Shown here: piece after piece, positions 1 to 15,118 of the stretch
Position numbering within the stretch: the stretch's first letter is position 1
How the letters are laid out: each line of letters opens with the position of its first letter
Notes under the pieces: model-generated
Told to the model about the DNA's origin: nothing
What the model saw: only the letters and a program-made list of their open reading frames with translations
Database searches by the model: none
UHGV virus genome: UHGV-2163177
Reading direction: 5' to 3' (one strand)
Length of the DNA: 15,118 nucleotides
From: a virus
Made by a program: the position numbers and the translations under genes

Positions 1-341
1 GTCATGGCTTCGGCAGTAATGCCAACCAAATACAAAATGTGTAACAGCATGGTTCTCTCCCTAAAAATCTGTCTGGCAGGGTAGCGATTTGTGCGTATTG
101 TCACGATTGAGATTTTTTAAGGTGAGAGGAAATTGATAACTTGTAGTTATGTGAAATCGCTATTTTCTGTAGCGTAGATGAATTCTTCTGACTTCTTGTC
201 TGAGAAAATGCATAAGAAAAAATAGGTTAAAATTGAGGGGTGGAAAAGAAAGGTGCAATGTTTAGCCATTGTGTTCACCGCACCTGGACTTTGGCTTACG
301 CATCGGGTATCTCAATCAACAAAAAGAGTTTTTAGTTTCTG

Positions 342-1166
342 CTATTTCTTCTCTGTAATTTTTACACTGTTTTCCAACTGCTTGATGCTGACCTGCGGGG
401 TCGGCAACTCCTCAGGCATGGTTCCGCCAAGTTCCTGAATGGTTTGCCTCACCTTGCTACCCACGTCAAAGTGTGTGGTATTAGCTTGCTGTTTTGAATT
501 CACGCCATCCCGCTTGAGTTTTTCTTCTGTTTGGGTAGCTCGAAAGAGATTAGCCGCCAGTTCTGTTGAACCCATATGATCCAGGATCTTCTGACTCTTT
601 TTCAGCCCCTTCCGCTGATGGATGGCTTTCTGATCTAATCCACCATACAGCCCCCGGTAACCATGATTCTGAAATATGGCGAAATCGATAGCTGTCGCTA
701 CCCCAGCTTGCTGCGCTGCCTCAACCAATTGTTTGTTATGTTCTTTCAATTCATTTCTCAGAAAAAGACGCTTTTCGTCTTCACGAAGTTGCCTGAAAGC
801 TTCATCGTCAGCCAGCTCCTGCCGTCGGGTCTGGATAGCAAAATAAGTTTGCCCTGCCGCAATAACCGGTTTCGCAGGGTCGCCGTTTTGTACTACCAGG
901 TAACAGGCATAGCGGGAGAGATGAACATCTTCAAGTTCTCGTTGAGCCCCTGAACCTAATACAACCATTTTGGTGGTTTCAACGAAATGGTCAGATGCAG
1001 CTTGATTGCTGGCTTCGCACGCTTGAGTCGCGCGGGCCAGTACCTTTTGAAAATTGCGCCAGTCCCGATAATCCAGTAACGGTGCCAATTCTCTAGCTGA
1101 CCAAAATTCTTGCCCTTCAGTGCCATAATGCCGTATTTCTTCAAAAGGTTGATGATGTTCGTTCAT
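342..1166 (-). CDS. dinD: DNA damage-inducible protein D (BRO-N/DinD family), 274 aa
   Basis: ORF 342..1178; start placed at internal Met (MNEHHQ...) with GGAGTG SD 5-6 nt upstream. Perfect LexA box just upstream and position next to yicC match the known yicC-dinD arrangement. Protein recognised from memory, not searched. Confidence 0.8.
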   Translation of the reverse strand: MNEHHQPFEEIRHYGTEGQEFWSARELAPLLDYRDWRNFQKVLARATQACEASNQAASDHFVETTKMVVLGSGAQRELEDVHLSRYACYLVVQNGDPAKPVIAAGQTYFAIQTRRQELADDEAFRQLREDEKRLFLRNELKEHNKQLVEAAQQAGVATAIDFAIFQNHGYRGLYGGLDQKAIHQRKGLKKSQKILDHMGSTELAANLFRATQTEEKLKRDGVNSKQQANTTHFDVGSKVRQTIQELGGTMPEELPTPQVSIKQLENSVKITEKK

Positions 1167-1211
1167 TGCCCACTCCATGTGATATCGATTGCAAAGAAAG
1201 TAAATCTGTAA

Positions 1212-1227
1212 CTGTATTTATATACAG
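1212..1227. promoter_or_regulatory. LexA operator (SOS box) CTGTATTTATATACAG in the dinD promoter
   Basis: Perfect CTGT-N8-ACAG palindrome about 45 bp upstream of the dinD start. Confidence 0.7.
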
Positions 1228-1318
1228 TTGTGAGTATCTCACGTTCTCAGTGTGCTGGGCAAAAAAACATCGCAAAATCTGGAGCAGGCACGCAAAACAG
1301 AATTGAAGTTGCGGGGAA

Positions 1319-1353
1319 GAAAAATGCCGCTCTGTTTGAGTGGGCGGCATTTG
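1319..1353 (-). terminator. Rho-independent terminator, probably the native yicC terminator now displaced to the far side of the element
   Basis: Stem aaatgccgc/gcggcattt (1322-1330 / 1345-1353) with 14-nt loop, followed on the minus strand by a U-run (plus-strand A-run 1319-1324). Confidence 0.55.
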
Positions 1354-1385
1354 TGAAGGCTGAAAAGTAAGAATTAGTGTTACGA

Positions 1386-1406
1386 GTTACTCAATATTCT
1401 GAATCT
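1386..1406. repeat. attL core: 21-bp direct repeat gttactcaatattctgaatct
   Basis: Identical 21-mer at 14954..14974; identity breaks on both sides. The core is followed by its own inverted copy (ttactcaatat 1387-1397 / atattgagtaa 1409-1419). Confidence 0.75.
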
Positions 1407-1528
1407 ATATATTGAGTAAATGCATCAATAGCCTATGGTTTATGGATTTTTAGTAATGATATTTTTCTTTGGGTTCACCCATGTGTACACCTAAATCATG
1501 AGTGCTATTGAGACCAATTAACACCTCA

Positions 1529-3517
1529 TTAGTTGTTAACTTGTACTTGTTCACAAGAAATATATCCCTGTCGTTTGTGTCTTCTCGCATGAGGAAATGC
1601 CAGTCTTATTTTTCCGGATCTTACTAATGGAACGAGCTGTTTTTCTCGTAGGTTCTGTGGTGTTCGGGCCATTAACTTTGCAATAACACTAAGCGGCATA
1701 TAATGGCCTGAGCAAAGCTTAAGTATGATTTCGTCCATGGTTTCGTTGGAAAGTCGTTTCTTTTCTCTGGCTAATGCAGATATGTCTTCTAACCGTTGCC
1801 TTAAGGTTGGTGAAAGGCACTCAAGGTTATCCACATAAGGAAAAGGTAGTTTCTCGGTTATAAAACGACCTAAAGCATCTCGTTCTTTTTCGTTATCCGT
1901 GATCAATTCTTCGTTATCCGTGATCAAATTATCGCTATCCGTGATGATTTGAGCTTCGTTTGCGAATGAGTTGTCTGTTGATAACGGATTTACACCAAAA
2001 ACTTCCTCTGGAGATGGAAGATCCTGCCCCGGTAATGTATATGATTTATTCCTCTTCTCACCATGAGGGACTAAGAATCCGCCGCTTACAAGGCGGGGTA
2101 AGGCTAAAGTTACCTCACGAGAGTGAAGGCTAGTTAGTTGACAAGCCCGTTCATGGTCAATCCACTTTTCTACGGCTGCAGTTATAACAATACTGCGCTC
2201 AAGCTCACTGAGATGGTCTACTTTGTCGCCAAATTTTGTATGGAGAAGATTGGCAATTTCTTCTGATACGAGGTTGCCAATAGATAGCTCCAAAAGTGTT
2301 TGTTCTGGTTCTGTTTTTTCATATAGCCTTGGCATACGCCAGTTAGCCCATTTCCAGCCACTAAATATTTTAGGGATCCCTGAGCCTGATCGTTCACCAG
2401 CACCAATAATTAAAAACATTTGATGCATCAGTCGGTTTCGACAATCGCTTTCATATCCTTTGATTGCTTGTTCTGGTGGCACGCGCATCAAACCTGGATT
2501 ACGGAAGCCAAATAGATCTGGTCGTTTCACAACCATGATGGAGATTCGTCCAGTATAATCGGCATGAACTAAGGTATTTACCAGCGCTTCACGCAATGCT
2601 GTGTGTATCTGAGTATCGTCCTGTCGGATACCTTCTTTAAGCTCAAAAGGGACTTTTAAGTCAGCAATTAGTTTTCGATAGGTTCGTCTGTAAAAGTCAA
2701 ACACGTTACCTGACCAAGTCCCATCGGGACATAGTCTATCTACCCATCTTCTTTCAGTTCTTGCTTCAGGGCGTTCTTGGTAATCCACAAAATAATTTGG
2801 GGCTACATCTTGTATCGCTTCCCATGTTCCAAACATGAGAATGCCAGCTAAGGTCATGCCTTCCAAACCTGTTTGCCGGTCTTTTCTATATCCCCCAATA
2901 CTTCGTAGGAAAGCAAAGTTATCTAGTTCGAGAGCTGGATGTGTCGGGTTTGAAGCAGATAGTAGATTTCTGTAAGCCAACAAGCTTTCTAGGTTAATAT
3001 CGTTCATGTCGAAGTTTTGTACGATACGGTTGTCGCGGCTTTCTTCAACCTGTTCGGCCATCATGCGACGAACTTGTTCTTCTGAACAACGATGATCACC
3101 GTCGTGCATACGAAACCATGTTTCTGACATGGGTTGATTATTCAAATAAACAGGTTTCTGTTCTCGTCGTGCGATTGGTATTTCAATGACAAGAATATCC
3201 TTTCCCTGTAAGGATACTGTTTGGACAGAGTTATTGGTAAGAAGATTAACGTTAACTTTTTTCTTGTTGCTCACGAGGTCGAAAAGCTGCTTTTTAACGG
3301 TATTTATATCTGAAATACCCGCAACGGAAAATTCCCCTTTTTTCTCTCTAATACCTAAAACCACATACCCACCACGGCAGTTTGCCATAGCACTATAGGT
3401 TGGCCAGAAATCATCAGGTAATTTACCTTGTCCGTCTTTCCCTTGAGCTAGCTTGAACTCTAGCTCTGCGGATTCCGAAAGTGCACGCAAGTCGCTAAGG
3501 TCAGATATTAGGAACAC
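1529..3517 (-). CDS. AlbA_2 (Schlafen-like) N-terminal domain plus HATPase_c_4-like ATPase domain protein, 662 aa; often mis-annotated as RecG-like helicase or transcriptional regulator
   Basis: Long ORF with GTG start 4 nt after a GGAGGA SD. N-terminal ESAELEFK motif is typical of AlbA_2; central ALREALVNTLVHADY motif is typical of HATPase_c_4. Domains read by eye. Confidence 0.75.
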   Translation of the reverse strand: MFLISDLSDLRALSESAELEFKLAQGKDGQGKLPDDFWPTYSAMANCRGGYVVLGIREKKGEFSVAGISDINTVKKQLFDLVSNKKKVNVNLLTNNSVQTVSLQGKDILVIEIPIARREQKPVYLNNQPMSETWFRMHDGDHRCSEEQVRRMMAEQVEESRDNRIVQNFDMNDINLESLLAYRNLLSASNPTHPALELDNFAFLRSIGGYRKDRQTGLEGMTLAGILMFGTWEAIQDVAPNYFVDYQERPEARTERRWVDRLCPDGTWSGNVFDFYRRTYRKLIADLKVPFELKEGIRQDDTQIHTALREALVNTLVHADYTGRISIMVVKRPDLFGFRNPGLMRVPPEQAIKGYESDCRNRLMHQMFLIIGAGERSGSGIPKIFSGWKWANWRMPRLYEKTEPEQTLLELSIGNLVSEEIANLLHTKFGDKVDHLSELERSIVITAAVEKWIDHERACQLTSLHSREVTLALPRLVSGGFLVPHGEKRNKSYTLPGQDLPSPEEVFGVNPLSTDNSFANEAQIITDSDNLITDNEELITDNEKERDALGRFITEKLPFPYVDNLECLSPTLRQRLEDISALAREKKRLSNETMDEIILKLCSGHYMPLSVIAKLMARTPQNLREKQLVPLVRSGKIRLAFPHARRHKRQGYISCEQVQVNN
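1890..1952. repeat. Three tandem copies of a 21-bp unit (tcgttatccgtgatcaa...) inside the 1529..3517 CDS, in frame
   Basis: Units at 1890-1910, 1911-1931, 1932-1952; the first 16 nt are identical in units 1 and 2. Encodes heptad-like ITDSDNL/ITDNEEL/ITDNEKE. Confidence 0.85.
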
Positions 3518-3801
3518 AGTTCCTCCATATGAAACTTATGGGTATAAATTTTTCACATTTTACTCTAGTTTAAGTGGTAGGAAAGAACATGAAAGGTTAT
3601 TAAAACGTTGATAACACTGATACCTGTACGTTTGAACAGGGTATTGAATAGTCAGTATGTTGCTCTGCTATGAAATGCTTTATTCGTTATGATCCTTATT
3701 TATCCACAATGATTTTCTAGTTGTCCGTGATGAAGGTTAGATAGGAATCACAGATAATTGGTAGGAGGGGCTATTATATCGGCATCATGCCCACCAGCTA
3801 C

Positions 3802-3824
3802 AAAAAAGCCTTGCCCGTAGGCTT
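3802..3824 (-). terminator. Rho-independent terminator downstream of the small ORF 3864..4043
   Basis: Stem aagcct/aggctt with 7-nt loop (3806-3824), followed on the minus strand by a U-run (plus-strand A-run 3802-3807). Confidence 0.5.
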
Positions 3825-3863
3825 AATGTTTGGCTTGAATATCGGCTTACTGTAACGCCTCGC

Positions 3864-4043
3864 TCACCGTCGCGGCCTGTCCGGTTTCTTCCACTGATAC
3901 GGCCTCACATCATCCTGCTGGTGGCGTTCCTGTTGCAGCACAACGGAAACAGGCGCTGAACACCTGTTAATTTTTCTTGCAGGTTGTTTGATTCCGGCAA
4001 TGCTGCGGATCATCTCCAGCAAATCGGCTTCGGTGATGGTCAT
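3864..4043 (-). CDS. Hypothetical small protein, 59 aa (MTITEADLLEMIRSIAGIKQ...), below the ORF-track length cutoff
   Basis: ATG at 4043 preceded by AAGGTG SD with 6-nt spacing; terminator hairpin about 40 nt past the stop; translated by hand. Confidence 0.45.
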   Translation of the reverse strand: MTITEADLLEMIRSIAGIKQPARKINRCSAPVSVVLQQERHQQDDVRPYQWKKPDRPRR

Positions 4044-4075
4044 GATTTACACCTTAGGAAATCTTAGGTGGCTGG

Positions 4076-4341
4076 TTGACACTTTCCAGCTTAAGACCTT
4101 AACAAACCTTAACATCGCAGGTTGACACACTTGACACTTTTTCGCGAAAAACCTTAACAAAACTTAACCACCCCTGGCATTTCTAAGCATGGCAACTTGA
4201 CACTTTTCGCGATTTTTTCGGTTTTTTGACGTGGTGAATATGGTACAAGGCCAGTAATGGCGCGGCTTCTAGCGAGGTTGACACTTTTTCGCGTTCAGAG
4301 TGTAAAGTGTCAACCTGGCAAGCTGCTCAACTTGACACTTT
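4076..4341. repeat. Iteron array: five direct copies plus one truncated and one inverted copy of TTGACAC(TTT), several extended to TTGACACTTTTTCGCG, interleaved with ACCTTAACA-type repeats
   Basis: Full copies start at 4076, 4131, 4197, 4278, 4332; truncated ttgacac at 4122; inverted copy at 4305-4315; ccttaaca repeats at 4095-4118 and 4149-4170. Lies between the small ORF and the HTH gene. Confidence 0.8.
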
Positions 4342-4347
4342 TTGATG

Positions 4348-4875
4348 TCATTGATGGTCTGATTTTTCCCATTCAGCCAGGGCGTTTAGCCCGGCTTCAC
4401 TCCATGATTCCAGTTCATCGGGATAATCACCTGCAACATAGCAGAGTTCGCAACGCAGCATACGAATTGCCAGCCTGGCATTACCTCGCAAATTGTATTT
4501 TTCAAAGTAATGCTGCCCTTCATCATCCTCAAGGCAGATAGCACCATCATCAAGAAAGTGCACTTCCCAGCCTAATTCCCCGGCTGCATACAGCACACGC
4601 TGCTGTATGTCATCGTCCGTTACTGGCGAAGGAATTTTACCGTCTCTGGCCTTAACTGCTTTCCAGAACTCGCCCCACGTCATTTCCAGCGTTCTTTCTG
4701 GCCACATTTCAGAAACGGTGTCTTTCCCTTGTGCCGGTGGGCTGTTCCGCTGCTCTGTCGCCTCCACATCAATTTTTTTGCCAGACATGATCACTTCGCC
4801 TTTCTCGATCCAGTCGTAAACTGTCTGGCGGCTTACGCCTTTGTATTTGGCGTATTCGGCTTTACTCATCAACAT
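4348..4875 (-). CDS. Putative HTH DNA-binding protein, 175 aa (N-terminal KYKGVSRQTVYDWIEKGEV helix-turn-helix)
   Basis: ORF 4348..4884; start placed at the ATG with GAGGTGA SD 5 nt upstream (the track start is a GTG three codons earlier). Confidence 0.65.
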   Translation of the reverse strand: MLMSKAEYAKYKGVSRQTVYDWIEKGEVIMSGKKIDVEATEQRNSPPAQGKDTVSEMWPERTLEMTWGEFWKAVKARDGKIPSPVTDDDIQQRVLYAAGELGWEVHFLDDGAICLEDDEGQHYFEKYNLRGNARLAIRMLRCELCYVAGDYPDELESWSEAGLNALAEWEKSDHQ

Positions 4876-4974
4876 GTAGCTCACCTCATGCGTATACGAT
4901 AAAAAATAATTTCATGCGGAAAGGGAATGCGTTGTGGGTATGGAGGAAAGGGGCAATAACCGCCCCTTACTGAT

Positions 4975-5247
4975 TCAGTTGCGCCAGGATGGCTGGCTAA
5001 GCGTGGTTTTCATTACATCATTGACGACCTGTTTTACGATTTCTGTGTTGGCAGTCGTGCTTTCAACATCAACAAAGCCATAATCGCCAATTTCCACCGT
5101 CAGGGATTCCAGTTTCTTCCCTAGAGCATCAGGCAACTCTCCACTGAACCGGTGCTGAAGATTTTCCACCAGCAACGCCCTGAATGCCTCGCTGTTCTCT
5201 TTTTTCTGCCATAGCTGGCGTTTATCCACTCTGATATTTAATTTCAC
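4975..5247 (-). CDS. Hypothetical protein, 90 aa
   Basis: GTG start overlapping the stop of the upstream gene (GTGA), preceded by AGAGGTGA SD. Confidence 0.5.
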   Translation of the reverse strand: MKLNIRVDKRQLWQKKENSEAFRALLVENLQHRFSGELPDALGKKLESLTVEIGDYGFVDVESTTANTEIVKQVVNDVMKTTLSQPSWRN

Positions 5248-5411
5248 AGTCTCACCTCTTTAAGTGCCTTATCCATCAGTTGCCGGGCGATAACATGAAT
5301 CGACGGTGCCACACCAAGCACAGATTTCTGACGCTCTTCGTCCTGGATGCGTTGCAGGGCTTCGATCTGCCTCCGGGAAAGTAAAACTGGCTTTACTCCG
5401 TGACCTTTCAT
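5244..5411 (-). CDS. Hypothetical small protein, 55 aa (MKGHGVKPVLLSRRQIEALQR...), possible small regulator
   Basis: Internal ATG of ORF 5244..5480 with GGGAG SD 7 nt upstream; the longer N-terminal extension has no SD. Confidence 0.45.
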   Translation of the reverse strand: MKGHGVKPVLLSRRQIEALQRIQDEERQKSVLGVAPSIHVIARQLMDKALKEVRL

Positions 5412-5521
5412 GATTTTTCTCCCGAATAATAACAACCACAACAATTGCACAAAATGAAATGATAGCAATAAATGTTGCAATTAATGAAACACAATAAGGC
5501 CGGGAAAAATCCCGGCCTCCG

Positions 5522-5809
5522 TCACTGACTGCAATTTTTCGATCCAGGGTATTTCCTGAATGCCTTACCATTGGGCTGATGTAATCCCATTCCGGCATGT
5601 GCCCGGCTGATGGTTTCGCGCATCTCCCCGAAATTATCCTGCCTTGCTGGTGGGCGTGCTGCCTTGTGGATACATTCCGCGCGACGTTTTGCCGCCTGTT
5701 CCCGTGCCTTGTCATCATTCGCCAGCATAATGACCTCAGCCCACCGCGCCGCCGCTCTCCGGTACAGACCACGCGCTTCCAGTGCTTCCGCTTTGCTGTC
5801 GTGAATCAT
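5522..5809 (-). CDS. PerC-family transcriptional regulator-like protein, 95 aa
   Basis: N-terminal AEALEARGLYRRAAARWAEV resembles the PerC/Pch family signature (from memory); start overlaps the stop of the upstream ProQ/FinO-like gene (ATGA). Confidence 0.55.
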   Translation of the reverse strand: MIHDSKAEALEARGLYRRAAARWAEVIMLANDDKAREQAAKRRAECIHKAARPPARQDNFGEMRETISRAHAGMGLHQPNGKAFRKYPGSKNCSQ

Positions 5810-6336
5810 GCGCTTGTTTTCTCCTTTGCTGCCCGGCGCTGACGTTTGCGCTTCTCATTCAGCGCCACCAGCCGCGTTTCTGCGTCCTGTTGTTCCTGTG
5901 GTGTCACCTCGCCGCACGGCTGGCCTTTCAGGTCGTAACGCGCCCCACCAGCAACCAGGGCGCGGTAATAGCGCGGAGACTGCGCATAAGATGCCAGCGT
6001 CGCACGTAATGCCCCTGGCCCAAATGCCAGCCCCCTGACGGCGAGATCCTGCATCAGGTCGTCGAATATCCCCACCTTAAGCGGCTTCGGTGCTTCCCGG
6101 CTGAATAAGTCAGGCCACAACTCAGTGAGGCGGTTAACGCGCCTGCGGTTTTTGCGCTGGCGTTTGGTCATATGCCGCCACGGTGTCGCCCCTGTGGGCT
6201 TCTGCTGCGCGTTCTGATTACCGGGCATCACTTTATATGCCGATGTGGTTTTATCCTGCTGTTGCGTCTCCTGTACCATTTTTGTGGCATACCGTAATTT
6301 CTGTTGATGGTCAGCTTTTCCATGTGTACTTTTCAT
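5806..6336 (-). CDS. ProQ/FinO-family RNA-binding protein, up to 176 aa (start uncertain)
   Basis: LTELWPDLF...KPLKVGIFDDL...LRATLASYAQSPRYYRAL...RYDLKGQPCGE matches the conserved ProQ/FinO N-terminal domain pattern. None of the candidate ATGs has a strong SD. Confidence 0.75.
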   Translation of the reverse strand: MKSTHGKADHQQKLRYATKMVQETQQQDKTTSAYKVMPGNQNAQQKPTGATPWRHMTKRQRKNRRRVNRLTELWPDLFSREAPKPLKVGIFDDLMQDLAVRGLAFGPGALRATLASYAQSPRYYRALVAGGARYDLKGQPCGEVTPQEQQDAETRLVALNEKRKRQRRAAKEKTSA

Positions 6337-6415
6337 CGATATTATCCGTATTATCGTCGTTCCTTTTGATGGCTTATTTCTATAGAAATTTCTTTATTGC
6401 TTATTGCCCAGATAA

Positions 6416-6742
6416 TTAACTGACTATTAGTGCTTTAATACTCAGGTACGCAGAAAGAATAACACCAATAAAAGAAGGGTACAGCAGAATCCCAAACAAA
6501 AACTTCATGTACTTATGTTTTCCTGTCACTTCGTTAATAACAGATATTATACTCAACATACATAATGCAATACTTATAGTTGCAATAAATGCAATAGTAA
6601 GCAAGATGAAATATCTTACACCTGTTTGAGAAGATAAATTTGCAATTATACCTATCATAACGAGACTCTGTATAATCCCGAAAGACAAAGCACCAGAAGA
6701 CTTTTCCACTATTTCACTAAATTTCTTCACAAAGTAAATCAT
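6416..6742 (-). CDS. Small hydrophobic membrane protein, 108 aa, about 3 predicted TM segments, AT-rich
   Basis: ATG at 6742 with AAGGTGA SD 6 nt upstream; hydrophobic stretches throughout; visibly lower GC than flanking genes. Confidence 0.6.
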   Translation of the reverse strand: MIYFVKKFSEIVEKSSGALSFGIIQSLVMIGIIANLSSQTGVRYFILLTIAFIATISIALCMLSIISVINEVTGKHKYMKFLFGILLYPSFIGVILSAYLSIKALIVS

Positions 6743-6819
6743 ATATATCACCTTTATATAACGCTATGCTAAGGTTTATTTATACGATATCCCCAAATGG
6801 TATTCCATCACCGTACGGA

Positions 6820-7038
6820 TCACTCTGCTGGCCTTTTTTGCCGCCCGGCCGCACCGTTCGCGCACTGATTACGCTGTCTGCGATAACCAGACCAGCCACG
6901 TTTCGCCGTTCCGTCATCTGCCAGGCTGCGCGGAAGGGGAACTGCCATACTCGCCATTGCCATTGGTGTTCCCTTGCTGGTGGTTTTTGAGTGCAGATCA
7001 GCCACCTGCCGCCCGTAAGCGGATATTTGTACCGTCAT
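6820..7038 (-). CDS. Hypothetical protein, 72 aa
   Basis: ATG with GGAGAG SD 9 nt upstream; same orientation as neighbours. Confidence 0.35.
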   Translation of the reverse strand: MTVQISAYGRQVADLHSKTTSKGTPMAMASMAVPLPRSLADDGTAKRGWSGYRRQRNQCANGAAGRQKRPAE

Positions 7039-7235
7039 GCTGTTTGCTCTCCGGTTTTAACGTTGATGATTGTCACCTGTTCAGCTTCGGCAATCTCCCG
7101 TTCTGTCAGCGTGGCAAAGTTTGCCGCTGCCGTTGTCATGAATGCGCTTATCAGTTCGGGATGTACTTTCGCGTATCCTTCCCCGGCGTTGCGGTCGATA
7201 ATTTTTATCGCCCCCCTCAGCCTGTGTTCTGTCAA
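7035..7235 (-). CDS. Hypothetical protein, 66 aa, start uncertain (TTG, no SD)
   Basis: ORF only; weak translation signals. Kept because the alternative plus-strand ORFs look less protein-like. Confidence 0.25.
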   Translation of the reverse strand: MTEHRLRGAIKIIDRNAGEGYAKVHPELISAFMTTAAANFATLTEREIAEAEQVTIINVKTGEQTA

Positions 7236-7324
7236 ATCAAGGGCGTGAGATTGTGTTTTTTGTGTGTTTCGTTGTCACAGCCTTTACCTCACAGCAATAA
7301 AATAAAATTTTTGCATTTTAACCC

Positions 7325-7552
7325 TTCACCTGTTCACCTTTTTCCGTTTCTCCTTTTAATTCATTGTGTTAAGGGGTGAACAGTTTCACAAAAACTATTC
7401 ACCAACTGTTCACCACTGTTCACCCTTAAAGCTCAACAAATAATCAAAAAGGTGAACAGTGAATAGTTTGATGAACAGTTCATGAATAACTGTTCACCCT
7501 ATAACCAACTGATATAGAACACATTTATTACAGGGTGAACAGTGATGAACAG
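7325..7552. repeat. P4-type 'type I' iteron array: about ten copies of TGTTCACC or close variants in both orientations; putative replication origin (ori/crr-like)
   Basis: Perfect octamers at 7331, 7407, 7417, 7491 (direct) and 7375, 7451, 7535 (inverse), plus variants tattcacc, gtgaatag, atgaacag. Immediately downstream of the helicase gene. Confidence 0.8.
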
Positions 7553-7565
7553 TTATTCCATAAGT

Positions 7566-9380
7566 TTAATTTTTGCCATCGTCATTTGTGACCGATGCAC
7601 ATGAGGGCATCCAGTCTTCTGAATCCTCTGTCAGTATCACGTTTGAACGCAAGCCATGCTTCGTTTTCCGTTTCATATACTCCCTGCCGTATTCCGCCAT
7701 TGCCCCTGGCATATCCTTACCGAAGCGTGTCAGTGTTACGGGCTTACCGAATCCGTGTGCCCTCATATACGCCAGATAGGCGTGATAGAGATACCTGCGC
7801 GGGCTGAACGGAATAATTTCAGCATTACCCACTAACAGGCCATCGCACATTACCGACGACATGAGATAGCCGCAGAAGTCCACCAGCGAATCGCCCTCGC
7901 GTTTTATCACCAAGGCTTCTTCTGATTTCTGCTGCTCATATAGCAGGCGTTTAGCTTCGTCCTGGTCAGAAAAGCGTGTAAGCAGGTGGCGAATCACTAC
8001 CGCCAGCTCTCCTTCTATTTTTTCAGCCAGCATAGGGTCACGTTCGTTCTCCGGTACAACTTCCGAAAAATTGAATATTACCCGACGACGTGATATCCCA
8101 CCGCTGCGGTCACTGAATGACATGGCGTTATTGTTCACCGCCAGCACGACCGCCTGAATGCGTGTTGAGTAGGGGGCTTTATGTTTCGGGTCGATTGCCA
8201 CCTTATCACCGCCTGTAATGGCCTTAATCCCTGCACCATCACCAGCGTAACGGGTCATATCCGGCATGATAATCAGCGAAAAGCCAACCACTAACGCACG
8301 TTCCCTGGCATCTTCCAGCGCCTTCATGCTTGCCGATACCGTGTTGGCCTTACCCGCCAGCATAGTGCAAATCTCCGCCATTACGCTTTTACCGCTTCCA
8401 CCCGGCCCCGTTACCTCAAGAAATAACTGCCAGTCGTACCGATTCGCCAGCACCATGAATAACGCCGCCAGTACGCGATCTGCCTTGCGGTCATTCTCAG
8501 CCACCGAACGGCGCAACCACTTCCAGAAATTCGGCGCATGTGTTGCCAGCGTTTCCCCCTCTGCTGGTGGGCTGAAAGGTAATTCACTGGCAATTAACAA
8601 CCAGTCGTTTTTGTTATGCTCCCGAAAATTACCAGTTCTGGTATCAAATACCCCGTTACTGAATCCAATCAGGTTACGGGCTGTATTCCCCATTACGGGC
8701 AAACTTAACTTCATGGTATCGACCGCCGATTTGATGGCGTTCTGCGAATAGCTGATTTCCGCATCAATAAAAATCTGCGCCATAGCCCGCTGTAACTCTT
8801 TATCCTGTACCGGCTCCCATACAACACCGTTGTAGTGGTGAACGGTGTCAGAATCCGCATTGATTGCCAGTTCACCGCCATAATGTGCCAGGAGAACTTC
8901 GCCGCGCTGGCTTGCTCCCATCTGGTTAAGTGCCAGTGGTGTCGCGCTGTCTTCTGTTTTTTTCTTTGCCGGAAACCGGATAATCAGTCCGTCATCAATG
9001 TTTTTACGCTCACGGGCAAGGTATTCACGCCAGTTCTCACACTTCTGGCTGTGCATGCCATCAGGGTAATAATTCGCATTCTGTATACTTGCCGCCGCCA
9101 GCTTCTGACCAATTGCCTTAACCATTACAGGATCTAACTGTCCGGCTCTGAATATGCGCGCGGATGTGCGCCCATCAGGCACTATTTGCAGATTTCCGAT
9201 CTCTTTCAGTTGTTCATCAGCCAGCACAACAGGTGGCTCATTATCTCCAGCCATACGCGCATCGTGTTCCTGCCATTGTTTCGCGTGTGCCCAGGCATCA
9301 CTACCCGCGAAAATAATTACCTCTGTGTCTTTGTGTTTTATTCCGCGTGGCTGTTTTTTTACGTTCGGTGCCAGTTTCAT
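7566..9380 (-). CDS. P4-family primase/helicase-like protein, 604 aa (P4 alpha-like helicase and origin-binding region; the N-terminal primase domain appears to be missing)
   Basis: Walker A TGPGGSGKS; IKAITGGDKVAIDPKHKAPY...RRRVIFNFS matches the P4-family primase C-terminal (SF3 helicase) pattern; GGGGGG SD; start overlaps upstream stop. Confidence 0.85.
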   Translation of the reverse strand: MKLAPNVKKQPRGIKHKDTEVIIFAGSDAWAHAKQWQEHDARMAGDNEPPVVLADEQLKEIGNLQIVPDGRTSARIFRAGQLDPVMVKAIGQKLAAASIQNANYYPDGMHSQKCENWREYLARERKNIDDGLIIRFPAKKKTEDSATPLALNQMGASQRGEVLLAHYGGELAINADSDTVHHYNGVVWEPVQDKELQRAMAQIFIDAEISYSQNAIKSAVDTMKLSLPVMGNTARNLIGFSNGVFDTRTGNFREHNKNDWLLIASELPFSPPAEGETLATHAPNFWKWLRRSVAENDRKADRVLAALFMVLANRYDWQLFLEVTGPGGSGKSVMAEICTMLAGKANTVSASMKALEDARERALVVGFSLIIMPDMTRYAGDGAGIKAITGGDKVAIDPKHKAPYSTRIQAVVLAVNNNAMSFSDRSGGISRRRVIFNFSEVVPENERDPMLAEKIEGELAVVIRHLLTRFSDQDEAKRLLYEQQKSEEALVIKREGDSLVDFCGYLMSSVMCDGLLVGNAEIIPFSPRRYLYHAYLAYMRAHGFGKPVTLTRFGKDMPGAMAEYGREYMKRKTKHGLRSNVILTEDSEDWMPSCASVTNDDGKN

Positions 9381-9619
9381 TTTTTCCCCCCTGCAACCAG
9401 CATTTCACGGATTTTGCGGATATAGCTTGCTGCACGTTTTTGATTTACGGCTTTATAATGGTCCACCAGCGTAAAATCACGGCGGTAGGTGATATTGCCT
9501 GGCGTAACGTGACGAATAACCACTCGTCCCCCACGTCTGGTGTCGCGGTAAATATCTCCGAGTCTGATTTCAGGCCGAGAGAGACCGCTGGCAGTAAAGC
9601 CAGAATTTTTCTTTTTCAT
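9377..9619 (-). CDS. Hypothetical protein, 80 aa
   Basis: ORF in the operon; its stop overlaps the helicase start codon. Confidence 0.45.
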   Translation of the reverse strand: MKKKNSGFTASGLSRPEIRLGDIYRDTRRGGRVVIRHVTPGNITYRRDFTLVDHYKAVNQKRAASYIRKIREMLVAGGKK

Positions 9620-9623
9620 GGTT

Positions 9624-9824
9624 TTATTTTCCTGTCAGCAGTTCCGGTTTTATTTCCGCACGAATACAGAGTTCAGAAAAAAATTCAGGAGAACCAACAA
9701 TCTCATTACTTTTCAGTCGGCATTGTGATTTCACTTTCCCTTTATCCAGGTAAACCAGTACGCGTCCGGTGAAATCATCTGGCACATTAAGCACTACGGG
9801 TACATGCGCTTCATGATTATGCAT
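9624..9824 (-). CDS. Hypothetical protein, 66 aa
   Basis: ATG with GGAGG SD; overlaps the end of the upstream gene by 8 nt. Confidence 0.5.
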   Translation of the reverse strand: MHNHEAHVPVVLNVPDDFTGRVLVYLDKGKVKSQCRLKSNEIVGSPEFFSELCIRAEIKPELLTGK

Positions 9825-10050
9825 GGCTTACATCCTCCGTGAATTTTCTTCTGTAACGCGCCTCTGCCACATATTCCGCATAGTCCGACGCAATACTAAG
9901 AATCATTTCACCCTCTGACTTGTAGCCACTGGTATTGATAAGAAAATATGCAGCTTTCATCATGTCAGCAACGCTCAACAATGCGCCCGCTGCATCTTCC
10001 GGTGCGCCATCAAATTCCCGTTTCAGGGAATTAAAACGATCATCACGCAT
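9817..10050 (-). CDS. Hypothetical protein, 77 aa
   Basis: Internal ATG at 10050 with GGGGGG SD; the longer form in the ORF track lacks an SD. Confidence 0.5.
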   Translation of the reverse strand: MRDDRFNSLKREFDGAPEDAAGALLSVADMMKAAYFLINTSGYKSEGEMILSIASDYAEYVAEARYRRKFTEDVSHA

Positions 10051-10052
10051 GT

Positions 10053-10409
10053 TTACCCCCCCTGAATGACCTGATAACCGCAACTGGTCAGCAATTCGAT
10101 AAATTCCGGCAGTGTGCCGAAACAGCAATCATCACGCAGACGTTCGCGGGATACTTCAACGCCGTTTTCGTAGTGACTCACCATGCGTCCGGTAAAATGC
10201 AGATCATCATCGTGATGGCACGTTAACGGCTTAATCAGTCGCGCACGTTCTGCCAGTTCCAGCAATGCTTCAACGCTTCCGGCAATTGCACCATCCGGCA
10301 GGTGATAATTACTTACCACGCGTCCATTCTCCACGTTGACCAGTAGCTGCCCGGAAAATATCTCGTCAAACTGAATGCTGTTAAGGTCAGAAATTGACAG
10401 GTTATGCAT
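10053..10409 (-). CDS. Hypothetical protein, 118 aa
   Basis: ATG at 10409 with AGGAGG SD at 6-nt spacing. Confidence 0.55.
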   Translation of the reverse strand: MHNLSISDLNSIQFDEIFSGQLLVNVENGRVVSNYHLPDGAIAGSVEALLELAERARLIKPLTCHHDDDLHFTGRMVSHYENGVEVSRERLRDDCCFGTLPEFIELLTSCGYQVIQGG

Positions 10410-10626
10410 GGTGCACCTCCTGCACATCAGCCATGATAATTTTTCCGGCCTTATCCAGTGCCTGATCGGCTTTTAGCTGCACAAATGCTAAATAATGGGA
10501 GATGCATTCTGATTCTCTGGCTGCGTGTTTATGCGCCACACCAGCGATAGCAGAAATCTCAATAAGTGAATCCATCAGCGTTTTGATAGCGTCTACCGCT
10601 GCATCAGGCCATGTTGCATTACACAT
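10402..10626 (-). CDS. Hypothetical protein, 74 aa
   Basis: ATG at 10626 with AGGAGG SD at 6-nt spacing; overlaps the downstream gene start. Confidence 0.5.
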   Translation of the reverse strand: MCNATWPDAAVDAIKTLMDSLIEISAIAGVAHKHAARESECISHYLAFVQLKADQALDKAGKIIMADVQEVHHA

Positions 10627-10822
10627 GTTCCACCTCCTGGCGAATGCGGGCAGCGAATACCATCACGCAGCCATCAGGAGATTGCTGGCGTGCTTCCTGT
10701 TCGCTGGTGGCCTCGATGTGAATTACACGCGGTTGTGCTGTGCTCAGGGCGATAAAACGCCAGATATATTTATTCAGGTTGTGCGAGTCCCGCCCTTGCG
10801 GGTGTGTGGTATGATTTCTCAT
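10619..10822 (-). CDS. Hypothetical protein, 67 aa; first gene of the leftward operon
   Basis: C-terminal part of track ORF 10619..11470; ATG at 10822 with GAGG SD. The rest of the long ORF runs across the divergent promoter and the opposite-strand RHH gene. Confidence 0.45.
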   Translation of the reverse strand: MRNHTTHPQGRDSHNLNKYIWRFIALSTAQPRVIHIEATSEQEARQQSPDGCVMVFAARIRQEVEHV

Positions 10823-10903
10823 AGCTACCTCGATACTTCTGCTATCGTTGGTGGTTAGACGCCCTGCATGTGTTGCGAGCACTGCGGGGCGTTGCTCTTT
10901 CAG

Positions 10904-10949
10904 GTGTATTTCACCTTTGCTTTTTAATTTACTCACTGGTGAAATACAC
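10904..10949. promoter_or_regulatory. Putative operator: perfect 12-bp inverted repeat gtgtatttcacc / ggtgaaatacac with 22-bp spacer, in the divergent promoter region
   Basis: Arms at 10904-10915 and 10938-10949; a leftward -35-like TTGAAG overlaps the right arm; a rightward -10-like TATACT lies near 10981. Confidence 0.5.
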
Positions 10950-11015
10950 TTCAAGCCTTTTTTTATCATTTTTTTTGCGTATACTGACATACACCAATTT
11001 TTAGGAGATCCAGAA

Positions 11016-11195
11016 ATGGCAACTGGTGCAAAGAACGCAAAATCACAAATGACAACTGTCAGAATCCCACATGAAGTAATGGATGATATTGAGCAACTTA
11101 AAGAACCTGGCGAAAGTACCGCTGGTTTTTTAGTTACTGCCGCAAAAGGCGAGATCAAACGCCGCCAGCGGCGCAAGGCCAAAGAACAGGAGTAG
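11016..11195 (+). CDS. Small ribbon-helix-helix-like DNA-binding protein, 59 aa (candidate element repressor)
   Basis: ATG with AGGAG SD; TTVRIPHEVMDDIEQL resembles an RHH beta-strand/helix start; basic C-terminal tail; only supported plus-strand gene in the element. Confidence 0.5.
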   Translation: MATGAKNAKSQMTTVRIPHEVMDDIEQLKEPGESTAGFLVTAAKGEIKRRQRRKAKEQE

Positions 11196-11462
11196 TTGAT
11201 TAGCGCCGGGCGCCCAGAAAAAATCGTATCAGTCGCGCCACCAGCAAAATTTTTTGCTTTCCGGACGGCGTGGCCAACGGCATTTTGCAGCAAAATATTC
11301 TGCATTTCTGGCGTACTGTGGCGACGGTGATCAGCGCCTTCACATTGAACGAACTTGTCGCTAAAATTCACCCATATAGCAAACATCGCGGTGCTGTAGG
11401 TAATTCGTTCACAAAGGCGCTCCGGCAACGGGGCGCTTTCTCTTTTTGTAACGGTCAGAGCG

Positions 11463-12263
11463 TTACACATGGCTGTTTTCCTCCATGCGACGGGCTAACC
11501 AACGCTGCGAAAGGCGAATTAATTCCGCTTTCCGCTGGTGGTAGTCCTGGCCTAACTCAATCAGCGTGATATTGCTCTGCTCAAGGTAAGAAAGGTGCTC
11601 AAGCTGCAACGTGCTCATGTGGTCGCGTGGTTCGCCTGTAATGCCGTTCGCCTGTGCCCACTGTTTTGCAGTCATGCCACCCAGCACGATACGCGCCAGC
11701 ATATTGGCTTCCGTGGTGTAGTGGTGCTGGAACGTGTTTTTACCCAGTTCAGCCCGGTACGCCTCCAGCGCGGCACACATCGGCTTAAAGTAGCTGGCAA
11801 CGGTGATACGGGCTTTCAGTTCCCGGCGTAACGCTGCGGAACGCACTGGCGCTACCTTGTGTAGCTCCTCCTCGCATTTGATGAAGTACTGACGAACGGC
11901 ACGGCCCTGTTCGGTGCGTTCGACCATCGCCAGTTCTTTTGCCATGTTCACGGTGATGATGTACTCAAGAGCTGTTTGCTGGCGAGATTTTGCGCTCACC
12001 GGATCGGGTCGGCTCAAATATTCAACAACCTCATAATCCACGCCTTCCGTGAAGCCGTATTCTTCAATGCGCCCCTTGATCCACGAACGGAAAACGCGCC
12101 CTACACCTAACGCCTTATGCAACGCTCTGGCACTAACAATATTGGTTTCACGCCCGCCAATAACGCCGGAAATAACCGGGATAATTTCACCAAAATTTTG
12201 CAGATTCTGGTTTTCAGGCCGAACGAAGCCCTGCCCCTGTACGGGCGTTTTTGGAAATTTCAT
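11463..12263 (-). CDS. Phage antirepressor, AntA/AntB N-terminal domain family, 266 aa
   Basis: NIVSARALHKALGVGRVFRSWIKGRIEEYGFTEGVDY matches the AntA/AntB pattern; AGGAG SD 7 nt upstream of the ATG. Confidence 0.75.
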   Translation of the reverse strand: MKFPKTPVQGQGFVRPENQNLQNFGEIIPVISGVIGGRETNIVSARALHKALGVGRVFRSWIKGRIEEYGFTEGVDYEVVEYLSRPDPVSAKSRQQTALEYIITVNMAKELAMVERTEQGRAVRQYFIKCEEELHKVAPVRSAALRRELKARITVASYFKPMCAALEAYRAELGKNTFQHHYTTEANMLARIVLGGMTAKQWAQANGITGEPRDHMSTLQLEHLSYLEQSNITLIELGQDYHQRKAELIRLSQRWLARRMEENSHV

Positions 12264-12342
12264 AAAAAACTCCTGCTATCGAATCTGGTTAATTGCTGTT
12301 TGATGGTGGATAGCTGGGGCGCCTGGTCCCGTAGCTGTTTTA

Positions 12343-12561
12343 TCAGGCTGATGTGTTTCGGCGTTCTTCCAGCCAGCGATTAATCTCTACCGCATCGAAT
12401 GCAGTGCTTTTCTCACCCAGTTTGATGGGCTTAGGCATCTTCCCGCTACGTACCCAACGATCGAGCGTTGATAAGCTGGTACCCAGCAATTCAGCCAGGC
12501 GATAGCGGCGGATATAGCCAGTTGCAGGGATTGCGGTTTGAAGTATTGGTTGGTTTTTCAT
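12343..12561 (-). CDS. AlpA-family transcriptional regulator/excisionase-like protein, 72 aa (start may be 12570)
   Basis: YIRRYRLAELLGTSLSTLDRWVRSGKMPKPIKLGEKSTAFDAVEINRWL is the typical AlpA/Vis HTH pattern; the N-terminal extension in the ORF track is unlikely. Confidence 0.7.
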   Translation of the reverse strand: MKNQPILQTAIPATGYIRRYRLAELLGTSLSTLDRWVRSGKMPKPIKLGEKSTAFDAVEINRWLEERRNTSA

Positions 12562-12673
12562 ATGCCCCATTACCTTTGTTGTTGGTTTGTGATTTGTAAT
12601 AGGGGCATTAAATAACAAATGAAATGATGTGTGTGTGAGTTTTAGAAAAAACACTGTGACTTTTCTTATTTCA

Positions 12674-13456
12674 CTATCTAAAACGCTCTCGCCAGCTTTT
12701 CCAAGTGTTCTTATCTGGTTGTGGGATTACAATGCCTTTTTGAGCACCTATTTGTGCAATTTTTTTATTTAACTTGTTAGGCGGCAAAGATATTATCTCA
12801 TTGTCTGTTAACCCGGCAATTCTTAATAATCCATATATCATTTTAAATTGATGTATTGTTAATCTTGGTAACTTGTGATTTTCTTTTTTTATAGTGTTGT
12901 TTATGGAGTAAATTGGAAATCCATTTGTTATTGATTTATAAAGGTTGTCAATGTGCTCTCTGGTTATTAATAATGAATCAGGTGTAATCTTAATGTTGCC
13001 GCTTGTTTTTGCATGGCATGAAAAAATAAATGTGGGATTCGCAGTGCGACGTGAAAGCGGTATGGATGTATTCATAGAGATAGTTTTGTTTCTTACTATA
13101 GTCTCTTGAATATCAAAAACTCCAGAAACCTTTGCCTCAAAAATAACACCATTTTCTTTTATTTCATCACTATATTCATGAATAATTATGCCAAGAGAGG
13201 AAATTTCTTTTTTGATGAGAAAAGAAATAAAATCAATATAGTCTTCATCCTTTGGCCATGTAAAATCACGATAACCAAAATACCCCTCACAGTAAGCATT
13301 TTTTATTTTTGTGGCAAAATTAATTCTGTTAATATCCTGCCAATGCCATAAATCATCTATTTCACATTCTAAAATTTGAGCTGCTCTATCTAAAGAGCAG
13401 AATTCTAATGGAGGTAATTGTTTTTTTTGCCATATTGTTTCATTAATATTTGTCAT
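12674..13456 (-). CDS. Hypothetical protein, 260 aa, strongly AT-rich orphan between int and the alpA-like gene
   Basis: Long uninterrupted ORF with A/T-biased codons (Ile/Asn/Lys-rich); no family recognised by eye; weak SD. Confidence 0.6.
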   Translation of the reverse strand: MTNINETIWQKKQLPPLEFCSLDRAAQILECEIDDLWHWQDINRINFATKIKNAYCEGYFGYRDFTWPKDEDYIDFISFLIKKEISSLGIIIHEYSDEIKENGVIFEAKVSGVFDIQETIVRNKTISMNTSIPLSRRTANPTFIFSCHAKTSGNIKITPDSLLITREHIDNLYKSITNGFPIYSINNTIKKENHKLPRLTIHQFKMIYGLLRIAGLTDNEIISLPPNKLNKKIAQIGAQKGIVIPQPDKNTWKSWRERFR

Positions 13457-13512
13457 GATTGCACTACCGTTATGAAAAAATATATTCGTTAATGAATTAG
13501 CCTTAATGTCTA

Positions 13513-14766
13513 TTATTTATTAGATTGCGTGATGTCAGAACATATCATGTTTTCTAAATTCACCAGCAAATCAGTCCATTGTGCTAGTGCCGCTTTGCGC
13601 TCATCAAAATATTGATGGCGGTTATAAATGCCCTCTACGCCTTTTATGCGGTGGTTAAGGCATCGTTCAGCAACGATCGGGTCAACTCCCAATGCTGCTA
13701 AATGTGTTCGTGCTGTTCGCCGGAAGTCGTGAATTGTAAAGTTGGGGACGTTCGGCATTTCTGCTCTGACTTTTGCCAATGCAACAGGAAGGGTGCTTTC
13801 CTGGATGTGAGGGATCATTCTGTGCTGCATTTTTCTGGCAGGTAATACCCATGCGCTATTGCATGAAAATGTATGCAATTCTCGCAACCATTCTATAGCC
13901 GCTGGTGGCAATGGTATGTCGATAGCATCACCATTTTTAGTTCGTTGTTCTGGTAGATGCCAAATCGCGCCATCTAAGTCGAATTCATCCCACTTGGCGG
14001 CGCATAATTCCATTTTTCTGACACACAACGCCAGGAGCAACTTAAAGGTTAATTCGTTCTGGCGGCTGAATCCTTTGGCTTTACGCATTGCCTGAAAAAA
14101 TTGGATTAATTCGTCCCGGTTCAGCCAACGATCACGAGATAATTCTTTCCCACCAGCATCTGAAACTTCGAAAGCTGAGCAGGGGTTAACTTCCAAAGCA
14201 AGGCGTTTAATACCGTAGTCAAATATGCGACGTGTCCAGCGAAGAACGTCAGTAGCAATTGTTGGAGCGCCTCTATCAACAATACTTTTAAGCATAGCAT
14301 CAATATGGCGTGGTTTTACATCTTCAACCTTCATGTGGCCTATGGCTGGATTTATGTCTTTATCAATGCGCCTACGGAGAATATCTGGGTGTTTCCACCG
14401 GGGAAGTATTTGCCGTTCAAAGTATTCGGCGGCAAGTTCAGAAACGTGCAGCGCGTTTTTTTCGGCTTCTATTTTTGCCAGTGCTTCGGCTTTACGCTGC
14501 TGTTTTTCTGCGGCTACGTCATATCCCAAAGCAACTCGTGCGGAAAGTTCTTTTGCCCGTTCCCTCGCTTTTGATAACGATAATTCAGAATATGAACCAA
14601 TAAGCATGGCACGAGATTTTCCTGCTAGTTTATATCGAAACCGCCAGGTAGGGGATCTATCCACCTCTCTATACCGGAGATATAGCCCACCACCATCAGC
14701 ACGACCTTCGAAATGTTCTCCGGCTTTTATCCATGCGCGGATCTGCATATCTGTGAGTTTTGGCAT
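13513..14766 (-). CDS. int: Tyrosine integrase, P4-type (IntA/IntS-like), 417 aa
   Basis: N-terminal arm-binding-type domain (GGGLYLRYREV...WRFRYK); C-terminal catalytic region with HDFRRTARTHL and conserved Tyr region; located just inside attR. Confidence 0.9.
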   Translation of the reverse strand: MPKLTDMQIRAWIKAGEHFEGRADGGGLYLRYREVDRSPTWRFRYKLAGKSRAMLIGSYSELSLSKARERAKELSARVALGYDVAAEKQQRKAEALAKIEAEKNALHVSELAAEYFERQILPRWKHPDILRRRIDKDINPAIGHMKVEDVKPRHIDAMLKSIVDRGAPTIATDVLRWTRRIFDYGIKRLALEVNPCSAFEVSDAGGKELSRDRWLNRDELIQFFQAMRKAKGFSRQNELTFKLLLALCVRKMELCAAKWDEFDLDGAIWHLPEQRTKNGDAIDIPLPPAAIEWLRELHTFSCNSAWVLPARKMQHRMIPHIQESTLPVALAKVRAEMPNVPNFTIHDFRRTARTHLAALGVDPIVAERCLNHRIKGVEGIYNRHQYFDERKAALAQWTDLLVNLENMICSDITQSNK

Positions 14767-14793
14767 TTTCGTGTATCCAGACGTTGAAAACTT

Positions 14794-14848
14794 GGTGTAC
14801 CCAAACGTTTGGACTTAAAGCGTGATGTGTACACCTTTGGGTACACTG
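14794..14848. promoter_or_regulatory. Cluster of short palindromes/repeats upstream of int (ccaaacgtttgg, gtgtacac, tttgggtacac); candidate Int arm-type or regulatory sites
   Basis: 12-bp palindrome at 14801-14812, 8-bp palindrome at 14828-14835. The 12-mer atgtgtacacct (14825-14836) recurs at 1481-1492 at the other end of the element. Confidence 0.4.
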
Positions 14849-14891
14849 TTATCATGCGCTTTAGTCGTTCCTTATGAGTGTTCATGATAAC

Positions 14892-14914
14892 AAAAAAGCC
14901 CGAAAAAATCGGGC
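14892..14914 (-). terminator. Rho-independent terminator carried by the element, now sitting just downstream of yicC
   Basis: Stem gcccga/tcgggc with 5-nt loop (14898-14914), followed on the minus strand by a 6-U run (plus-strand A-run 14892-14897). Confidence 0.6.
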
Positions 14915-14953
14915 CTTTAAGTGTTTGGGATTTTTGATGAAAGTCAATAAATC

Positions 14954-14974
14954 GTTACTCAATATTCTGAATCT
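14954..14974. repeat. attR core: 21-bp direct repeat gttactcaatattctgaatct overlapping the yicC stop codon
   Basis: Identical to 1386..1406; encodes the last yicC codons (...QIQNIE-stop) on the minus strand. Confidence 0.75.
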
Positions 14975-15118
14975 GCTCGCGCATCTGCTCAATCAACACT
15001 TTCAGCTCGATGGCGGAGTTTGTCACTTCGGCATTGATAGATTTCGACGCAAGAGTGTTCGACTCGCGGTTGAATTCCTGCATCATAAAGTCCAGACGAC
15101 GACCAACGGCTTCTTTTT
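14955..15118 (-). CDS. yicC: YicC-family protein (endoribonuclease YicC), C-terminal fragment; 5' part lies outside the window
   Basis: Minus-strand translation gives ...KEAVGRRLDFMMQEFNRESNTLASKSINAEVTNSAIELKVLIEQMREQIQNIE-stop, recognised as the YicC C-terminus. Confidence 0.85.
   Translation of the reverse strand, partial: KEAVGRRLDFMMQEFNRESNTLASKSINAEVTNSAIELKVLIEQMREQIQNIE

Follow-up and report, generated by a model that had tools for sequence, protein, structure and literature searches.

The window analysed here, a stretch of 15,118 nucleotides, very probably carries a Gram-negative phage-inducible chromosomal island (PICI) of the EcCI type, whose own tyrosine integrase inserted it at the very end of the yicC coding sequence. 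It belongs to a known kind, of which it is an ordinary example, and its late module is uncharacterised. The first-pass annotation had proposed either a degraded satellite or a less characterised sort of P4-related element, integrated in a protein-coding 3' end rather than a tRNA. This reading was not supported: the gene order and the orthologues are those of EcCI PICIs, and yicC-dinD is a published PICI attachment site (Fillol-Salom et al. 2018), so that integration there is not unusual. Moreover, the interval 4152946-4166644 of E. coli ABU 83972, which Fillol-Salom et al. 2018 list as 'PICI?' (Table S3), is the same element at the same coordinates, as confirmed by coordinate mapping.

At the insertion site, both island ends are precise, and the insertion regenerated the yicC reading frame. 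The features of the two ends are as follows.

1386-1406: att repeat, dinD-side copy, distal to int (exact 21-mer direct repeat)
14954-14974: att repeat, yicC-side copy, spanning the final six codons of yicC and its stop
14894-14918, minus strand: intrinsic terminator brought in by the island, immediately behind the stop of yicC (terminator scan: 10-pair stem, then a T run)
1470-1490: candidate arm-type integrase sites (TGGGTTCACC, GTGTACAC) inside the left end
14794-14847: candidate arm-type integrase sites inside the right end

The two repeats are the identical 21-mer GTTACTCAATATTCTGAATCT, with a start-to-start distance of 13,568 bp; the chance expectation for such an exact 21-bp pair in 15 kb is about 2.6e-5. 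Read on the minus strand, the right copy ends in ATT CAG AAT ATT GAG TAA, the yicC C-terminus and stop. The first-pass annotation had already reported perfect repeats with the right one over the yicC stop, integration at a protein-coding 3' end and no tRNA at the junction. All of this held: the match is exact, the right repeat contains six codons and the stop, the insert is a site-specific integrative element, and the window has neither a tRNA nor a tmRNA.

The same annotation had predicted a single copy of the 21-mer in strains free of the island. When the island was deleted in silico (window 1186-1385 joined to 14954-15118), the resulting 365 bp matched many E. coli genomes at 100%, including E. 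coli C and ATCC 8739, and the yicC site was uninterrupted in 4192 of 5426 complete genomes. Alignment to the yicC-dinD junction of K-12 MG1655 retrieved one copy of a variant 21-mer, GTTATTCGATGTTCTGAATCT, with three synonymous differences, followed directly by the hairpin previously placed at 1319-1353. In the window, this native yicC hairpin is now 13.6 kb away from yicC, and the island terminator at 14894-14918 replaces it.

The 21-bp block overlaps the att block of the reference island EcCIRM13514, GAGCAGATTCAA, only in the 7 bp AGATTCA, which is probably the crossover region. Two repeats were confined to about 160 bp from the island ends, GTGTACAC (2 matches vs. 0.11 expected) and TGGGTWCACY (3 matches vs. 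0.09 expected), and are candidate arm-type integrase sites.

The integrase was described as lying just inside the repeat, together with AlpA-like and AntA-like genes. Our results are in line with this: the integrase gene starts 187 bp inside the right repeat, and the other two genes have Pfam matches. The integration and regulation genes are:

13513-14766, minus strand: tyrosine integrase, 417 aa (Pfam Arm-DNA-bind_3, Phage_int_M and Phage_integrase)
12674-13456, minus strand: 260-aa protein between int and alpA, about 31% GC
12343-12561, minus strand: AlpA-family regulator/excisionase, 72 aa as annotated (Pfam Phage_AlpA 1.8e-8)
11463-12263, minus strand: AntA/Bro-type antirepressor-like protein (Pfam AntA 2.4e-23; PHROG anti-repressor)
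11016-11195, plus strand: YlcI/YnfO-family gene (NCBIfam NF041551)
10619-10822, minus strand: Icd-like protein, 67 aa (NCBIfam phage_ICD_like 3.8e-20)

The 260-aa protein had no Pfam, PHROG, PADLOC or NCBIfam match; it is 28% identical (E 3e-22) to a gene at the same int-X-alpA position in a Dickeya element. The replication module and the genes around it follow.

9624-10626, minus strand: four small PICI-type ORFs (9624-9824, 9817-10050, 10053-10409 and 10402-10626)
9377-9619, minus strand: DUF4222 protein (Pfam)
7566-9380, minus strand: Pri-Rep helicase with ori-binding region, 604 aa (Pfam D5_N/DUF5906/Pox_D5; phrog_864)
7331-7541: replication origin iterons, seven copies of TGTTCACC in both orientations
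7035-7235, minus strand: conserved PICI protein, 66 aa (phrog_1231 1.6e-39)
6820-7038, minus strand: ssb remnant, N-terminal 45 aa only (tblastn vs. the EcCICFT073 and EcCIRM13514 SSB; partial in RefSeq)
6416-6751, minus strand: hydrophobic ORF, 111 aa, replacing the 3' part of ssb (ORF list)
5806-6336, minus strand: ProQ/FinO-family protein (Pfam ProQ 1e-24)
5522-5809, minus strand: PerC-family regulator (Pfam PerC 5e-32)

The four small ORFs match PHROGs 340, 2512 and 5146, families with no assigned function, and have partial orthologues in EcCICFT073. The 111-aa hydrophobic ORF had no family match and is absent from the RefSeq annotation.

Read in one direction, the layout is int, X, alpA, antA, (ylcI opposite), icd-like, small ORFs, DUF4222, pri-rep, ori iterons, ssb remnant, proQ, perC, late zone and cargo. 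All genes but ylcI are on the minus strand, away from the terminal int. PICIs are about 8-20 kb long and have att repeats at PICI-specific, non-prophage sites; here, 13.6 kb are flanked by the 21-bp repeats at yicC-dinD. A terminal int with unidirectional genes, AlpA, and Pri-Rep with a downstream origin are all present, and there are no tail, lysis or complete head genes. Every PICI trait listed in PMC6092414 was seen, namely unidirectional genes, the alpA activator, pri with a downstream ori, the accessory gene perC (frequent in PICIs; PMC6092414; PMC11773190), and att sites that prophages do not use. From the set of five PICI core components of Moura de Sousa 2023, int, alpA and pri-rep are present. 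We counted against the PICI reading the truncated ssb and the two of five SatelliteFinder PICI components that were not found, capsid morphogenesis and small terminase; the alternative PICI combination of Rpp and cos was not found either.

Also counted against it was the rarity of the complete island, which was retrieved from only 8 of the 5426 complete genomes, at 99.6-99.9% identity, so it could be vertically inherited in one lineage. Its relatives are modular: one at yicC (L004) combines this int module with another replicase and other cargo, and one at tRNA-Thr (L003) pairs this core with another int. These relatives support a living family.

Capsid-hijacking and packaging genes had been reported as missing, and our searches for structural, lysis, terminase, sid, psu and delta genes, small terminase included, were negative by Pfam, PHROGs and tblastn. 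Pfam and PHROG scans of all ORFs detected no capsid, portal, head-tail connector, tail, holin or lysin genes, and no full prophage structural module. The island also has no capsid, decoration, small-terminase or Rpp homologues and no lambda-type cosN. The sole match of the packaging-gene search was a weak N-terminal HTH match to phrog_57. A capsid-forming PICI (cf-PICI) was rejected, since such an island's own capsid, portal, head-tail connector and terminase genes were not found.

At the position of the packaging module there is instead a conserved late zone, composed of:

4975-5411, minus strand: two small ORFs, 55 aa (5244-5411) and 90 aa (4975-5247)
4348-4884, minus strand: winged-helix protein, 178-aa ORF (175 aa as annotated, from 4875), at the rppA position
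4076-4343: array of seven TTGACAC(TTT) sites (AAAGTGTCAAC on the minus strand) and CCTTAAC repeats
3864-4043, minus strand: last conserved core gene, 59 aa

The first-pass annotation overlooked the winged-helix gene and the array. All seven TTGACAC of the window fall within this array, which is kept in relatives and across genera (4.2 sites/kb downstream of the winged-helix gene vs. 0.057/kb elsewhere). The winged-helix gene and the array recur as a module in E. coli and more than 10 other enterobacterial genera. The 55-aa and 90-aa ORFs had no family match; in other genera, too, they accompany the winged-helix gene on its upstream side. The 59-aa gene is conserved in three relatives (L003, L004 and L016), and its N-terminus is weakly similar to the last EcCICFT073 gene (E 5e-4).

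We found no sequence relationship between the winged-helix protein and Rpp: the pairwise comparison gave E 0.048 over 35 aa only, and its family profile missed RppC, which RppA, used as positive control, found at 5e-31. Its C-terminal domain also differs from that of the Rpp-cos module of lambda-dependent PICIs. In that module, cos lies upstream of rpp without repeated R sites, whereas here a multi-copy repeat array lies downstream of the gene.

A decayed, immobile PICI remnant, which kept int, alpA and pri and lost its packaging module and ssb, would fit an island without a capsid gene, Rpp, a small-terminase gene or a lambda or P2 cos, with a truncated ssb, complete in only eight genomes and with proQ flagged by RefSeq as frameshifted in ABU 83972. 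We consider this unlikely. Both att repeats are free of mismatches, int, alpA and pri each have an intact ORF, the iterons are present, and the proQ ORF is unbroken in the window. Moreover, EcCIMP1 shows that 'Type C' islands can be functional, and the late module is kept in many genera, which argues for a functional alternative rather than debris.

An atypical or degraded P4-like satellite that depends on a P2-like helper draws on the replication module, which is genuinely P4-like. The P4-family helicase and iterons of the first-pass annotation were recovered: Pri-Rep is 49.6% identical (E 2e-149) to residues 304-776 of P4 alpha, its helicase/ori-binding region, and TGTTCACC, with nine copies vs. 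0.42 expected, is identical to the P4 ori type-1 repeat. Seven of the copies closely follow the primase-helicase gene, all of them in the first 235 bp downstream of its stop codon. The domain set of the integrase, with Arm-DNA-bind_3, is of the P4 type, and an AlpA/Vis-class regulator is present. However, the authors who described PICIs already reported distant homology to P4 limited to Int, AlpA and Pri-Rep (PMC6092414), and the Int is only 25% identical to that of P4. The P4 alpha primase domain (residues 1-303) is unmatched in the island, and tblastn of P4 proteins against the window gave best E values of 0.05-0.4 for Sid and Delta and no match for Psu, epsilon and cI; all five stayed at E > 0.05. 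A search for the P2/P4 cos that allowed up to 3 mismatches was negative. P4 uses a tRNA as its integration site and is able to exist as a plasmid, and its organisation differs from that of the island, where gene order and most small genes fit EcCI PICIs. Thus, a P4-like satellite is highly improbable.

We give very little credence to an integrative mobilisable element moved by conjugation. The yicC 3' end is indeed the att site of Vibrio MGIs mobilised by SXT/R391 (PMC5704250), and a ProQ/FinO-family gene is present, but no relaxase, coupling-protein or other transfer domains were found in any ORF and the gene content is common to phage-mobilised PICIs. A defective prophage remnant, despite the phage-type antA, icd-like, ylcI and int, can practically be dismissed, with capsid, portal, tail, terminase, holin and lysin genes all missing from the scans, with size and organisation conserved among relatives, and with a late-zone gene that has no homologue in any of 50,697 phage records.

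Beyond the core of the PICI, a cargo slot occupies the att-proximal position:

3806-3824, minus strand: terminator, core/cargo boundary
1529-3517, minus strand: cargo, 662-aa Schlafen/AlbA_2 and HATPase_c_4 (GHKL-type) protein (Pfam)

Similarity to related islands at other sites starts at 3781-3871, and these islands hold other cargo at this position. The Schlafen/ATPase gene is restricted to the eight genomes with the whole island. The protein gave weak PADLOC matches to the Schlafen-containing part of the pAgo model; its gene is a candidate defence gene, and the product may help the host to resist other phages.

By analogy with EcCICFT073, the PICI would stay quiescent until a helper phage triggers alpA. 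AlpA would then switch on the operon, and Int, probably aided by AlpA as directionality factor, would excise the island at its 21-bp site, with the crossover probably within AGATTCA. The alpha-like helicase would replicate the circle from the TGTTCACC iterons, and helper capsids would take up the island DNA. The model islands have Rpp/cos and capsid genes, which are absent here; as a hypothesis, the likeliest candidate for directing packaging is the winged-helix protein acting on the adjacent seven-site array. More broadly, and only as a doubtful possibility, the 55-aa and 90-aa ORFs, the winged-helix protein, the AAAGTGT[AC]AAC array and the 59-aa gene may form a new module for packaging specificity or control that replaces capsid, Rpp and cos and defines a widespread capsid-gene-less PICI subfamily of Enterobacterales. 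In such a module, the winged-helix protein, bound to the array, would recruit a helper terminase or redirect it, or would gate late functions and the expression of cargo in some other way. The subfamily would take in Klebsiella islands adjoining prophage late genes.

The conserved winged-helix gene and array are the part worth following up. Satellite classifiers rate islands of this sort incomplete; if the gene and array direct packaging, many PICIs scored as 'Type C' would in fact be complete and would use an undescribed hijacking route. The island is also a clean example of a protein-coding att site with frame and terminator restored by the element, of int, replicase and cargo modules swapped among related islands, and of an att-proximal cargo slot with a Schlafen/ATPase gene, a reasonable phage-defence candidate.

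Among known systems, the reference Gram-negative PICI EcCIRM13514 (Fillol-Salom et al. 2018, Table S1) occupies the same yicC-dinD site in the same orientation. Its Int (85%), AlpA (72%) and Pri-Rep (88%) are close to those of our island, and homologues of ProQ (55%), PerC, Icd-like and YlcI come in the same order. It replaces the last four yicC codons, and the att block here is shifted toward the 3' end relative to its own. EcCIRM13514 has an intact ssb, whereas here only a remnant is present, and it has different cargo and a different late zone without a winged-helix homologue.

The experimentally characterised EcCICFT073 (Fillol-Salom 2018, 2019) shares the gene order from alpA to perC, with orthologues of Icd-like (94%), the 66-aa protein (87%), the equally placed YlcI (61%), PerC (52%), Pri-Rep (50.5%) and DUF4222 (38%). 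However, its Int is only 26% identical, its att site is ycfD-phoQ, and its genes for the major capsid and decoration proteins, its rppA (c1503) and its lambda-like cosQ/cosN sites are all absent here.

EcCIMP1 differs in its TOPRIM/DUF927 primase, its ejection-protein-like late genes and its tRNA-Thr att site. It shares the int-alpA-antA-pri-perC organisation and would score 'Type C' in SatelliteFinder. This PICI without identifiable capsid or terminase genes is mobilised by phage Kapi1 and is functional (PMC11773190).

We found that the 13.6-kb insert at the 3' end of yicC (1386-14974) has the layout of a Gram-negative phage-inducible chromosomal island (PICI). Such islands present unidirectional genes with int at one end and an alpA activator (Fillol-Salom et al. 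2018, PMC6092414), together with pri-rep followed downstream by an ori, accessory genes that are frequently perC, and att sites unused by prophages (PMC6092414). Here, every island gene but one is on the - strand, and from the yicC side to the dinD side the features are:

14894-14918, - strand: island-supplied intrinsic terminator, immediately after the yicC stop
14794-14847 and 1470-1490: candidate arm-type integrase sites, GTGTACAC and TGGGTWCACY (motif scan)
yicC-side end, first in order, - strand: tyrosine integrase (Arm-DNA-bind_3, Phage_int_M, and Phage_integrase domains)
12674-13456, - strand: 260-aa protein between int and alpA, no family match, 31% GC
after the 260-aa gene, - strand: AlpA (Pfam 1.8e-8), then AntA
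after AntA, + strand: YlcI/YnfO gene, the sole + strand gene
after YlcI/YnfO, - strand: in order, Icd-like protein (67 aa), four small ORFs, DUF4222 protein
7566-9380, - strand: D5_N/DUF5906/Pox_D5 'primase', 604 aa
directly after the 604-aa gene: seven TGTTCACC iterons
after the iterons, - strand: in order, 66-aa conserved protein, ssb remnant, hydrophobic 111-aa ORF, ProQ/FinO, PerC
after PerC: in order, two small ORFs, 175-178-aa helix-turn-helix protein, repeat array, 59-aa gene
3806-3824: terminator between the 59-aa gene and the cargo
adjoining the left att copy, - strand: 662-aa Schlafen/AlbA_2 plus HATPase_c_4 protein

Family scans found the integrase and the AlpA- and AntA-like genes that the first-pass annotation had described, and domain and family scans detected no capsid, portal, tail, terminase, holin, or lysin families in any ORF.

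The 260-aa protein presented 28% identity (E 3e-22) to its positional counterpart in a Dickeya element; with its HTH-like-looking N-terminus, it may be a regulator travelling with this integrase clade. The divergent stretch that includes the + strand ylcI/ynfO gene (10823-11462) contains paired CAGCAAAATNTTNTGC repeats at 11242-11313 and possibly serves as the island's regulatory switch region. A 283-aa ORF at 10619-11470 is spurious and overlaps the real 67-aa icd-like gene. The ssb of the PICI backbone is cut to its first ~45 codons, with the hydrophobic 111-aa ORF next (6416-7038, - strand), and the island of APEC IMT5155 (L003) has its ssb remnant in the same state.

We fetched the sequences of EcCIRM13514 and EcCICFT073, both described PICIs, and compared all their proteins with the island. 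EcCIRM13514 matched it in Int (85%), AlpA (72%), Pri (88%), ProQ (55%), and PerC (48%). The experimentally validated EcCICFT073 has the same gene order and matched in the Icd-like protein (94%), the 66-aa protein (87%), Pri (50.5%), PerC (52%), and YlcI (61%). Table S1 of PMC6092414 places EcCIRM13514 at yicC-dinD, with att GAGCAGATTCAA, and CfCIP10159 at yicC-yicG, and Table S3 enters ABU 83972 4152946-4166644 (13.7 kb) as 'PICI?'. With the mapping window x = record 4167880 - x, our island occupies 4152906-4166494 of ABU 83972; the entry is the same element, flagged already in 2018. The 'terL?' remark in that table was not supported, as no terminase domain was found and the large cargo protein is a Schlafen/AlbA_2 plus HATPase_c_4 protein.

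The first-pass annotation had interpreted the insert as a P4-related element of a less characterised type, or a degraded satellite. We compared the window with P4 itself. Residues 304-776 of P4 alpha were 49.6% identical to residues ~125-600 of the 604-aa protein (E 2e-149), and the iteron TGTTCACC, with nine copies in the window vs. 0.42 expected, is identical to the annotated type-1 repeat of the P4 ori. Therefore, the earlier description of a P4-family helicase plus iterons was correct. However, P4 Int was just 25% identical to the island integrase; P4 Sid, Delta, Psu, Epsilon, and the cI ORF had no match in the window (E > 0.05); and the P2/P4 cos was absent from the window at up to 3 mismatches. 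With epsilon, psu, delta, and sid missing (four of the seven P4 core components), the island is not to be filed as a P4-like satellite. 

The primase part of P4 alpha is without counterpart in the 604-aa protein. Although annotated as 'DNA primase family', this protein presented no detectable Toprim or zinc-ribbon primase domain, unlike the 780-aa homologues of the Klebsiella islands (L012). Its primase activity is doubtful because the alignment covers the helicase and ori-binding part of alpha only and neither domain was detected.

For the ends of the PICI, the 21-mer GTTACTCAATATTCTGAATCT has two exact copies in the window, at 1386-1406 and 14954-14974, when the chance expectation for such exact pairs in a 15-kb window is ~2.6e-5. 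On the - strand, the right copy reads ATT CAG AAT ATT GAG TAA, which are the C-terminal codons of yicC and its stop, and ARAGORN found no tRNA or tmRNA in the window. The perfect repeats, the overlap with the yicC stop, and the junction without a tRNA had all been noticed before, and our analysis agrees. In the RefSeq annotation, the insert lies between dinD and yicC. The flanking host dinD (342-1178, - strand) encodes a BRO-N domain (Pfam 3.3e-11), from the broad domain family to which phage antirepressor-type proteins also belong.

Excision in silico, joining 1186-1385 to 14954-15118, gave a 365-bp junction with 100% matches in many genomes, E. coli C and ATCC 8739 among them, and the empty site was a single uninterrupted match in 4192 of 5426 complete genomes. 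The exact 21-mer was found in the empty site of other strains and not in K-12. MG1655 has instead one variant copy with three mismatches, all synonymous, directly followed by the hairpin that the first-pass annotation had put at 1319-1353; thus, the single-copy empty site on which that annotation had staked its reading is there. In the window, this native yicC hairpin is now 13.6 kb away, on the dinD side.

The att identity block is AGATTCAGAATATTGAGTAAC here and GAGCAGATTCAA in EcCIRM13514, and their sole overlap is the 7-bp AGATTCA (window 14954-14974 vs. 2456-2467 and 14386-14397 of the EcCIRM13514 locus, L005). The integrases of these two yicC PICIs are 85% identical. Since 7 bp is the size of the tyrosine-recombinase overlap region, we infer that crossover occurs within AGATTCA. 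Insertion of EcCIRM13514 substitutes the last four yicC codons, turning NIE into NVE, whereas the present island leaves the yicC codons unchanged; attB drift among yicC PICIs was remarked in a later study. Within the window, GTGTACAC and TGGGTWCACY are confined to ~160 bp inside both island ends and are putative arm-type integrase-binding sites. A similar motif, TTGGGTACACT, lies at both ends of the related yicC island of CFSAN018748 (L004).

Across its whole length, the window was 99.6-99.9% identical to eight complete genomes of E. coli, including ABU 83972 (NC_017631) and strain A41. The core (3787-12347) is found in many genomes at other sites with 92-97% identity. In APEC IMT5155, it lies at tRNA-Thr with different int and AlpA, and the cargo is instead DUF4747 plus a hypothetical protein. 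CFSAN018748 carries the same int-X-alpA-antA module at yicC, with a RepA-type helicase replacing Pri and a DUF3800 cargo. The int module was present in the form seen here in 12 genomes, and related integrases (~75% nucleotide identity) in ~278 more. The Schlafen cargo segment was confined to the eight full-length carriers, and in Dickeya-type relatives the att-proximal slot holds, for example, a 1655-aa NACHT protein. Since the cargo differs among related islands, the att-proximal slot is a variable cargo position.

The HATPase_c_4 domain of the 662-aa cargo protein is GHKL-type, and the N-terminus of the protein matches a 'RecG-related' NMR structure. PADLOC called no complete known defence system and gave only weak matches to the Schlafen-bearing part of a pAgo model. 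The gene is a plausible defence candidate, because it is in the variable slot and published work describes Schlafen roles in prokaryotic immunity.

In the position of rppA, the island encodes the 178-aa ORF (175 aa as annotated; 4348-4884, - strand), with an HTH_17 match and a weak N-terminal match to a small-terminase PHROG. We rejected its membership in the Rpp family on BLASTP and profile evidence: pairwise BLASTP with RppA matched 35 HTH residues and nothing more (E 0.048), and a 41-sequence profile of the winged-helix family did not find RppC among PDB sequences, when an RppA query, as positive control, found it at 5e-31. A fold search returned only a generic Xis/MerR/TerS-DBD winged helix; an excisionase role is unlikely, as 2.4 kb of cargo lies here between array and att and AlpA already fills that role. 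The winged-helix family has 115 members in Enterobacterales and no homologues in 50,697 phage records. Late zone DNA matched nothing in phages at E 1e-5 and only stretches of ~30 bp at E 10. In Chi-like Salmonella phages (phage 37, YSD1), one of these stretches (window 4237-4268, 28/32 nt, E 7) aligned to unannotated DNA ~440 bp in from the left genome end; the match is probably chance and is noted because genome ends are where cos sites are found.

All seven TTGACAC copies of the window fall between 4076 and 4338, inside the 304-bp gap that immediately follows the winged-helix gene, and the extended site on the coding strand is AAAGTGTCAAC(C). The array is conserved in E. coli relatives. In Klebsiella and Enterobacter, where the protein is 54% and 35% identical, respectively, the homologous gene is likewise followed by similar AAAGTGT[AC]AAC arrays. 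The check was extended to 15 more loci, from Escherichia ruysiae and no fewer than nine other genera, in which protein identity falls to as little as 38%. Over the 730 nt that follow the stop, the motif occurred at 4.2 per kb vs. 0.057 per kb elsewhere; 13 loci had one or more sites, and in the remaining two the array lies 1.6-1.9 kb downstream. The motif was absent from the Dickeya elements. The HTH residues are invariant across the family, which fits the conserved array site, and upstream of the winged-helix gene these loci carry PICI genes in the same orientation (pri, icd-like, DUF4222, proQ, and the 55-aa and 90-aa ORFs).

Overall, the gene-plus-array module (window 4076-4884) is conserved across E. 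coli and over ten further enterobacterial genera, where protein identity drops as low as 35-38% (loci: window, L003, L004, L012-L016, L019, L021, L022, L025-L030). In Klebsiella pneumoniae, two module-bearing islands adjoin prophage late genes (tail, capsid), with duplicated Dit_like/Pam3_gp18 genes in one (L012) and a truncated major-capsid gene in the other (L013), a setting that resembles the helper-embedded PICIs described by others. In cos-rpp, cos is upstream of rpp and lacks repeated R sites, whereas here a repeat array is downstream of the winged-helix gene. Because the arrangements differ, we offer a packaging or late-control role for gene and array as a tentative hypothesis, not a finding. 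This conserved pair is the one feature that merits experimental follow-up.

At the sequence level, the insertion is site-specific and preserves yicC, the int, alpA, and pri ORFs are intact and accompanied by an iteron origin, and synteny and orthology are those of PICIs. By analogy with EcCICFT073, a helper phage would induce alpA, AlpA would activate the operon, Int would excise the island, the alpha-like helicase would replicate it, and helper capsids would package it.

EcCICFT073 has capsid and decoration genes, rppA (c1503, 144 aa), and lambda-like cos sites, whereas our island has no homologue of any of them, and lambda-type cosN had no match in the window within 2 mismatches. The five PICI core components are integrase, regulator, primase-replicase, capsid morphogenesis, and small terminase (Moura de Sousa et al. 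2023), and the island has three of them. EcCIMP1, rejected as a close relative since its primase and late genes are different, likewise has three of the five, is functional, and is 'Type C' for its authors. The first-pass observation is confirmed, and its interpretation finds partial support. The island belongs to a known kind and occupies a known site.

Follow-up and report, generated by a model that had tools for sequence, protein, structure and literature searches.

The stretch of the virus genome UHGV-2163177 analysed here (15,118 nt in all; the window) carries a real gene whose 662-aa product combines, in this order, a Schlafen/AlbA_2 domain, a GHKL ATPase and two winged helices with a variable heptad-repeat linker. 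The protein belongs to an architecture that has already been described, as a class of prokaryotic Schlafens named pSlfn HisKinase-HTH (Perez Taboada et al., Nat Microbiol 2026; PMC13056530) and as the "Schlatpase" supradomain, that is, Schlafen plus the PF13749 GHKL ATPase (Kuzmenko et al.; bioRxiv 10.64898/2026.05.29.728809). It is a bacterial protein related to the antiviral Schlafen enzymes of humans, which cut tRNA, and falls in a class catalogued as likely anti-phage proteins. We read it, with moderate confidence, as an ATP-gated abortive-infection tRNase that would usually be a back-up to DNA-level immunity and that would here be uncoupled satellite cargo.

The gene and its upstream spacer lie as follows.
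Positions 1529 to 3517, minus strand: Schlafen-GHKL-wHTH gene, 662 aa, GTG start (ORF call, Pfam, RefSeq, structure model).
Positions 3518 to 3863, minus strand: upstream spacer of 346 bp, AT-rich (38% GC), which must hold the gene's own promoter.

In the window sequence, GGAGG stands just 5' of the GTG start, and the identical 662-aa product is found in RefSeq as WP_000478740.1 of E. coli ABU 83972, labelled "RNA-binding domain-containing protein." The preliminary description had named two motifs in a 662-aa ORF, ESAELEFK and REALVNTLVHADY; indeed, they are at aa 15 to 22 and aa 309 to 321, respectively. Its statement that the GC content is lower than that of the core genes was also correct (42.4% in the Schlafen gene against 48.6% in the island core), and so was the statement that there is no partner gene: a terminator-like hairpin upstream (3806 to 3824, minus strand) closes the island operon, the 346-bp spacer contains no minus-strand ORF of at least 20 aa, and Rfam gave nothing at the gathering score around the gene, with one chance-level snoRNA match (E = 0.75) within the coding region. 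A strict sigma-70 scan found no consensus promoter on the strand of the Schlafen gene, and we therefore infer the promoter.

From the N terminus onward, the protein is built as follows.
Positions 3068 to 3517, minus strand: single-lobe Schlafen/AlbA_2 nuclease domain, aa 1 to 150 (Pfam, profile, Foldseek, invariant residues).
Positions 2618 to 3067, minus strand: alpha/beta connector from nuclease to ATPase, part of the Schlatpase supradomain, aa 151 to 300 (well modelled).
Positions 2273 to 2617, minus strand: GHKL (Bergerat-fold) ATPase core, aa 301 to 415 (HATPase_c_4, Foldseek, invariant residues).
Positions 2027 to 2272, minus strand: first winged helix-turn-helix (wHTH; MarR/BlaI/AspA-like), aa 416 to 497 (profile, Foldseek).
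Positions 1880 to 2026, minus strand: low-complexity heptad-repeat linker, aa 498 to 546 (TRF).
Positions 1532 to 1879, minus strand: second winged-helix domain, distantly Fic-like_C, aa 547 to 662 (model and homologue match).

The AlbA_2 domain that had been proposed was recovered with Pfam well above the cut-off (SLFN_AlbA_2, aa 15 to 144, E = 1.7e-12, 48.3 bits versus 25.3), and the structure model and Foldseek agree with it. The motif Ex4(E/D)xK, which is catalytic in prokaryotic Schlafens (PMC13056530), is present as E15-SAEL-E20-F-K22; the SAMAN box at aa 42 to 46 (S42-A-M-A-N46), followed by GGYVVLG, is the SAFAN (Schlafen) box, and E58 is the candidate third acidic residue of the Schlafen site. 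A profile of 76 homologues matches human and rodent SLFN14, -8, -12, -5 and -11 exactly across the catalytic motif and the SAFAN box, and Foldseek found the fold of the Schlafen C-lobe in 2kyy (2.7e-7), SLFN12 (1.5e-4), SLFN11 (5.4e-4) and SLFN13 (7e-4). The HATPase_c_4 ATPase (PF13749), also proposed before, remained marginally below its cut-off of 26 bits when the full protein was scanned (aa 337 to 402, 24.8 bits) and reached 26.7 bits when aa 146 to 412 were scanned alone; the structure model and the Foldseek matches (PDK2/PDK4 and histidine-kinase CA domains) confirm the assignment. The core has an N-box (E310/N314), H318/D320, a G1-like N340/G342 and a glycine-rich lid (G372 to G380), and the counterparts of its ExxxN N-box in the Argonaute protein RzAgo are E314/N318 (bioRxiv 10.64898/2026.05.29.728809). 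The connector aligns with its counterpart in the SLFN-pAgo and Aga PNTD models of PADLOC and in 3lmm. Among the 76 homologues, whose identity goes down to 27%, E15, E20, K22, N46, G50 and G55 of the Schlafen domain and E310, N314, N340, G342, G378 and G380 of the GHKL core are invariant. The AlphaFold2 (AF2) model used was made for aa 1 to 500 with these 76 diverse sequences (pLDDT 85, pTM 0.69); in a first model, made with 46 close homologues, the GHKL region had a pLDDT below 50 and was unusable.

The first wHTH matches AspA, BlaI, MarR and AdcR by profile and MarR-type proteins by Foldseek. The linker behind it consists of the repeats ITDSDNL / ITDNEEL / ITDN, encoded by a 21-bp tandem repeat at 1889 to 1945 (TRF period 21, 2.7 copies), and is kept as a feature across orthologues, with clade-specific sequence and two to eight copies. 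For the second wHTH, the first AF2 model gave a pLDDT of 80 to 90 and the helix/strand order typical of a wHTH, and the corresponding region of the homologue P0058 (63% identical) matches PF21247 (E = 2.1e-8); Foldseek with the whole of that poor model gave nothing further on this domain. The C-terminal domain is nearly restricted to the family: phmmer, run exhaustively with the last 118 aa of the protein on 1.84 billion representatives, returned 641 matches, almost all of them the same family or fragments of it plus a few tandem-wHTH proteins, and none was a Fic or other effector fusion pointing to a sensor. PADLOC gave zero matches with the C-terminal 250 aa. Hints of SoFic were seen in the weak PF21247 match in homologues and in a SoFic match in the first wHTH of a Streptococcus protein.

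Two wHTH domains resembling MarR/BlaI repressors would also be expected of a DNA-binding transcriptional regulator, in which Schlafen and GHKL would be ligand- or nucleic-acid-binding modules and not a toxic nuclease. Historical source names of homologues go in the same direction ("predicted HTH transcriptional regulator," and also "RecG-like"), and about a quarter of the orthologues are solitary among housekeeping genes and thus compatible with non-immune roles. We nevertheless consider a regulator most improbable. The catalytic acidic residues, the lysine, the N-box and the lid are invariant in 76 sequences, which is not expected of a mere scaffold, and the spread of the gene is sporadic and horizontal (8 of 5,426 complete E. 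coli genomes, plasmids, Tn7-like elements, satellites). Homologues are thus not consistently chromosomal regulators outside mobile elements, the finding that the preliminary description had named as speaking against its own reading; they occur in satellites, a Tn7-like element, plasmids and restriction-modification (R-M) operons.

According to the preliminary description, the protein could not be placed in a named defence system. This is true for systems in PADLOC-DB v2, where no full-length system match was found and only partial weak matches to SLFN-pAgo and Aga were obtained (E = 1.7e-8 to 6.7e-5), the SLFN-pAgo model aligning to aa 38 to 344 with only positions 58 to 356 of its 1121; NCBIfam gave no match for the 662-aa protein. 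But the protein is not unassigned, since pSlfn HisKinase-HTH and "Schlatpase" describe its architecture. Like the former, it is encoded by a single gene and has an extreme N-terminal PF04326 domain with Ex4(E/D)xK (E15/E20 at the same positions as E15/D20 of RorSlfn5), a His-kinase-clan ATPase and an HTH, and the context of that class is likewise one of defence islands and mobile elements. It differs in the additional second wHTH and the heptad-repeat linker, and the proven systems RorSlfn5 and EcoSlfn7 have Ig-like or DUF262 partners instead of GHKL-wHTH. With the SLFN-pAgo RzAgo it shares the order of Schlafen and then PF13749 GHKL, the ExxxN N-box and a SAFAN-like box, but it has two wHTHs after the ATPase in place of the Argonaute PAZ/MID/PIWI domains; among Schlatpases, ATP-driven tetramerisation and tRNA cleavage have been shown only for RzAgo. 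The best Foldseek match (E = 2e-21), DIP2311 of Corynebacterium diphtheriae (PDB 3lmm), has the AlbA_2-GHKL-wHTH layout over its full length, although identity to 3lmm and 2kyy is 15 to 29% and both are structural-genomics entries without assigned function. In mammalian SLFN11, -12, -13 and -14, which are ATPase-coupled antiviral tRNases, the nuclease lobe and catalytic motif are homologous, but there the N-domain is bilobed and the ATPase is of the SF1 helicase type, whereas here a single lobe is joined to GHKL.

Schlafen plus GHKL ATPase is the commonest prokaryotic Schlafen class, with 58.6% of 103,533 (bioRxiv 10.64898/2026.05.29.728809), and related Schlafen fusions act in defence by cutting tRNA once a phage triggers them (PMC13056530). 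In that study, two HisKinase-class systems were picked for assay and seven of eight constructs survived, but only the DUF262 and Ig-like fusions protected; the one or two HisKinase-class Schlafens from Enterobacterales that were assayed in E. coli gave no protection against the phage panel (PMC13056530). We found no published phenotype for stand-alone Schlatpase-wHTH proteins in the literature, and a literature search found no paper that mentions WP_000478740.

The island that carries the gene is PICI-like (int, AlpA, P4-type primase), 13.6 kb long and inserted in the 3' end of yicC, with the following landmarks.
Positions 1386 to 1406, no strand: att core repeat at the integrase-distal end (exact 21-bp direct repeat GTTACTCAATATTCTGAATCT).
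Positions 14954 to 14974, no strand: att core repeat at the integrase-proximal end (GTTACTCAATATTCTGAATCT), overlapping the 3' end of yicC.
Positions 13513 to 14766, minus strand: tyrosine integrase of the island (Pfam Arm-DNA-bind_3, Phage_int_M, Phage_integrase).
Positions 12343 to 12654, minus strand: AlpA-family regulator (Phage_AlpA, E = 1.8e-8; the RefSeq product is shorter, 72 aa).
Positions 7566 to 9380, minus strand: P4-family primase/D5 helicase, the replication gene of the island (D5_N, DUF5906, Pox_D5; TIGR01613).

Gram-negative PICI-type satellites are att-flanked elements of about 10 to 15 kb that carry an integrase, AlpA and a primase/replication module but no phage structural genes. 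The island has int, AlpA and primase together with att repeats, contains no phage structural genes, and further encodes a TerS-like protein. Since the left att repeat is at 1386 to 1406, the Schlafen gene is the last gene of the island, with 122 bp between its stop codon and this integrase-distal att copy; it had been called the last gene before attL, and while its terminal position was right, the integrase-distal end is attR by the lambda convention. A 278-aa ORF at 342 to 1178 was ruled out as island DNA and is chromosomal dinD. Sister islands with the same core, bordered by the identical att repeat, carry the PADLOC candidate PDC-M04A/B (E = 6.6e-98 and 1.2e-73) in the same slot in place of the Schlafen gene, which is thus optional cargo. 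Such an end slot that swaps cargo is like the defence hotspots of P4-like and PICI satellites (Rousset 2022 and Fillol-Salom 2022, cited in PMC13056530), although the family of islands with the yicC slot was not matched to a published catalogue.

A carrier of this kind, with int, AlpA, primase and a TerS-like protein, and the homologues in Streptococcus satellite phages and in a Yersinia satellite-like island would fit a life-cycle factor of the satellite that acts on helper phage or host when the island is induced, for example by cutting tRNAs or transcripts in favour of satellite packaging. This we regard as very improbable: the gene is exchanged for PDC-M04 in sister islands, a terminator separates it from the island operon, and most orthologues are located in R-M operons or are solitary, not in satellites.

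All eight E. coli carriers have the gene in the yicC island, in copies that are 99.9 to 100% identical, and full-length orthologues of 88 to 90% identity hold the same terminal slot beside yicG in three genera, Yersinia, Enterobacter and Buttiauxella. Both observations, together with the intact reading frame and the presence of all motifs, speak against an inert passenger, orphaned by capture from an R-M operon, non-functional without its partner and merely hitch-hiking. That the copy stands alone while relatives are in operons and that class representatives had no phenotype in a heterologous host (PMC13056530) would be in line with such a passenger; we hold it to be quite improbable. Other homologues are found in the defence cargo of a Tn7-like element, in Streptococcus satellites beside int, and on plasmids. 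The antiviral effector that had been suggested thus has a conflict-linked context (the PDC-M04 slot, Tn7-like cargo, satellites, R-M operons), but defence as such is still what we infer.

New in this analysis are the adjacency of orthologues to hsd genes and their placement at recBCD. Type I hsd genes are no more than four genes away in at least 43 of 80 species-level orthologues (at least 54%), and in 38 of the 80 they are codirectional with the Schlafen gene and no more than two genes apart; neighbours were found by iterative HMMs seeded from the Pfam-annotated hsdR, hsdM and hsdS of locus L010, and the counts are lower bounds that rest on a crude ORF caller. The typical order is hsdM-hsdS-slfn-hsdR, direct in about 10 loci and with an intervening ORF in others, with mostly small gaps (-4 to about 150 nt); it was checked by Pfam in locus L041 and by RefSeq annotation on the plasmid pMEGA. 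In five of the 80, the Schlafen gene is within recBCD or next to it; two of these, from Pseudomonas, show the order recC-slfn-recB-recD. No hsd neighbours were detected for the other 37, and the idea that other R-M types are hidden at these loci was rejected after about ten neighbours had been examined with Pfam, which gave eight housekeeping-type domains, one Fic/DOC protein and two proteins without a match. "Stand-alone," as the gene had been called, is therefore true in the window but atypical for the family. The window contains no hsd genes, nor are there any within 5 kb in ABU 83972, and no linked hsd or rec gene was found in the other Enterobacterales copies examined. Adjacency to hsd genes suggests a back-up or a guard more than a protein that acts purely on its own. 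Because over half of the orthologues sit inside type I restriction operons, the ancestral role was most likely that of a second-line effector behind restriction, of which the E. coli copy would be an uncoupled mobile version.

The hsd-linked position is that of PrrC of the E. coli prr locus, an NTPase-regulated tRNA nuclease between hsdS and hsdR that its linked type Ic enzyme keeps silent and that T4 Stp activates (PMC1484252). By analogy, the Schlafen protein too would be a suicidal RNase that stays latent behind restriction. The folds are unrelated, PrrC consisting of an ABC-type NTPase and its own ACNase domain, and neither of these PrrC/RloC domains was found in the 662-aa protein by Pfam, NCBIfam or PADLOC; moreover, the window copy has no linked R-M genes. 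Conceivably, the protein is a PrrC-like guard in trans, silenced by a bound host type I complex or RecBCD, the satellite copy exploiting the resident enzymes of E. coli. This would be the defence reading narrowed to one kind of trigger: the guard would be released when anti-restriction proteins (Ocr, Stp, ArdA) or anti-RecBCD proteins (Gam, gp5.9) disable the complex. The gene positions and the PrrC precedent argue for it, as do Schlatpase modules fused to the type I S subunit (bioRxiv 10.64898/2026.05.29.728809) and the linkage to BREX, in at least 1017 taxa, of the architecture Schlafen + minimal His-kinase + wHTH, for which a back-up suicidal effector has been proposed (PMC12839542). The Enterobacterales copies lacking a linked complex argue against it, the 37 orthologues without hsd neighbours indicate that a cognate partner is evidently dispensable for the persistence of the protein, and operon membership may merely mirror the clustering of defence islands; we judge a guard in trans unlikely. 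Rather unlikely, too, is the broader proposal that Schlatpase-wHTH proteins are the widespread Schlafen-based counterpart of PrrC, latent tRNases that would guard type I enzymes and in some lineages RecBCD or BREX and that would be fired by anti-restriction proteins; here, the E. coli copy on the satellite would act as a portable guard, plugging into any complex resident in its new host, and the heptad-repeat tether between the winged helices, clade-specific and variable in copy number, would tune or mimic the contact.

In the abortive-infection reading that we prefer, the protein would be a single-polypeptide immune effector of the Schlatpase-wHTH (pSlfn HisKinase-HTH) class, its gene being accessory cargo at the integrase-distal tip. 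Its expression would be driven by a separate promoter and would not depend on the island operon, as the upstream terminator and the 346-bp spacer suggest. The N-terminal domain, in which Ex4ExK and the fold were found, would act as a single-lobe metal-dependent Schlafen RNase. Binding of ATP to the GHKL core may drive formation of a dimer or tetramer and thereby pair two lobes into a bilobed tRNA-cutting clamp, by analogy with RzAgo; a point against this is that both the oligomerisation and tRNA as the target are taken over from a distant relative whose Argonaute sensor is absent here. The tandem winged helices and the heptad-repeat tether may restrain the enzyme until a phage cue appears, which could be foreign nucleic acid or a shutdown of immunity at the DNA level. 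Cleavage of tRNA would then stop translation, and the resulting abortive infection would protect both the island and the clonal population against phages other than the helper.

More than half of the prokaryotic Schlafens combine Schlafen and GHKL ATPase, yet for none of the stand-alone ones has a function or a trigger been demonstrated. The copy in E. coli ABU 83972, a strain that is well studied and tractable, is naturally free of a partner and occupies a defined cargo slot on a small island. Together with its close relatives in hsdM-hsdS-slfn-hsdR operons, it offers a direct experimental handle on whether members of the class act on their own or back up restriction. The same pairing addresses what switches a Schlafen tRNase on, a question shared with the human proteins.

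The gene at 1529-3517 (minus strand) forms a single uninterrupted ORF of 662 amino acids, with a GTG start that lies shortly after a GGAGG and is consistent with the N-termini of 45 homologues; RefSeq annotates the same frame under accession WP_000478740.1 and names it "RNA-binding domain-containing protein". The preliminary description had recognized the ORF by two motifs, ESAELEFK and REALVNTLVHADY, and indeed both are present, at aa 15-22 and 309-321, respectively. Also, the GC content of the gene (42.4%) is lower than that of the island core (48.6%), as had been described. The Schlafen domain proposed for the protein was recovered with Pfam SLFN_AlbA_2 (E = 1.7e-12; 48.3 bits, cutoff 25.3), whereas the proposed HATPase_c_4 domain stayed just below its cutoff of 26 bits on the whole protein (24.8 bits) and exceeded it when the middle segment was searched alone (26.7 bits).

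In an alignment of 76 homologues, which extends down to 27% identity by way of Gram-positive relatives, E15, E20, K22, N46, G50 and G55 are invariant, as are E310, N314, H318, N340, G342, G378 and G380, and at least 90% of the sequences keep E58. The residues from E15 to G55 represent the Ex4(E/D)xK catalytic motif and the SAFAN-type Schlafen box, here SAMAN (motif definitions in PMC13056530 and bioRxiv 10.64898/2026.05.29.728809). The set from E310 to G380 comprises the N-box (ExxxN) and the glycine-rich lid elements of a Bergerat fold; the counterpart of this N-box in the Schlafen-Argonaute fusion RzAgo (SLFN-pAgo) is E314/N318. The alignment profile matched the chains of SLFN14, SLFN8/13, SLFN12, SLFN5 and SLFN11 exactly over positions 7-65 and MarR/BlaI/AspA-type winged helices over positions 405-500. 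A first AF2 model, built from a shallow alignment, did not resolve the ATPase region; a second model of aa 1-500 reached a pLDDT of 85 and a pTM of 0.69. With this second model, a Foldseek search of the PDB found DIP2311 (3lmm; E = 2e-21), a structural-genomics protein with the same three-part layout, and further 2kyy, pyruvate dehydrogenase kinases, histidine-kinase catalytic domains, MarR-type winged-helix (wHTH) proteins and the nuclease domains of SLFN12 and SLFN11, in line with the Schlafen-type nuclease that had been suspected. The first wHTH is followed by a low-complexity linker and then by a second helix/strand domain (pLDDT of 80 to 90 in the first model), which in 63%-identical homologues is matched by the Pfam winged helix Fic-like_C. 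The layout of the protein is as follows.

Domains of the Schlafen protein
aa 1-150: Schlafen single lobe
aa 151-300: connector
aa 301-415: GHKL ATPase
aa 416-497: wHTH1
aa 498-546: heptad-repeat linker
aa 547-662: wHTH2

The two winged helices are joined by a run of heptads (window 1880-2026, with a 21-bp tandem repeat at 1889-1945), present in 2 to 8 copies among orthologues (comparison loci L014-L093) and clade specific in sequence: (I)ITDNxxL in close relatives from Enterobacterales, LTH(N/S)xxx in the Vibrio/Salmonella type, SSEHxxx, SSGSxxx or TSEHSQP in Pseudomonas and Betaproteobacteria, and NLTDNTN x8 in Gallibacterium. The heptad feature is conserved and its sequence is not; the run may act as a tether or decoy, or provide a length tunable by slippage.

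The window is Escherichia coli chromosome and is matched end to end, with at least 99.6% identity, in 8 of 5,426 complete genomes, among them that of the asymptomatic-bacteriuria strain ABU 83972, whose annotation gives the order yicG-dinD-[island]-yicC. A 21-bp exact direct repeat, GTTACTCAATATTCTGAATCT, is found at 1386-1406 and again at 14954-14974, the right copy overlapping the 3' end of yicC. Since the repeat copies lie there and perfect or imperfect copies likewise border related islands, the mobile element extends from about 1386 to 14974 (13.6 kb). The ORF further left, at 342-1178, is not island cargo but chromosomal dinD (NF008573, E = 1.8e-152). The island carries the following genes in addition to the Schlafen gene.

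Island genes
13513-14766: tyrosine integrase
7566-9380: P4-family primase/D5 helicase
AlpA-family regulator
AntA-like protein and Icd-like protein
PerC and ProQ/FinO-like proteins
178-aa protein with a TerS/excisionase-like HTH

Phage structural genes were not found in the island, and we take its gene content to be that of a PICI-like satellite. A role of the Schlafen gene in the satellite life cycle is given a small share of the probability. The gene had been placed last before attL; it is indeed the last gene, its stop codon 122 bp from an att copy, but this is the integrase-distal end, which by lambda convention would be attR. A hairpin with a T-run (3806-3824, minus strand) lies 3' of a conserved 59-aa island ORF, no ORF of at least 20 aa is present on the minus strand of the 346-bp spacer upstream of the Schlafen gene (38% GC), and Rfam gave no match at family gathering score, the sole match being a chance-level snoRNA (E = 0.75) within the coding region. 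Thus, the gene is a single-gene unit within the window and, as had been proposed, has no partner. In E. coli, gene and spacer DNA occur only in the same 8 genomes, always within the yicC island. Three related islands at this site retain both the att repeat and the 59-aa ORF, and in them the Schlafen gene is replaced by a divergently oriented pair (L002 2138-3330; also in L003 and L004) encoding a DUF3800 protein and a 161-aa protein, which match the PADLOC candidate system PDC-M04A/B (E = 6.6e-98 and 1.2e-73). Because this pair takes the Schlafen gene's place, the cargo slot is a variable one in which candidate defence modules are exchanged.

Other features of the region were observed as well. 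AAGTGTCAAS occurs six times at 4075-4340 (five minus, one plus; 0.07 expected by chance), between the TerS-like 178-aa ORF and the 59-aa ORF, and is likely a protein-binding array, e.g., a packaging site, origin or operator. A 260-aa ORF (12674-13456, minus) between integrase and alpA has just 31% GC, is kept in sister islands and was matched by none of Pfam, PADLOC, PHROGs and NCBIfam; it may represent another accessory gene or a repressor specific to the island. The ProQ/FinO-family ORF (5806-6336, minus), directly followed by the PerC-family activator, is intact in the window and annotated as frameshifted in ABU 83972. The dinD product matched the PADLOC candidate PDC-S13 (E = 7.6e-125) and, over its N-terminal 267 positions, a model for type I specificity subunits; Streptococcus satellite Javan416 has a DinD homologue (L013 3567-4415) that adjoins the Schlatpase gene and is two genes away from the integrase, and E. 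coli Z1323HEC0477 lacks dinD at the yicC locus. DinD itself may be conflict-related cargo.

Searching one genome per species gave 80 full-length orthologues (45 to 90% identity), from Gamma- and Betaproteobacteria plus a few further lineages. Neighbourhoods were analysed by local ORF calling and with iterative HMMs that started from the Pfam-annotated hsdR/M/S of one Vibrio locus; as the ORF calling was crude and the HMMs represent a single hsd family, the counts are lower bounds. A type I hsd gene lies within four genes at 43 or more of the 80 loci, and at 38 or more it is co-directional and within two genes. The order hsdM-hsdS-slfn-hsdR recurs, directly at about 10 loci and elsewhere with an intervening ORF, mostly with small gaps (-4 to about 150 nt); Pfam identified HsdM_N/N6_Mtase, Methylase_S and HSDR_N/SWI2_SNF2/T1RH-like_C at one such locus, and Pseudoalteromonas plasmid pMEGA has the same order in its RefSeq annotation. 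At least 5 of the 80 lie within or beside recBCD, including recC-slfn-recB-recD in two Pseudomonas species (L033 and L046; Pfam confirmed), and a tyrosine integrase adjoins at least 8. The remaining ones of these five are at L071 (recB-recD-slfn), L080 and L082, the hosts of the five being Pseudomonas, Stenotrophomonas and others; phages commonly inhibit RecBCD, which is thus a second complex of DNA-level immunity and repair beside these orthologues. Full flanks without hsd, recBCD or integrase markers were present at 22 loci; ten neighbours from 6 of these were, by Pfam, housekeeping-type (8), Fic/DOC (1) or without match (2). A Fic/DOC protein (L086 8838-9983) is encoded directly upstream of one orthologue on the same strand with an 8-nt gap; next to a protein whose family has a Fic-like_C-resembling C-terminus, this may be coincidence or a two-effector module.

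Homologues are not consistently chromosomal regulators outside mobile elements. The Yersinia pseudotuberculosis protein (88% identity) is encoded at the very end of a satellite-like island of another kind, here too adjoining yicG; the Salmonella gene (63%) adjoins an integrase fragment; that of Vibrio parahaemolyticus (63%) is Tn7-like cargo that directly follows hsdRMS and precedes an AAA_15/AAA_21 ATPase; at least seven Streptococcus satellite phages carry a homologue (about 30%) immediately beside the integrase; and plasmids carry it in Pantoea, Pseudoalteromonas and Burkholderia. A plain regulator role likewise receives a small share. Copies with 88 to 90% identity are terminal and next to yicG/ligB in Yersinia (L008/L009; backbone with DUF927 primase, Terminase_2 and SocA_Panacea genes), Enterobacter (L014; integrase directly upstream) and Buttiauxella (L015). 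Since these copies sit on different backbones without the E. coli att core, they suggest that the cargo moves between islands using this part of the chromosome.

The architecture is known. Perez Taboada et al. (2026) catalogued 5,930 prokaryotic Schlafens, the commonest fusions being "HisKinase" (34.0%) and "HisKinase-HTH" (19.2%); two HisKinase-class genes were picked for testing, 7 of 8 constructs survived, and only the DUF262 and Ig-like fusions protected E. coli, the latter being a tRNase activated by a phage protein (PMC13056530). Kuzmenko et al. (2026) named the Schlafen-PF13749 pair the "Schlatpase" supradomain, found in 58.6% of 103,533 Schlafens and in most of these cases followed by just a C-terminal HTH; in the Schlafen-Argonaute fusion, ATP binding by GHKL leads to a tetramer in which two single-lobe Schlafen domains pair into a bilobed nuclease that cuts tRNA (bioRxiv 10.64898/2026.05.29.728809). 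A third 2026 paper finds proteins of Schlafen, minimal His-kinase and wHTH domains linked to BREX loci in at least 1017 taxa and reads them as back-up suicidal effectors (PMC12839542). PADLOC-DB v2 (2023) has no dedicated model for the protein, which matched SLFN-pAgo and Argonaute-associated models only partially, and WP_000478740 is mentioned in none of the papers searched.

The Schlafen active-site motif and fold and the GHKL nucleotide site are intact, and two wHTH domains are present; an inert orphan gene is again given a small share. The transcription unit has an autonomous layout, the cargo slot is variable, and orthologues show predominant restriction-modification linkage. We hold it to be somewhat more likely than not that the protein is a Schlafen tRNase gated by ATP and active in phage defence or abortive infection. 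By homology, ATP would drive oligomerization, single lobes would assemble into a bilobed nuclease, and the Schlafen domain would cleave tRNA in a metal-dependent manner; by context, the protein would be an abortive-infection effector normally standing behind DNA-level immunity. The prrC product, an anticodon nuclease, is kept latent by its linked type Ic enzyme and freed by T4 Stp (PMC1484252), and prrC lies between hsdS and hsdR, the recurrent position of slfn. The folds are unrelated, so the analogy is one of logic, not membership. A PrrC-like guard is improbable, although less so than the satellite, regulator and orphan readings. In the window, no hsd or rec gene is linked to the Schlafen gene, and the proposed tRNase would either sense a cue directly through its C-terminal wHTH pair or cooperate in trans with complexes already resident in its host.

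The 2026 literature already contains the family and its supradomain, the likely chemistry and the idea of a back-up effector, and a specialist would find our results useful more than surprising. They add a copy that naturally stands alone, occupying a defined cargo slot of a satellite in a tractable E. coli strain, an apparently unreported heptad tether that is clade specific and variable in copy number, and a quantified linkage of the orthogroup to type I restriction-modification, occasionally recBCD, which provides testable trigger candidates.

Follow-up and report, generated by a model that had tools for sequence, protein, structure and literature searches.

The window, a term used here for the whole analysed stretch of 15,118 nucleotides, is a PICI-type phage satellite, an E. 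coli island between dinD and yicC, in which an array of TTGACAC repeats adjoins the gene of a 175-aa protein whose N-terminal winged helix is, by sequence comparison, homologous to the DNA-binding domain of Nu1-type terminase small subunits (TerS). The reading preferred here, held tentatively and at a little less than an even chance, is that the array comprises R-type binding sites that would confer packaging specificity according to the logic of Rpp and cosB, albeit with unrelated proteins. In EcCICFT073, Rpp and a satellite-specific cosB redirect lambda terminase (PMC6739421, PMC9026076). In the scheme proposed for the present island, the TTGACAC repeats would be recognition sites like the lambda R elements, the winged helix of the adjacent 175-aa protein would bind them, and protein and array together would form the satellite's packaging-specificity module. 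Once a helper phage had induced the island and the island had replicated, the 175-aa protein would assemble on the array and, alone or with helper TerS/TerL, steer the helper terminase to satellite rather than phage DNA. We infer, in other words, both that the 175-aa protein binds the TTGACAC sites and that the resulting protein-array complex recruits terminase.

The satellite and its repeat array

The window encodes an integrase, an AlpA-type regulator and a primase-helicase with an adjoining iteron origin, without capsid or lysis genes; PICI-type elements are further defined by a size of approx. 10-15 kb and by flanking att repeats, and att-type 21-bp direct repeats are found at 1386 and 14954. 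The gene order on the minus strand is int, AlpA-like regulator, primase, origin and then the HTH gene. In EcCICFT073, the pri-rep-ori segment suffices for replication (PMC6092414), and PICIs keep their packaging and interference genes in an operon downstream of the origin (PMC6739421, PMC6092414). The features to which the text refers are as follows.

3518..3786, no strand assigned: variable spacer that travels with a 662-aa Schlafen/AlbA_2 cargo gene, outside the conserved module
3864..4043, minus strand: 59-aa ORF, located downstream of the array and weakly similar to phrog_1561 and phrog_7271, which have no assigned function
4052..4068, plus strand: CCTTAGGAAATCTTAGG, just upstream of the 59-aa ORF (itself on the minus strand), kept at approx. 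50% protein identity
4076..4085, plus strand: TTGACACTTT copy 1, opening a 38-nt unit, TTGACACTTT-N11-CCTTAACA-N2-CCTTAAC, that recurs at 4131
4097..4168, plus strand: second repeat family, with CCTTAACA exact at 4097, 4107 and 4152 and ACTTAACC at 4161
4122..4130, plus strand: truncated repeat TTGACACAC, abutting copy 2
4131..4146, plus strand: repeat copy 2, the 16-mer TTGACACTTTTTCGCG
4197..4211, plus strand: repeat copy 3, TTGACACTTTTCGCG, which is the 16-mer TTGACACTTTTTCGCG minus one base
4212..4250, no strand assigned: 39-bp T-rich spacer beginning ATTTTTTCGGTTTTTTGACGTGGTGAATATGG, between the left repeat set and the core, with an alignment of relatives as part of the evidence
4251..4273, plus strand: 23-bp core CCAGTAATGGCGCGGCTTCTAGC, family consensus CCAGTAAYGGCG(G/C)GGYTTRCAGC
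4278..4293, plus strand: repeat copy 4, the 16-mer TTGACACTTTTTCGCG
4304..4313, minus strand: inverted TTGACACTTT copy; in all relatives, the inverted pair closest to the HTH gene holds its position
4332..4341, plus strand: repeat copy 5, ending 6 bp short of the HTH gene's stop codon
4348..4875, minus strand: 175-aa protein, candidate binder of the repeats; its N-terminal winged helix spans residues 1-41 and hardly varies within the family
7326-7567, no strand assigned: canonical origin with CTGTTCACC iterons, directly 3' of the primase-helicase gene (PMC6092414)

The original prediction treated 3518-4347 as one 830-bp non-coding region, which in fact divides into a variable spacer (3518-3863), a 59-aa gene (3864-4043) and a 304-bp array. 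Only eight or nine of 5426 E. coli genomes share 3518-3786, a segment that includes a perfect DnaA box at 3700-3708, whereas 3787-4347 occurs in about 160 more. The 59-aa ORF is preceded by a Shine-Dalgarno sequence, is followed by a terminator at 3806-3824 and is conserved at the protein level, with 75-98% identity in relatives.

All six exact copies of TTGACACTTT (five on the plus strand and one on the minus strand) and the truncated one lie in 4076-4341, so that the five direct, one truncated and one inverted copies described earlier were all recovered. No further copy was found elsewhere in the window with one mismatch permitted, and a first-order Markov simulation (2000 runs) gave a mean of 0.046 exact copies per window and a maximum of two, as against the six observed. 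Start-to-start distances are 55, 66, 81, 26 (to the inverted copy) and 28 bp; the previously reported spacing of 54-81 bp therefore applies to the direct copies but not to the inverted one, with its distances of 26 and 28 bp. The 16-mer TTGACACTTTTTCGCG occurs exactly at 4131 and 4278 and with a one-base deletion at 4197. Read on the gene strand, the second repeat family consists of TGTTAAGG pairs 10 bp apart. Here the earlier description of interleaved ccttaaca-type repeats was borne out: CCTTAACA is present three times, and the local pairs TGTTAAGG-N2-TGTTAAGG, CCTTAGGAAATCTTAGG (4052-4068) and CCTGGCATTTCTAAGCA (4173-4189) are kept in relatives down to approx. 50% protein identity, but the 8-mer CCTTAACA is not enriched across the whole window (15 occurrences vs. 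11.6 expected, one mismatch permitted).

The adjacent protein and the distribution of the array

The N-terminal domain of the 175-aa protein matches phrog_57 (terminase small subunit), and among phages its consensus is matched best by the Nu1-type TerS of Serratia phage BZS1 and of Citrobacter phage phiNP; a pairwise alignment with the phiNP protein shows 42% identity across 38 residues (E 6e-9). TerS genes are reached by the 44-residue N-terminal consensus only, not by the whole protein, which found no match in 50,697 phage records (tblastn). Relatives of the alpha/beta C-terminal domain were not found, Foldseek against viral structures yielding nothing for this domain and just generic HTH/excisionase matches (E>0.1) for the protein. 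Likewise, phmmer and a family profile run against PDB sequences, including 6HLK and 6HN7, detected no similarity to RppA, RppB or RppC at E<=10. The winged-helix fold is shared with excisionases, Cox, BldC and MerR, and since excisionases, Cox and BldC have it too, the fold by itself is no proof of a terminase role.

Comparison of related elements indicates that the array tracks the HTH gene across genera, independently of primase type. A TTGACAC cluster adjoins homologues of the 175-aa protein in Escherichia, Pantoea, Rouxiella, Raoultella and Buttiauxella, a gene of the helix clade lies no more than 900 bp from the array in 53 of the 69 array-bearing loci, and a second protein family, sharing the helix alone, also adjoins the motif. 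The accompanying primase, on the other hand, is 100%, 75% or 45% identical to that of the window, or none is detected. This co-occurrence with the helix clade lends comparative support to the original prediction that the array holds binding sites for the HTH protein next to it. The further notion of an element regulator was apt in pointing to the neighbouring protein as candidate binder, but less so in kind, as the domain is that of a Nu1-type TerS and not of an ordinary regulator.

The motif search in related elements that had been proposed found the repeats present and conserved rather than absent. In 32 distinct relatives, conservation is 0.955 in the sites and 0.94 in the core, compared with 0.83 in the spacers, and it spans the full 10-mer TTGACACTTT and its inverted copy, thus reaching beyond the -35 hexamer. 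The layout of stop codon, site, inverted site, core and two or three further sites is kept down to approx. 50% protein identity. The module of HTH gene and array is widespread in Escherichia, Klebsiella, Serratia, Pantoea, Yersinia and their relatives, where it is annotated as hypothetical throughout; in relatives, phage tail genes lie directly upstream of it. Blastn of the array against phage and plasmid collections returned nothing significant. EcCIMP1, considered as an experimentally studied relative, was ruled out since it does not carry the module, and the arrays of this 7-mer that the motif scan also picked up, in the L061 group and in phage contigs of low GC (L034, L036 and L115), were judged to be origins or promoter clusters without relation to it.

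Eight satellite loci (L023, L068, L075, L077, L099, L106, L111 and L117) carry the cosN of phiNP/BZS1, defined as no more than two mismatches to GGGCATTGCGCGCCGCG. It is preceded by a cosQ-like GGGTCC(C/T)T box, and the spacer is conserved in most of these sister loci. The TTGACAC motif follows directly after this phiNP/BZS1-type cosQ-cosN, that is, in the position of cosB, just upstream of the helix gene. Where phages phiNP and BZS1 have tandem GGTAACA R-repeats, the sister loci have TTGACAC/TTTACAC repeats, and next to them comes a protein of 186-194 aa that has the same helix and matches TerS over a greater length. In loci of the L099 type, the sites are upstream of, and co-oriented with, the terS-like gene. 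Since the arrays of the sister satellites stand beside cosN without the 23-bp core, the repeats have a function that is independent of the core.

Packaging site, origin or operator

Packaging specificity accords with the presence of several short sites adjoining a gene for a Nu1-type winged-helix DNA-binding domain, as in R-element arrays, and with a protein that, like Rpp, has an N-terminal winged helix of the TerS DNA-binding fold and is encoded downstream of the PICI origin. Some features of the window nonetheless speak against it. The HTH gene converges on the array, which is 3' of the gene, unlike the upstream sites of terS; the repeats flank a centre on both sides, unlike lambda cosB; and the central core, which a packaging site would not obviously require, is found elsewhere inside replication origins. 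The negative comparisons with RppA/B/C and, for the whole protein, with phages also weigh against it. Moreover, neither cosN nor cosQ of the lambda, phiNP/BZS1 or Chi type is present in the window (with up to three mismatches, lambda cosN GGGCGGCGACCT gives chance-level matches alone), so the cut site is missing unless the core or another site serves. As to the core, a role as cosN was rejected because it occurs inside the origins of phages and plasmids whose own cos or pac is located elsewhere, and a role as att site because the same iterons stand on both of its flanks and because it lies inside an ORF in one class.

The core is also what makes a second origin, as suggested in the original prediction, worth weighing. 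In such an origin, the TTGACAC repeats would serve as iterons and the 175-aa protein as the factor that binds the origin, with the T-rich stretch and core as the centre of initiation; we regard this, the main rival of the packaging reading, as rather doubtful. The core CCAGTAAYGGCG..G.TT.CAGC is present in at least 120 viral contigs and, among 99 newly fetched loci, in 15 sequence contexts, most of them with their own repeats beside it. It occurs inside lambda-O-type origins (4+4 CCGCACATGA iterons within the initiator gene), inside PICI origins (GGTAGAC iterons adjoining alpha-type primases) and beside a Rep_3-like gene with its own iterons. In the oriR of RCS47, a diverged core (about 23 of 26 positions) separates RepA iterons from GATC repeats, and a more diverged one is the G+C-rich spacer of the experimentally defined oriR of P7. 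The order of repeat set, T-rich stretch, G+C core and second repeat set fits the P1/P7 oriR pattern, and the RCS47 iterons ATCGCGTAYAGTCAAC resemble the 16-mer as read on the gene strand, CGCGAAAAAGTGTCAA. However, a canonical PICI origin is already present beside the primase at 7326-7567, no Rep, O or RepA homologue was found in the element, and the adjacent DNA-binding domain is of the terminase type. The repeats are irregularly spaced (26-81 bp, one copy inverted) compared with approx. 22 bp in typical iterons, and as to an AT-rich unwinding region with DnaA boxes, there is the 39-bp T-rich stretch at 4212-4250, but the conserved part has no DnaA box, the perfect one at 3700-3708 being in the variable segment. 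The core-less arrays beside cosN in sister satellites likewise count against an origin. The earlier suggestion is better founded than could be told from the letters alone, through a core common to many iteron origins and found in diverged form in P7 oriR.

An array acting as operator, through which the HTH protein would repress or activate the small ORF and variable cargo genes or autoregulate its own operon, seems decidedly unlikely. It is true that the array sits between the HTH gene and ORF 3864..4043 within one minus-strand operon, that a weak -35/-10 pair (TGGAAA-N17-TAAGAT), picked out by eye, may lie on the minus strand just upstream of the small ORF, that MerR, Cox and BldC, with the same fold, are regulators that bind direct-repeat arrays, and that two Pantoea homologues are named 'Repressor' in one source. 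But seven sites over 270 bp with a conserved central core far exceed the needs of an operator, which would also leave unexplained the cosN-adjacent arrays of the sister satellites, the similarity to TerS specifically rather than to regulators, and the origin-type core. The original prediction had also raised antisense promoters. In this reading, the TTGACA hexamers would be -35 boxes of rightward promoters producing a regulatory RNA, comparable to the RNA immunity of P4 (CI) or P1 (C4). The six perfect hexamers do point rightward, antisense to the operon, but this explanation is now very improbable: no acceptable -10 is found at 16-18 bp, a promoter scan gave 0 sites in 3400-5100 vs. 2.5 in shuffles, and the conserved unit is TTGACACTTT with its inverted copy at a fixed position. 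Nor did the likeness to the P4 RNA immunity region hold up, as Rfam gave no gathering-score match in the window and, at E<=10, only two chance-level matches, irrelevant to it (E 7.6-9.9), in 3500-4400.

Relation to known systems

The packaging-specificity reading draws its closest parallel from Rpp and the PICI cosB of EcCICFT073 (PMC6739421, PMC9026076). Both cases concern a PICI-type satellite with a small-protein gene in the operon downstream of the origin, a protein that reproduces the TerS DNA-binding domain in its N-terminal winged helix, and satellite-specific recognition sites that differ from the R elements of the helper; in the sister loci, these sites come after a helper-type cosQ-cosN, exactly as in EcCICFT073. 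The differences are that the 175-aa protein has another C-terminal domain and no RppA/B/C sequence similarity, that seven sites in two sets replace the single R3 proposed for the PICI, that the window has an origin-type central core and no recognisable cosN, and that the helper cos of the sister loci is of the phiNP/BZS1 type (GCATTGCGCGCC) rather than that of lambda. Lambda-type cosB (R3-I1-R2-R1) with Nu1, an arrangement that phages BZS1 and phiNP also have with their GGTAACA repeats, is similar in its short repeats in both orientations adjoining a Nu1-type winged-helix gene. Unlike it, the array has a converging gene, sites on both sides of a centre, and neither cosN nor a recognisable IHF site. 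The pac sites of SPP1 and P1 have a central cleavage region between repeats to which TerS binds; the array resembles them in having repeats to either side of a distinct central element, although there is no sequence relation.

Among origins, P4 ori/crr (type I iterons TGTTCACC bound by alpha) has its counterpart at 7326-7567, where seven exact TGTTCACC copies in 7331-7541 and additional near-copies form two sets flanking an AT-rich centre beside the alpha-like primase-helicase. The TTGACAC array, in contrast, has another motif, with no TGTTCACC iteron within 3518-4347, and is linked to another protein. P1/P7 oriR and other iteron origins share with the array repeats for a dedicated protein (a candidate one in the present case) around a T-rich stretch and a G+C core, which in P7 oriR, in diverged form, is the spacer between RepA iterons and Dam heptamers. 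They differ from it in their Rep-family initiator, of which there is none here, in GATC heptamers and in a DnaA box, both absent from the conserved part, as well as in its irregular spacing and in the separate alpha-type origin of the element.

Many enterobacterial satellites ("type C" PICIs) have no recognisable packaging genes, and the question of how they enter helper capsids has been raised, for example, for EcCIMP1 (PMC11773190). A TerS-domain protein with its own repeat array is a concrete candidate for satellite packaging in this group. In the sister loci, the swap of helper R-repeats for satellite repeats can be followed at single-base resolution beside an annotated phage cos, and it would carry the principle of Rpp over to another, unrelated family of proteins and to a cos of non-lambda type.

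The shared core is a separate lead for replication biology. It is conceivable, though we think it unlikely, that the array is a hybrid cis-element, with a terminase-derived protein around an origin-type core, and that the core CCAGTAAYGGCGCGGSTTNCAGC is a so far unrecognised, sequence-specific module shared by otherwise unrelated iteron origins. If the array were such a hybrid, the 175-aa protein would be a new replication initiator, or the start of replication and packaging recognition would be coupled in one site. The core, in turn, would be a module of lambda-O-type, alpha-primase PICI and Rep_3 origins, diverged in the oriR of P1/P7 and RCS47, and could be the site of a conserved host factor and not the mere spacer for which it has been taken in P1. 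A search of the literature for its sequence returned unrelated primers only. P4 has a core-like match (18 of 24 positions) close to its right cos end, possibly by chance.

The island and its repeat array

The window is 99.9% identical to the chromosome of E. coli ABU 83972, and the island is inserted between dinD and yicC. The two copies of a 21-bp direct repeat, GTTACTCAATATTCTGAATCT, at 1386-1406 and 14954-14974, are likely the att ends of an island of 13.6 kb. Every island gene lies on the minus strand, and by its size and gene content the element is a Gram-negative PICI-type satellite (for comparison, see PMC6092414 and PMC11773190).

Genes of the island, in island order
13513..14766, minus: integrase, first in the gene order
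after the integrase, minus: AlpA-like regulator
after the AlpA-like regulator, minus: AntA/B antirepressor
after the AntA/B antirepressor, minus: Icd-like protein
after the Icd-like protein, minus: DUF4222 protein
7566..9380, minus: D5/P4-alpha-type primase-helicase, after the DUF4222 protein
after the primase-helicase, minus: ProQ/FinO and PerC proteins
between the ProQ/FinO and PerC genes and the HTH gene, minus: two small ORFs
4348..4875, minus: 175-aa HTH protein; the repeat array comes next
3864..4043, minus: 59-aa ORF, after the repeat array
1529..3517, minus: 662-aa Schlafen/AlbA_2 protein, last in the island order

The original prediction treated 3518-4347 as a single non-coding region of 830 bp, a description that has to be revised, as the region comprises three unlike parts. 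Positions 3518-3786 travel with the cargo gene (1529-3517), and of 5426 E. coli genomes only 8-9 have the two. Positions 3787-4347 are common to approx. 160 more E. coli genomes at approx. 90-95% identity, and within them the ORF at 3864..4043 is conserved at the protein level in relatives and has its own terminator. The region thus consists of a variable spacer, a conserved ORF and the array, which narrows the feature of interest to the 304 bp at 4044-4347. The repeats reported there are real: TTGACACTTT occurs in six exact copies (plus strand at 4076, 4131, 4197, 4278, and 4332; minus strand at 4304-4313), compared with 0.046 expected per window by simulation. A truncated copy lies at 4122, and no further copies were found in the window with one mismatch allowed. 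CCTTAACA is present exactly at 4097, 4107, and 4152. Two other stretches, CCTTAGGAAATCTTAGG (4052-4068) and CCTGGCATTTCTAAGCA (4173-4189), are kept in relatives at approx. 50% protein identity and may be sites for a second protein.

The cargo gene, possibly a defence gene, encodes HATPase_c_4 in addition to Schlafen/AlbA_2, and three 21-bp tandem repeats within it (1886-1948) code for an ITDNEEL-type repeat. Perfect DnaA boxes (TTATCCACA) occur at 3700-3708, in the variable spacer by the array, and at 1827-1835, inside the cargo gene; the number of DnaA boxes in the window is not above chance.

The HTH protein, its relatives and the sister satellites

Against Pfam, the HTH protein gives only a sub-threshold match to HTH_17, and its best match among PHROGs is phrog_57, the terminase small subunit. 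The best phage matches of a 44-residue N-terminal consensus are Nu1-type TerS proteins of Serratia phage BZS1 (E 2e-5) and Citrobacter phage phiNP (7e-5), and residues 1-38 of phiNP TerS are 42% identical to residues 3-40 of the window protein (E 6e-9). By these alignments, the protein carries a terminase DNA-binding domain. Searches found no informative relative of its C-terminal alpha/beta domain and no sequence similarity to Rpp proteins.

The family is widespread in Enterobacterales, is annotated as hypothetical everywhere, and is nearly invariant at residues 1-41. Loci fetched through the HTH protein alone provide an unbiased sample for the motif. In these loci, AAAGTGTCAA clusters begin at the HTH stop codon in Escherichia ruysiae, Rouxiella, Raoultella, Buttiauxella, and Pantoea, and are displaced by 1.5-4 kb in Serratia and Erwinia. 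The layout is kept down to approx. 50% protein identity: a site, an inverted site, sometimes a third, a central element, and two or three further sites. Elements have the array with a primase 100%, 75% or 45% identical to that of the window, and also with none detectable. Among 32 distinct relatives, conservation is 0.955 at the sites, 0.94 at the central element, and 0.83 in the rest; many of these relatives were found by means of the first inverted pair, which is thus present by construction, and independent evidence comes from the remaining sites and the centre. A motif scan of IMG/VR returned 105 loci, in 47 of which the 175-aa protein adjoins the motif. Of the 69 loci in which the 7-mer occurs four times or more, 53 have a gene of the same helix clade at most 900 bp away. 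The array goes together with the HTH protein, and this association supports the protein, proposed earlier as the nearest candidate, as the putative binder of the repeats. In a separate group of phage contigs (L061 6600-7400; also L021, L040, L052, and L094), 15 or more AAAGTGTCAA/AAAGTGTAAA repeats with TTAAGG motifs are intergenic, next to the terminase operon; no HTH-clade protein was found in the fetched part of these contigs.

Besides the 47 loci, eight satellite-like loci (L023, L068, L075, L077, L099, L106, L111, and L117) have the phiNP/BZS1 cosN with at most two mismatches to GGGCATTGCGCGCCGCG. Most encode a homologue of the 55-aa ORF of the window and several a homologue of the window primase. 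BZS1 has an annotated left cohesive end of 12 nt, GCATTGCGCGCC; next come a spacer and, immediately ahead of terS, three GGTAACA repeats, and phiNP has the same arrangement. In the eight sister loci, a cosQ-like GGGTCC(C/T)T box precedes cosN, and most keep the phage spacer CTAGCTATRA..TTTTGAA(A)TTTG. The position of the phage G-GTAACA-G-GTAACA is occupied exactly by T-TGACAC-T-TTACAC-T-TGACAC (for example, L099 1150-1450, minus strand). Further TTGACAC sites follow downstream in both orientations, and then a gene for a protein of 186-194 aa, which has no annotation anywhere. This protein starts with MS(L/F)MSVSQYAKHAGMSRQALY.W, matches phrog_57 across 87 residues, and aligns with phiNP TerS across 65 residues (a TerS-like N-terminal half). 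It has only the helix in common with the HTH protein of the window (52% identity over 21 residues); thus, two families of one helix clade stand beside TTGACAC arrays. In the family of 186-194 aa, the array sits where the terminase recognition site must be. Within phiNP terS itself (L121 3560-3760), further GGTAACA repeats code for a GNSQGN-type repeat and are therefore possible extra TerS sites inside the gene.

The central core and the canonical origin

The centre of the array is a 23-bp core, CCAGTAATGGCGCGGCTTCTAGC (4251-4273; recurrent form CCAGTAAYGGCGCGGSTTNCAGC), which follows a T-rich stretch and has the family consensus CCAGTAAYGGCG(G/C)GGYTTRCAGC. A scan of IMG/VR with the core pattern matched at least 120 contigs (core loci are 4251-4273 of the window, L126-L224, L125, L123, and L228). 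Among the matches listed, 99 newly fetched loci represent 15 unrelated sequence contexts, most with their own repeats beside the core. Of these 99 loci, 61 have the core inside a lambda-O-like initiator gene, between four and four CCGCACATGA iterons, with an AT-rich stretch adjoining the core and a DnaB-type helicase gene next; 21 have it approx. 190 bp 3' of PICI alpha-type primases, between GGTAGAC iterons, as in E. coli Nissle 1917 (DUF4222, primase, core-bearing origin, SSB, capsid, and TerS, in order); in others it stands beside a Rep_3-like gene or other primases. Diverged core-like BLAST matches were found in RCS47, a P1-like phage-plasmid whose oriR has the match between its five RepA iterons and its GATC repeats, and in Chi-like phages, approx. 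440 bp from the left end by the primase gene, with flanking GGTTACAAG repeats.

P7 has an oriR that was defined by experiment; at the homologous position, its G+C-rich spacer, which separates the RepA iterons from the Dam heptamers, reads GGCCAGACGTGGCGCGGCCTGCAACG, the most diverged form of the core. In mutational studies of P1 oriR (Brendler, Abeles and Austin, 1991), this stretch was reportedly a spacer, with its length counting for more than its sequence. The breadth of the conservation of the core suggests that in oriR of the P1/P7 type it has a role beyond that of a spacer. A literature search for the core sequence returned nothing relevant, and the core is an independent lead for origin biology. 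It cannot be cosN because core-bearing phages have cos elsewhere, nor an att site because identical iterons flank both sides. In one phage contig (L191 10800-11110, minus strand), two core copies lie in a large inverted repeat directly upstream of terS-terL, flanked by AGTCCTTAG/AGTCCTTAA repeats that resemble the CCTTAAC repeats of the window. P4 (L225) has a core-like stretch at 11547-11570, 55-77 bp short of its right cohesive end, with 18/24 positions matching; this may be due to chance.

The canonical satellite origin of the element is at 7326-7567, directly 3' of the primase-helicase gene. Seven exact copies of TGTTCACC, the type I iteron annotated in P4 ori and crr, and near-copies form two sets there, in both orientations, around an AT-rich centre, a layout resembling P4 crr. 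No type I iteron occurs in the TTGACAC array, and the array is not the canonical origin.

Possible functions of the array

The array is best regarded, tentatively and at slightly less than even probability, as a candidate packaging-specificity site. Its repeats are tied to a TerS-derived helix, they hold the cosB position in sister elements, and the array lies in the packaging part of the satellite. Moreover, sister arrays lack the core; therefore, the function of the repeats does not depend on it. Nonetheless, no cut site is recognisable in the window (lambda, phiNP/BZS1, and Chi cosN were searched), the HTH gene converges on the array, and the core has no obvious packaging role. A replication origin is a less probable reading, although the anatomy (two repeat sets, separated by a T-rich stretch and then a G+C core) fits it and the core is common to iteron origins, including, in diverged form, an experimentally defined oriR. 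However, a complete PICI origin is present elsewhere in the element, no Rep-type initiator was found, the conserved part contains no DnaA box, and the repeat spacing is irregular. That the array serves as an operator is improbable, and antisense promoters, as suggested in the original prediction, are very improbable.

The closest system in mechanism is Rpp/cosB of EcCICFT073, for which there is experimental evidence (PMC6739421) and an analysis by Murialdo and Feiss (PMC9026076). By analogy, the sister arrangement would reproduce it with other proteins and another cos type, and the sister satellites apparently have an Rpp-like system for a non-lambda cos type. By sequence, the HTH protein falls outside the Rpp family; the window array differs from lambda-type cosB in its lack of cosN and its gene orientation, whereas the sister loci match lambda-type cosB in both respects; and with iteron origins the array shares only the core. 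The array therefore points to a second satellite protein family, unrelated to Rpp, whose members would combine a TerS DNA-binding domain with repeat arrays of their own. Together, array and HTH protein are a candidate packaging module, open to testing, for the many "type C" PICIs in which none is recognised. Phage tail genes are also found in island relatives, flanked by the 55-aa ORF and the terminase-like HTH gene (L016 2457-7532 and L099 1491-3293); they encode a tape-measure-like protein, Dit, a baseplate hub, and a gpV-type spike with an Apex motif, and such satellites may therefore alter helper tails.

Follow-up and report, generated by a model that had tools for sequence, protein, structure and literature searches.

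The locus raises the question of what a ProQ/FinO-domain gene and a PerC-family gene, joined by a shared stop and start codon, do for the element that carries them. Both lie on the minus strand of the window, by which we mean the whole 15,118-nucleotide stretch of virus genome UHGV-2163177 that was analysed. The proQ-like ORF (6336..5806) encodes 176 amino acids with a basic, disordered N-terminus, a FinO domain at residues ~57-168 and a C-terminal helix; the perC ORF (5809..5522) encodes 95 amino acids. On plasmids and chromosomes, FinO-domain proteins have an established role as RNA chaperones, and PerC/Pch proteins have been described as DNA-associated activators. The original prediction saw a translationally coupled circuit of a mobile element, its RNA partner possibly supplied by the iterons or origin and its regulator being of the type that activates LEE virulence loci. 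The domains, the overlap and the mobile element hold; the origin-derived RNA partner and LEE activation, as stated, do not. We suggest, with a probability of about 0.55, that the two genes form an optional regulatory cassette in a phage-inducible chromosomal island (PICI) of the EcCICFT073 type, that they are co-transcribed with ssb and encode an RNA-binding FinO-domain protein and a PerC co-regulator, and that the proQ-like allele found here is weak or decaying.

Profile searches, the check proposed for the two family assignments, supported both. The 176-residue ORF matches PF04352 (ProQ/FinO) with 87 bits against a cut-off of 27 (E=1e-24), residues 64-168 aligning with profile positions 5-108 of 109. 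It falls below threshold with the model for FinO proper (NCBIfam NF010317, 65.4 bits against 136) and with the equivalog for ProQ proper (NF003434, 60.1 bits against 127); judged by these scores, it belongs to a subfamily separate from both. The PDB chains matched by the sequence are those of ProQ, FinO, NMB1681 and RocC, the best being 5NB9 (E=2.7e-12). In the AlphaFold model, residues 61-170 have a pLDDT of ~88-95 and the N-terminus is below 50. Foldseek relates the model to 3MW6, 1DVO, 7RGT and 7RGU with a probability of 1.0, and the matches to NMB1681, FinO and RocC have E-values of ~1e-6 to 1e-5 and TM scores of at most 0.84 (target-normalised). Profile and fold together bear out the claimed ProQ/FinO domain. 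K87, R111, R122, Y123 and R133 align with K35, R58, R69, Y70 and R80 of Escherichia coli ProQ, and K87, Y123 and R133 are invariant among 20 relatives; the retention of these RNA-contact-equivalent residues makes RNA binding plausible. The ratio dN/dS is ~0.20 in the FinO block and 0.27 over the whole gene, which shows purifying selection. We also sought an embedded RNA element in the synonymous-site diversity along proQ and found no clearly suppressed stretch (the alignment for this profile was inflated by one over-long ORF, so its numbering follows another reference).

The closest likenesses are to FinO of F-like plasmids and FopA of the IncI plasmid pCol1B9, which are also mobile-element-borne FinO-domain proteins of ~150-190 residues in which a basic, partly disordered extension precedes the domain and a helix follows it. 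FopA is likened by description; the sequence comparison was with FinO of pMAR2, to which the window protein is 35% identical across the domain, alongside the 1DVO fold match. The plasmid genes differ in not being translationally coupled to a PerC gene, whereas the window gene overlaps one, is chromosomal and lies within a phage satellite, with near-identical DNA absent from the plasmid collection. Chromosomal ProQ of E. coli and Salmonella provides the best PDB match and the contact residues listed above, but it has a linker and a C-terminal domain beyond the FinO domain, whereas the window protein ends at the C-terminal helix.

The 95-residue ORF matches PF06069 (PerC), the family first claimed for it, over the full length (110.5 bits against a cut-off of 22.6, E=5e-32, positions 1-89 of 90). 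It is 44% identical to PerC of EPEC (plasmid pEAF), 50% to PchE, one of the PchA-E proteins of EHEC, and 52% to the PerC-like protein of EcCICFT073. Ten residues (D4, A7, E11, G14, R17, R18, A19, R22, W23, and C46) are invariant in common with 24 relatives, PchE included, and a dN/dS of ~0.29 again shows purifying selection. The three N-terminal helices of the model form a TPR-like domain, an assignment based on a 50-residue helical model of a kind that matches many helical repeats; the C-terminal half is poorly modelled. No recognisable DNA-binding fold appeared in the model, and no sequence relatives were found in the PDB. PchE occupies the same slot in Sp7/EcCIEDL933, directly after ssb; the window perC differs from perC and pchA-E in being preceded and overlapped by a FinO-domain gene.

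The two genes meet at 5806..5809 (minus strand), where the sequence reads ...GCGC ATG A TTCAC..., so that the PerC ATG (5809-5807) overlaps the ProQ TGA (5808-5806) in a putative termination-reinitiation junction. The ATGA first noticed is thus confirmed, and the same -4 overlap recurs in 55 of the 57 related loci with an adjacent PerC (49 distinct sequences); by its conservation, the overlap is not due to chance. In related islands, non-PerC partner ORFs overlap the proQ stop too. A Shine-Dalgarno-like AAGGAG hexamer (5821..5826, minus) lies within the proQ-like coding sequence, 11 nucleotides 5' of the PerC ATG. The pair therefore has the conserved stop/start arrangement by which translationally coupled genes are recognised, and the coupling itself is putative. 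Three bases past the PerC stop, the hairpin GAGGCCGGGATTTTTCCCGGCCTT (5496..5519, minus) resembles an intrinsic terminator and closes the cassette; relatives have a better T-run than the window copy and often a second hairpin. Homology to the cassette stops at ~5490 on this 3' side.

By its ends and gene content, the window is an EcCICFT073-type PICI, a phage satellite, of 13.6 kb between E. coli yicC and dinD, in agreement with the mobile-element origin originally proposed. Perfect 21-nucleotide att repeats lie 13,568 bp apart: GTTACTCAATATTCTGAATCT at 1386..1406 (plus), at the end adjoining dinD, and an identical copy at 14954..14974 (plus), at the integrase end. Gram-negative PICIs of the EcCICFT073 type measure ~12-15 kb between att repeats, lack phage structural and lysis genes, and have an integrase at one end, AlpA, and a primase followed by an iteron origin, in conserved order. 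The window conforms on each count, and the annotation of the matching locus lists no structural genes: int, alpA, antA/B, an icd-like gene, DUF4222 (at the RgdR position), the primase, the ori iterons, a small ORF, and an ssb remnant are present, the proQ-like/perC cassette sits after the ssb remnant, and cargo genes then follow. AlpA and DUF4222 have Pfam matches in the window. The origin region, 3' of the primase gene at 7350..7565 (no strand assigned), contains GTGAACAG-type iterons in inverted and direct arrays (PMC6092414). The annotated locus of ABU 83972, whose gene content supports the island's identity, is 99.8% identical across a 1.2-kb query. EcCICFT073 and EcCIEDL933 share with the window the order int, alpA, icd-like, small ORFs, DUF4222 (RgdR), primase, ori, small ORF, ssb, PerC, and cargo/packaging genes. 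They are, however, without the FinO-domain gene that the window island has, whereas the window adds an AT-rich insertion and a broken ssb and carries at its cargo end a Schlafen/AlbA_2 protein in place of capsid-type genes.

Between the origin and the cassette lie a 66-residue ORF (phrog_1231; 7035..7235, minus), the positional equivalent of ECs1586, and the ssb remnant (6825..7060, minus), a single-stranded-DNA-binding protein gene with an internal deletion. An inserted AT-rich cassette (6325..6825, minus; ~31% G+C), which encodes a hydrophobic ORF of 111 residues (6416-6751), stands in place of the 3' end of ssb and of its junction with proQ; this insertion is common to just ~7 of the loci compared. 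In Sp7, RACE placed the start of a polycistronic ECs1586-ssb-pchE RNA 10 nucleotides upstream of ECs1586 (PMC7369912), and, by analogy, the 66-residue ORF is probably the first gene of an orf-ssb-(proQ)-perC transcription unit. A promoter-like site, GTGACA-17-CACAAT (7250..7278, minus), lies 5' of it and is by analogy only a candidate promoter for the unit; on alignment, the ori-proximal promoter region of the window had no usable similarity to the RACE-mapped Sp7 promoter.

The proQ-like and perC genes have been annotated before: they form a cassette that is widespread among phage-satellite islands of E. coli but not obligatory in them. Homology to many islands is confined to the interval from ~5490 to ~6297-6324, and, to judge from these sequence boundaries, the two genes and their own terminator move as a unit between island backbones. 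Locus L081 still has a 45%-identical ProQ followed by a 43%-identical PerC; L082 and L084 have PerC without ProQ, L087 and L089 have neither, and in L004 and L075-78 ProQ is coupled to other, unrelated small ORFs. Islands that form capsids have their capsid genes immediately 3' of ProQ and its coupled ORF; the 82-residue ORF that replaces PerC there was considered as a hidden PerC relative and rejected (hhalign probability 0.1%). The full cassette occurs in at least 172 of 5,426 complete E. coli genomes and sequence related to part of it in 1,912 of them. Megablast of the cassette against phage and plasmid collections gave no match. A scan of genome contigs with the family alignment confirmed one locus only (Escherichia ruysiae), and IMG/VR and the E. 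coli collection therefore supplied the cross-species context. In 2010, the same two genes were noted in ROD34 of EAEC 042, where proQ-like and PerC-like genes (Ec042-2429/2430, 818 bp) lie side by side in a tRNA-Pro island (PMC2808357, which holds no functional work); this is another backbone and integration site, the latter shared by L005. Because such islands also occur without the two genes, the cassette may have no role in the satellite life cycle.

The window's proQ-like allele is not the canonical one. The ancestral start codon (6323-6321) and native 5' frame (6230..6323, minus) encode MEKLTINRNYGMPQK..., but a 1-nucleotide deletion brings this frame to a stop after 31 codons; a 12-nucleotide deletion lies just upstream, both being relative to L012, L004, L005, and L073. 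The FinO-domain frame can be reached only from an upstream ATG at 6336, and the first 18 residues of the 176-residue ORF come from reading the ancestral 5' end out of frame. The ribosome-binding site of the canonical gene, GGGAG in L073, is lost, and the ATG at 6336 has a poor site, just a weak GGA ~10 nucleotides upstream. The RefSeq record of the near-identical ABU 83972 locus marks the gene as 'frameshifted'. Frameshifting in all relatives, raised as a possible ground against the original prediction, was not found: most relatives are intact, and it is the window copy itself that is frameshifted. These lesions, next to an ssb that is likewise a remnant, could mean that the proQ-like gene is a pseudogene and perC alone is functional, the 176-residue ORF being an accident of the upstream ATG and the frame left by the 1-nucleotide deletion. 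However, the rescued ORF is open across 176 codons and keeps all FinO-domain residues, the altered segment falls in the disordered N-terminus (pLDDT below 50), and the allele, found in several strains, forms a 99%-identity cluster with 109 member sequences. We consider a pseudogene somewhat unlikely. Our preferred reading of the 5' frameshift and its rescue by a poorly placed upstream ATG is that the window's proQ-like allele is probably in decay or expressed at a low level; perC is intact.

What the two proteins act on admits several readings. FinO and FopA act on antisense RNAs from their own replicons (PMC9977716), and the long inverted repeats at the window's origin would fold if transcribed; a self-contained circuit could then pair the FinO-like protein with an iteron or origin RNA and have PerC, 44% identical to its EPEC namesake, activate host LEE1/ler-type virulence promoters. 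When the complete window was scanned against Rfam at E<=1, however, no FinP, Inc, C4, or other known RNA was found, nor did the origin show a small-RNA promoter/terminator pair. Two plant-miRNA models on the iterons scored far below their gathering scores and are chance matches to the inverted repeats, so an RNA partner from this region was not borne out. As for the virulence targets, PerC does activate LEE1 (PMC11773190, PMC7369912), but, where PMC11773190 cites Porter 2005, the PerC-like proteins of EcCIEDL933 and EcCICFT073 left LEE1 fusions unaffected and EcCIMP1_025 repressed LEE1, which argues against a LEE-type activator as first proposed. A regulator that could act on host genes is still reasonable, because over-expressed PchE raises the expression of flagella genes and lowers that of curli genes (PMC7369912). 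Among the carrier strains are urinary and avian isolates, for example ABU 83972 and APEC IMT5155. Such isolates generally lack LEE, and we regard the circuit of origin RNA and LEE activation as very improbable.

A candidate unannotated small RNA lies elsewhere, at ~11374..11450 on the plus strand, antisense to the main operon of the island. It is preceded by a promoter-like site (11339-11367), and its 11-bp hairpin (11414-11439) with a T-run is the strongest terminator in the window. Its fold energy has a z of -2.97, its -10 box (TGaTATAAT in one group) keeps a fixed distance amid diverging flanks, and its 3' half is nearly invariant across relatives; it occurs 3.7-6.2 kb upstream, always antisense, in 46 of the 58 ProQ-bearing loci with enough flank. 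In size and two-hairpin layout, it resembles FinP and Inc. The FinO-domain protein could thus work specifically with this RNA to shut down or tune the AlpA-driven operon, an RNA immunity or feedback loop like FinO-FinP-traJ. We think this distinctly unlikely: the RNA is also found in islands without ProQ (L084, L087, and L089), covariation support is absent because the hairpin is invariant, and the terminator may do no more than close the ylcI transcription unit. A search within the window for trans targets of its conserved single-stranded segment, allowing at most three mismatches, found none. The candidate RNA is a possible FinO-type ligand that is not specific to ProQ-bearing islands. Alternatively, the FinO-domain protein might be an interference factor that binds helper-phage RNAs or antisense RNAs of resident plasmids and redirects or blocks development, with PerC co-regulating late promoters of helper or island. 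PICIs do carry interference genes at the post-ori position (PMC6092414, PMC6739421), the cassette is optional and modular, as accessory interference or defence cargo would be, ProQ and its coupled ORF precede the capsid genes in capsid-forming islands, and phage genomes encode FinO-domain proteins too. On the other hand, when the post-ori genes of EcCICFT073 were cloned singly, only c1503 blocked lambda (PMC6739421, where PerC is unnamed), and PADLOC matched neither the proQ-like nor the PerC protein. Interference is, in our view, unlikely.

We return to the optional regulatory cassette, for which the following course of events can be envisaged. By analogy with ECs1586-ssb-pchE of Sp7, a promoter near the origin would drive a transcript spanning the small ORF, ssb, and the cassette, and PerC would be made by reinitiation after proQ, assisted by its own AAGGAG. 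The FinO-domain protein may bind terminator-hairpin RNAs, as FinO, FopA, RocC, and ProQ do, and could protect these RNAs or bring them together with targets; among candidate ligands, the closest at hand would be the island antisense RNA at ~11374-11450 and the hairpin at the 3' end of the protein's own mRNA. PerC would serve as a small protein-binding transcription co-regulator at promoters of the host or of mobile elements, against which speaks the description of PerC/Pch proteins as DNA-associated activators.

In the literature searched, we found no studies of FinO-domain proteins encoded by phage satellites, only annotation listings (PMC2808357, PMC13612085). We note that the window's proQ-like copy is a 5'-frameshifted, non-canonical allele, a point that calls for caution in its use. 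One may speculate that EcCICFT073-type satellites carry an undescribed circuit at the RNA level, in which the conserved, unannotated antisense RNA of ~75 nucleotides (~11374-11450) opposes the AlpA operon and, in a large subset of islands, a FinO chaperone encoded by the same island stabilises or pairs that RNA, with PerC made in fixed ratio, to form a FinOP-like feedback or immunity loop; we hold this proposal to be improbable. If the satellite protein does have RNA clients of its own, it would add a post-transcriptional layer to the conflicts between satellite, helper, and host, and, if true, such clients could explain the inconsistent effects on virulence promoters of satellite PerC-type proteins tested alone.

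The two ORFs of the original prediction, a ProQ/FinO-like gene coupled to a PerC-like gene at 5522-6336, lie exactly there on the minus strand. The proQ-like ORF (6336..5806) encodes 176 amino acids and the PerC ORF (5809..5522) encodes 95; the junction on the minus strand reads GCGC-ATGA-TTCAC, with the PerC ATG (5809-5807) overlapping the proQ-like TGA (5808-5806). Profile searches bear out both domains: the 176-aa protein matches PF04352 (ProQ/FinO) over residues 64-168 (E=1e-24, 87 bits, cut-off 27), and the 95-aa protein matches PF06069 (PerC) over approximately its full length (E=5e-32, 110.5 bits, cut-off 22.6). Because the former scores below the NCBIfam cut-offs for both FinO (65 vs 136) and ProQ (60 vs 127), we assign it on these profile scores to a separate subfamily of FinO-domain proteins. 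Its matches among PDB chains are ProQ (E=2.7e-12), FinO, NMB1681, and RocC, and FinO-domain structures were the sole Foldseek matches with a probability of 1.0. The AlphaFold model (20 relatives in the alignment) has a disordered N-terminus (residues 1-50, pLDDT <50), a basic helix (58-73), a confident FinO domain and a long C-terminal helix. K87, R111, R122, Y123, and R133 align with K35, R58, R69, Y70, and R80 of ProQ, and K87, Y123, and R133 are invariant across the family alignment. A protein search recovered 248 clusters of the subfamily, those named by source all being from Escherichia, Shigella, Salmonella or Citrobacter, and its full-length members are mostly ~160-190 aa.

Judged by alignment of its 5' region with those of four related loci (L012, L005, L004, and L073), the proQ-like copy in the window is frameshifted at its 5' end, where a 12-nt deletion is followed a few codons on by a 1-nt deletion. 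From the family start codon (6323-6321), the window translates as MEKLTINRNYGMPQKWYRRRNSRIKPHRHIK and then a stop, and L073 as MTKLTINRKPENSYGKPQKTTQAAQQQDKTT...; the 176-aa ORF exists only because an upstream ATG (6336, 13 nt upstream) sits in the new frame, with the old 5' end read out of frame as its residues 1-18. The ribosome-binding site of L073, GGGAG, has been replaced, and ATG 6336 is preceded only by a weak GGA; perC is intact, with AAGGAG 11 nt upstream of its start. The RefSeq record of E. coli ABU 83972, which carries an annotated counterpart of the island, flags the gene as 'frameshifted', the same allele occurs in six loci (L001, L006-L010), and its protein cluster has 109 members. 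Just upstream of the gene, an AT-rich segment of ~500 bp (6325-6825, ~31% G+C) replaces the 3' end of ssb, the remainder of which has an internal deletion. The segment contains a hydrophobic ORF of 111 aa (6416-6751, minus strand), for which we found no family match. It is common to about seven loci and, at 79% identity, to L073 as well; on this sharing, it resembles a mobile cassette more than junk DNA.

To judge conservation, we combined 76 loci from an IMG/VR scan with E. coli loci. PerC directly follows the FinO gene in 57 of these, and the ATGA overlap on which the coupling claim was based, read at 5809-5806 in the window, is kept at -4 in 55 of the 57 (49 distinct sequences). At L081, a 45%-identical FinO gene is followed by a 43%-identical PerC after a 19-nt spacer. 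Pairwise dN/dS values are close to 0.20 (FinO block), 0.27 (entire gene) and 0.29 (PerC). Homology across island backbones starts at ~5490, just past the terminator hairpin, and ends at ~6297-6324; the mobile unit is therefore proQ-perC-terminator, and its G+C content (58-62%) is distinct from that of the flanks. The slot may hold PerC without the FinO gene (L082 and L084) or neither gene (L087 and L089). At L004 and ~20 IMG/VR loci, the ORF coupled to the FinO gene is an unrelated one of 82 aa, and capsid genes follow immediately; at L075-78, the FinO gene overlaps a 138-aa ORF, which is followed by a PerC-like stretch; and at L003, a pathogenicity-island remnant, it is intact next to a decayed PerC start. 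Whatever the variant, the ORF that follows overlaps the stop of the FinO gene. The 82-aa ORF was considered as a PerC relative and rejected (hhalign probability 0.1%). Among 5,426 complete E. coli genomes, at least 80% of the cassette is present in 172 and a match to any part in 1,912, with up to nine cassette-related places per genome. Frameshifts throughout the relatives, which would have counted against the original prediction, were not seen: PerC is frameshifted at L021, L022, L049, and L088 and the FinO gene at L080, and the great majority of copies are intact. We interpret these comparisons as showing a cassette that is conserved, selected and optional. In six islands (L039, L060, L062, L063, L069, and L074), a further PerC paralogue, 45% identical, lies ~3-6 kb beyond the cassette on its downstream side; some satellites therefore encode two PerC-type proteins.

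With a 1.2-kb query, the window matches a chromosomal island in E. coli A41, 67-1, ABU 83972 and others at 99.8-99.9% identity; megablast of plasmid and phage collections gave no match for this query. In ABU 83972, the island is inserted between yicC and dinD, and its genes, in operon order, are integrase, hypothetical, AlpA-type regulator, AntA/B antirepressor, Icd-like, small ORFs, DUF4222, primase, small ORF, partial ssb, ProQ/FINO, PerC, small ORFs and a 662-aa 'RNA-binding domain' protein. Pfam supports AlpA and DUF4222 in the window. The experimentally studied satellites EcCICFT073 and Sp7/EcCIEDL933 have the same gene order, with a PerC-family gene (PchE in Sp7) directly after ssb and before capsid-type genes; unlike the window island, both are without a FinO-domain gene. 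On this gene order, we conclude that the element is an EcCICFT073-type PICI rather than a plasmid-like replicon that encodes an antisense RNA at its ori. Its att sites are a perfect 21-nt direct repeat, GTTACTCAATATTCTGAATCT, at 1386-1406 and 14954-14974 (13,568 bp apart), bounding a 13.6-kb element and thus placing the 662-aa gene (1529-3517, minus strand; Schlafen/AlbA_2 and HATPase_c_4 domains) inside the island, where, at the cargo end, it may serve in defence. This protein has weak PADLOC matches to Argonaute-associated models, and three tandem 21-nt repeats (1886-1948) lie in the 3' part of its gene. The DUF4222 protein (9377-9619, minus strand) overlaps the primase start and occupies the position that ECs1581 (RgdR) has in Sp7, where RgdR is reported to regulate both motility and type III secretion; RgdR has an RGD motif, whereas the window protein has RLGD. 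A 178-aa protein (4348-4884, minus strand) has an N-terminal HTH_17/excisionase-like motif, and its best hit in PHROG is to the N-terminal part of a small terminase subunit; the protein may, like Rpp of EcCICFT073, redirect packaging. In the non-coding stretch adjoining its gene, three to five clustered direct repeats (4076-4343; families D2, D3, and D9) contain TTGACACTTTTT; the cluster could serve as a packaging site or as an array bound by a protein.

In Sp7, RNA-seq and RACE place a transcription start 10 nt upstream of ECs1586 and show a polycistronic ECs1586-ssb-pchE RNA (PMC7369912). Its positional equivalent in the window is a 66-aa ORF that stands in for ECs1586 (7235..7035, minus strand; phrog_1231), preceded by a promoter-like site (7278..7250, minus strand), although the promoter regions of the window and Sp7 are not alignable. 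By analogy, we infer a similar operon, in which transcription would run from the ori-proximal promoter through the small ORF, ssb and the cassette to a terminator hairpin at 5519..5496 (minus strand); in related loci, the T-run of this hairpin is cleaner, and a second one is often present.

The suggestion that an RNA partner comes from the iteron or ori region found no support. Rfam identified no known RNA family in the window, and its sole matches (MIR5380 and MIR821, 7352-7516) are sub-threshold miRNA models on the ori iteron inverted repeats, which we rejected as artefacts of repeat structure, far below gathering scores. Scanning the whole window gave one good small-RNA candidate, at 11339-11450 (plus strand), with a product of ~77 nt; it lies between antA/B and icd, antisense to the operon of the island. 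It combines a promoter-like site (11339-11367, plus strand; TTCACA-17-TAAAAT) with the strongest terminator in the window (11414-11439 plus T-run, plus strand), and folds into a 5' hairpin and an 11-bp terminator (dG -24.7, z = -2.97). Its 3' half is nearly invariant, and in three sequence groups that otherwise diverge, the spacing of the -10 box (TGaTATAAT in one group) is constant; no covariation was seen, because the hairpin does not vary. Of the 58 loci whose flanks are long enough, 46 have the candidate, invariably on the strand opposite the FinO gene and 3.7-6.2 kb upstream of it. Among 5,426 E. coli genomes, 393 carry it; Rfam has no match for it, and the sampled E. coli sites bear no RNA annotation. 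We therefore regard it as a backbone feature and only a candidate FinO ligand; its terminator may simply end the ylcI unit. An 852-nt open frame (10619-11470, minus strand; 283 aa, no family match) crosses the annotated ylcI gene and the candidate in antisense; annotation (Icd-like) covers just the final 67 codons of this frame, and the rest is probably non-coding.

The gene pair is already visible in public annotation, and appears in the genome paper of EAEC 042 as Ec042-2429 and Ec042-2430 of ROD34 (PMC2808357). PerC-type genes are described as common in Gram-negative PICIs (PMC6092414, PMC11773190), and in a 2026 survey, ProQ and PerC figure among the accessory genes of Enterobacter PICIs, each in different islands (PMC13612085). 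According to PMC11773190, LEE1 is activated by EPEC PerC, unaffected by the PerC-like proteins of EcCIEDL933 (PchE) and EcCICFT073, and repressed by EcCIMP1_025; the window PerC is 44% identical to EPEC PerC, 50% to PchE and 52% to the CFT073 protein. Over-expression of PchE increases the expression of flagellar genes and decreases that of curli and adhesins (PMC7369912). Reviews of the FinO family name phage- and plasmid-encoded members but not satellites (PMC9977716), and no functional work on a FinO-domain protein from a satellite turned up in our literature search. Two points of interest stand out: the satellite family of FinO-domain proteins, and the antisense small-RNA candidate of the island backbone, which is conserved and unannotated.

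Follow-up and report, generated by a model that had tools for sequence, protein, structure and literature searches.

A predicted membrane protein gene with exchangeable alleles in a post-origin slot of PICI-type phage satellites of Enterobacterales

Genomic context of the locus

The window analysed here, i.e., the whole 15,118-nt stretch of UHGV virus genome UHGV-2163177, was 100% identical to the chromosome of Escherichia coli ABU 83972 over the stretches compared. It carried an island located between yicC and dinD, with all island genes on the minus strand. From the integrase at one end of the island (13513–14766), gene order comprised an AT-rich 260-aa gene, an HTH regulator (12343–12654), an AntA/B antirepressor, an Icd-like gene, a DUF4222 gene, and a D5-type primase (7566–9380). 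The primase was followed by a 330-nt gap, a 66-aa gene (7035–7235), an SSB remnant (6780–7038), a 108-aa open reading frame (ORF) hereafter referred to as X (6416–6742), a ProQ/FinO-family gene (5806–6336; Pfam PF04352, 1e-24), and a PerC-family gene (5522–5809; Pfam PF06069, 5e-32). Small genes, a gene for a TerS-like HTH protein (4348–4884), and one for a Schlafen/AlbA_2 protein completed the order.

The gap separating the primase from the 66-aa gene contained nine or more copies of the iterons GGTGAACAG/CTGTTCACC, in both orientations, and this region (7320–7560) was assigned as the replication origin based on two repeat families (D1 and D2) and inverted repeats. X was located downstream of it in the same-strand gene string. 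In the origin organisation described for PICIs (PMC6092414), the 3' end of the replication gene is directly followed by an AT-rich stretch with iterons on both sides, and the iterons of the window were likewise situated directly 3' of the primase. PICIs and cf-PICIs are characterised by a terminal integrase, an AlpA-type regulator, a primase or replicase, a size of about 10–15 kb, and the lack of tail and lysis genes; the island matched this description, with its integrase, HTH regulator, D5-type primase, and TerS-like HTH protein and no tail or lysis genes. Since both the gene content and the post-primase iterons correspond to PICI organisation, the element of E. coli ABU 83972 was classified, on sequence grounds, as a PICI-type phage satellite. 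The iteron core TGAACAG was common to the window and to cf-PICIs from Hafnia-like hosts (L008, L022, L024, and L013; L numbers denote the loci compared).

The SSB remnant, recognised by a PHROG 44 match and by alignment to the intact 140-aa SSB of L004, showed three internal deletions and a broken frame relative to the latter and was called a pseudogene by PGAP. X, directly downstream of it, was intact in all carriers seen. The ProQ ORF was open in the window (176 aa), yet it was flagged as "frameshifted" by PGAP in ABU 83972, IMT5155, and A41; together with the SSB pseudogene, this flag suggests some decay of the island. The ProQ/FinO and PerC pair recurs in many E. coli satellites. No known RNA family was detected with Rfam anywhere in the window, which makes it less likely that ProQ has a partner sRNA belonging to one of the described families.

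Further features of the island were a perfect 14-nt palindrome, ATTTCTATAGAAAT (6376–6389), lying past the X stop codon and ahead of the ProQ start, which was not conserved in L004 and may have arisen by chance in AT-rich DNA, and the AT-rich accessory ORF between the integrase and the HTH regulator (12674–13456, minus strand; 260 aa, GC 0.31, GC3 0.245). The latter had no Pfam or PHROG match, and the same slot holds a DUF6387 protein in cf-PICIs L008, L022, and L024. A gene at 1529–3517 (minus strand), named "RNA-binding domain-containing protein" in RefSeq, has a position and domains that suggest defence-type cargo.

Coding status and composition of X

The ORF list placed X at 6416–6742 on the minus strand, from an ATG start at 6742 to a TAA stop. 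An earlier note on this DNA had given the 108-aa ORF with exactly these coordinates and left the strand unstated. The strong Shine-Dalgarno sequence claimed in that note was read from the sequence as AAGGTG (6749–6754, minus strand), 6 nt upstream of the ATG. It includes a GTG (6749–6751) that offers an alternative in-frame start at 6751, giving a protein of 111 aa, three residues more than from the ATG; this extension was not kept in L004. The intergenic gaps were short, as had also been noted, with 37 nt upstream and 79 nt downstream of X.

The GC content of X (0.315) was far below that of ProQ (0.571), the SSB remnant (0.56), and the whole window (0.456), and a sliding GC profile had its minimum (0.31) at X between shoulders of 0.53–0.62. 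The local dip reported in the earlier note was thus reproduced when the GC and codon profile was run. Under the codon usage of the island itself, a GC content of 0.39 would be expected for X, and the drop from 0.39 to the observed 0.315 is due to AT-biased codon choice; GC3 of X was 0.29, vs. 0.39–0.61 in ten other island genes. Overall, roughly 60% of the dip was attributable to an amino acid composition rich in Ile, Leu, Phe, and Lys, and the rest to AT-biased codons.

Comparison of X with its L004 homolog yielded a dN/dS of 0.18–0.27 (about 0.2), with 19, 5, and 37 differences at codon positions 1, 2, and 3, respectively. When the AT-rich stretch was shuffled 5,000 times, 0.34% of the shuffled sequences contained 115 or more consecutive codons without a stop (p of about 0.003). 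Because substitutions are constrained and biased to third positions, and because so long an open run rarely arises by chance, X is a genuine protein-coding gene under purifying selection. The frame was kept in relatives, and a lack of such conservation was what the earlier note had named as refuting its reading; frame, length, and motifs persisted among homologs from six genera at identities as low as 27%. A chance open frame in AT-rich non-coding DNA, either origin-associated or regulatory, would fit the atypical composition and the lack of a PGAP call in the three RefSeq genomes checked. This explanation was considered vanishingly improbable and was rejected given the comparative data, the shuffle test, and the location of the real origin elsewhere, at 7320–7560, with no Rfam match.

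X was left unannotated by PGAP/RefSeq in the genomes of ABU 83972, IMT5155, and A41, and the exact protein was found on at least 1000 public contigs, each time named "hypothetical protein". X has thus been largely overlooked by annotation pipelines.

Predicted structure and membrane topology

Hydropathy analysis (Kyte-Doolittle, 19-residue means >1.6) delimited three hydrophobic segments, at approximately residues 15–37, 40–74, and 78–103, in agreement with the roughly three segments noted earlier. The family alignment served as input for an AlphaFold2 model (mean pLDDT 75), which contained helices at residues 2–14, 16–36, 42–73, and 77–107. The first of these (6701–6739, minus strand) is an amphipathic N-terminal helix predicted to be cytoplasmic, and the remaining three coincide with the hydrophobic segments. 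Transmembrane (TM) helix 1 (residues 16–36; 6635–6697, minus strand) carries the invariant residues S16, G17, Q25, and M29. TM helix 2 (residues 42–73; 6524–6619, minus strand) carries the nearly invariant G57 and F58 and the invariant I69, and is preceded by a short, predicted periplasmic loop (residues 37–41) that is the most variable. TM helix 3 (residues 77–107; 6422–6514, minus strand) contains a YP..IG..LSA motif and the nearly invariant G93, and the C-terminus that follows is uncharged and predicted to be periplasmic. Conservation in the alignment was lowest from the end of TM1 through the periplasmic loop into the start of TM2.

Among 18 family members, the mean number of Lys and Arg residues was 3.3 at the N-terminus, 0.2 in loop 1, 2.2 in loop 2, and 0 at the C-terminus. 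According to the positive-inside rule, this distribution indicates a three-TM topology with the N-terminus in and the C-terminus out. X is accordingly predicted to be almost wholly buried in the inner membrane. As the predicted protein is devoid of a soluble domain, it would have to act within the membrane.

The X family in sequence and structure databases

Among 5.8 billion proteins, direct matches to X were restricted to two 90% clusters, one of which (P0002; 76% identical) occurs in an intact SSB-X-ProQ-PerC synteny on contigs L004 and L038. HMMER, run exhaustively against 1.84 billion representatives, gave 10 relatives with 29–47% identity and lengths of 94–136 aa, and a profile search of the 5.8 billion proteins gave 32 clusters, all from Enterobacterales. 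The named members belong to Escherichia, Enterobacter, Klebsiella, and Hafnia, every one annotated as "hypothetical", and a genome scan revealed further homologs in Kluyvera and Pectobacterium. A search against plasmids gave a single match, in Klebsiella, and tblastn of X against 50,697 phage records gave none.

Scans of X and 11 relatives against Pfam, PHROG, NCBIfam, and PADLOC returned nothing above noise. There was no Pfam match at E ≤ 10 among these 12 members, no Sie family was matched in PHROG, and a holin HMM gave one noise-level match (1/12 members, E = 0.1). With PADLOC, X itself had no match, and its relatives matched only PycTM and 2TM at noise level (E of about 0.013). Foldseek comparison of the AlphaFold2 model with PDB and BFVD gave only generic helical bundles, none at E ≤ 0.001, and a profile search of PDB sequences with the X family gave only noise. 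In the databases searched, X thus showed no sequence or structure similarity to known exclusion, immunity, holin, abortive-infection, toxin, or defence proteins. By these searches, the X family is small, unnamed, and specific to Enterobacterales. X falls in no named family and resembles small membrane accessory proteins of mobile elements in general.

Distribution and age of the X slot

In L008/9/10, L013, L014, L022, L024, L029, and L030, no other gene intervened between X and the primase or helicase preceding it, and in the window, L004, and L038, X followed the SSB. In the window, the slot takes the form of the origin, the 66-aa gene, the SSB, and then X. Gene order at no fewer than nine loci thus defines a fixed slot in satellites, immediately behind the replication protein and the iteron origin, which X occupies as the leading gene. 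The satellites concerned were HK97-type cf-PICIs at fis/dusB (L008/9/10, L022 from Hafnia, and L024), lambda-type cf-PICIs (L013 and, from Kluyvera, L029), Pectobacterium elements (L030 and L031), and a satellite with an AAA_25 helicase inside a prophage capsid gene (L014). In L014 (2247–14165, GCA_019772035.1), the Phage_cap_E major capsid gene of a lambda-like prophage was split into pieces of 91 and 254 aa, matching the helper-embedded PICI configuration that has been described (PMC10111431). The L014 satellite also had HEPN/GmrSD genes.

A separate subgroup of X homologs of about 113 aa was chromosomal in Klebsiella-like genomes, where it was located next to immunity-type genes or in other variable spots. 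In L011 (4435–6761) and L012 (313–992), the 113-aa homolog followed Imm53, which was intact in L012 and a frameshifted remnant in L011, and was adjoined by an LRR protein and a 131-aa protein with a TolA C-terminal domain. This neighbourhood looks like a poly-immunity locus. The plasmid homolog, from Klebsiella variicola, was located near HicAB and a bacteriocin immunity gene.

Within E. coli, X carriers accounted for only 11 of 5,426 complete genomes, and parts of the surrounding module were present in 1,694. In the related E. coli satellites L017 and L018, which have no X, the SSB abuts ProQ with a gap of about 35 nt, and no X was present beside the closest relative of the window's primase (L002, 88% identical). 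This patchy occurrence marks X as an optional, accessory gene of satellites. Its description as cargo in the earlier note was well founded, considering the direct SSB-ProQ junction, the few carrier genomes, and the discordance with the primase. The same note had regarded the gene as recently acquired, and this part of its reading was not supported. X and its homolog in L004/L038 shared 80–81% DNA identity (dS of about 0.6), comparable to the flanking ProQ (79%, dS 0.62) and PerC (79%, dS 0.94). As X has diverged as much as ProQ and PerC, the SSB-X-ProQ arrangement predates the split of those lineages, and recent acquisition was rejected. Satellite-borne homologs had a GC content of 0.31–0.42, low relative to their flanks, and low GC thus appears as a standing trait of the satellite-borne members, not as the signature of a fresh import.

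Allele exchange at the X slot

Amino acid identity of X was discordant with that of the primase in the pairwise comparisons. Window and L038 shared 44% in the primase and 72% in X, window and L008 68 and 30%, and L008 and L024 98 and 45%, respectively. The last pair showed the pattern most sharply. These two cf-PICIs were 93–100% identical over more than 2.5 kb on either side of X vs. 57–61% over the X ORF, with identity fading about 15 nt before the X start and returning at the X stop codon. Synonymous divergence (dS) of X reached 1.07, against 0.17 in the primase and 0.11 in the capsid gene, and dN/dS was 0.24–0.5 for X vs. 0.02–0.10 for its neighbours. A dS of 1.07 against 0.11–0.17 implies that old alleles were exchanged, rather than that a single allele evolved fast. 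The alignments thus point to an exchange of divergent X alleles, by recombination, at one fixed position in elements that otherwise differ little.

L008 and L024 also differ sharply (43–51% nucleotide identity) in another region, about 2.6–3.0 kb upstream of X, at 5000–5400 in L008 and 6000–6400 in L024. This region covers genes downstream of alpA (ORF6N/414 aa vs. pRha/393 aa) and corresponds to the variable cf-PICI gene noted in a preprint (10.1101/2025.02.11.637232).

Transcription signals

In the cf-PICIs, the 300-nt gap before X was filled with TGTTCAT/ATGAACA iterons. About 40 nt upstream of X, the last of these iterons was overlapped by a promoter-like site (TGAACA-18-TATAAT) that was invariant. 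A terminator-like hairpin followed X in L008 and L024. Promoter-like site and hairpin together are suggestive of an independent X transcription unit that might be active while the island is quiescent. Simple scans of the window gave no dedicated promoter or terminator around X, and there the gene looks co-transcribed with the induced island operon. Such an arrangement would fit a function in the lytic cycle of the satellite better than protection in the quiescent state.

Proposed function and alternative explanations

We tentatively favour a role of X in exclusion or immunity, with a specificity that varies from allele to allele. The context and evolutionary pattern of the gene suggest a conflict or protective role. 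Gene-exact allele replacement is typical of conflict loci, the transcription unit in cf-PICIs is apparently autonomous, chromosomal homologs have an immunity-gene neighbourhood, and in experiments the PICI EcCIMP1 contributed to superinfection immunity through one of its genes (PMC11773190). The variability centred on the periplasmic loop and the phage-interference genes that typically follow PICI origins (PMC6092414) are likewise suggestive of such a role. We infer a mechanism in which X would bind another membrane component inside the inner membrane and would thereby block something arriving from outside. This would most likely be the delivery of a genome, be it by a superinfecting phage or by a particle of a competing satellite; alternatively, the target could be a membrane-damaging toxin. 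Besides the lack of similarity to known exclusion or immunity proteins and the apparent co-transcription in the window, further considerations speak against exclusion: blocking the helper phage would hurt the satellite's own spread, raised dN/dS and variable loops are also expected of any weakly constrained small membrane protein, and the association of X homologs with immunity loci comes from essentially one chromosomal context.

Small inner-membrane superinfection-exclusion proteins such as HK97 gp15, T4 Imm, and P22 SieA, for which PMC11364771 lists references, are thought to act against incoming DNA. X resembles these phage proteins in being short, membrane-embedded, optional in the manner of a "moron", atypical in composition, and situated at module junctions; it differs from them in lacking a Sie PHROG match, in its absence from the 50,697 phage records, and in being satellite-borne. 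Immunity proteins against E1-type pore-forming colicins, such as ColE1 Imm, span the inner membrane with three TM helices. ColE1 Imm (113 aa) shares with X a length of about 110 aa, three TM helices, and an AT-rich small gene on mobile DNA, and its specificity resides within the membrane helices. A ColE1-type immunity protein was nevertheless rejected as an identity for X: alignment of the family profile with verified ColE1 Imm (hhalign) gave a probability of 0.3%, and no Pfam immunity family was matched. No colicin gene was present in the window or at any related X locus. Class I holins of the lambda S type, with a topology of N-terminus out and C-terminus in, have a charged cytoplasmic C-terminal tail. 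They are similar to X in size (about 100 aa), in their three TM helices, and in their association with phages. X was rejected as a class I holin since its predicted topology (N-in/C-out) is the opposite and no charged residues follow TM3 in the 18 members. A conserved dual-start motif was also lacking from X, and neither an endolysin nor a spanin gene was close by, its neighbours being SSB, ProQ, PerC, and a primase or capsid gene, with no lysis cassette.

The main rival to exclusion or immunity, rather unlikely in our assessment, is that X interferes with the helper phage during the induced cycle by meeting its holin or antiholin in the membrane and shifting the timing of lysis. A direct precedent is LidI of the PLE satellites of Vibrio cholerae: these proteins, of either 66 or 121 aa, consist of TM segments only, had escaped annotation, have no homologs, are expressed after infection, and disrupt lysis inhibition (PMC7182436). 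X is likened to LidI by architecture and satellite context, not by sequence: both are satellite-encoded, small, composed of TM segments only, missed by annotation, without known homologs or domains, and represented by divergent alleles across related satellites. Collapse of lysis inhibition has been demonstrated for LidI, which belongs to Vibrio PLEs, not to Enterobacterales PICIs. In support of such a role, X in the window is part of a same-strand gene string without its own promoter or terminator, PICI genes following the origin are typically phage-interference genes (PMC6092414), and the allelic diversity of X would match the great diversity of holins. Unlike LidI, however, X also occurs outside satellites, on Klebsiella-type chromosomes and a plasmid, where no helper lysis cassette is involved. 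X of cf-PICIs, moreover, appears to own a promoter and a terminator, and for the cf-PICI EcCIEDL933, the reported effects on phage fitness were negligible (PMC10085698).

A membrane-damaging toxin or abortive-infection effector, i.e., a pore-former or depolariser that kills the infected cell, would also be a small hydrophobic protein on a mobile element, and low GC could favour its silencing until needed. Weak PADLOC matches to PycTM in 3/12 family members (E = 0.013) point in the same direction but were treated as noise. We consider this role improbable, as no antitoxin, sensor, or partner gene was conserved beside X across contexts, X was intact on the 1000 or more contigs carrying it, and the cf-PICI promoter is probably constitutive-looking. 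With 108 aa and three TM helices, X is also larger than typical type I toxins, and its uncharged C-terminus and predicted topology are opposite to those of class I holins. A role in the satellite's own replication, for instance as a membrane anchor of the replicating element, is suggested by the invariable position of X in satellites after the replication protein and origin, whether with a D5-type primase or the AAA_25 helicase of L014, and by the promoter-like site overlapping the last iteron. This role is very improbable, given that most related satellites with almost the same primase lack X, and that X is discordant with the primase phylogeny and has homologs away from any replicon module; the sharp allele replacement at high dS would likewise be unexpected of a housekeeping replication accessory.

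An extension of the exclusion or immunity reading, which we regard as unlikely but worth stating, is that the X family constitutes a satellite-specific, allele-diverse "membrane specificity cassette" located by the origin, with a promoter coupled to the replication state of the island. Each allele would exclude different incoming phage or satellite particles or membrane-acting toxins, and recombination at the conserved flanks would let satellites re-assort X specificity. With the promoter lying over the last iteron, X could be switched on in the quiescent island and off when Rep is bound.

Implications for satellite biology

Phage satellites now count among the major carriers of anti-phage functions, with attention focused mainly on the accessory regions at the island ends. 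The slot directly after the origin would constitute a third, sharply bounded variable slot of satellites. The new elements here are the small, unnamed X family, its fixed post-origin position in satellites, and the exchange of its alleles between them; gene-exact replacement between near-identical cf-PICIs is the signature usually left by conflict genes. As a small single gene that is easily cloned, X makes the hypothesis cheap to test. If X does act in exclusion or immunity, or modulates lysis in the manner of LidI, it would add a membrane-level layer to the biology of PICIs and cf-PICIs and could help to explain PICI-mediated superinfection immunity such as that of EcCIMP1.

Follow-up and report, generated by a model that had tools for sequence, protein, structure and literature searches.

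Replication region of a 13.6-kb Escherichia coli PICI encoding a Pri-Rep protein without a recognisable primase active site

The window analysed, a stretch of 15,118 nucleotides of the virus genome UHGV-2163177, contains a 13.6-kb island located between yicC and dinD and bounded by two identical copies of a direct repeat (Table 1). The order of its genes and sites, int-alpA-...-DUF4222-rep-ori-(ssb)-proQ-perC, is the layout published for Gram-negative PICIs, and all annotated island genes are on the minus strand except one small YlcI/YnfO gene. A Pfam scan of the 20 island ORFs revealed neither phage structural nor lysis genes, and no terS or capsid-morphogenesis (capsid-remodelling) gene was recognised in the island. 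Gram-negative PICIs are characterised by a size of about 10-15 kb, an integrase with att repeats at a PICI site, alpA with unidirectional transcription, and the lack of structural and lysis genes, and all of these characters were found here. Those of P4-like satellites were missing, since the island has one iteron cluster instead of a bipartite ori and crr and does not contain psu-delta-sid/epsilon, the psu, delta, sid and epsilon genes being absent from both the Pfam scans and the RefSeq annotation. The same island of ABU 83972, with a length of 13.7 kb, appears as 'PICI?' in the table of Fillol-Salom et al. (2018, PMC6092414), who give yicC-dinD among the PICI att sites. Among 5426 complete E. 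coli genomes, 583 contained a match covering at least 80% of the segment 7200-9700, with identities down to 80%. The island is a common E. coli PICI and not a P4-like satellite.

Table 1. Features of the island and of its replication region (positions in the window)
Feature	Position	Strand	Remarks
att direct repeat GTTACTCAATATTCTGAATCT, 21 bp	1386..1406	+	island end, dinD side
ssb remnant	6820..7038	-	downstream of origin
Sub-segment homologous to one 120-bp P4 crr repeat unit	7300..7425	+	alignment with both crr repeats
Predicted origin	7323..7551	no strand	10 TGTTCACC-type iterons and 2 degenerate copies, inverted groups around AT-rich spacers
Exact TGTTCACC copies	7331+, 7375-, 7407+, 7417+, 7451-, 7491+, 7534-	as given	
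One-mismatch TGTTCACC copies	7396+; 7470- and 7544-	as given	TATTCACC at 7396; TGTTCATC at 7470 and 7544
Two-mismatch TGTTCACC copies	7323+ and 7458-	as given	
rep ('Pri-Rep'), 604 aa	7566..9380	-	NTD, D5_N, SF3 helicase and C-terminal winged-helix origin-binding domain
C-terminal winged-helix origin-binding domain, aa 495-592	7605..7898	-	Pox_D5 (Pfam, 495-590) and PDB 1KA8
Arginine finger SRRR, aa 430-433	8082..8093	-	
SF3 helicase core (DUF5906), aa 324-432	8085..8411	-	Pfam
Walker A GPGGSGKS, aa 325-332	8385..8408	-	
D5_N, aa 161-290	8511..8900	-	Pfam, E=1.5e-13
N-terminal domain (NTD), aa 1-135	8976..9380	-	orphan alpha/beta domain, without zinc ribbon or conserved acidic cluster
DUF4222 gene	9377..9619	-	4-bp overlap with rep start; upstream of every rep variant examined
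AlpA-family regulator	12343..12654 (annotated form 12343-12561)	-	Pfam
Tyrosine integrase with arm-binding domain	13513..14766	-	
att direct repeat, identical copy	14954..14974	+	island end, int/yicC side

The rep product is 99.9% identical to the 'DNA primase family protein' WP_000761774 of ABU 83972. An earlier note on this DNA had ascribed to the 604-aa protein a Walker A motif and the P4-family helicase motif; the Walker A sequence GPGGSGKS lies within the DUF5906 match. The ORF is intact and every helicase motif is kept. Residues 236-439 matched the helicase of SaPI5 PriRep5 (7OLA, E=2.7e-10), and the C-terminal domain, at residues 496-592, matched the solved origin-binding domain of P4 alpha (1KA8, E=1.6e-23), its YLYHAYLAYM stretch being identical in P4. 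All three alpha features, namely D5_N, the SF3 helicase and the C-terminal winged-helix domain, are present in rep, and D5_N, DUF5906 and Pox_D5 were the sole domains in 120 of the 120 closest rep homologues.

The distance from the rep stop codon to the nearest iteron is 14 bp. The segment 7331-7551 (221 bp) contains ten octamers of the TGTTCACC type, seven exact and three with one mismatch, five on each strand; the earlier description of about ten octamers in both orientations within 230 bp, immediately 3' of the gene, was thus accurate. The chance expectation for such copies in 221 bp is 0.18 (Poisson P(>=10) ~8e-15). In the entire window 31 matches were counted, compared to 12.3 +/- 3.4 in shuffled sequences, and 31 was reached in 0 of 200 shuffles. 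No second TGTTCACC cluster occurs anywhere in the window, the remaining exact copies being isolated and found only at 272 and 8132. The iterons form a central dyad, with 7396/7407/7417 (+) facing 7451/7458/7470 (-), and the groups are separated by AT-rich spacers at 7339-7374 (69% AT), 7425-7450 (77%) and 7499-7533 (71%). DnaA boxes were absent from 7200-7600, and matches to them elsewhere in the window showed no enrichment. A literature search for TGTTCACC returned primer sequences only. In PICIs the initiator gene is described as being followed directly by an ori in which sets of iterons flank AT-rich DNA (Fillol-Salom 2018), and this arrangement was observed here. The presence of TGTTCACC type-I sites and of a C-terminal domain homologous to that of P4 alpha predicts recognition of the former by the latter.

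The annotated 'ori type 1 repeats' of P4 are the same octamer, TGTTCACC. P4 has two iteron regions, ori and crr, which are about 5 kb apart by their annotated positions, whereas the island has one. The alignment of 7300-7425 with both P4 crr repeats gave a mean column identity of 74%, with the iteron order and the pyrimidine-rich spacer kept, and the P4 crr lies directly 3' of alpha as the island cluster lies 3' of rep. As judged from alignment and position, the cluster corresponds to P4 crr and not to P4 ori. The designation 'P4-type iteron origin' in the earlier note is consequently apt for the alpha-type sites and for the domain matching 1KA8, but not for the element, which is a PICI, nor for the cluster, which is crr-like. 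P4 requires crr in cis as an auxiliary site, and its annotated rep_origin lies apart from crr, in the ori region; because of this separation, initiation at the island cluster is not proven by crr homology alone. The homology would also be compatible with a cluster serving only as an auxiliary or regulatory site (looping, handcuffing, copy control), with initiation elsewhere. This is very unlikely, because TGTTCACC is clustered only once in the 13.6-kb island and opposed iterons around spacers of 69-77% AT are the published layout of PICI and SaPI origins.

Other PICIs also argue against a purely auxiliary site. EcCICFT073, a PICI studied by experiment and inserted at ycfD-phoQ and not at yicC-dinD, is arranged in the same way (int, alpA, Icd-like, small ORFs, DUF4222, rep, ori, ssb, perC), with an intact ssb at the place of the remnant found here. 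Its Pri-Rep displays the same short architecture of NTD, D5_N, SF3 and Pox_D5 and is 51% identical to rep overall (NTD 79%, helicase 53%, C-terminal domain 34%); its iteron is TGTCTACC instead of TGTTCACC, the cluster likewise being directly 3' of rep. The pri-ori of EcCICFT073 keeps a temperature-sensitive plasmid in helper-free DH5alpha, and deletion of pri or ori abolishes or reduces plasmid maintenance, a reduction being the effect of deleting the ori region, which corresponds to the cluster considered here (PMC6092414). By analogy with this homologue, a pri-ori of such architecture may be expected to support plasmid replication free of a helper, and the dependence on a helper primase contemplated in the earlier note is unlikely to be needed. 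Among the rep alleles sampled from the E. coli genome collection, the DUF927/HTH_56 and AAA_25 alleles have iterons of their own, TGCGGGTTA and CTCCCCAC, respectively. In 4 of the 4 PICI rep types examined the only iteron cluster is directly 3' of rep, and between PICI alleles the iteron co-varies with the C-terminal domain. Pasteurella Pmp7 was unusable for comparison, since too little sequence follows its short 'primase' and the repeats there are too weak.

A similar replication region was found in vB_KppS-Ant (LR881103), a capsid-forming PICI-like element with capsid, portal and terminase genes. Its short rep of 583 aa is 74% identical to that of the island (helicase 93%, C-terminal domain 82%, NTD only 41%), and the 11 TGTTCACC-type iterons directly 3' of it are collinear with the island origin, iteron columns being 80% identical and spacers 52% (Fisher P=1e-5). 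Since vB_KppS-Ant is induced and packaged, this better conservation of the iterons speaks against the view that the present copy is a decaying relic with a non-functional replicon, its repeats and ORF kept only by recent descent. Signs of decay do exist: past the origin the island has a remnant of ssb, and the ProQ/FinO (proQ-like) gene is annotated as frameshifted in ABU 83972. Both count against the replication model for this copy, which could be inactive. The lack of a recognised capsid-remodelling or terS gene and the listing of the island only as 'PICI?' point in the same direction. However, the intact rep ORF with all helicase motifs, and the spread of 7200-9700 through E. coli genomes at identities as low as 80%, render a relic quite unlikely.

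The N-terminal part of rep was examined for primase domains. Toprim, zinc-ribbon and other primase families gave no Pfam match in rep, nor in residues 1-169 alone at E<=10, while P4 alpha, used as a control in the same search, additionally gave Zn_Ribbon_Prim (30-66) and Toprim_3 (210-299). The remark in the earlier note that the protein has no obvious primase-type N-terminal region was upheld, and no further primase was found among the 20 ORFs of the island. The N-terminus is not empty, residues 1-135 representing a conserved folded domain (NTD) with the invariant residues I23, A25, G26, A29, P50, L53, L58 and G80. The modelled fold would be weakly DnaG-Toprim-like. Foldseek gave no significant match for the NTD in the PDB, and in BFVD it gave one small uncharacterised protein together with scattered weak Toprim matches. 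A Toprim domain has a four-stranded alpha/beta fold in which strand 1 is followed by a conserved Glu and strand 3 by DxD; in the NTD the topologically equivalent loops carry Ala-Gly (A25-G26 and A79-G80). Rep also lacks the zinc ribbon and the Toprim primase with EGYATA and DxD motifs that distinguish P4 alpha. On its sequence, the so-called 'primase' of the island is without a recognisable primase active site.

It might be supposed that the NTD is an unconventional, highly diverged primase, in which case rep would be a genuine primase-helicase of the P4 alpha kind and the element would prime its own replication. This is unlikely, given that a zinc ribbon is missing and aa 1-160 contain a single Cys, and that E20 is the sole near-invariant acidic residue of the domain, Ala-Gly taking the places of the Toprim Glu and DxD. 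In addition, 135 aa are too few for the N-terminal RNA-polymerase subdomain of DnaG-type primases, and comparison of the NTD with alpha 1-353 by hhalign gave a probability of 1.9%, with a local alignment score reached by 55 of 1000 shuffles. The NTD may, tentatively, derive from a Toprim primase domain whose catalytic function was lost.

In E. coli PICIs the same NTD is found at the head of three helicase types that are unrelated to one another, a distribution that points to modular exchange and a conserved partner. A search for related loci with the single NTD sequence gave 2 loci. It is tempting to speculate, although tentatively, that the NTD and the co-conserved DUF4222 gene form a portable adaptor which PICIs attach to any replicative motor (P4-type SF3, DUF927, RepA/AAA_25), coupling it to a partner common to all of them, for which the host priming machinery (DnaG, SSB or primosome) would be the most plausible candidate. 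If so, the 'Pri-Rep' proteins of E. coli PICIs would be primase recruiters and not primases.

Taken as a whole, 7323-9380 is probably the replicon of the 13.6-kb PICI, consisting of a self-loading initiator-helicase that acts at a single origin, with priming presumably left to the host. The C-terminal winged helix of rep would bind the TGTTCACC iterons that begin just past its own stop codon, and two SF3 hexamers would assemble head to head, melt an AT-rich spacer and unwind outward; such assembly appears possible because the iterons form opposed groups around the AT-rich spacers. The zinc ribbon and Toprim primase of alpha would have been lost from rep, or never present in it, so that primers would have to be provided by the host, either by DnaG via the host primosome or by a transcript. 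DnaG normally rides on DnaB, and the need for a 3'->5' SF3 helicase to recruit it counts against the model.

Apart from its 'primase' lacking a recognisable active site, the module is a standard PICI rep-ori, typical of a kind already described. E. coli PICI genes are named 'DNA primase' or 'Pri-Rep' without such a site, and for this reason their function is overstated by the annotation and by satellite-finder profiles.

The SaPI Rep proteins are self-loading helicases whose C-terminal winged helix binds iterons just 3' of rep, with an AT-rich centre (PMC9371898). The island rep has in common with the Staphylococcus SaPI Rep and PriRep5 (7OLA) the initiator-helicase plan with a C-terminal winged helix, an ori immediately 3' of rep whose iterons flank an AT-rich centre, and an alignable SF3 core; SaPIs differ in encoding a primase, separate or fused, in iterons of 5-6 nt, and in lineage and regulator (Stl). 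P4 alpha shares with rep D5_N, the SF3 helicase (63% identical) and the winged-helix origin-binding domain (47%), and differs in its length of 777 aa and in possessing the Zn ribbon and Toprim primase. For P4 itself, replication without host DnaG has been reported, in contrast to what would be expected of a PICI 'Pri-Rep' without a primase site. Since this PICI allele and P4 have the iteron and the type of origin-binding domain in common, P4-like satellites and PICIs occupying one cell could conceivably cross-activate or compete with each other.

The 604-aa product of rep (minus-strand ORF 7566-9380) contains three Pfam domains, D5_N (aa 161-290), DUF5906, the SF3 helicase core (324-432), and Pox_D5 (495-590), and its sole NCBIfam match is the P4-family domain 'primase_Cterm'. 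The same three domains and no others were found in all of the 120 closest database relatives (76-100% identity). The alignment with alpha, the initiator of satellite phage P4, starts at aa 125 of the window protein, with 49.9% identity; the helicase core has a further match in SaPI5 PriRep5 (7OLA), and aa 496-592 match the solved winged-helix origin-binding domain of alpha (PDB 1KA8, E=1.6e-23). The identical Pfam search of alpha (777 aa) gave in addition Zn_Ribbon_Prim (30-66) and Toprim_3 (210-299), neither of which was found in the window protein, even when aa 1-169 were searched alone at E<=10. The earlier note, which had seen a helicase motif and no obvious primase region, is borne out by this search: D5_N and SF3 are present, and no Pfam primase or Toprim family is. 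The ORF start is real, first because nearly every one of the 83 representative clusters with the N-terminal domain (NTD, aa 1-135), and each full-length member among them, begins with MKxAPN at residue 1, and second because rep start and DUF4222 stop overlap, with DUF4222 upstream, as they also do in the other islands examined.

The NTD gave no Pfam match and no PDB match by sequence. Its family is narrow: clustering at 50% identity gave 83 clusters in a set of 1.84 billion representatives. AlphaFold modelled the domain confidently from 25 diverse members (pLDDT 88, pTM 0.82). Comparison of the NTD with the primase region of alpha was not significant either by hhalign (1.9% probability) or by local alignment (score equalled in 55 of 1000 shuffles); a weak match to phrog_1139 'DNA primase' (E=0.016), at profile positions also covered by the alpha primase region, was likewise not significant. 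I23, A25, G26, A29, P50, L53, L58 and G80 are invariant in the family, with E20 and A79 conserved to 90% or more. The conservation of A25, G26, A79 and G80 places Ala-Gly after strand 1 and after strand 3 and, by reading of the predicted topology, these two loops would lie where the Toprim fold bears its catalytic Glu and DxD. Besides E20 the NTD has no conserved acidic residue, and it has one cysteine only. It was concluded that the window protein is without a recognisable primase active site; computational evidence from domains, motifs and structure thus backs the proposal that no primase is encoded.

Coordinates of the features in the window, its rep protein and the loci compared
Feature	Position	Strand	Remark
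TGTTCACC, exact	7331, 7407, 7417, 7491	+	seven exact copies in all, directly 3' of rep
TGTTCACC, exact	7375, 7451, 7534	-	
TGTTCACC, one mismatch	7396	+	three in all
TGTTCACC, one mismatch	7470, 7544	-	
TGTTCACC, two mismatches	7323	+	two in all
TGTTCACC, two mismatches	7458	-	
Walker A	aa 325-332		GPGGSGKS
Double-arginine finger	aa 430-433		SRRR
NTD strands, predicted	aa 20-25, 51-53, 73-78, 101-105		
NTD helices, predicted	aa 29-44, 84-96, 118-129		
NTD-coding segment, window	8976-9380		
NTD-coding segment, PICI locus L005	5242-5661		
NTD-coding segment, PICI locus L010	3455-3874		
NTD-coding segment, PICI locus L009	3446-3865		
Schlafen/AlbA_2 + HATPase_c_4 protein	1529-3517	-	662 aa; att-distal island end
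AntA/B antirepressor-like protein	11463-12263	-	between alpA and replication genes
P4 alpha	4636-6969	-	
P4 crr	4291-4590		directly 3' of alpha
P4 ori iterons	9310-9413		about 5 kb from crr

The TGTTCACC octamers that the earlier note had reported in both orientations 3' of rep were confirmed as seven exact and three one-mismatch copies, five per strand, within 221 bp, the rep stop codon lying 14 bp from the cluster end. The expected number per 221 bp is 0.18 (Poisson P(>=10) ~8e-15), and the whole window holds 31 TGTTCACC-type matches vs 12.3 +/- 3.4 in its dinucleotide-preserving shuffles; the remaining exact matches are lone copies at 272 and 8132. In the central array a spacer of 26 bp, 77% AT, separates three direct iterons (7396, 7407, 7417) from the three inverted copies (7451, 7458, 7470) that face them, and other opposed pairs border spacers of 69% and 71% AT.

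The SaPI Rep binds, by its C-terminal winged helix, iterons just 3' of rep on either side of an AT-rich centre and needs no loader (PMC9371898). By analogy, the best-supported reading is that the window rep acts as a self-loading initiator-helicase: two hexamers would assemble head-to-head on opposed iterons, the AT-rich spacer would be melted, and the SF3 helicase would unwind 3'->5'. Priming would be supplied by the host, since a primase active site is lacking and the module of EcCICFT073, a tested E. coli phage-inducible chromosomal island (PICI), replicates without a helper. The pri-ori of the latter keeps a temperature-sensitive plasmid in DH5alpha, and deletion of pri or ori impairs maintenance (Fillol-Salom et al., PMC6092414); therefore a protein of the short architecture with downstream iterons forms a replicon working without helper phage. 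Dependence on a helper primase, which the earlier note had entertained, is unlikely on this analogy.

The cfPICI-like vB_KppS-Ant, recorded as an induced prophage with capsid, portal and terminase genes, has a short rep of 583 aa, 74% identical to that of the window and directly followed by eleven TGTTCACC-type copies. The two origins are collinear, with 80% identity in iteron columns vs 52% elsewhere (Fisher P=1e-5), although the repeats themselves steer the alignment. The EcCICFT073 Pri-Rep (584 aa) has the architecture of the window rep, a C-terminal domain only 34% identical to that of the latter, and the iteron TGTCTACC; in further E. coli PICIs a DUF927 + HTH_56 rep is followed by TGCGGGTTA repeats and an AAA_25 'RepA family' rep by CTCCCCAC repeats. 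Thus the iteron co-varies in these sequences with the DNA-binding part of rep, as initiator-origin pairs should. The stretch YLYHAYLAYM (aa 530-539, nt 7764-7793) of the winged-helix domain is common to P4 alpha and the window protein without any change and is a candidate specificity determinant. Its equivalent in EcCICFT073 is SLYRVYLAFM; P4 alpha and the window share one iteron.

Identity to the window protein in the NTD, D5_N, SF3 and C-terminal domain was 79, 34, 53 and 34% for EcCICFT073 and 41, 85, 93 and 82% for vB_KppS-Ant; for P4 alpha it was not significant in the NTD and 38, 63 and 47% in the others. The window protein is thus a mosaic: the NTD is of PICI type, whereas motor and DNA-binding module belong to the P4 alpha clade. 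Of 5426 complete E. coli genomes, 1681 contain NTD-coding DNA, which heads genes annotated 'DNA primase family', 'DUF927' or 'helicase RepA family', with a DUF4222 gene adjoining in nearly every listed case. In E. coli PICIs the NTD (135 aa, 64-77% identical) stands atop three unrelated motors, P4-type D5_N/SF3, DUF927+HTH_56 and AAA_25 'RepA family', and all four PICIs examined have a DUF4222 gene upstream and a distinct iteron cluster after rep.

The window matches the yicC-dinD region of E. coli ABU 83972 with 99.9% identity. An exact 21-nt direct repeat, GTTACTCAATATTCTGAATCT, at 1386-1406 and 14954-14974, likely the att core, encloses a 13.6-kb island; the core given for another yicC-dinD PICI is 12 nt (PMC6092414). 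Nearly all island genes lie on the minus strand, in the order integrase, 260-aa ORF, AlpA-family regulator, AntA/B antirepressor, Icd-like gene with small ORFs, DUF4222 and rep, followed by the iteron cluster, ssb remnant, ProQ/FinO-like, PerC, HTH_17 and 662-aa Schlafen/AlbA_2 proteins. Among them are no structural or lysis genes, no second primase and none of the P4 genes psu, delta, sid and epsilon. The published Gram-negative PICI layout is int, alpA, pri-rep and an ori directly 3' of rep, in which AT-rich DNA is surrounded by two sets of iterons (PMC6092414); the gene order agrees with it, and the island is a PICI and not a P4. The supplement of that paper lists ABU 83972 4152946-4166644 (13.7 kb) as 'PICI?' and yicC-dinD among PICI att sites.

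The ssb remnant (6820-7038) lies just past the origin; in EcCICFT073 this place is taken by an intact ssb. The ProQ/FinO-like gene (5806-6336), a 176-aa ORF in the window, is flagged frameshifted in ABU 83972. Six exact copies of TTGACACTT (five +, one -) occur within 265 bp (4076-4340), just 3' of the 178-aa HTH_17 ORF (4348-4884, minus strand), and nowhere else in the window; among the loci compared only the identical ABU 83972 island has this cluster, L010 having one lone copy. The cluster might serve for protein binding, for packaging or as an array of promoters. The Schlafen/AlbA_2 protein, probably anti-phage cargo, gave weak PADLOC matches to pAgo-associated modules, and its gene contains three in-frame 21-nt tandem repeats (1886-1948). 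The C-terminal part of the AntA/B antirepressor-like protein matches the PADLOC candidate system PDC-S22.

In P4 the iterons of both crr and ori are TGTTCACC-type. Window 7300-7425 showed a mean column identity of 74% with each 120-bp crr repeat; all of them have an A/T run and two direct iterons, which the pyrimidine-rich spacer TTTCTCCTTTTAATTCA separates from the inverted iterons that follow. In place and sequence, therefore, the window cluster is the counterpart of crr and not of ori; being the only such cluster of the island, it would have to act by itself. A perfect DnaA box, TTATCCACA, adjoins P4 crr (4281-4289), whereas the window origin has no counterpart of it. In the PICI literature covered (PMC6092414 among the sources) the proteins headed by this NTD are treated as allelic 'Pri-Rep' or 'primase-replicase' variants, domain analysis being absent. 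The modest novelty lies in a seemingly primase-less 'Pri-Rep' and a portable N-terminal domain; the rep-ori itself is an ordinary member of the described PICI replicons, with putative P4-type iteron specificity.

Follow-up and report, generated by a model that had tools for sequence, protein, structure and literature searches.

A divergently transcribed RHH protein and its co-varying operator boxes as a candidate switch in a Gram-negative phage-inducible chromosomal island

We propose that a small ribbon-helix-helix (RHH) protein of 59 aa acts as the repressor of the mobile element studied here, and consider it probable that this protein binds three copies of an 11-bp box, GTG-N5-CAC, and in doing so silences both its own gene and the divergent operon that leads from an icd-like gene to the primase gene. 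The DNA concerned, hereafter the window, is a stretch of 15,118 nucleotides (UHGV virus genome UHGV-2163177). A previous reading of the sequence (the original prediction) had placed here an operator within a divergent switch controlled by the RHH protein, and this role appears well supported, as the core of the boxes varies together with the β-strand of the protein across ~145 related loci and the boxes lie on predicted promoters in both directions. What has to be redrawn is the form of the operator, which had been envisaged as a single palindrome in a simple intergenic region.

The host of the element is E. coli. Positions 10400–11600 are 99.6–99.8% identical to the chromosomes of strain ABU 83972 and its relatives, and DNA similar to this 1.2-kb region is found in 1259 of 5426 complete E. 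coli genomes, approximately a quarter. The ABU 83972 copy is flanked by yicC and dinD, and its gene set comprises an integrase, an alpA-type helix-turn-helix protein, AntA/AntB, YlcI/YnfO, an Icd-like protein, small genes, a primase and accessory genes. In the window, int (13513–14766), the alpA-like helix-turn-helix gene (12343–12561; Pfam PF05930), an AntA/AntB-family gene, ant (11463–12263; Pfam PF08346, E = 2.4e-23), and the primase gene (7566–9380) all lie on the minus strand. The only gene on the plus strand, as had been claimed, is that of the 59-aa protein: RefSeq annotation of the ABU 83972 copy, which is 99.6% identical, gives YlcI/YnfO as the sole plus-strand CDS of the element.

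We took as the marks of a Gram-negative phage-inducible chromosomal island (PICI) a length of ~10–15 kb, a specific chromosomal site and the lack of a full virion gene set, and compared the order of its genes. The codirectional int, alpA and primase genes, the location between yicC and dinD, and a module syntenic with that of EcCICFT073, the prototype from strain CFT073, together identify the element, by its layout, as a Gram-negative PICI. For EcCICFT073 the dependence of induction, replication and packaging on a helper phage has been demonstrated (PMC6092414). The prototype carries a matching pair: its YlcI/YnfO gene is divergently oriented to an icd-like gene, downstream of which lies the primase. 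How such islands stay silent, and how they are woken by helper phages, was left open by the founding paper, which called a global repressor in Gram-negative PICIs unclear (PMC6092414). A later survey described immunity RNAs in some such islands, with most genes unidirectional (PMC10111431), and a survey from 2026 entered YlcI/YnfO merely as a 'prophage-associated protein' (PMC13612085). Searches of the open-access literature for YlcI/YnfO/DUF3950, for Icd-like proteins in satellites and for PICI repressors, operators or RHH proteins returned no description of this switch, and no paper assigning a function to the YlcI/YnfO protein.

Between the RHH gene and the icd-like gene lies a perfect 12-bp inverted repeat, GTGTATTTCACC at 10904–10915 and GGTGAAATACAC at 10938–10949, with 22 nt between the arms. 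Its position is exactly that given in the original prediction, and none of 2000 shuffles of the 193-bp stretch between the genes, with dinucleotide composition preserved, produced a perfect inverted repeat of 12 (the maximum was 11, reached once). Each arm contains a copy of the 11-bp box GTG-N5-CAC, and a third copy is found at 10984–10994. Box 1 (GTGTATTTCAC, 10904–10914) is inverted with respect to box 2 (GTGAAATACAC, 10939–10949), and box 3 reads CTGACATACAC, or GTGTATGTCAG as its reverse complement; GTGTATGTCAC is a natural variant of box 1 in loci with the identical protein type, and may be compared with box 3. A possible fourth box, GTGAATTACAC at 10718–10728, has one mismatch to box 2 and falls inside the icd-like coding sequence. 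It may be there by chance; an extra box ~200 bp into the leftward gene is also present in some other types.

The boxes are closely interleaved with two predicted promoters. On the minus strand, the leftward promoter, P_left, has a −35 hexamer TTGAAG at 10949–10954, the last base of which is common to box 2, and a −10 hexamer TAAATT at 10926–10931, separated from it by a 17-nt spacer that box 2 fills. The claim that the repeat overlaps a leftward −35-like TTGAAG is thus borne out, in that this hexamer is the reverse complement of 10949–10954 and has one base in common with the right arm. From these elements we infer that the P_left transcript starts near 10919, which would place box 1 at approximately +5 to +15. 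On the plus strand, a −10 hexamer TATACT at 10980–10985 would serve the RHH gene and is overlapped by box 3, a proposed autoregulatory site in the −10/start region; no convincing −35 was found for this rightward promoter. A simple generic promoter scan of the window called neither of the divergent promoters, and both were deduced from conservation across loci. The P_left −35 position is occupied by TTGACG, TTGAAG, TTGAGG or TTGACA in 50 of 72 loci, with TA...T-type hexamers 16–18 nt downstream in most loci, and TATACT is identical at its offset in 47 of the 72, with close variants in most others. The predicted geometry is that of a repressor site for the leftward promoter and of an autoregulatory site for the rightward one.

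The same layout recurs far beyond the window. We collected 77 loci with relatives of the RHH protein from one-genome-per-species bacterial genomes and 80 loci from IMG/VR. In nearly all of them the boxes occupy fixed offsets from the RHH start codon, with box 1 at approximately −112 or −100, box 2 at −77 and box 3 at −32; box 2 is directly followed by (G/T)TCAA and box 3 is fused to a conserved GTATACTG. In almost every locus boxes 1 and 2 are identical or differ at one position, and their relative orientation, direct or inverted, depends on type; the three boxes almost always share one core. Because boxes 1 and 2 are direct repeats in many relatives, the inverted symmetry in the window is, by this comparison, incidental, and the functional unit is predicted to be the 11-bp box present three times and not one palindrome.

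Since the boxes can be direct or inverted, they are best read as protein sites and not as an RNA hairpin. It remains the case that in P1 and P4 an immunity RNA lies just upstream of icd/kil, and a terminator scan did mark box 1 as a short hairpin with a T-run after it, so that the repeat might conceivably work as RNA, whether as a hairpin, as a terminator or as an antisense target like C4/CI. We regard this as highly improbable. Boxes that are direct repeats cannot pair, the predicted leftward transcript begins between the two arms, and C4 and isrK, both of which Rfam detects in P4, go undetected in the window and in 20 related loci. A C4/CI or isrK RNA beside the icd-like gene was accordingly rejected as a candidate, with no Rfam match at the gathering threshold, at E ≤ 10 on 10400–11700 or in the 20 related loci; weak Rfam matches to R1162 antisense RNA, ToxI and SAM-II (E 1.3–8.4) were treated as chance.

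Structured RNA is indeed predicted at this locus, and it lies outside the repeat, at 10831–10892 in the leader of the leftward transcript. Hairpin 1 (10859–10892, minus strand) is formed by ACGCCCCGCA and TGCAGGGCGT with an inner GTG/CAC stem. In a 32-locus alignment 89% of its cells pair and compensatory changes occur in 13 of 17 pairs; none of 500 shuffles matched this, and slid controls paired at only 32–44%. Hairpin 2 (CGATA-N7-TATCG, 10831–10847, minus strand) abuts the Shine-Dalgarno GAGG of the icd-like gene (10831–10828), with 98% of cells paired and compensatory changes in three of four pairs. Between the two hairpins lies a nearly invariant single-stranded motif, UCUAACCAC (10850–10859, minus strand), which corresponds to invariant or nearly invariant alignment columns. 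RNAalifold on the leader alignment recovered only part of hairpin 1, owing to the register of the alignment, and the hand-specified structure was then tested with the controls given above. No Rfam family matched the leader RNA. The pairing data indicate that a structured RNA is conserved in the leader of the leftward transcript.

The evidence that ties the boxes to the RHH protein is co-variation. Across the loci, 23 variants of its β-strand (residues 11–18) fall into at least 13 classes, each with its own box core, and in every specificity type the core of box 3 shifts together with those of boxes 1 and 2. Thus QMTTVRIP is paired with GTGAAATACAC, the sequence of box 2 in the window, QLFTVRVP with GTGAAACACAC, KKLEARVP with GTGTCAGCCAC, LQVSVRLP with GTGAACACCAC, QQLNARFP with GTGAATCGCAC, KQVNVRVP with GTG(A/C)ATAGCAC, QSVTARIA with GTGTCTTACAC, KRFDVRVP with GTGTCGGACAC and QQIVSRVP with GTGAATGCCAC, and both QALKARVP and QSLKSRVP are paired with GTGTGGCCCAC. 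EcCICFT073 itself has the β-strand QALKARVP, with two boxes GTGTGGCCCAC and a third, TGTCCCCCAC, at the −10. These pairings of protein and box were found again in 72 distinct IMG/VR loci. The mean number of differences among the five core bases is 1.0 for types with the same residues at positions 12 and 14, against 3.6 for other pairs, and none of 20,000 type-level permutations reached the observed value. Fewer than 120 bp separate the boxes from the protein gene, so that they are co-inherited, and relatedness inflates this statistic.

A control for this linkage is provided by loci matched for the identity of their flanking DNA. Core identity is 0.94–0.98 between loci with the same β-strand and 0.30–0.56 between loci with different β-strands, including pairs whose flanks are 80% identical or more. 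Within a type, then, the core stays fixed, and from one type to another it is randomised, a pattern not expected of linked drift; the control argues against simple linked drift as the source of the co-variation.

The same comparison bears on whether the boxes might be bound by another factor (AlpA, Icd-like/Eta, or a protein of the host or helper phage), with the RHH protein doing something else. AlpA is a DNA-binding regulator known to control such islands (PMC6092414), and the PHROG families that contain the icd-like protein are labelled 'transcriptional repressor'; that label derives from the old annotation of a P4 reading frame as 'cI', when the real immunity factor there is an RNA. Among loci with identical boxes, icd-like, ant, alpA and int are very different or go undetected, and the RHH protein is the only consistent partner, its β-strand alone tracking the box core. 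A host or helper factor, moreover, cannot account for at least 13 element-specific cores. We consequently give little credence to binding by another factor. Ant was rejected as a partner of the repressor, ant being present in only ~16 of the 77 loci.

The RHH gene itself extends on the plus strand from an ATG at 11016 to a TAG ending at 11195, and its product is the proposed repressor and specificity determinant. A Shine-Dalgarno GGAG (11004–11007) lies 8 nt before the ATG, with GGAG or GAGG at this place in most loci. The protein belongs to the YlcI/YnfO family, scoring 64 bits against NCBIfam NF041551 where the cutoff is 30; this family has no assigned function, and the PHROG families that the protein matches are likewise labels without function. 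Pfam DUF3950 does not match the protein of the window even at E ≤ 10, and matches 8 of 23 aligned relatives, with a best E of 8e-10. No match to the protein was found by tblastn in 50,697 phage genomes, and at this sensitivity the subfamily would not be a phage gene.

The 59-aa protein is predicted to adopt the RHH fold, which agrees with the RHH-like character originally ascribed to it. An AlphaFold2 model built with 29 homologues (pLDDT 87) has an extended segment at residues 11–18 and helices at 19–28 and 35–58, that is, the β-α-α order within ~45 residues that is typical of the superfamily, and the strand, which is extended in this monomer, has no pairing partner, as would be the case if the sheet were intermolecular. 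The G-x-S/T/N turn is present as G32-E33-S34; within the main family E33 never varies and the residues on either side of it almost never do, and EIKRRQR is invariant at the C-terminus. A PDB search with the single sequence found no solved relative, Foldseek against the PDB returned nothing significant for the model, and the family profile retrieved Arc alone, at a non-significant E of 1.4. The profile match is in register, with R16-x-P18 aligned to Arc R13-W14-P15, and at this E value positions 12, 14 and 16 would correspond to Arc Q9, N11 and R13. In Arc these three residues contact bases. Surface positions of helix 1 vary as much as the β-strand does, so variability alone does not single out the residues that read DNA.

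RHH antitoxins are known from toxin–antitoxin systems, and we consider it unlikely that the present protein is mainly an antitoxin-like neutraliser of an Icd/Kil-type toxic product that binds DNA for autoregulation only. Downstream of the RHH gene there is no co-transcribed toxin gene, which a type II toxin–antitoxin pair would be expected to have; the icd-like gene is undetectable in many loci that have the RHH module; and, of the three boxes, two are so positioned as to block the leftward promoter and not that of the RHH gene. For a 57-aa ORF that follows the RHH gene in EcCICFT073, neither the window nor any other locus contains a homologue. A search for a conserved plus-strand gene after the RHH gene, as a toxin candidate, found none. 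In the window the RHH transcript is likely to end at a terminator-like hairpin and T-run at 11414–11449 on the plus strand, identified by consensus scan only; in the leftward direction this hairpin has no T-run.

The region that contains the boxes is, from its reading frames, not truly intergenic. The icd-like gene (10619–10822, minus strand, 67 aa) is the first gene of the leftward operon to the primase and a homologue of P4 kil, NF033153 scoring 71.7 bits for the window protein and 76.1 bits for P4 Kil. The first leftward gene thus begins at 10822 and not at 10823. In phase with it, an eta-like reading frame of 283 aa (10619–11470, minus strand) starts at an ATG that overlaps the stop codon of the upstream ant gene (ATGTGTAA), runs antisense through the whole RHH gene and crosses the operator region, so that the icd-like protein forms the in-frame end of a longer ORF beside ant, in the nested eta/kil arrangement of P4. 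The equivalent in EcCICFT073 is a 428-aa ORF that begins 53 nt after alpA. No minus-strand intrinsic terminator was found between ant and icd-like.

Across the 'intergenic' region and the RHH gene, this leftward frame is free of stops in 58 of 73 genome loci and in 60 of 72 IMG/VR loci (~80%), compared with ~8–9 stops in the other two frames. One could therefore suppose that the long frame is the real gene, under selection to stay open across the RHH stretch, and that the 59-aa ORF is an unexpressed antisense by-product; gene callers that prefer long ORFs would indeed choose the leftward frame, as with the 428-aa ORF of EcCICFT073. We find this scarcely credible. It is the small protein that is 60–98% conserved across genera, with invariant residues and a conserved Shine-Dalgarno and −10, and that is predicted with confidence to fold as RHH. 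The translation of the eta-like frame has no recognisable family or domain except at its icd-like end, from which we would conclude that selection favours an open frame, that is translation, and not a particular protein.

We infer binding and repression by the RHH protein, together with the direction of the switch and its route of induction, along the following lines. In the quiescent state the RHH protein would be made from its own promoter and would occupy box 2, in the −35/−10 spacer, and box 1, past the start site, turning P_left off; the operon from the icd-like/kil gene to the primase would then be shut and the replication genes of the island silent. At box 3, which overlaps the TATACT −10, occupation would give negative autoregulation of the RHH gene. 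The variable β-strand residues, chiefly those at positions 12 and 14, would read the variable N5 core, and the GTG/CAC flanks, which do not vary, are probably read by R16 and the N-terminal arm, both of them invariant; this reading of core by residue could generate many mutually exclusive specificity (immunity) types. The label of lysogeny-type repressor given in the original prediction would suit this architecture, from which it derives.

The original prediction had placed both the antirepressor and the AlpA genes on the induction side. For Ant this is unsupported, as nothing ties AntA/AntB to the repressor and only a minority of the RHH-module loci have ant. That AlpA acts on the inducing side rests on published work with EcCICFT073 and not on the sequence of the window: AlpA is an activator, and its overexpression alone induces EcCICFT073 (PMC6092414), which means that any repressor must be overridable. 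Induction would most likely take the form of AlpA-dependent transcription from upstream, through ant and the eta-like frame into icd-like and primase, with alpA as the likely source of the read-through. Such a transcript would read the RHH gene in antisense and cross the operators, bypassing repression; coupled translation of the open frame could shield it from Rho, and convergent transcription could silence the RHH repressor gene. AlpA of Pseudomonas is described as an antiterminator in PMC7969949.

A broader reading can be offered more tentatively, at somewhat less than even confidence. The RHH protein may be the master repressor of Gram-negative PICIs, a protein immunity with at least 13 specificities that has replaced the P4 CI RNA at its slot in an eta/kil-type nested gene. 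The trigger might then be neither cleavage nor an antirepressor; instead, transcription driven by AlpA, possibly antiterminated, and coupled translation would pass in antisense through the repressor gene and over its operators, the stop-free frame being kept only for the ribosomes that accompany RNA polymerase as far as the replication operon.

With a candidate master repressor for Gram-negative PICIs, the question of how these islands are kept silent would have a concrete and testable answer, the more so as the module is also present in EcCICFT073. Matched types of protein and operator would predict which islands can coexist and which cross-repress one another, and, for engineering, would constitute naturally occurring small repressor/operator pairs that are orthogonal to one another. 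Delivery and diagnostic tools based on PICIs are already under construction. To find a repressor gene antisense to a reading frame that has been kept open is unusual, as is the apparent replacement, at one locus, of an immunity RNA by an immunity protein.

Among known systems, the nearest in protein type is immI of phage P22, where the RHH repressors Mnt and Arc control P_ant. The proteins have no significant sequence similarity to the one studied here (E = 1.4), their operator is one symmetric site of 17–21 bp in place of three separated 11-bp boxes, and the operon controlled here is the replication module and not ant; the present RHH gene is, in addition, embedded antisense in another reading frame. 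The Omega repressor of plasmid pSM19035 is also an RHH protein, and binds 7-bp heptads in direct or inverted arrays. Its heptads are contiguous, whereas the boxes described here are 22–45 bp apart and have palindromic GTG/CAC flanks, and Omega is not known to have a series of co-varying specificity types.

In its logic the proposed switch resembles Stl/Rpr of the Gram-positive PICIs (SaPIs), in which quiescence of the island is maintained by a repressor whose gene diverges from the xis/pri-rep operon (PMC6092414). The fold is unrelated, however, the RHH protein is much smaller, and int and alpA are not co-transcribed with the RHH gene.

The closest likeness in gene order is to the immunity region of P4, which runs P_LL – vis – eta[P_LE, seqA, CI RNA, kil] – ... 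– α primase. Both have alpA/vis, a long frame coupled to an upstream gene, an internal promoter, a nested kil/icd-like gene and a primase operon; in both, kil or its icd-like counterpart is nested in frame at the end of the long frame, the two proteins fall into one NCBIfam family, and a hairpin precedes the Shine-Dalgarno of the nested gene. In P4 immunity is conferred by CI, an RNA of Rfam family C4, for which an isrK-like element serves as target/terminator, and the two score 74.9 and 60.8 bits against Rfam. In the window (E ≤ 10) and in 20 relatives neither C4 nor isrK is detected, and the RNA immunity of P4 is thus not what is seen here. P4, for its part, has no RHH gene by tblastn. In the island the slot of the CI RNA appears instead to be filled by a protein repressor gene on the opposite strand, together with its three operators.

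The RHH gene, which encodes the proposed repressor, has relatives in a distant subfamily (loci L067-L078, for example from Gilliamella, Xenorhabdus and Serratia) whose layout is as in the main family. The proteins of this subfamily are of the IRFPHE...NFSAWV type and match Pfam DUF3950, and the boxes, which correspond to the putative 11 bp GTG-N5-CAC operators of the island, are 12 bp long with the form GTG-N6-CAC (for example GTGTTTAAACAC), some loci carrying four copies. Since these distant relatives keep the layout with 12 bp boxes, we conclude that the switch design predates the main family. In the island itself, GTGAATTACAC is found at 10718–10728, within the coding sequence of the icd-like gene that opens the leftward operon, and has one mismatch to box 2. 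An additional box approximately 200 bp into the leftward gene is also seen in some other specificity types. The site at 10718–10728 could be a fourth operator or could have arisen by chance.

The leader of the icd-like gene contains a conserved structured RNA (10831–10892, minus strand), in which two hairpins flank a nearly invariant UCUAACCAC. The structure is backed by compensatory changes across 32 loci, and no match to it was found among the Rfam families. This RNA could control translation of the icd-like gene, or could have a role in processing or stability of the transcript. A separate RNA, the int-alpA motif (Rfam RF02996), scored above threshold between int and alpA at two related loci (L026, 4969–5037; L076, 4592–4657) and was not found in the window.

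Between the stop codon of the RHH gene and ant, the putative antirepressor gene, there are two direct repeats of 26 nt (CAGCAAAAT.TT.TGC...) with internal dyad symmetry (11242–11313), which may be the binding site of another regulator. The plus strand of 11339–11449 contains a promoter-like site, TTCACA-17-TAAAAT (10 of 12 matches), and, approximately 50 nt beyond it, a strong terminator-like hairpin with a T-run. Either the RHH transcript has its 3′ end here, or the region encodes a small RNA of its own, approximately 70 nt long and antisense to leftward read-through. In EcCICFT073, the prototype PICI, an additional 57 aa ORF (L080 25243–25416) directly follows the RHH gene in the same direction; no homologue was found in the window or in any of the other loci examined.

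Elsewhere in the island, perfect inverted repeats of 11–12 bp cluster at 7374–7543, directly downstream of the primase gene, which is where published maps place the PICI replication origin. A further perfect inverted repeat of 13 bp, with a 16 nt spacer, lies between small accessory genes (4275–4316). The far end of the island carries a 662 aa ORF (1529–3517, minus strand), annotated in E. coli ABU 83972 as ‘RNA-binding domain-containing protein’; satellites often have anti-phage defence genes at this position.

Finally, a long leftward reading frame that shares the phase of the icd-like gene is without stops across the operator region and antisense to the RHH gene in approximately 80% of some 145 loci. 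It spans 10619–11470 (minus strand) in the window, and its EcCICFT073 counterpart (L080 24767–26053) probably corresponds to ‘ORF3’ in the first description of that element. The long leftward frame and the icd-like gene are similar in layout to eta of P4, with its nested kil.

Follow-up and report, generated by a model that had tools for sequence, protein, structure and literature searches.

Induction of Gram-negative PICIs proceeds through AlpA activation and not through derepression (PMC6092414), and in the PICMI satellites of the Vibrionaceae an additional gene has been described between the integrase gene, int, and alpA. This slot is occupied in 25 of 35 PICMI subfamilies, by an iolg in 21 and by an ‘int contiguous gene’ (icg) in four, and the genes concerned fall into 13 families of unknown function (PMC10803314). 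In PICMI115, iolg lies between int and alpA, with an ATGA overlap with int, and is required for helper-induced excision and transfer; its deletion is complemented by int/iolg in trans, and Int, IOLG and phage-induced AlpA have been proposed to form an excision complex (PMC10803314). Besides the PICMI paper, no description of a gene in the int–alpA slot was found in the literature. The helper switching of Gram-negative satellites, and the cooperation of Int, AlpA and the int-adjacent gene, are questions raised by both studies (PMC6092414, PMC10803314), for which the gene analysed here, designated X, may provide a concrete hypothesis, namely that the slot gene is an excision cofactor or a helper-specificity module.

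The window, meaning the whole stretch of 15,118 nt that was analysed (UHGV virus genome UHGV-2163177), matches 12 complete E. coli genomes at 98–100% identity, ABU 83972 and EcPF14 among them, and in E. coli the element occupies a site between yicC and dinD. Its genes run in the order int, X, alpA, antA, YlcI/YnfO, Icd-like, DUF4222 and a D5-type primase (7566–9380, minus strand), followed by an SSB remnant, ProQ/FinO, PerC and a 662-aa Schlafen/AlbA_2 protein. As is typical of PICI-type elements, int, alpA and the primase gene are co-oriented, structural phage genes are absent and insertion is site-specific, and the layout fits the ‘integration, Bro, replication, late’ zones described previously (PMC10111431). 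The gene set parallels that of EcCICFT073 (YlcI, Icd-like, DUF4222, primase, SSB and PerC), which has most backbone genes in common with the window element, but carries no gene between int and alpA. Judged by this gene content, the element is an AlpA-type phage satellite, of the Gram-negative PICI or PICMI-like kind. No Rfam family and no tRNA was detected within the window.

X is encoded on the minus strand (12674..13456, stop codon included), and in the ORF listing it starts with ATG and spans 260 codons, corresponding to a 260-aa member of an int-adjacent satellite protein family that is icg/iolg-like in position. Directly upstream lies int (13513..14766, minus strand), a P4-type tyrosine integrase gene recognised by the Pfam profiles Arm-DNA-bind_3, Phage_int_M and Phage_integrase, which adjoins yicC in the source genome. 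Directly downstream is alpA (12343..12570, minus strand), encoding an AlpA/HTH_17 regulator-excisionase (Pfam Phage_AlpA, E 8e-9; also annotated as such by PGAP). The GC content of X is 31.2% (GC3 24.5%), that of int 45.5% and that of alpA 50.9%, and the 56-nt int–X spacer (13457..13512, minus strand) has 28.6% GC; no terminator-like site was found in the spacer on the minus strand, and a promoter and terminator scan around X gave nothing beyond shuffles. At the composition of X about 8% of random codons would be stops, and a frame of 260 codons is therefore not due to chance. A sequence-only reading of this locus had described a long AT-biased frame unlike its neighbours, with an AT-rich leader of its own, and both descriptions hold; it went on to propose that X is an orphan, horizontally acquired as a single-gene module and possibly serving in defence or abortive infection, and these proposals fared less well.

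An exhaustive HMMER search of 1.84 billion sequences recovered 181 cluster representatives homologous to X at E ≤ 1e-3, 28 of them at E ≤ 1e-10, with lengths that are nearly all 260–350 aa; a word-indexed protein search had recovered only 6–8 relatives, so that the exhaustive search was required. Homologues typically align to X in two stretches, at approximately residues 5–55 and 155–259, and the alignments reveal four shared features: an N-terminal signature, an invariant glycine within an ‘SGxW’ motif (G112), a ‘DLxITRxDIExIY’ helix, and a C-terminal block. Pfam searches with 48 family members produced nothing beyond isolated single matches, and the public names of family members are all ‘hypothetical protein’. 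Homology search and alignment show the X family to be large, unannotated and fast-evolving, and by the same comparisons many int-adjacent genes recorded as ‘unknown’, from the Vibrionales to E. coli, are united as one recognisable family. The family profile now allows the int-adjacent gene to be annotated, and the E. coli example is a tractable one.

Genomic contexts of X homologues were drawn from annotated and species-representative genomes, from IMG/VR contigs and through assembly look-ups, with neighbouring genes scored using the window’s own proteins and the family HMM, the latter giving a match at every related locus. Of all its features, genomic position is what the family conserves best. 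Among 25 non-redundant contexts whose upstream flank could be read, approximately 24 have a co-oriented integrase gene directly upstream, and in most contexts an alpA-like gene follows directly 3′, some 95–120 nt away. Apart from IMG/VR contigs, the hosts comprise Escherichia, Leclercia, Pluralibacter, Raoultella, Buttiauxella, Klebsiella, Enterobacter/Citrobacter, Aeromonas, Tolumonas, Rheinheimera, Grimontia, Enterovibrio and Salinivibrio, such that the synteny is conserved across the Enterobacterales, Aeromonadales, Alteromonadales and Vibrionales. Because the associated integrases are as little as 27–31% identical to that of the window, the int–X–alpA arrangement is old. In the Enterovibrio and Salinivibrio elements it continues into primase/rep and then a type I restriction-modification system; in such minimal satellites the recognisable cargo is thus past primase/rep, with X still between int and alpA. 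With 181 representative homologues and this synteny across four orders, the orphan claim cannot be upheld, and on the same comparative grounds X is a backbone gene of AlpA-type satellites and not an orphan single-gene acquisition.

In all 11 satellite contexts that were measured, the X homologue has a GC content 6.5–20 points below that of its own int and alpA; low GC is hence a trait of the family, and the AT bias is uninformative as to whether this particular gene arrived recently. Other arrangements of the gene also occur. A homologue that stands alone, linked to neither int nor alpA, is found next to tRNA-Arg(CCT) and is intact in at least 1000 Klebsiella contigs, two tandem X paralogues are present in Leclercia and Pluralibacter, and one IMG/VR relative (L019) carries a truncated copy.

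Of the systems described, the IOLG/ICG of PICMIs (PMC10803314) is the closest to X. Both are situated between int and alpA in the same orientation as these genes, and both belong to sets that are found in most but not all elements, are very divergent, and have no annotated function. The ATGA overlap of iolg with int is matched in three X-family members (L025, L043 and L047), two of which reside in elements that have at their boundaries AATACGGCATGAACTAA, the att repeat used by PICMIs at the fis end. Three further members (L012, L062 and L063) are separated from int by 3 nt, and the distance in most relatives ranges from −4 (the ATGA overlap) up to about 95 nt. X of the window instead lies 56 nt from int, in a larger E. 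coli satellite at the yicC site, a gap to be set against a published overlap class that comprises overlaps of 1, 4 or 13 nt or contiguous genes and has no numeric limit for contiguity (PMC10803314). The PICMI genes were also divided into 13 separate families, whereas in the case of X one profile covers at least 181 cluster representatives. The termini of PICMI115 IOLG, as deduced from published primers (MSELNKED... and ...VFSYKNPFD), are unlike those of the X family and match none of about 155 family proteins. Searches with the primers themselves gave no match to the 29-mer in viral contigs, and six chance matches to the 20-mer in metagenomes, none accompanied by the other primers; a search from the Grimontia homologue led to Salinivibrio, Enterovibrio and Aeromonas relatives, and to none of the Vibrio locus tags of PMC10803314. 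The link between X and IOLG is positional rather than one of established homology, and is reinforced by X-family members with the ATGA overlap at the same att site.

In an AlphaFold2 model of X, built from a 48-sequence alignment (pLDDT 86, pTM 0.69), three domains are predicted: a winged helix resembling those of excisionases and MerR proteins, a middle domain that is variable, and a small C-terminus that is helical and conserved. The predicted N-terminal domain (aa 1–47; 13316..13456, minus strand) shows the strand–helix–helix–wing arrangement and bears the family signature, W..PPLEYCS..RAA.LL.CE..D..HW. The middle domain (aa 48–195; 12872..13315, minus strand) is modelled as variable alpha/beta, and contains the invariant G112 as well as an ‘LLITRxxIDxLY’ helix (aa 160–178). 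The C-terminal domain (aa 196–260; 12677..12871, minus strand), with four predicted helices, carries the conserved block R.T.HQ..MI..LL...G.SDDEI...SP..LN.KL...A.KG...P.PDK.TW..WR. Its net charge is +8 in X, with a family median of only about +2; the family proteins are acidic overall, and the middle domain is acidic throughout the family (median −9). The putative DNA-reading helix, helix 2, is likewise acidic (−4 in X, family median −3). For this reason DNA binding by the N-terminal domain is not assumed, and canonical binding is doubtful; one of the structural matches is CbpM, which has a MerR fold and a protein as its binding partner.

Structure comparisons identified no nuclease, NTPase, TIR, SIR2, toxin, membrane or other effector fold in X, and the BFVD structure library yielded zero matches at E ≤ 0.001. 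There was no credible match in Pfam, NCBIfam, PHROGs or PADLOC, and none at all in 50,697 phage records. Matches to Enolase_C (E 0.15) and phrog_20768 (E 0.017) were regarded as noise. Pentatricopeptide matches in PDB profile searches, with E-values down to 8e-20, were discarded as an artefact because a weak, short motif had been summed over designed repeats, each single stretch having an E-value above 20.

The predicted fold and the integrase-adjacent position recall the winged-helix excisionases (lambda-type Xis, TorI, AlpA/Vis, Pukovnik Xis and the GIsul2 excisionase). These are small, basic proteins, however, whereas X is four times longer, has two further domains, and presents an acidic helix where they read DNA. 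Moreover, the HTH_17, Phage_AlpA, Exc and MerR profiles had no match at E ≤ 1 in 48 family members (X and 47 relatives), nor did X match any of them in Pfam or NCBIfam, and its element already possesses AlpA.

The slot itself varies considerably between close relatives, as had been expected from the sequence alone. One yicC-site integrase clade was found in 289 E. coli genomes, and is followed by window-type X in 12 genomes, by a 321-aa relative in 77, and by an apparently unrelated 216-aa gene in 112; in EcCICFT073 the slot is empty. The 216-aa gene (L003) overlaps int by ATGA, and its comparison with the family gave an hhalign probability of 4.5% and a pairwise E of 0.009, in the C-terminal region only. 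Integrases that are 86–99% identical can flank X proteins of about 30–35% identity over partial length, or an apparently unrelated gene: in one pair int is 99% and X 35% identical, and in another (L004 and L007) AlpA is 94% and X 31% identical. Relative to strains H2/CFSAN018748, the window has 33–34 differences in int, and one each in X and alpA, while L017 and L023 differ with a dS of 1.17 in int and 0.17 in X; both contrasts are indicative of a recombination breakpoint immediately 3′ of int. Two pairs gave dN/dS values for X of 0.19 and 0.68, respectively. These comparisons show the int–alpA slot to be hypervariable and cassette-like, and despite this hypervariability it is, among the loci compared, nearly always occupied by one superfamily.

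We give roughly even credence to the proposal that X is a backbone accessory to excision or induction. X would be co-produced with the integrase, and would work with Int and AlpA in the excision/induction module, as proposed for the IOLG that PICMI115 needs in order to excise; its conserved ends would couple it to the shared machinery, and its variable middle would provide element-specific or helper-specific behaviour. Family breadth, int-adjacent synteny, ATGA coupling and retention in minimal satellites argue for such a role, as do the predicted winged-helix N-terminus, the absence of an effector fold from the structure comparisons, and the lower of the two dN/dS values. Against it, X varies independently of int and alpA, and the independence from int is odd because a cofactor must fit its cognate recombinase; EcCICFT073 excises without a slot gene (PMC6092414); the presumed recognition helix is acidic; the primer-deduced termini of PICMI115 IOLG are unlike those of the family; and the second pair has the higher dN/dS. 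The stand-alone homologue kept intact in Klebsiella also argues that family members can act alone. The sequence-only reading had named, as what would speak against cargo, an invariant accessory factor of integration or regulation: X fits the position class of iolg/icg, of which one member is needed for excision (PMC10803314), but is far from invariant.

The DNA between X and alpA contains repeats that bear on the alternatives. Immediately 3′ of the X stop codon is an imperfect palindrome, AGAAAAGTCACAGTGTTTTTTCT (12644–12666, minus strand), read directly, after which comes a third half-site, AAAACTCACAC (12633–12643, minus strand); the whole feature, 12633..12666, is a candidate operator of the alpA promoter. 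The layout AAAAATCTC-N3-GAGATTTTT, then AAAACTCCC, recurs 3′ of the stop codon in the five relatives (L007, L030, L057, L058 and L059) that share the C-terminal type of X and in which the surrounding DNA has diverged, and elements with other X types have other repeats or hairpins, even where AlpA is 94% identical. With few loci to compare, the repeats may form an operator that X recognises, or may have travelled with it by linkage. Allowing one mismatch, the window contains 5 copies of the 10-mer AAAASTCACA against 2.6 expected, which is no enrichment.

These repeats are central to a possible, though clearly less probable, alternative, in which X acts at the alpA promoter as a regulator or sensor whose Stl-like logic sets which helper switches alpA on; to be given the same tentative standing is its molecular version, with the basic C-terminal domain binding the post-stop palindrome and direct repeat and the variable middle recognising a helper-phage protein. 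The distance from the end of X to alpA is about 100 nt in nearly all elements, the palindrome and third half-site are kept in the five relatives of the same C-terminal type while the flanks have diverged, and L004 and L007 differ in both X type and post-stop repeats in spite of their similar AlpA. The +8 charge of the C-terminal domain, and an architecture of conserved ends around a variable middle, are also as expected of a sensor. In addition, the route by which helpers induce alpA in Gram-negative PICIs is a question raised by earlier work (PMC6092414), and in PIME1 elements a LuxR-family regulator encoded together with alpA in the regulatory region is needed for excision (bioRxiv 10.64898/2026.01.12.698999). 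SaPI Stl similarly lies next to int, is extremely divergent between similar islands, and mixes conserved and variable parts, as would be expected for sensing different helper-phage proteins. Yet X, like the other family members, has no match to the HTH_3/XRE profile of Pfam and thus no recognisable XRE-type HTH, and it is co-oriented with alpA and the downstream genes, whereas Stl is a repressor transcribed divergently from the island operon. The correlation between repeats and X type comes from few loci and could reflect linkage of adjacent DNA, the C-terminal charge falls to about +2 across a family of acidic proteins, and no known DNA-binding family matches X. EcCICFT073 is helper-induced without a slot gene (PMC6092414), and in PICMI115 the induced switch is alpA, not iolg (PMC10803314). 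It is unlikely that X is the helper-specificity determinant of Gram-negative satellite induction by virtue of a middle domain that binds a helper-phage protein, and just as unlikely that its winged-helix and C-terminal domains pass the signal to an Int/AlpA complex or to the alpA-promoter repeats. If this were the case, swapping the X cassette would re-target a satellite to a new helper, and the X family would be a Gram-negative counterpart of Stl with an unrelated fold.

We also regard as improbable that X is single-gene cargo for anti-phage defence, abortive infection or superinfection exclusion, lodged in a recombination-prone slot. Such cargo would suit a hypervariable, cassette-like slot with recombination breakpoints on both sides, the dN/dS of 0.68 in one X pair, and the maintenance of the stand-alone homologue in Klebsiella. 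Satellites do carry defence genes, in Gram-positive PICIs accessory genes occupy the 3′ end or the interval from int to stl (PMC6092414), and UP2, a PICMI115 gene of unknown function, proved to be a defence gene (PMC10803314). The locus shares with the defence hotspots of P4-like elements and PICIs an integrase-proximal, recombination-prone and polymorphic character; those hotspots, however, hold many unrelated and recognisable defence systems, whereas this slot mostly holds one superfamily, without a defence signature, across orders and sometimes translationally coupled to int. PADLOC gave no match for X at E ≤ 10 and none for the slot genes L002 and L003, its sole match being a marginal PDC-S31 (E = 0.002) for the 321-aa relative (L004), and X has no enzymatic, toxin or membrane fold in the structure comparisons and no match among the phage records. 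In minimal satellites related to the window element, recognised defence cargo sits distal to the primase while X keeps its int–alpA place, which runs counter to the view of this position as an integrase-proximal cargo slot, and low GC, as a family trait, adds nothing in its favour. With nothing positive for it, a defence role is unsupported and improbable, and a false lead is removed for defence-gene hunting. Least probable by far is that X has no present role, being a frame that is decaying or non-functional. A nonsense mutation (G209*) in E. coli ABU 83972, the truncated copy in L019, and the absence of the gene from some functional satellites would fit decay, but 11 of the 12 complete E. 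coli genomes (≥99% identity) retain the full 260-codon frame, one pair has a dN/dS of 0.19, the predicted fold is confident, and the motifs are conserved across orders.

The start of alpA displays a further feature associated with occupied slots. A predicted hairpin (12565..12605, minus strand), in which CCCCTATTAC pairs with GGTAATGGGG, covers the alpA ribosome-binding site and start codon, their pairing partner lying about 25 nt upstream. A −10-like hexamer immediately precedes the upstream arm, so that this arm may be missing from transcripts initiated at the alpA promoter, but would be present in int–X read-through transcripts. The conserved hairpin may thereby shield alpA from read-through translation, a logic that resembles fold-back inhibition in IS10. 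Across 17 elements with a slot gene, the −55 to +6 region of alpA has a mean MFE z-score of about −3 relative to dinucleotide shuffles, with 12 of the 17 below −2, and in three elements without a slot gene the alpA leader gives z-scores of +0.4 to −0.9. Control regions were flat, with a mean z of 0.05 for X starts and −0.58 for the gene after alpA. The hairpin arms differ in sequence between elements, and RNAalifold applied to nine related alpA leaders returned a 9-bp stem with four compensatory pairs.

Comparison of the window with two related loci (L060 and L061) revealed a recombination breakpoint immediately 3' of int, at its boundary with X, the AT-rich 260-aa gene between int and alpA (window 13457-13512). 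Against E. coli H2 and CFSAN018748, the window shows 33-34 nt differences in int, but 1 nt in X and 1 nt in alpA, and a further pair of loci (L017 and L023) likewise gives a dS of 0.17 in X versus 1.17 in int. The int-X-alpA-antA module is identical in IMG/VR contigs that have a different primase allele attached (L013 and L014 versus L015 and the window); primase matches have E-values of 1e-158 to 1e-173 in the L013 and L014 contigs, and 0.0 for the window type. The pairing of an identical module with a different primase allele shows that the integration and replication zones are exchanged as modules.

The slot between int and alpA itself varies in content. In E. coli ABU 83972 (L001 16531-17157, equivalent to window 12830-13456), X carries a nonsense mutation, G209*, which removes most of the C-terminal domain and explains the 208-aa protein annotated there by PGAP. 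Leclercia adecarboxylata and Pluralibacter gergoviae encode two tandem, diverged X paralogues in the slot, ~38% identical to one another (L007 5980-6765 and 6799-7548; L057 3001-3783 and 3823-4572). In E. coli strain 20, the slot is occupied by a 216-aa gene unrelated to X, which has an ATGA overlap with int (L003 4291-4941) and is found in the same position in 112 E. coli genomes, downstream of a 99%-identical integrase. Searches of Pfam and PADLOC gave no match for this gene, and in hhalign it resembled the X-family C-terminal domain only faintly (probability 4.5%, pairwise E-value 0.009).

On the minus strand, a conserved hairpin (window 12565-12605) occludes the alpA start codon together with its ribosome-binding site. 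The sequence of its arms varies from element to element, with four compensatory pairs among nine related leaders, and in three elements that have no slot gene the hairpin is weak or missing. It may serve to insulate alpA against translation from int-X read-through transcripts. Immediately 3' of the X stop codon, also on the minus strand, lies an imperfect palindrome, AGAAAAGTCACAGTGTTTTTTCT, with a third half-site, AAAACTCACAC (window 12633-12666). Five relatives whose X has the same type of C-terminus share this layout, and X genes of other types are followed by different repeats or hairpins. AAAACTCACA occurs in a third exact copy across int codons 2-5 (window 14752-14761), which may simply be conserved MPKLTD coding sequence.

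A stand-alone member of the X family (293 aa, 47.7% GC) is present in Klebsiella pneumoniae (L005 5004-5885), at a locus with no co-oriented int or alpA. Its C-terminus is acidic and differs from that of X, its flanks are a WbuC cupin gene and cynR, and a tRNA-Arg(CCT) lies ~1.1 kb away. Identical copies of the protein occur on at least 1000 contigs, and it therefore looks fixed in Klebsiella.

X had been read from sequence alone as possible accessory or anti-phage cargo. A more plausible candidate for such a role is a 662-aa protein that combines Schlafen/AlbA_2 and HATPase_c_4 domains, encoded on the minus strand at the island's far end, adjoining dinD (window 1529-3517), which gave partial PADLOC matches to pAgo-associated models (E-value 1.7e-8). 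The distal island also contains a minus-strand 178-aa ORF (window 4348-4884) with a weak N-terminal match to HTH_17 (AlpA-like; E-value 1.3e-4), the ABU 83972 counterpart of which is a 528-nt hypothetical gene (PGAP). The flanking chromosomal gene dinD (window 342-1178, minus strand) is a very strong match to the PADLOC candidate family PDC-S13 (E-value 8e-125), and further matches the N-terminal part of a type I specificity-subunit model.

Follow-up and report, generated by a model that had tools for sequence, protein, structure and literature searches.

Short motifs recur at both ends of an island inserted at the yicC gene of Escherichia coli. What are these motifs, and which protein reads them? 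An earlier note on this DNA had singled out a 12-mer shared by the two ends of the element and had proposed that it marks arm-type binding sites, either of the integrase or of an AlpA-like protein. Here, the motifs are followed through the window (the whole stretch of 15,118 nt that was analysed) and through related islands of other genomes.

The island and its junctions

The island, 13.6 kb in length, occupies positions 1386-14974 of the window, is inserted in the 3′ end of yicC and has its ends marked by a 21-bp direct repeat without mismatches. From 14955 onward, the minus strand carries the 3′ end of yicC; dinD lies on the same strand at 342-1178. In E. coli genomes without the island, the end of yicC is joined straight to the sequence left of 1406; in strain A41, the same island is annotated between dinD and yicC. 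Its landmarks are:

1386-1406, no strand: dinD-side copy of the core (att identity block), GTTACTCAATATTCTGAATCT, repeated without mismatch and in direct orientation over 21 bp at 14954-14974
12343-12561, minus strand: AlpA-like helix-turn-helix gene (Pfam Phage_AlpA, 1.8e-8), a 72-aa HTH regulator in the annotation of strain A41
13513-14766, minus strand: int, a P4-family tyrosine integrase of 417 aa with an N-terminal arm-binding domain, hypervariable at residues 29-42
14894-14918, minus strand: intrinsic terminator brought by the island, behind the restored 3′ end of yicC and upstream of the arm sites
14954-14974, no strand: core copy on the yicC side, covering the last six codons and the stop of yicC (minus strand)

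The integrase (Int) contains the Pfam domains Arm-DNA-bind_3 (residues 4-90, E=2.5e-19), Phage_int_M and Phage_integrase, and homologues of its N-terminal domain are found in the PDB (3ju0 and 3jtz). Among sequenced phages, no integrase is more than 32% identical to that of the island. Other island genes encode an AntA antirepressor, a D5-type primase, and ProQ/FinO, PerC-like and Schlafen/AlbA_2 proteins, in addition to several small genes; virion or lysis genes are absent from the island. With int, alpA and a primase gene present and a size within the 12-15 kb range, the island is, by its sequence, a PICI-like satellite. The gene content described for Gram-negative PICIs is that of the present island (PMC6092414, PMC11773190), and reference PICIs at yicC are mentioned in a preprint. 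Operators of SetCD or AcaCD, by which Vibrio yicC mobilizable islands are activated, were considered as an identity for the end motifs and dropped, since the genes of the island are those of a PICI and the motif goes with Int. A tRNA scan and an Rfam search gave no matches.

Further repeats and boxes were seen elsewhere in the window. A consensus LexA box (CTGTATTTATATACAG) lies at 1212-1227, upstream of dinD and outside the island. Just downstream of the primase gene (7566-9380, minus strand), dense direct and inverted repeats of the GGTGAACAGT type at 7354-7567 are likely to constitute a replication origin, as described for PICIs. In the intergenic segment 4069-4343, the sequence (A/G)(C/G)TTGACACTTT occurs six times or more, in direct and inverted orientation; these copies look like iterons or operators. 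Within the Schlafen/AlbA_2 ORF, three tandem 21-bp repeats (TTCGTTATCCGTGATCAA) at 1886-1948 give rise to a 7-residue protein repeat, and a fourth, diverged copy is present at 3714-3734.

Twelve-base-pair sites and their layout

The 12-mer ATGTGTACACCT does occur in the same orientation at both ends of the island, with exact copies at 1481-1492 and 14825-14836 on the plus strand. The tttgggt(t/a)cac motifs said to adjoin it are likewise found where expected, as TTTGGGTTCAC at 1468-1478 and as TTTGGGTACAC at 14836-14846 on the plus strand, the latter also in inverted form at 14795-14805. The assertion that such a recurrence is very unlikely by chance in 15 kb fails, however. In the window, 18 distinct direct repeats match exactly over 12 nt or more, compared with 8.5 ± 2.8 in random windows generated by a first-order Markov model, so a recurring 12-mer somewhere in 15 kb is to be expected. 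The improbable part is its position: both copies lie at most 160 nt inside the two island junctions, and a common 12-mer was seen in only 28 of 18,835 random pairs of 160-nt interior segments (0.0015).

Nor are the 12-mer and the 11-mer the units of the repeat. Both were mis-parsed, and ATGTGTACACCT in fact straddles the junction of two adjacent 12-bp sites. The true unit is one such site, reading GTGTACCCAAAG on the int strand; its GTGTAC half is conserved and the other, here CCAAAG, variable. Since GTAC is palindromic, all sites were read in a strand-aware manner on the int strand, that is, the reverse complement of the window. Each arm carries one tandem pair with a 12-bp period, both pairs in the same orientation (1467-1490 and 14823-14846), and there is one inverted copy:

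1467-1478, minus strand: far-arm site 2, GTGAACCCAAAG, 16.1 bits; includes TTTGGGTTCAC
1479-1490, minus strand: far-arm site 1, GTGTACACATGG, 11.6 bits; first of its tandem pair, starting 86 nt from the core anchor
14795-14806, plus strand: inverted site, GTGTACCCAAAC, 19.6 bits; 16 nt from the tandem pair and 28 nt upstream of the int ATG
14823-14834, minus strand: int-proximal site 2, GTGTACACATCA, 10.3 bits; 12 bp off site 1, at a position that is also filled in relatives
14835-14846, minus strand: int-proximal site 1, GTGTACCCAAAG, 22.2 bits, the best of the window; starts 126 nt from the core anchor
14847-14953, minus strand: spacer from the core to the proximal pair, with a second short-repeat family (TTTCAT, TATCAT, ACTCAT) at intervals of about 10-11 bp

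The scores derive from a weight matrix made solely from 43 sites of other elements, with which every position of the window was scored on both strands. The five sites rank 1st, 2nd, 3rd, 5th and 7th, and chance alone would give about 0.54 hits as good as the fifth-best hit. Two of the five are weak (10-12 bits), and one unrelated position of the window reaches 11.9 bits. Both attP arms carry sites, which lie beyond the 21-bp core and do not resemble it in sequence. Measured from the middle of the 21-bp repeat, the centres of the two pairs are at 82.5 and 129.5 bp, and they are 212 bp apart. The expectation that the motifs would flank the core once the island is excised is supported by the reconstructed attP, in which the sites of the two arms are at conserved distances.

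The palindromes that had been noted upstream of int are present as well, CCAAACGTTTGG at 14801-14812 (no strand) and GTGTACAC at 14827-34, the latter with a second copy at 1483-90. The first of them varies among relatives, which have a second inverted site or unrelated sequence at its position. It is composed of the tail of the inverted site and neighbouring bases, and is probably incidental.

Among the 5,426 complete E. coli genomes, about 450 have an island with a related right end at yicC, most at about 74% DNA identity. A scan of one genome per species yielded 78 loci with integrases that are 29-89% identical, in genera that include Enterobacter, Erwinia, Serratia, Xenorhabdus and Dechloromonas. 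About 70 related loci were inspected for the int-proximal layout, and 59 were analysed for sites. Most loci with a yicC junction and an intact int start share one order: the yicC stop, about 35 nt, the terminator (at the equivalent place in related loci), about 45 nt with other short repeats, the tandem pair with its 12-bp period, a first inverted site that is optional, a further inverted site, and int. The start of the proximal pair is 125-127 nt from the core anchor in most related loci, compared with 126 nt here, and in nearly all relatives the inverted site keeps the same distance from the ATG. Conservation in related elements, put forward in the earlier note as a check on the motifs, is what we find, in that the same int-proximal architecture is kept across genera.

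The far ends were sought in the 78 loci by means of an exact direct repeat of the yicC end, and 14 were recovered, a number limited by islands that mostly exceed the 10-kb flank and by many far cores that are degenerate. All 14 elements with a readable far end have a far tandem pair co-oriented with the proximal pair. It starts 86 nt from the core in most cases that could be placed (L001, L024, L026, L029, L038, L052 and L054) and 97 nt in L069. At the dinD-side junction of one of these elements (L001, E. coli K56-43-un), the far core copy and the end of yicC share just CAGATTCAGA, and the native end of yicC lacks 11 nt; this junction is an example of att 'drift', a term from a preprint.

In a comparison of about 55 related islands, the two ends of one element have the same variable half wherever both can be read, and elements differ from one another, examples being CCAAAG, ACCTAG, ATAA(A/G), TTAAA, GTGCACCA, GTGTAACCA and TTGTACCCAAGG. 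An element with an integrase just 43% identical has the site GGTGACAGA. Agreement between the two ends of an element combined with difference between elements is the pattern expected for sites read by a co-evolving, element-encoded protein.

The second repeat family in the spacer flanks the terminator on both sides and occurs at the same place in L003-L075. Its unit, too, is element-specific, with TATCAY, RTCTCAY, TYGCAT or ACTCCGA in other elements. These repeats could be sites of the excision factor; any correlation with AlpA is confounded by that between AlpA and the Int catalytic domain themselves (r=0.76). Sites for IHF, which has the consensus WATCAANNNNTTR, were also considered and rejected, as the element-specific repeats do not fit it.

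A closely similar arrangement is found in satellite phage P4, in whose GenBank record (NC_001609) 'attP arm sequence repeat' features are annotated. Along P4 attP, one tandem pair occupies 4151-4174 and a second, co-oriented one 3942-3965, with the core between them at 4078-4097; the inverted repeat (3915-3926) overlaps the start of int. The order is that of the window, namely tandem 12-bp pair, core, co-oriented pair, inverted repeat and int. The dimensions also agree: the pair centres of P4 are separated from its core centre by 75 and 134 bp (sum 209), those of the window by 82.5 and 129.5 bp (212), and the inverted repeat is separated from the proximal pair by 15 and 16 nt, respectively. 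The two integrases have the same domain set, yet are just 25% identical, and the P4 repeat, (A/T)TGGGGGCAT / GGGGGCAT, is unrelated in sequence to GTGTACCCAAAG of the window. P4 further differs in that its inverted repeat overlaps the int start codon, whereas that of the window lies 28 nt upstream of the int start, and in having an extra repeat annotated inside int. The integration target of P4 is a tRNA-Leu gene, unlike yicC here. Judged by its sites, the window integrase is one of P4-type layout but of a specificity group other than that of P4 Int.

HE-PICIs provide a further parallel. Their doubled motif, tgTGTATTGCantgTGTATTGCa, is situated 81 ± 2 and 132 ± 2 bp from the attP centre and is reported to be absent from other PICIs; whether Int or AlpA binds it was left undecided (PMC10111431). 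We recovered this arrangement in loci L083-L149 from viral contigs, with integrases 24-27% identical to the window Int. As in the window, the period is 12 bp, each attP has two co-oriented doubled motifs (the distances sum to 213 bp, compared with 212 bp), and one copy lies just upstream of int. The doubled motif starts with TGT(A), like the window sites, but the variable half differs, and the core motif TGTATTGC does not match GTGTACCCAAAG. Given the likeness to both P4 and the HE-PICIs, the window element is another member of an established layout, with a site sequence of its own.

More distant systems share some of these features. The attP of phage lambda has five arm sites (P1, P2 and P'1-P'3) distal to the core and on both arms, as in the window, and these are bound by the N-terminal domain of a heterobivalent integrase (PMC2951348). 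Lambda Int belongs to another arm-domain family, however; the arrangement and spacing of its sites are unlike those of the window, and lambda int transcription does not start within an att arm. In the KplE1 (CPS-53) prophage, with IntS and TorI, int abuts att and the arm sites overlap the region upstream of int, as here (PMC2951348). KplE1 differs in being a tRNA-inserted prophage with other site sequences, and its promoter and sites were mapped by experiment, whereas the sites of the window are predicted from sequence.

Which protein reads the sites

Int and AlpA were compared as readers of the sites by Mantel tests over 55 loci. The distance between variable halves follows the divergence of Int residues 29-42 (r=0.65, p<=0.0005). 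Corrected for catalytic-domain divergence, the correlation amounts to a partial r of 0.60, with the proviso that the loci are related and the partial Mantel test controls their non-independence only in part. The catalytic domain alone gives r=0.34, and AlpA shows no correlation with the variable half (r=0.05, p=0.15, n=30; partial r=-0.04). The same distinction emerges from 12 pairs of elements that have AlpA proteins at least 85% identical (87-97%) and different site classes. In 12 of these 12 pairs the Int segment differs too; it is 50-71% identical in 11 of them and 86% in L028/L036. For L008 and L009, AlpA is 97% and the Int catalytic domain 93% identical, with the segments YLRYREADKTPTWR versus YLSYRENYQTPVWR and sites of the CAAxG type (GTGTAC[A/C]CAA) versus the ACCTAG type.

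Within Int, residues 31-40 form the most variable block of 10 residues (1.69 bits), and site class shares most mutual information with the four columns 40, 35, 31 and 36. An exception is L052, in which an Int segment like that of the 'ATAA class' is found with CCCA-type sites. The codons for residues 29-42 lie at about 14641-14682. A single-sequence AlphaFold model of Int (pLDDT 47) is too poor to place these residues on the DNA-binding sheet; at low confidence, they would span the end of a beta-strand, a loop and the start of the next strand in the N-terminal sheet. In lambda Int, the equivalent N-terminal sheet enters the major groove of the arm sites.

Several other explanations were weighed against these data. 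That the motifs are instead bound by the AlpA-like protein, acting as excision factor or transcription activator, has some appeal: the gene is within the island, proteins of the AlpA family are excision factors in P4 (Vis), and AlpA was kept open as a possible binder of the doubled motif of HE-PICIs (PMC10111431). This reading is nonetheless very unlikely, with site class uncorrelated with AlpA sequence, the 12 pairs of near-identical AlpA proteins associated with other site classes, and sites on both arms, unlike excision-factor sites, which are usually confined to one arm. Moreover, the activity of the int promoter of EcCICFT073 is unchanged by AlpA (PMC6092414). Operators of another regulator, of the element or of the host, that control int and have no role in recombination would suit the position of the proximal sites 28-80 bp upstream of the int start codon, and the island has several small genes of unknown function that might supply such a regulator. 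An operator at a promoter, however, would not require a second copy in like orientation and at constant spacing from the core at the opposite island end, a host factor would keep one specificity across elements in related hosts, and the co-variation points to Int; we regard this possibility, too, as highly improbable.

Even less credence attaches to the idea that the direct and inverted copies upstream of int build an RNA or DNA hairpin (a leader structure), in which co-variation would reflect compensation within the stem. The 134-nt int leader does fold better than shuffled sequences (z=-2.8), and the direct and inverted copies are complementary and change together between elements. Against this, the two copies are not paired with each other in the minimum-free-energy fold, no Rfam family matches, the far arm has the same tandem pair without an inverted partner, both members of a tandem pair are conserved although only one could pair, and the motif tracks a protein segment. 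Finally, a window of this size is expected to hold about 8.5 exact repeats of at least 12 nt, which would allow for chance recurrence of a 12-mer; this explanation retains a negligible probability, given the empirical frequency of 0.0015 for the positional coincidence, the recovery of five out of five sites by an independent weight matrix and the conservation of the sites in dozens of genera.

Taken together, these comparisons lead us to assign a probability of roughly 85% to the reading that the end motifs are arm-type binding sites of the island's own P4-family integrase in a P4-type attP. Of the two candidate readers that had been named at the outset, the integrase is upheld by its arm domain, the layout on both arms, the co-variation and the likeness to P4, and AlpA is disfavoured on comparative grounds (r=0.05).

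On excision, the ends of the island would be joined into an attP that begins with the far tandem pair (1467-1490), followed by a spacer of about 62 bp, the core, and about 108 bp with the terminator and the other repeats. It would continue with the co-oriented tandem pair (14823-14846), 16 bp, the inverted site (14795-14806), 28 bp and the start of int. By analogy with lambda and P4, Int would read the 12-bp sites with its N-terminal arm-binding domain and hold the core with its C-terminal domains; by bridging arms and core, Int would fold attP into a complex that recombines with the end of yicC. Separate subsets of the five sites are probably used for integration and for excision.

The region upstream of int is itself the att arm that bears the sites, with the proximal sites 28-80 bp upstream of the ATG at 14766, a position from which bound Int probably lowers int transcription; Int on these sites would then probably also act as repressor of its own gene. 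There is precedent in KplE1, where IntS represses its own promoter through arm sites that overlap it, and the same is reported for P4 (PMC2951348). On the int strand, a promoter scan detected nothing sigma-70-like. Transcripts of int might also come from yicC, by read-through of the terminator at 14894-14918.

Two observations concern the same region. On the plus strand, the proximal pair is overlapped by a promoter-like match at 14828-14855 (TGTACA, then TATCAT after 16 nt, and an extended -10 TG); the match is directed away from int, toward the terminator and yicC, and may be due to chance. At 14767-14780 (…GGATACACGAAAATG), int has no recognisable Shine-Dalgarno sequence, and in the relatives the 25 nt that precede the int ATG show strong conservation from genus to genus, suggestive of an unusual start, for example on a leaderless or structured mRNA.

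Arm specificity among islands at yicC

The co-variation of Int and its sites raises the possibility that arm specificity diversifies rapidly, through Int residues 29-42 and the matching five to six arm sites, while the catalytic domain and the yicC target stay constant. We offer this as a tentative proposal that may well prove wrong. Integrases with catalytic domains 92-95% identical differ in the segment as well as in the sites, and in close relatives the nucleotide identity dips locally at the arm sites and at int codons 22-62. Furthermore, yicC is often occupied by two tandem islands or by an island and a decayed remnant (L024, L026, L029, L038, L051 and L067), and L011/L023 are tandem neighbours on one Erwinia contig. 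Neighbours at yicC have differing site classes in four of four readable cases (L024, L051, L067 and L011/L023). In this small sample, the pattern is in keeping with selection that favours orthogonal Int/attP pairs where satellites compete for one site.

Current understanding is not overturned by the arm-site finding: the layout itself is of a known kind, and what is possibly new is a hypervariable specificity segment in the integrase. For annotation, the exact ends and the attP anatomy of a common yicC island are now fixed, and the P4-type layout of pair, core, pair and inverted copy extends to integrases just 25% identical to P4 Int. The comparative evidence also suggests that the HE-PICI doubled motif, with a binder that was undecided before, would be read by the integrase rather than by AlpA. 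The variable half of the site is so tightly linked to 14 residues of Int that a rule for selecting or re-programming arm specificity suggests itself, which could help if PICIs are engineered as delivery vehicles. If the proposed diversification is true, satellites competing for one chromosomal site would possess mutually orthogonal Int/attP pairs, and tandem neighbours could coexist without excising or capturing one another.
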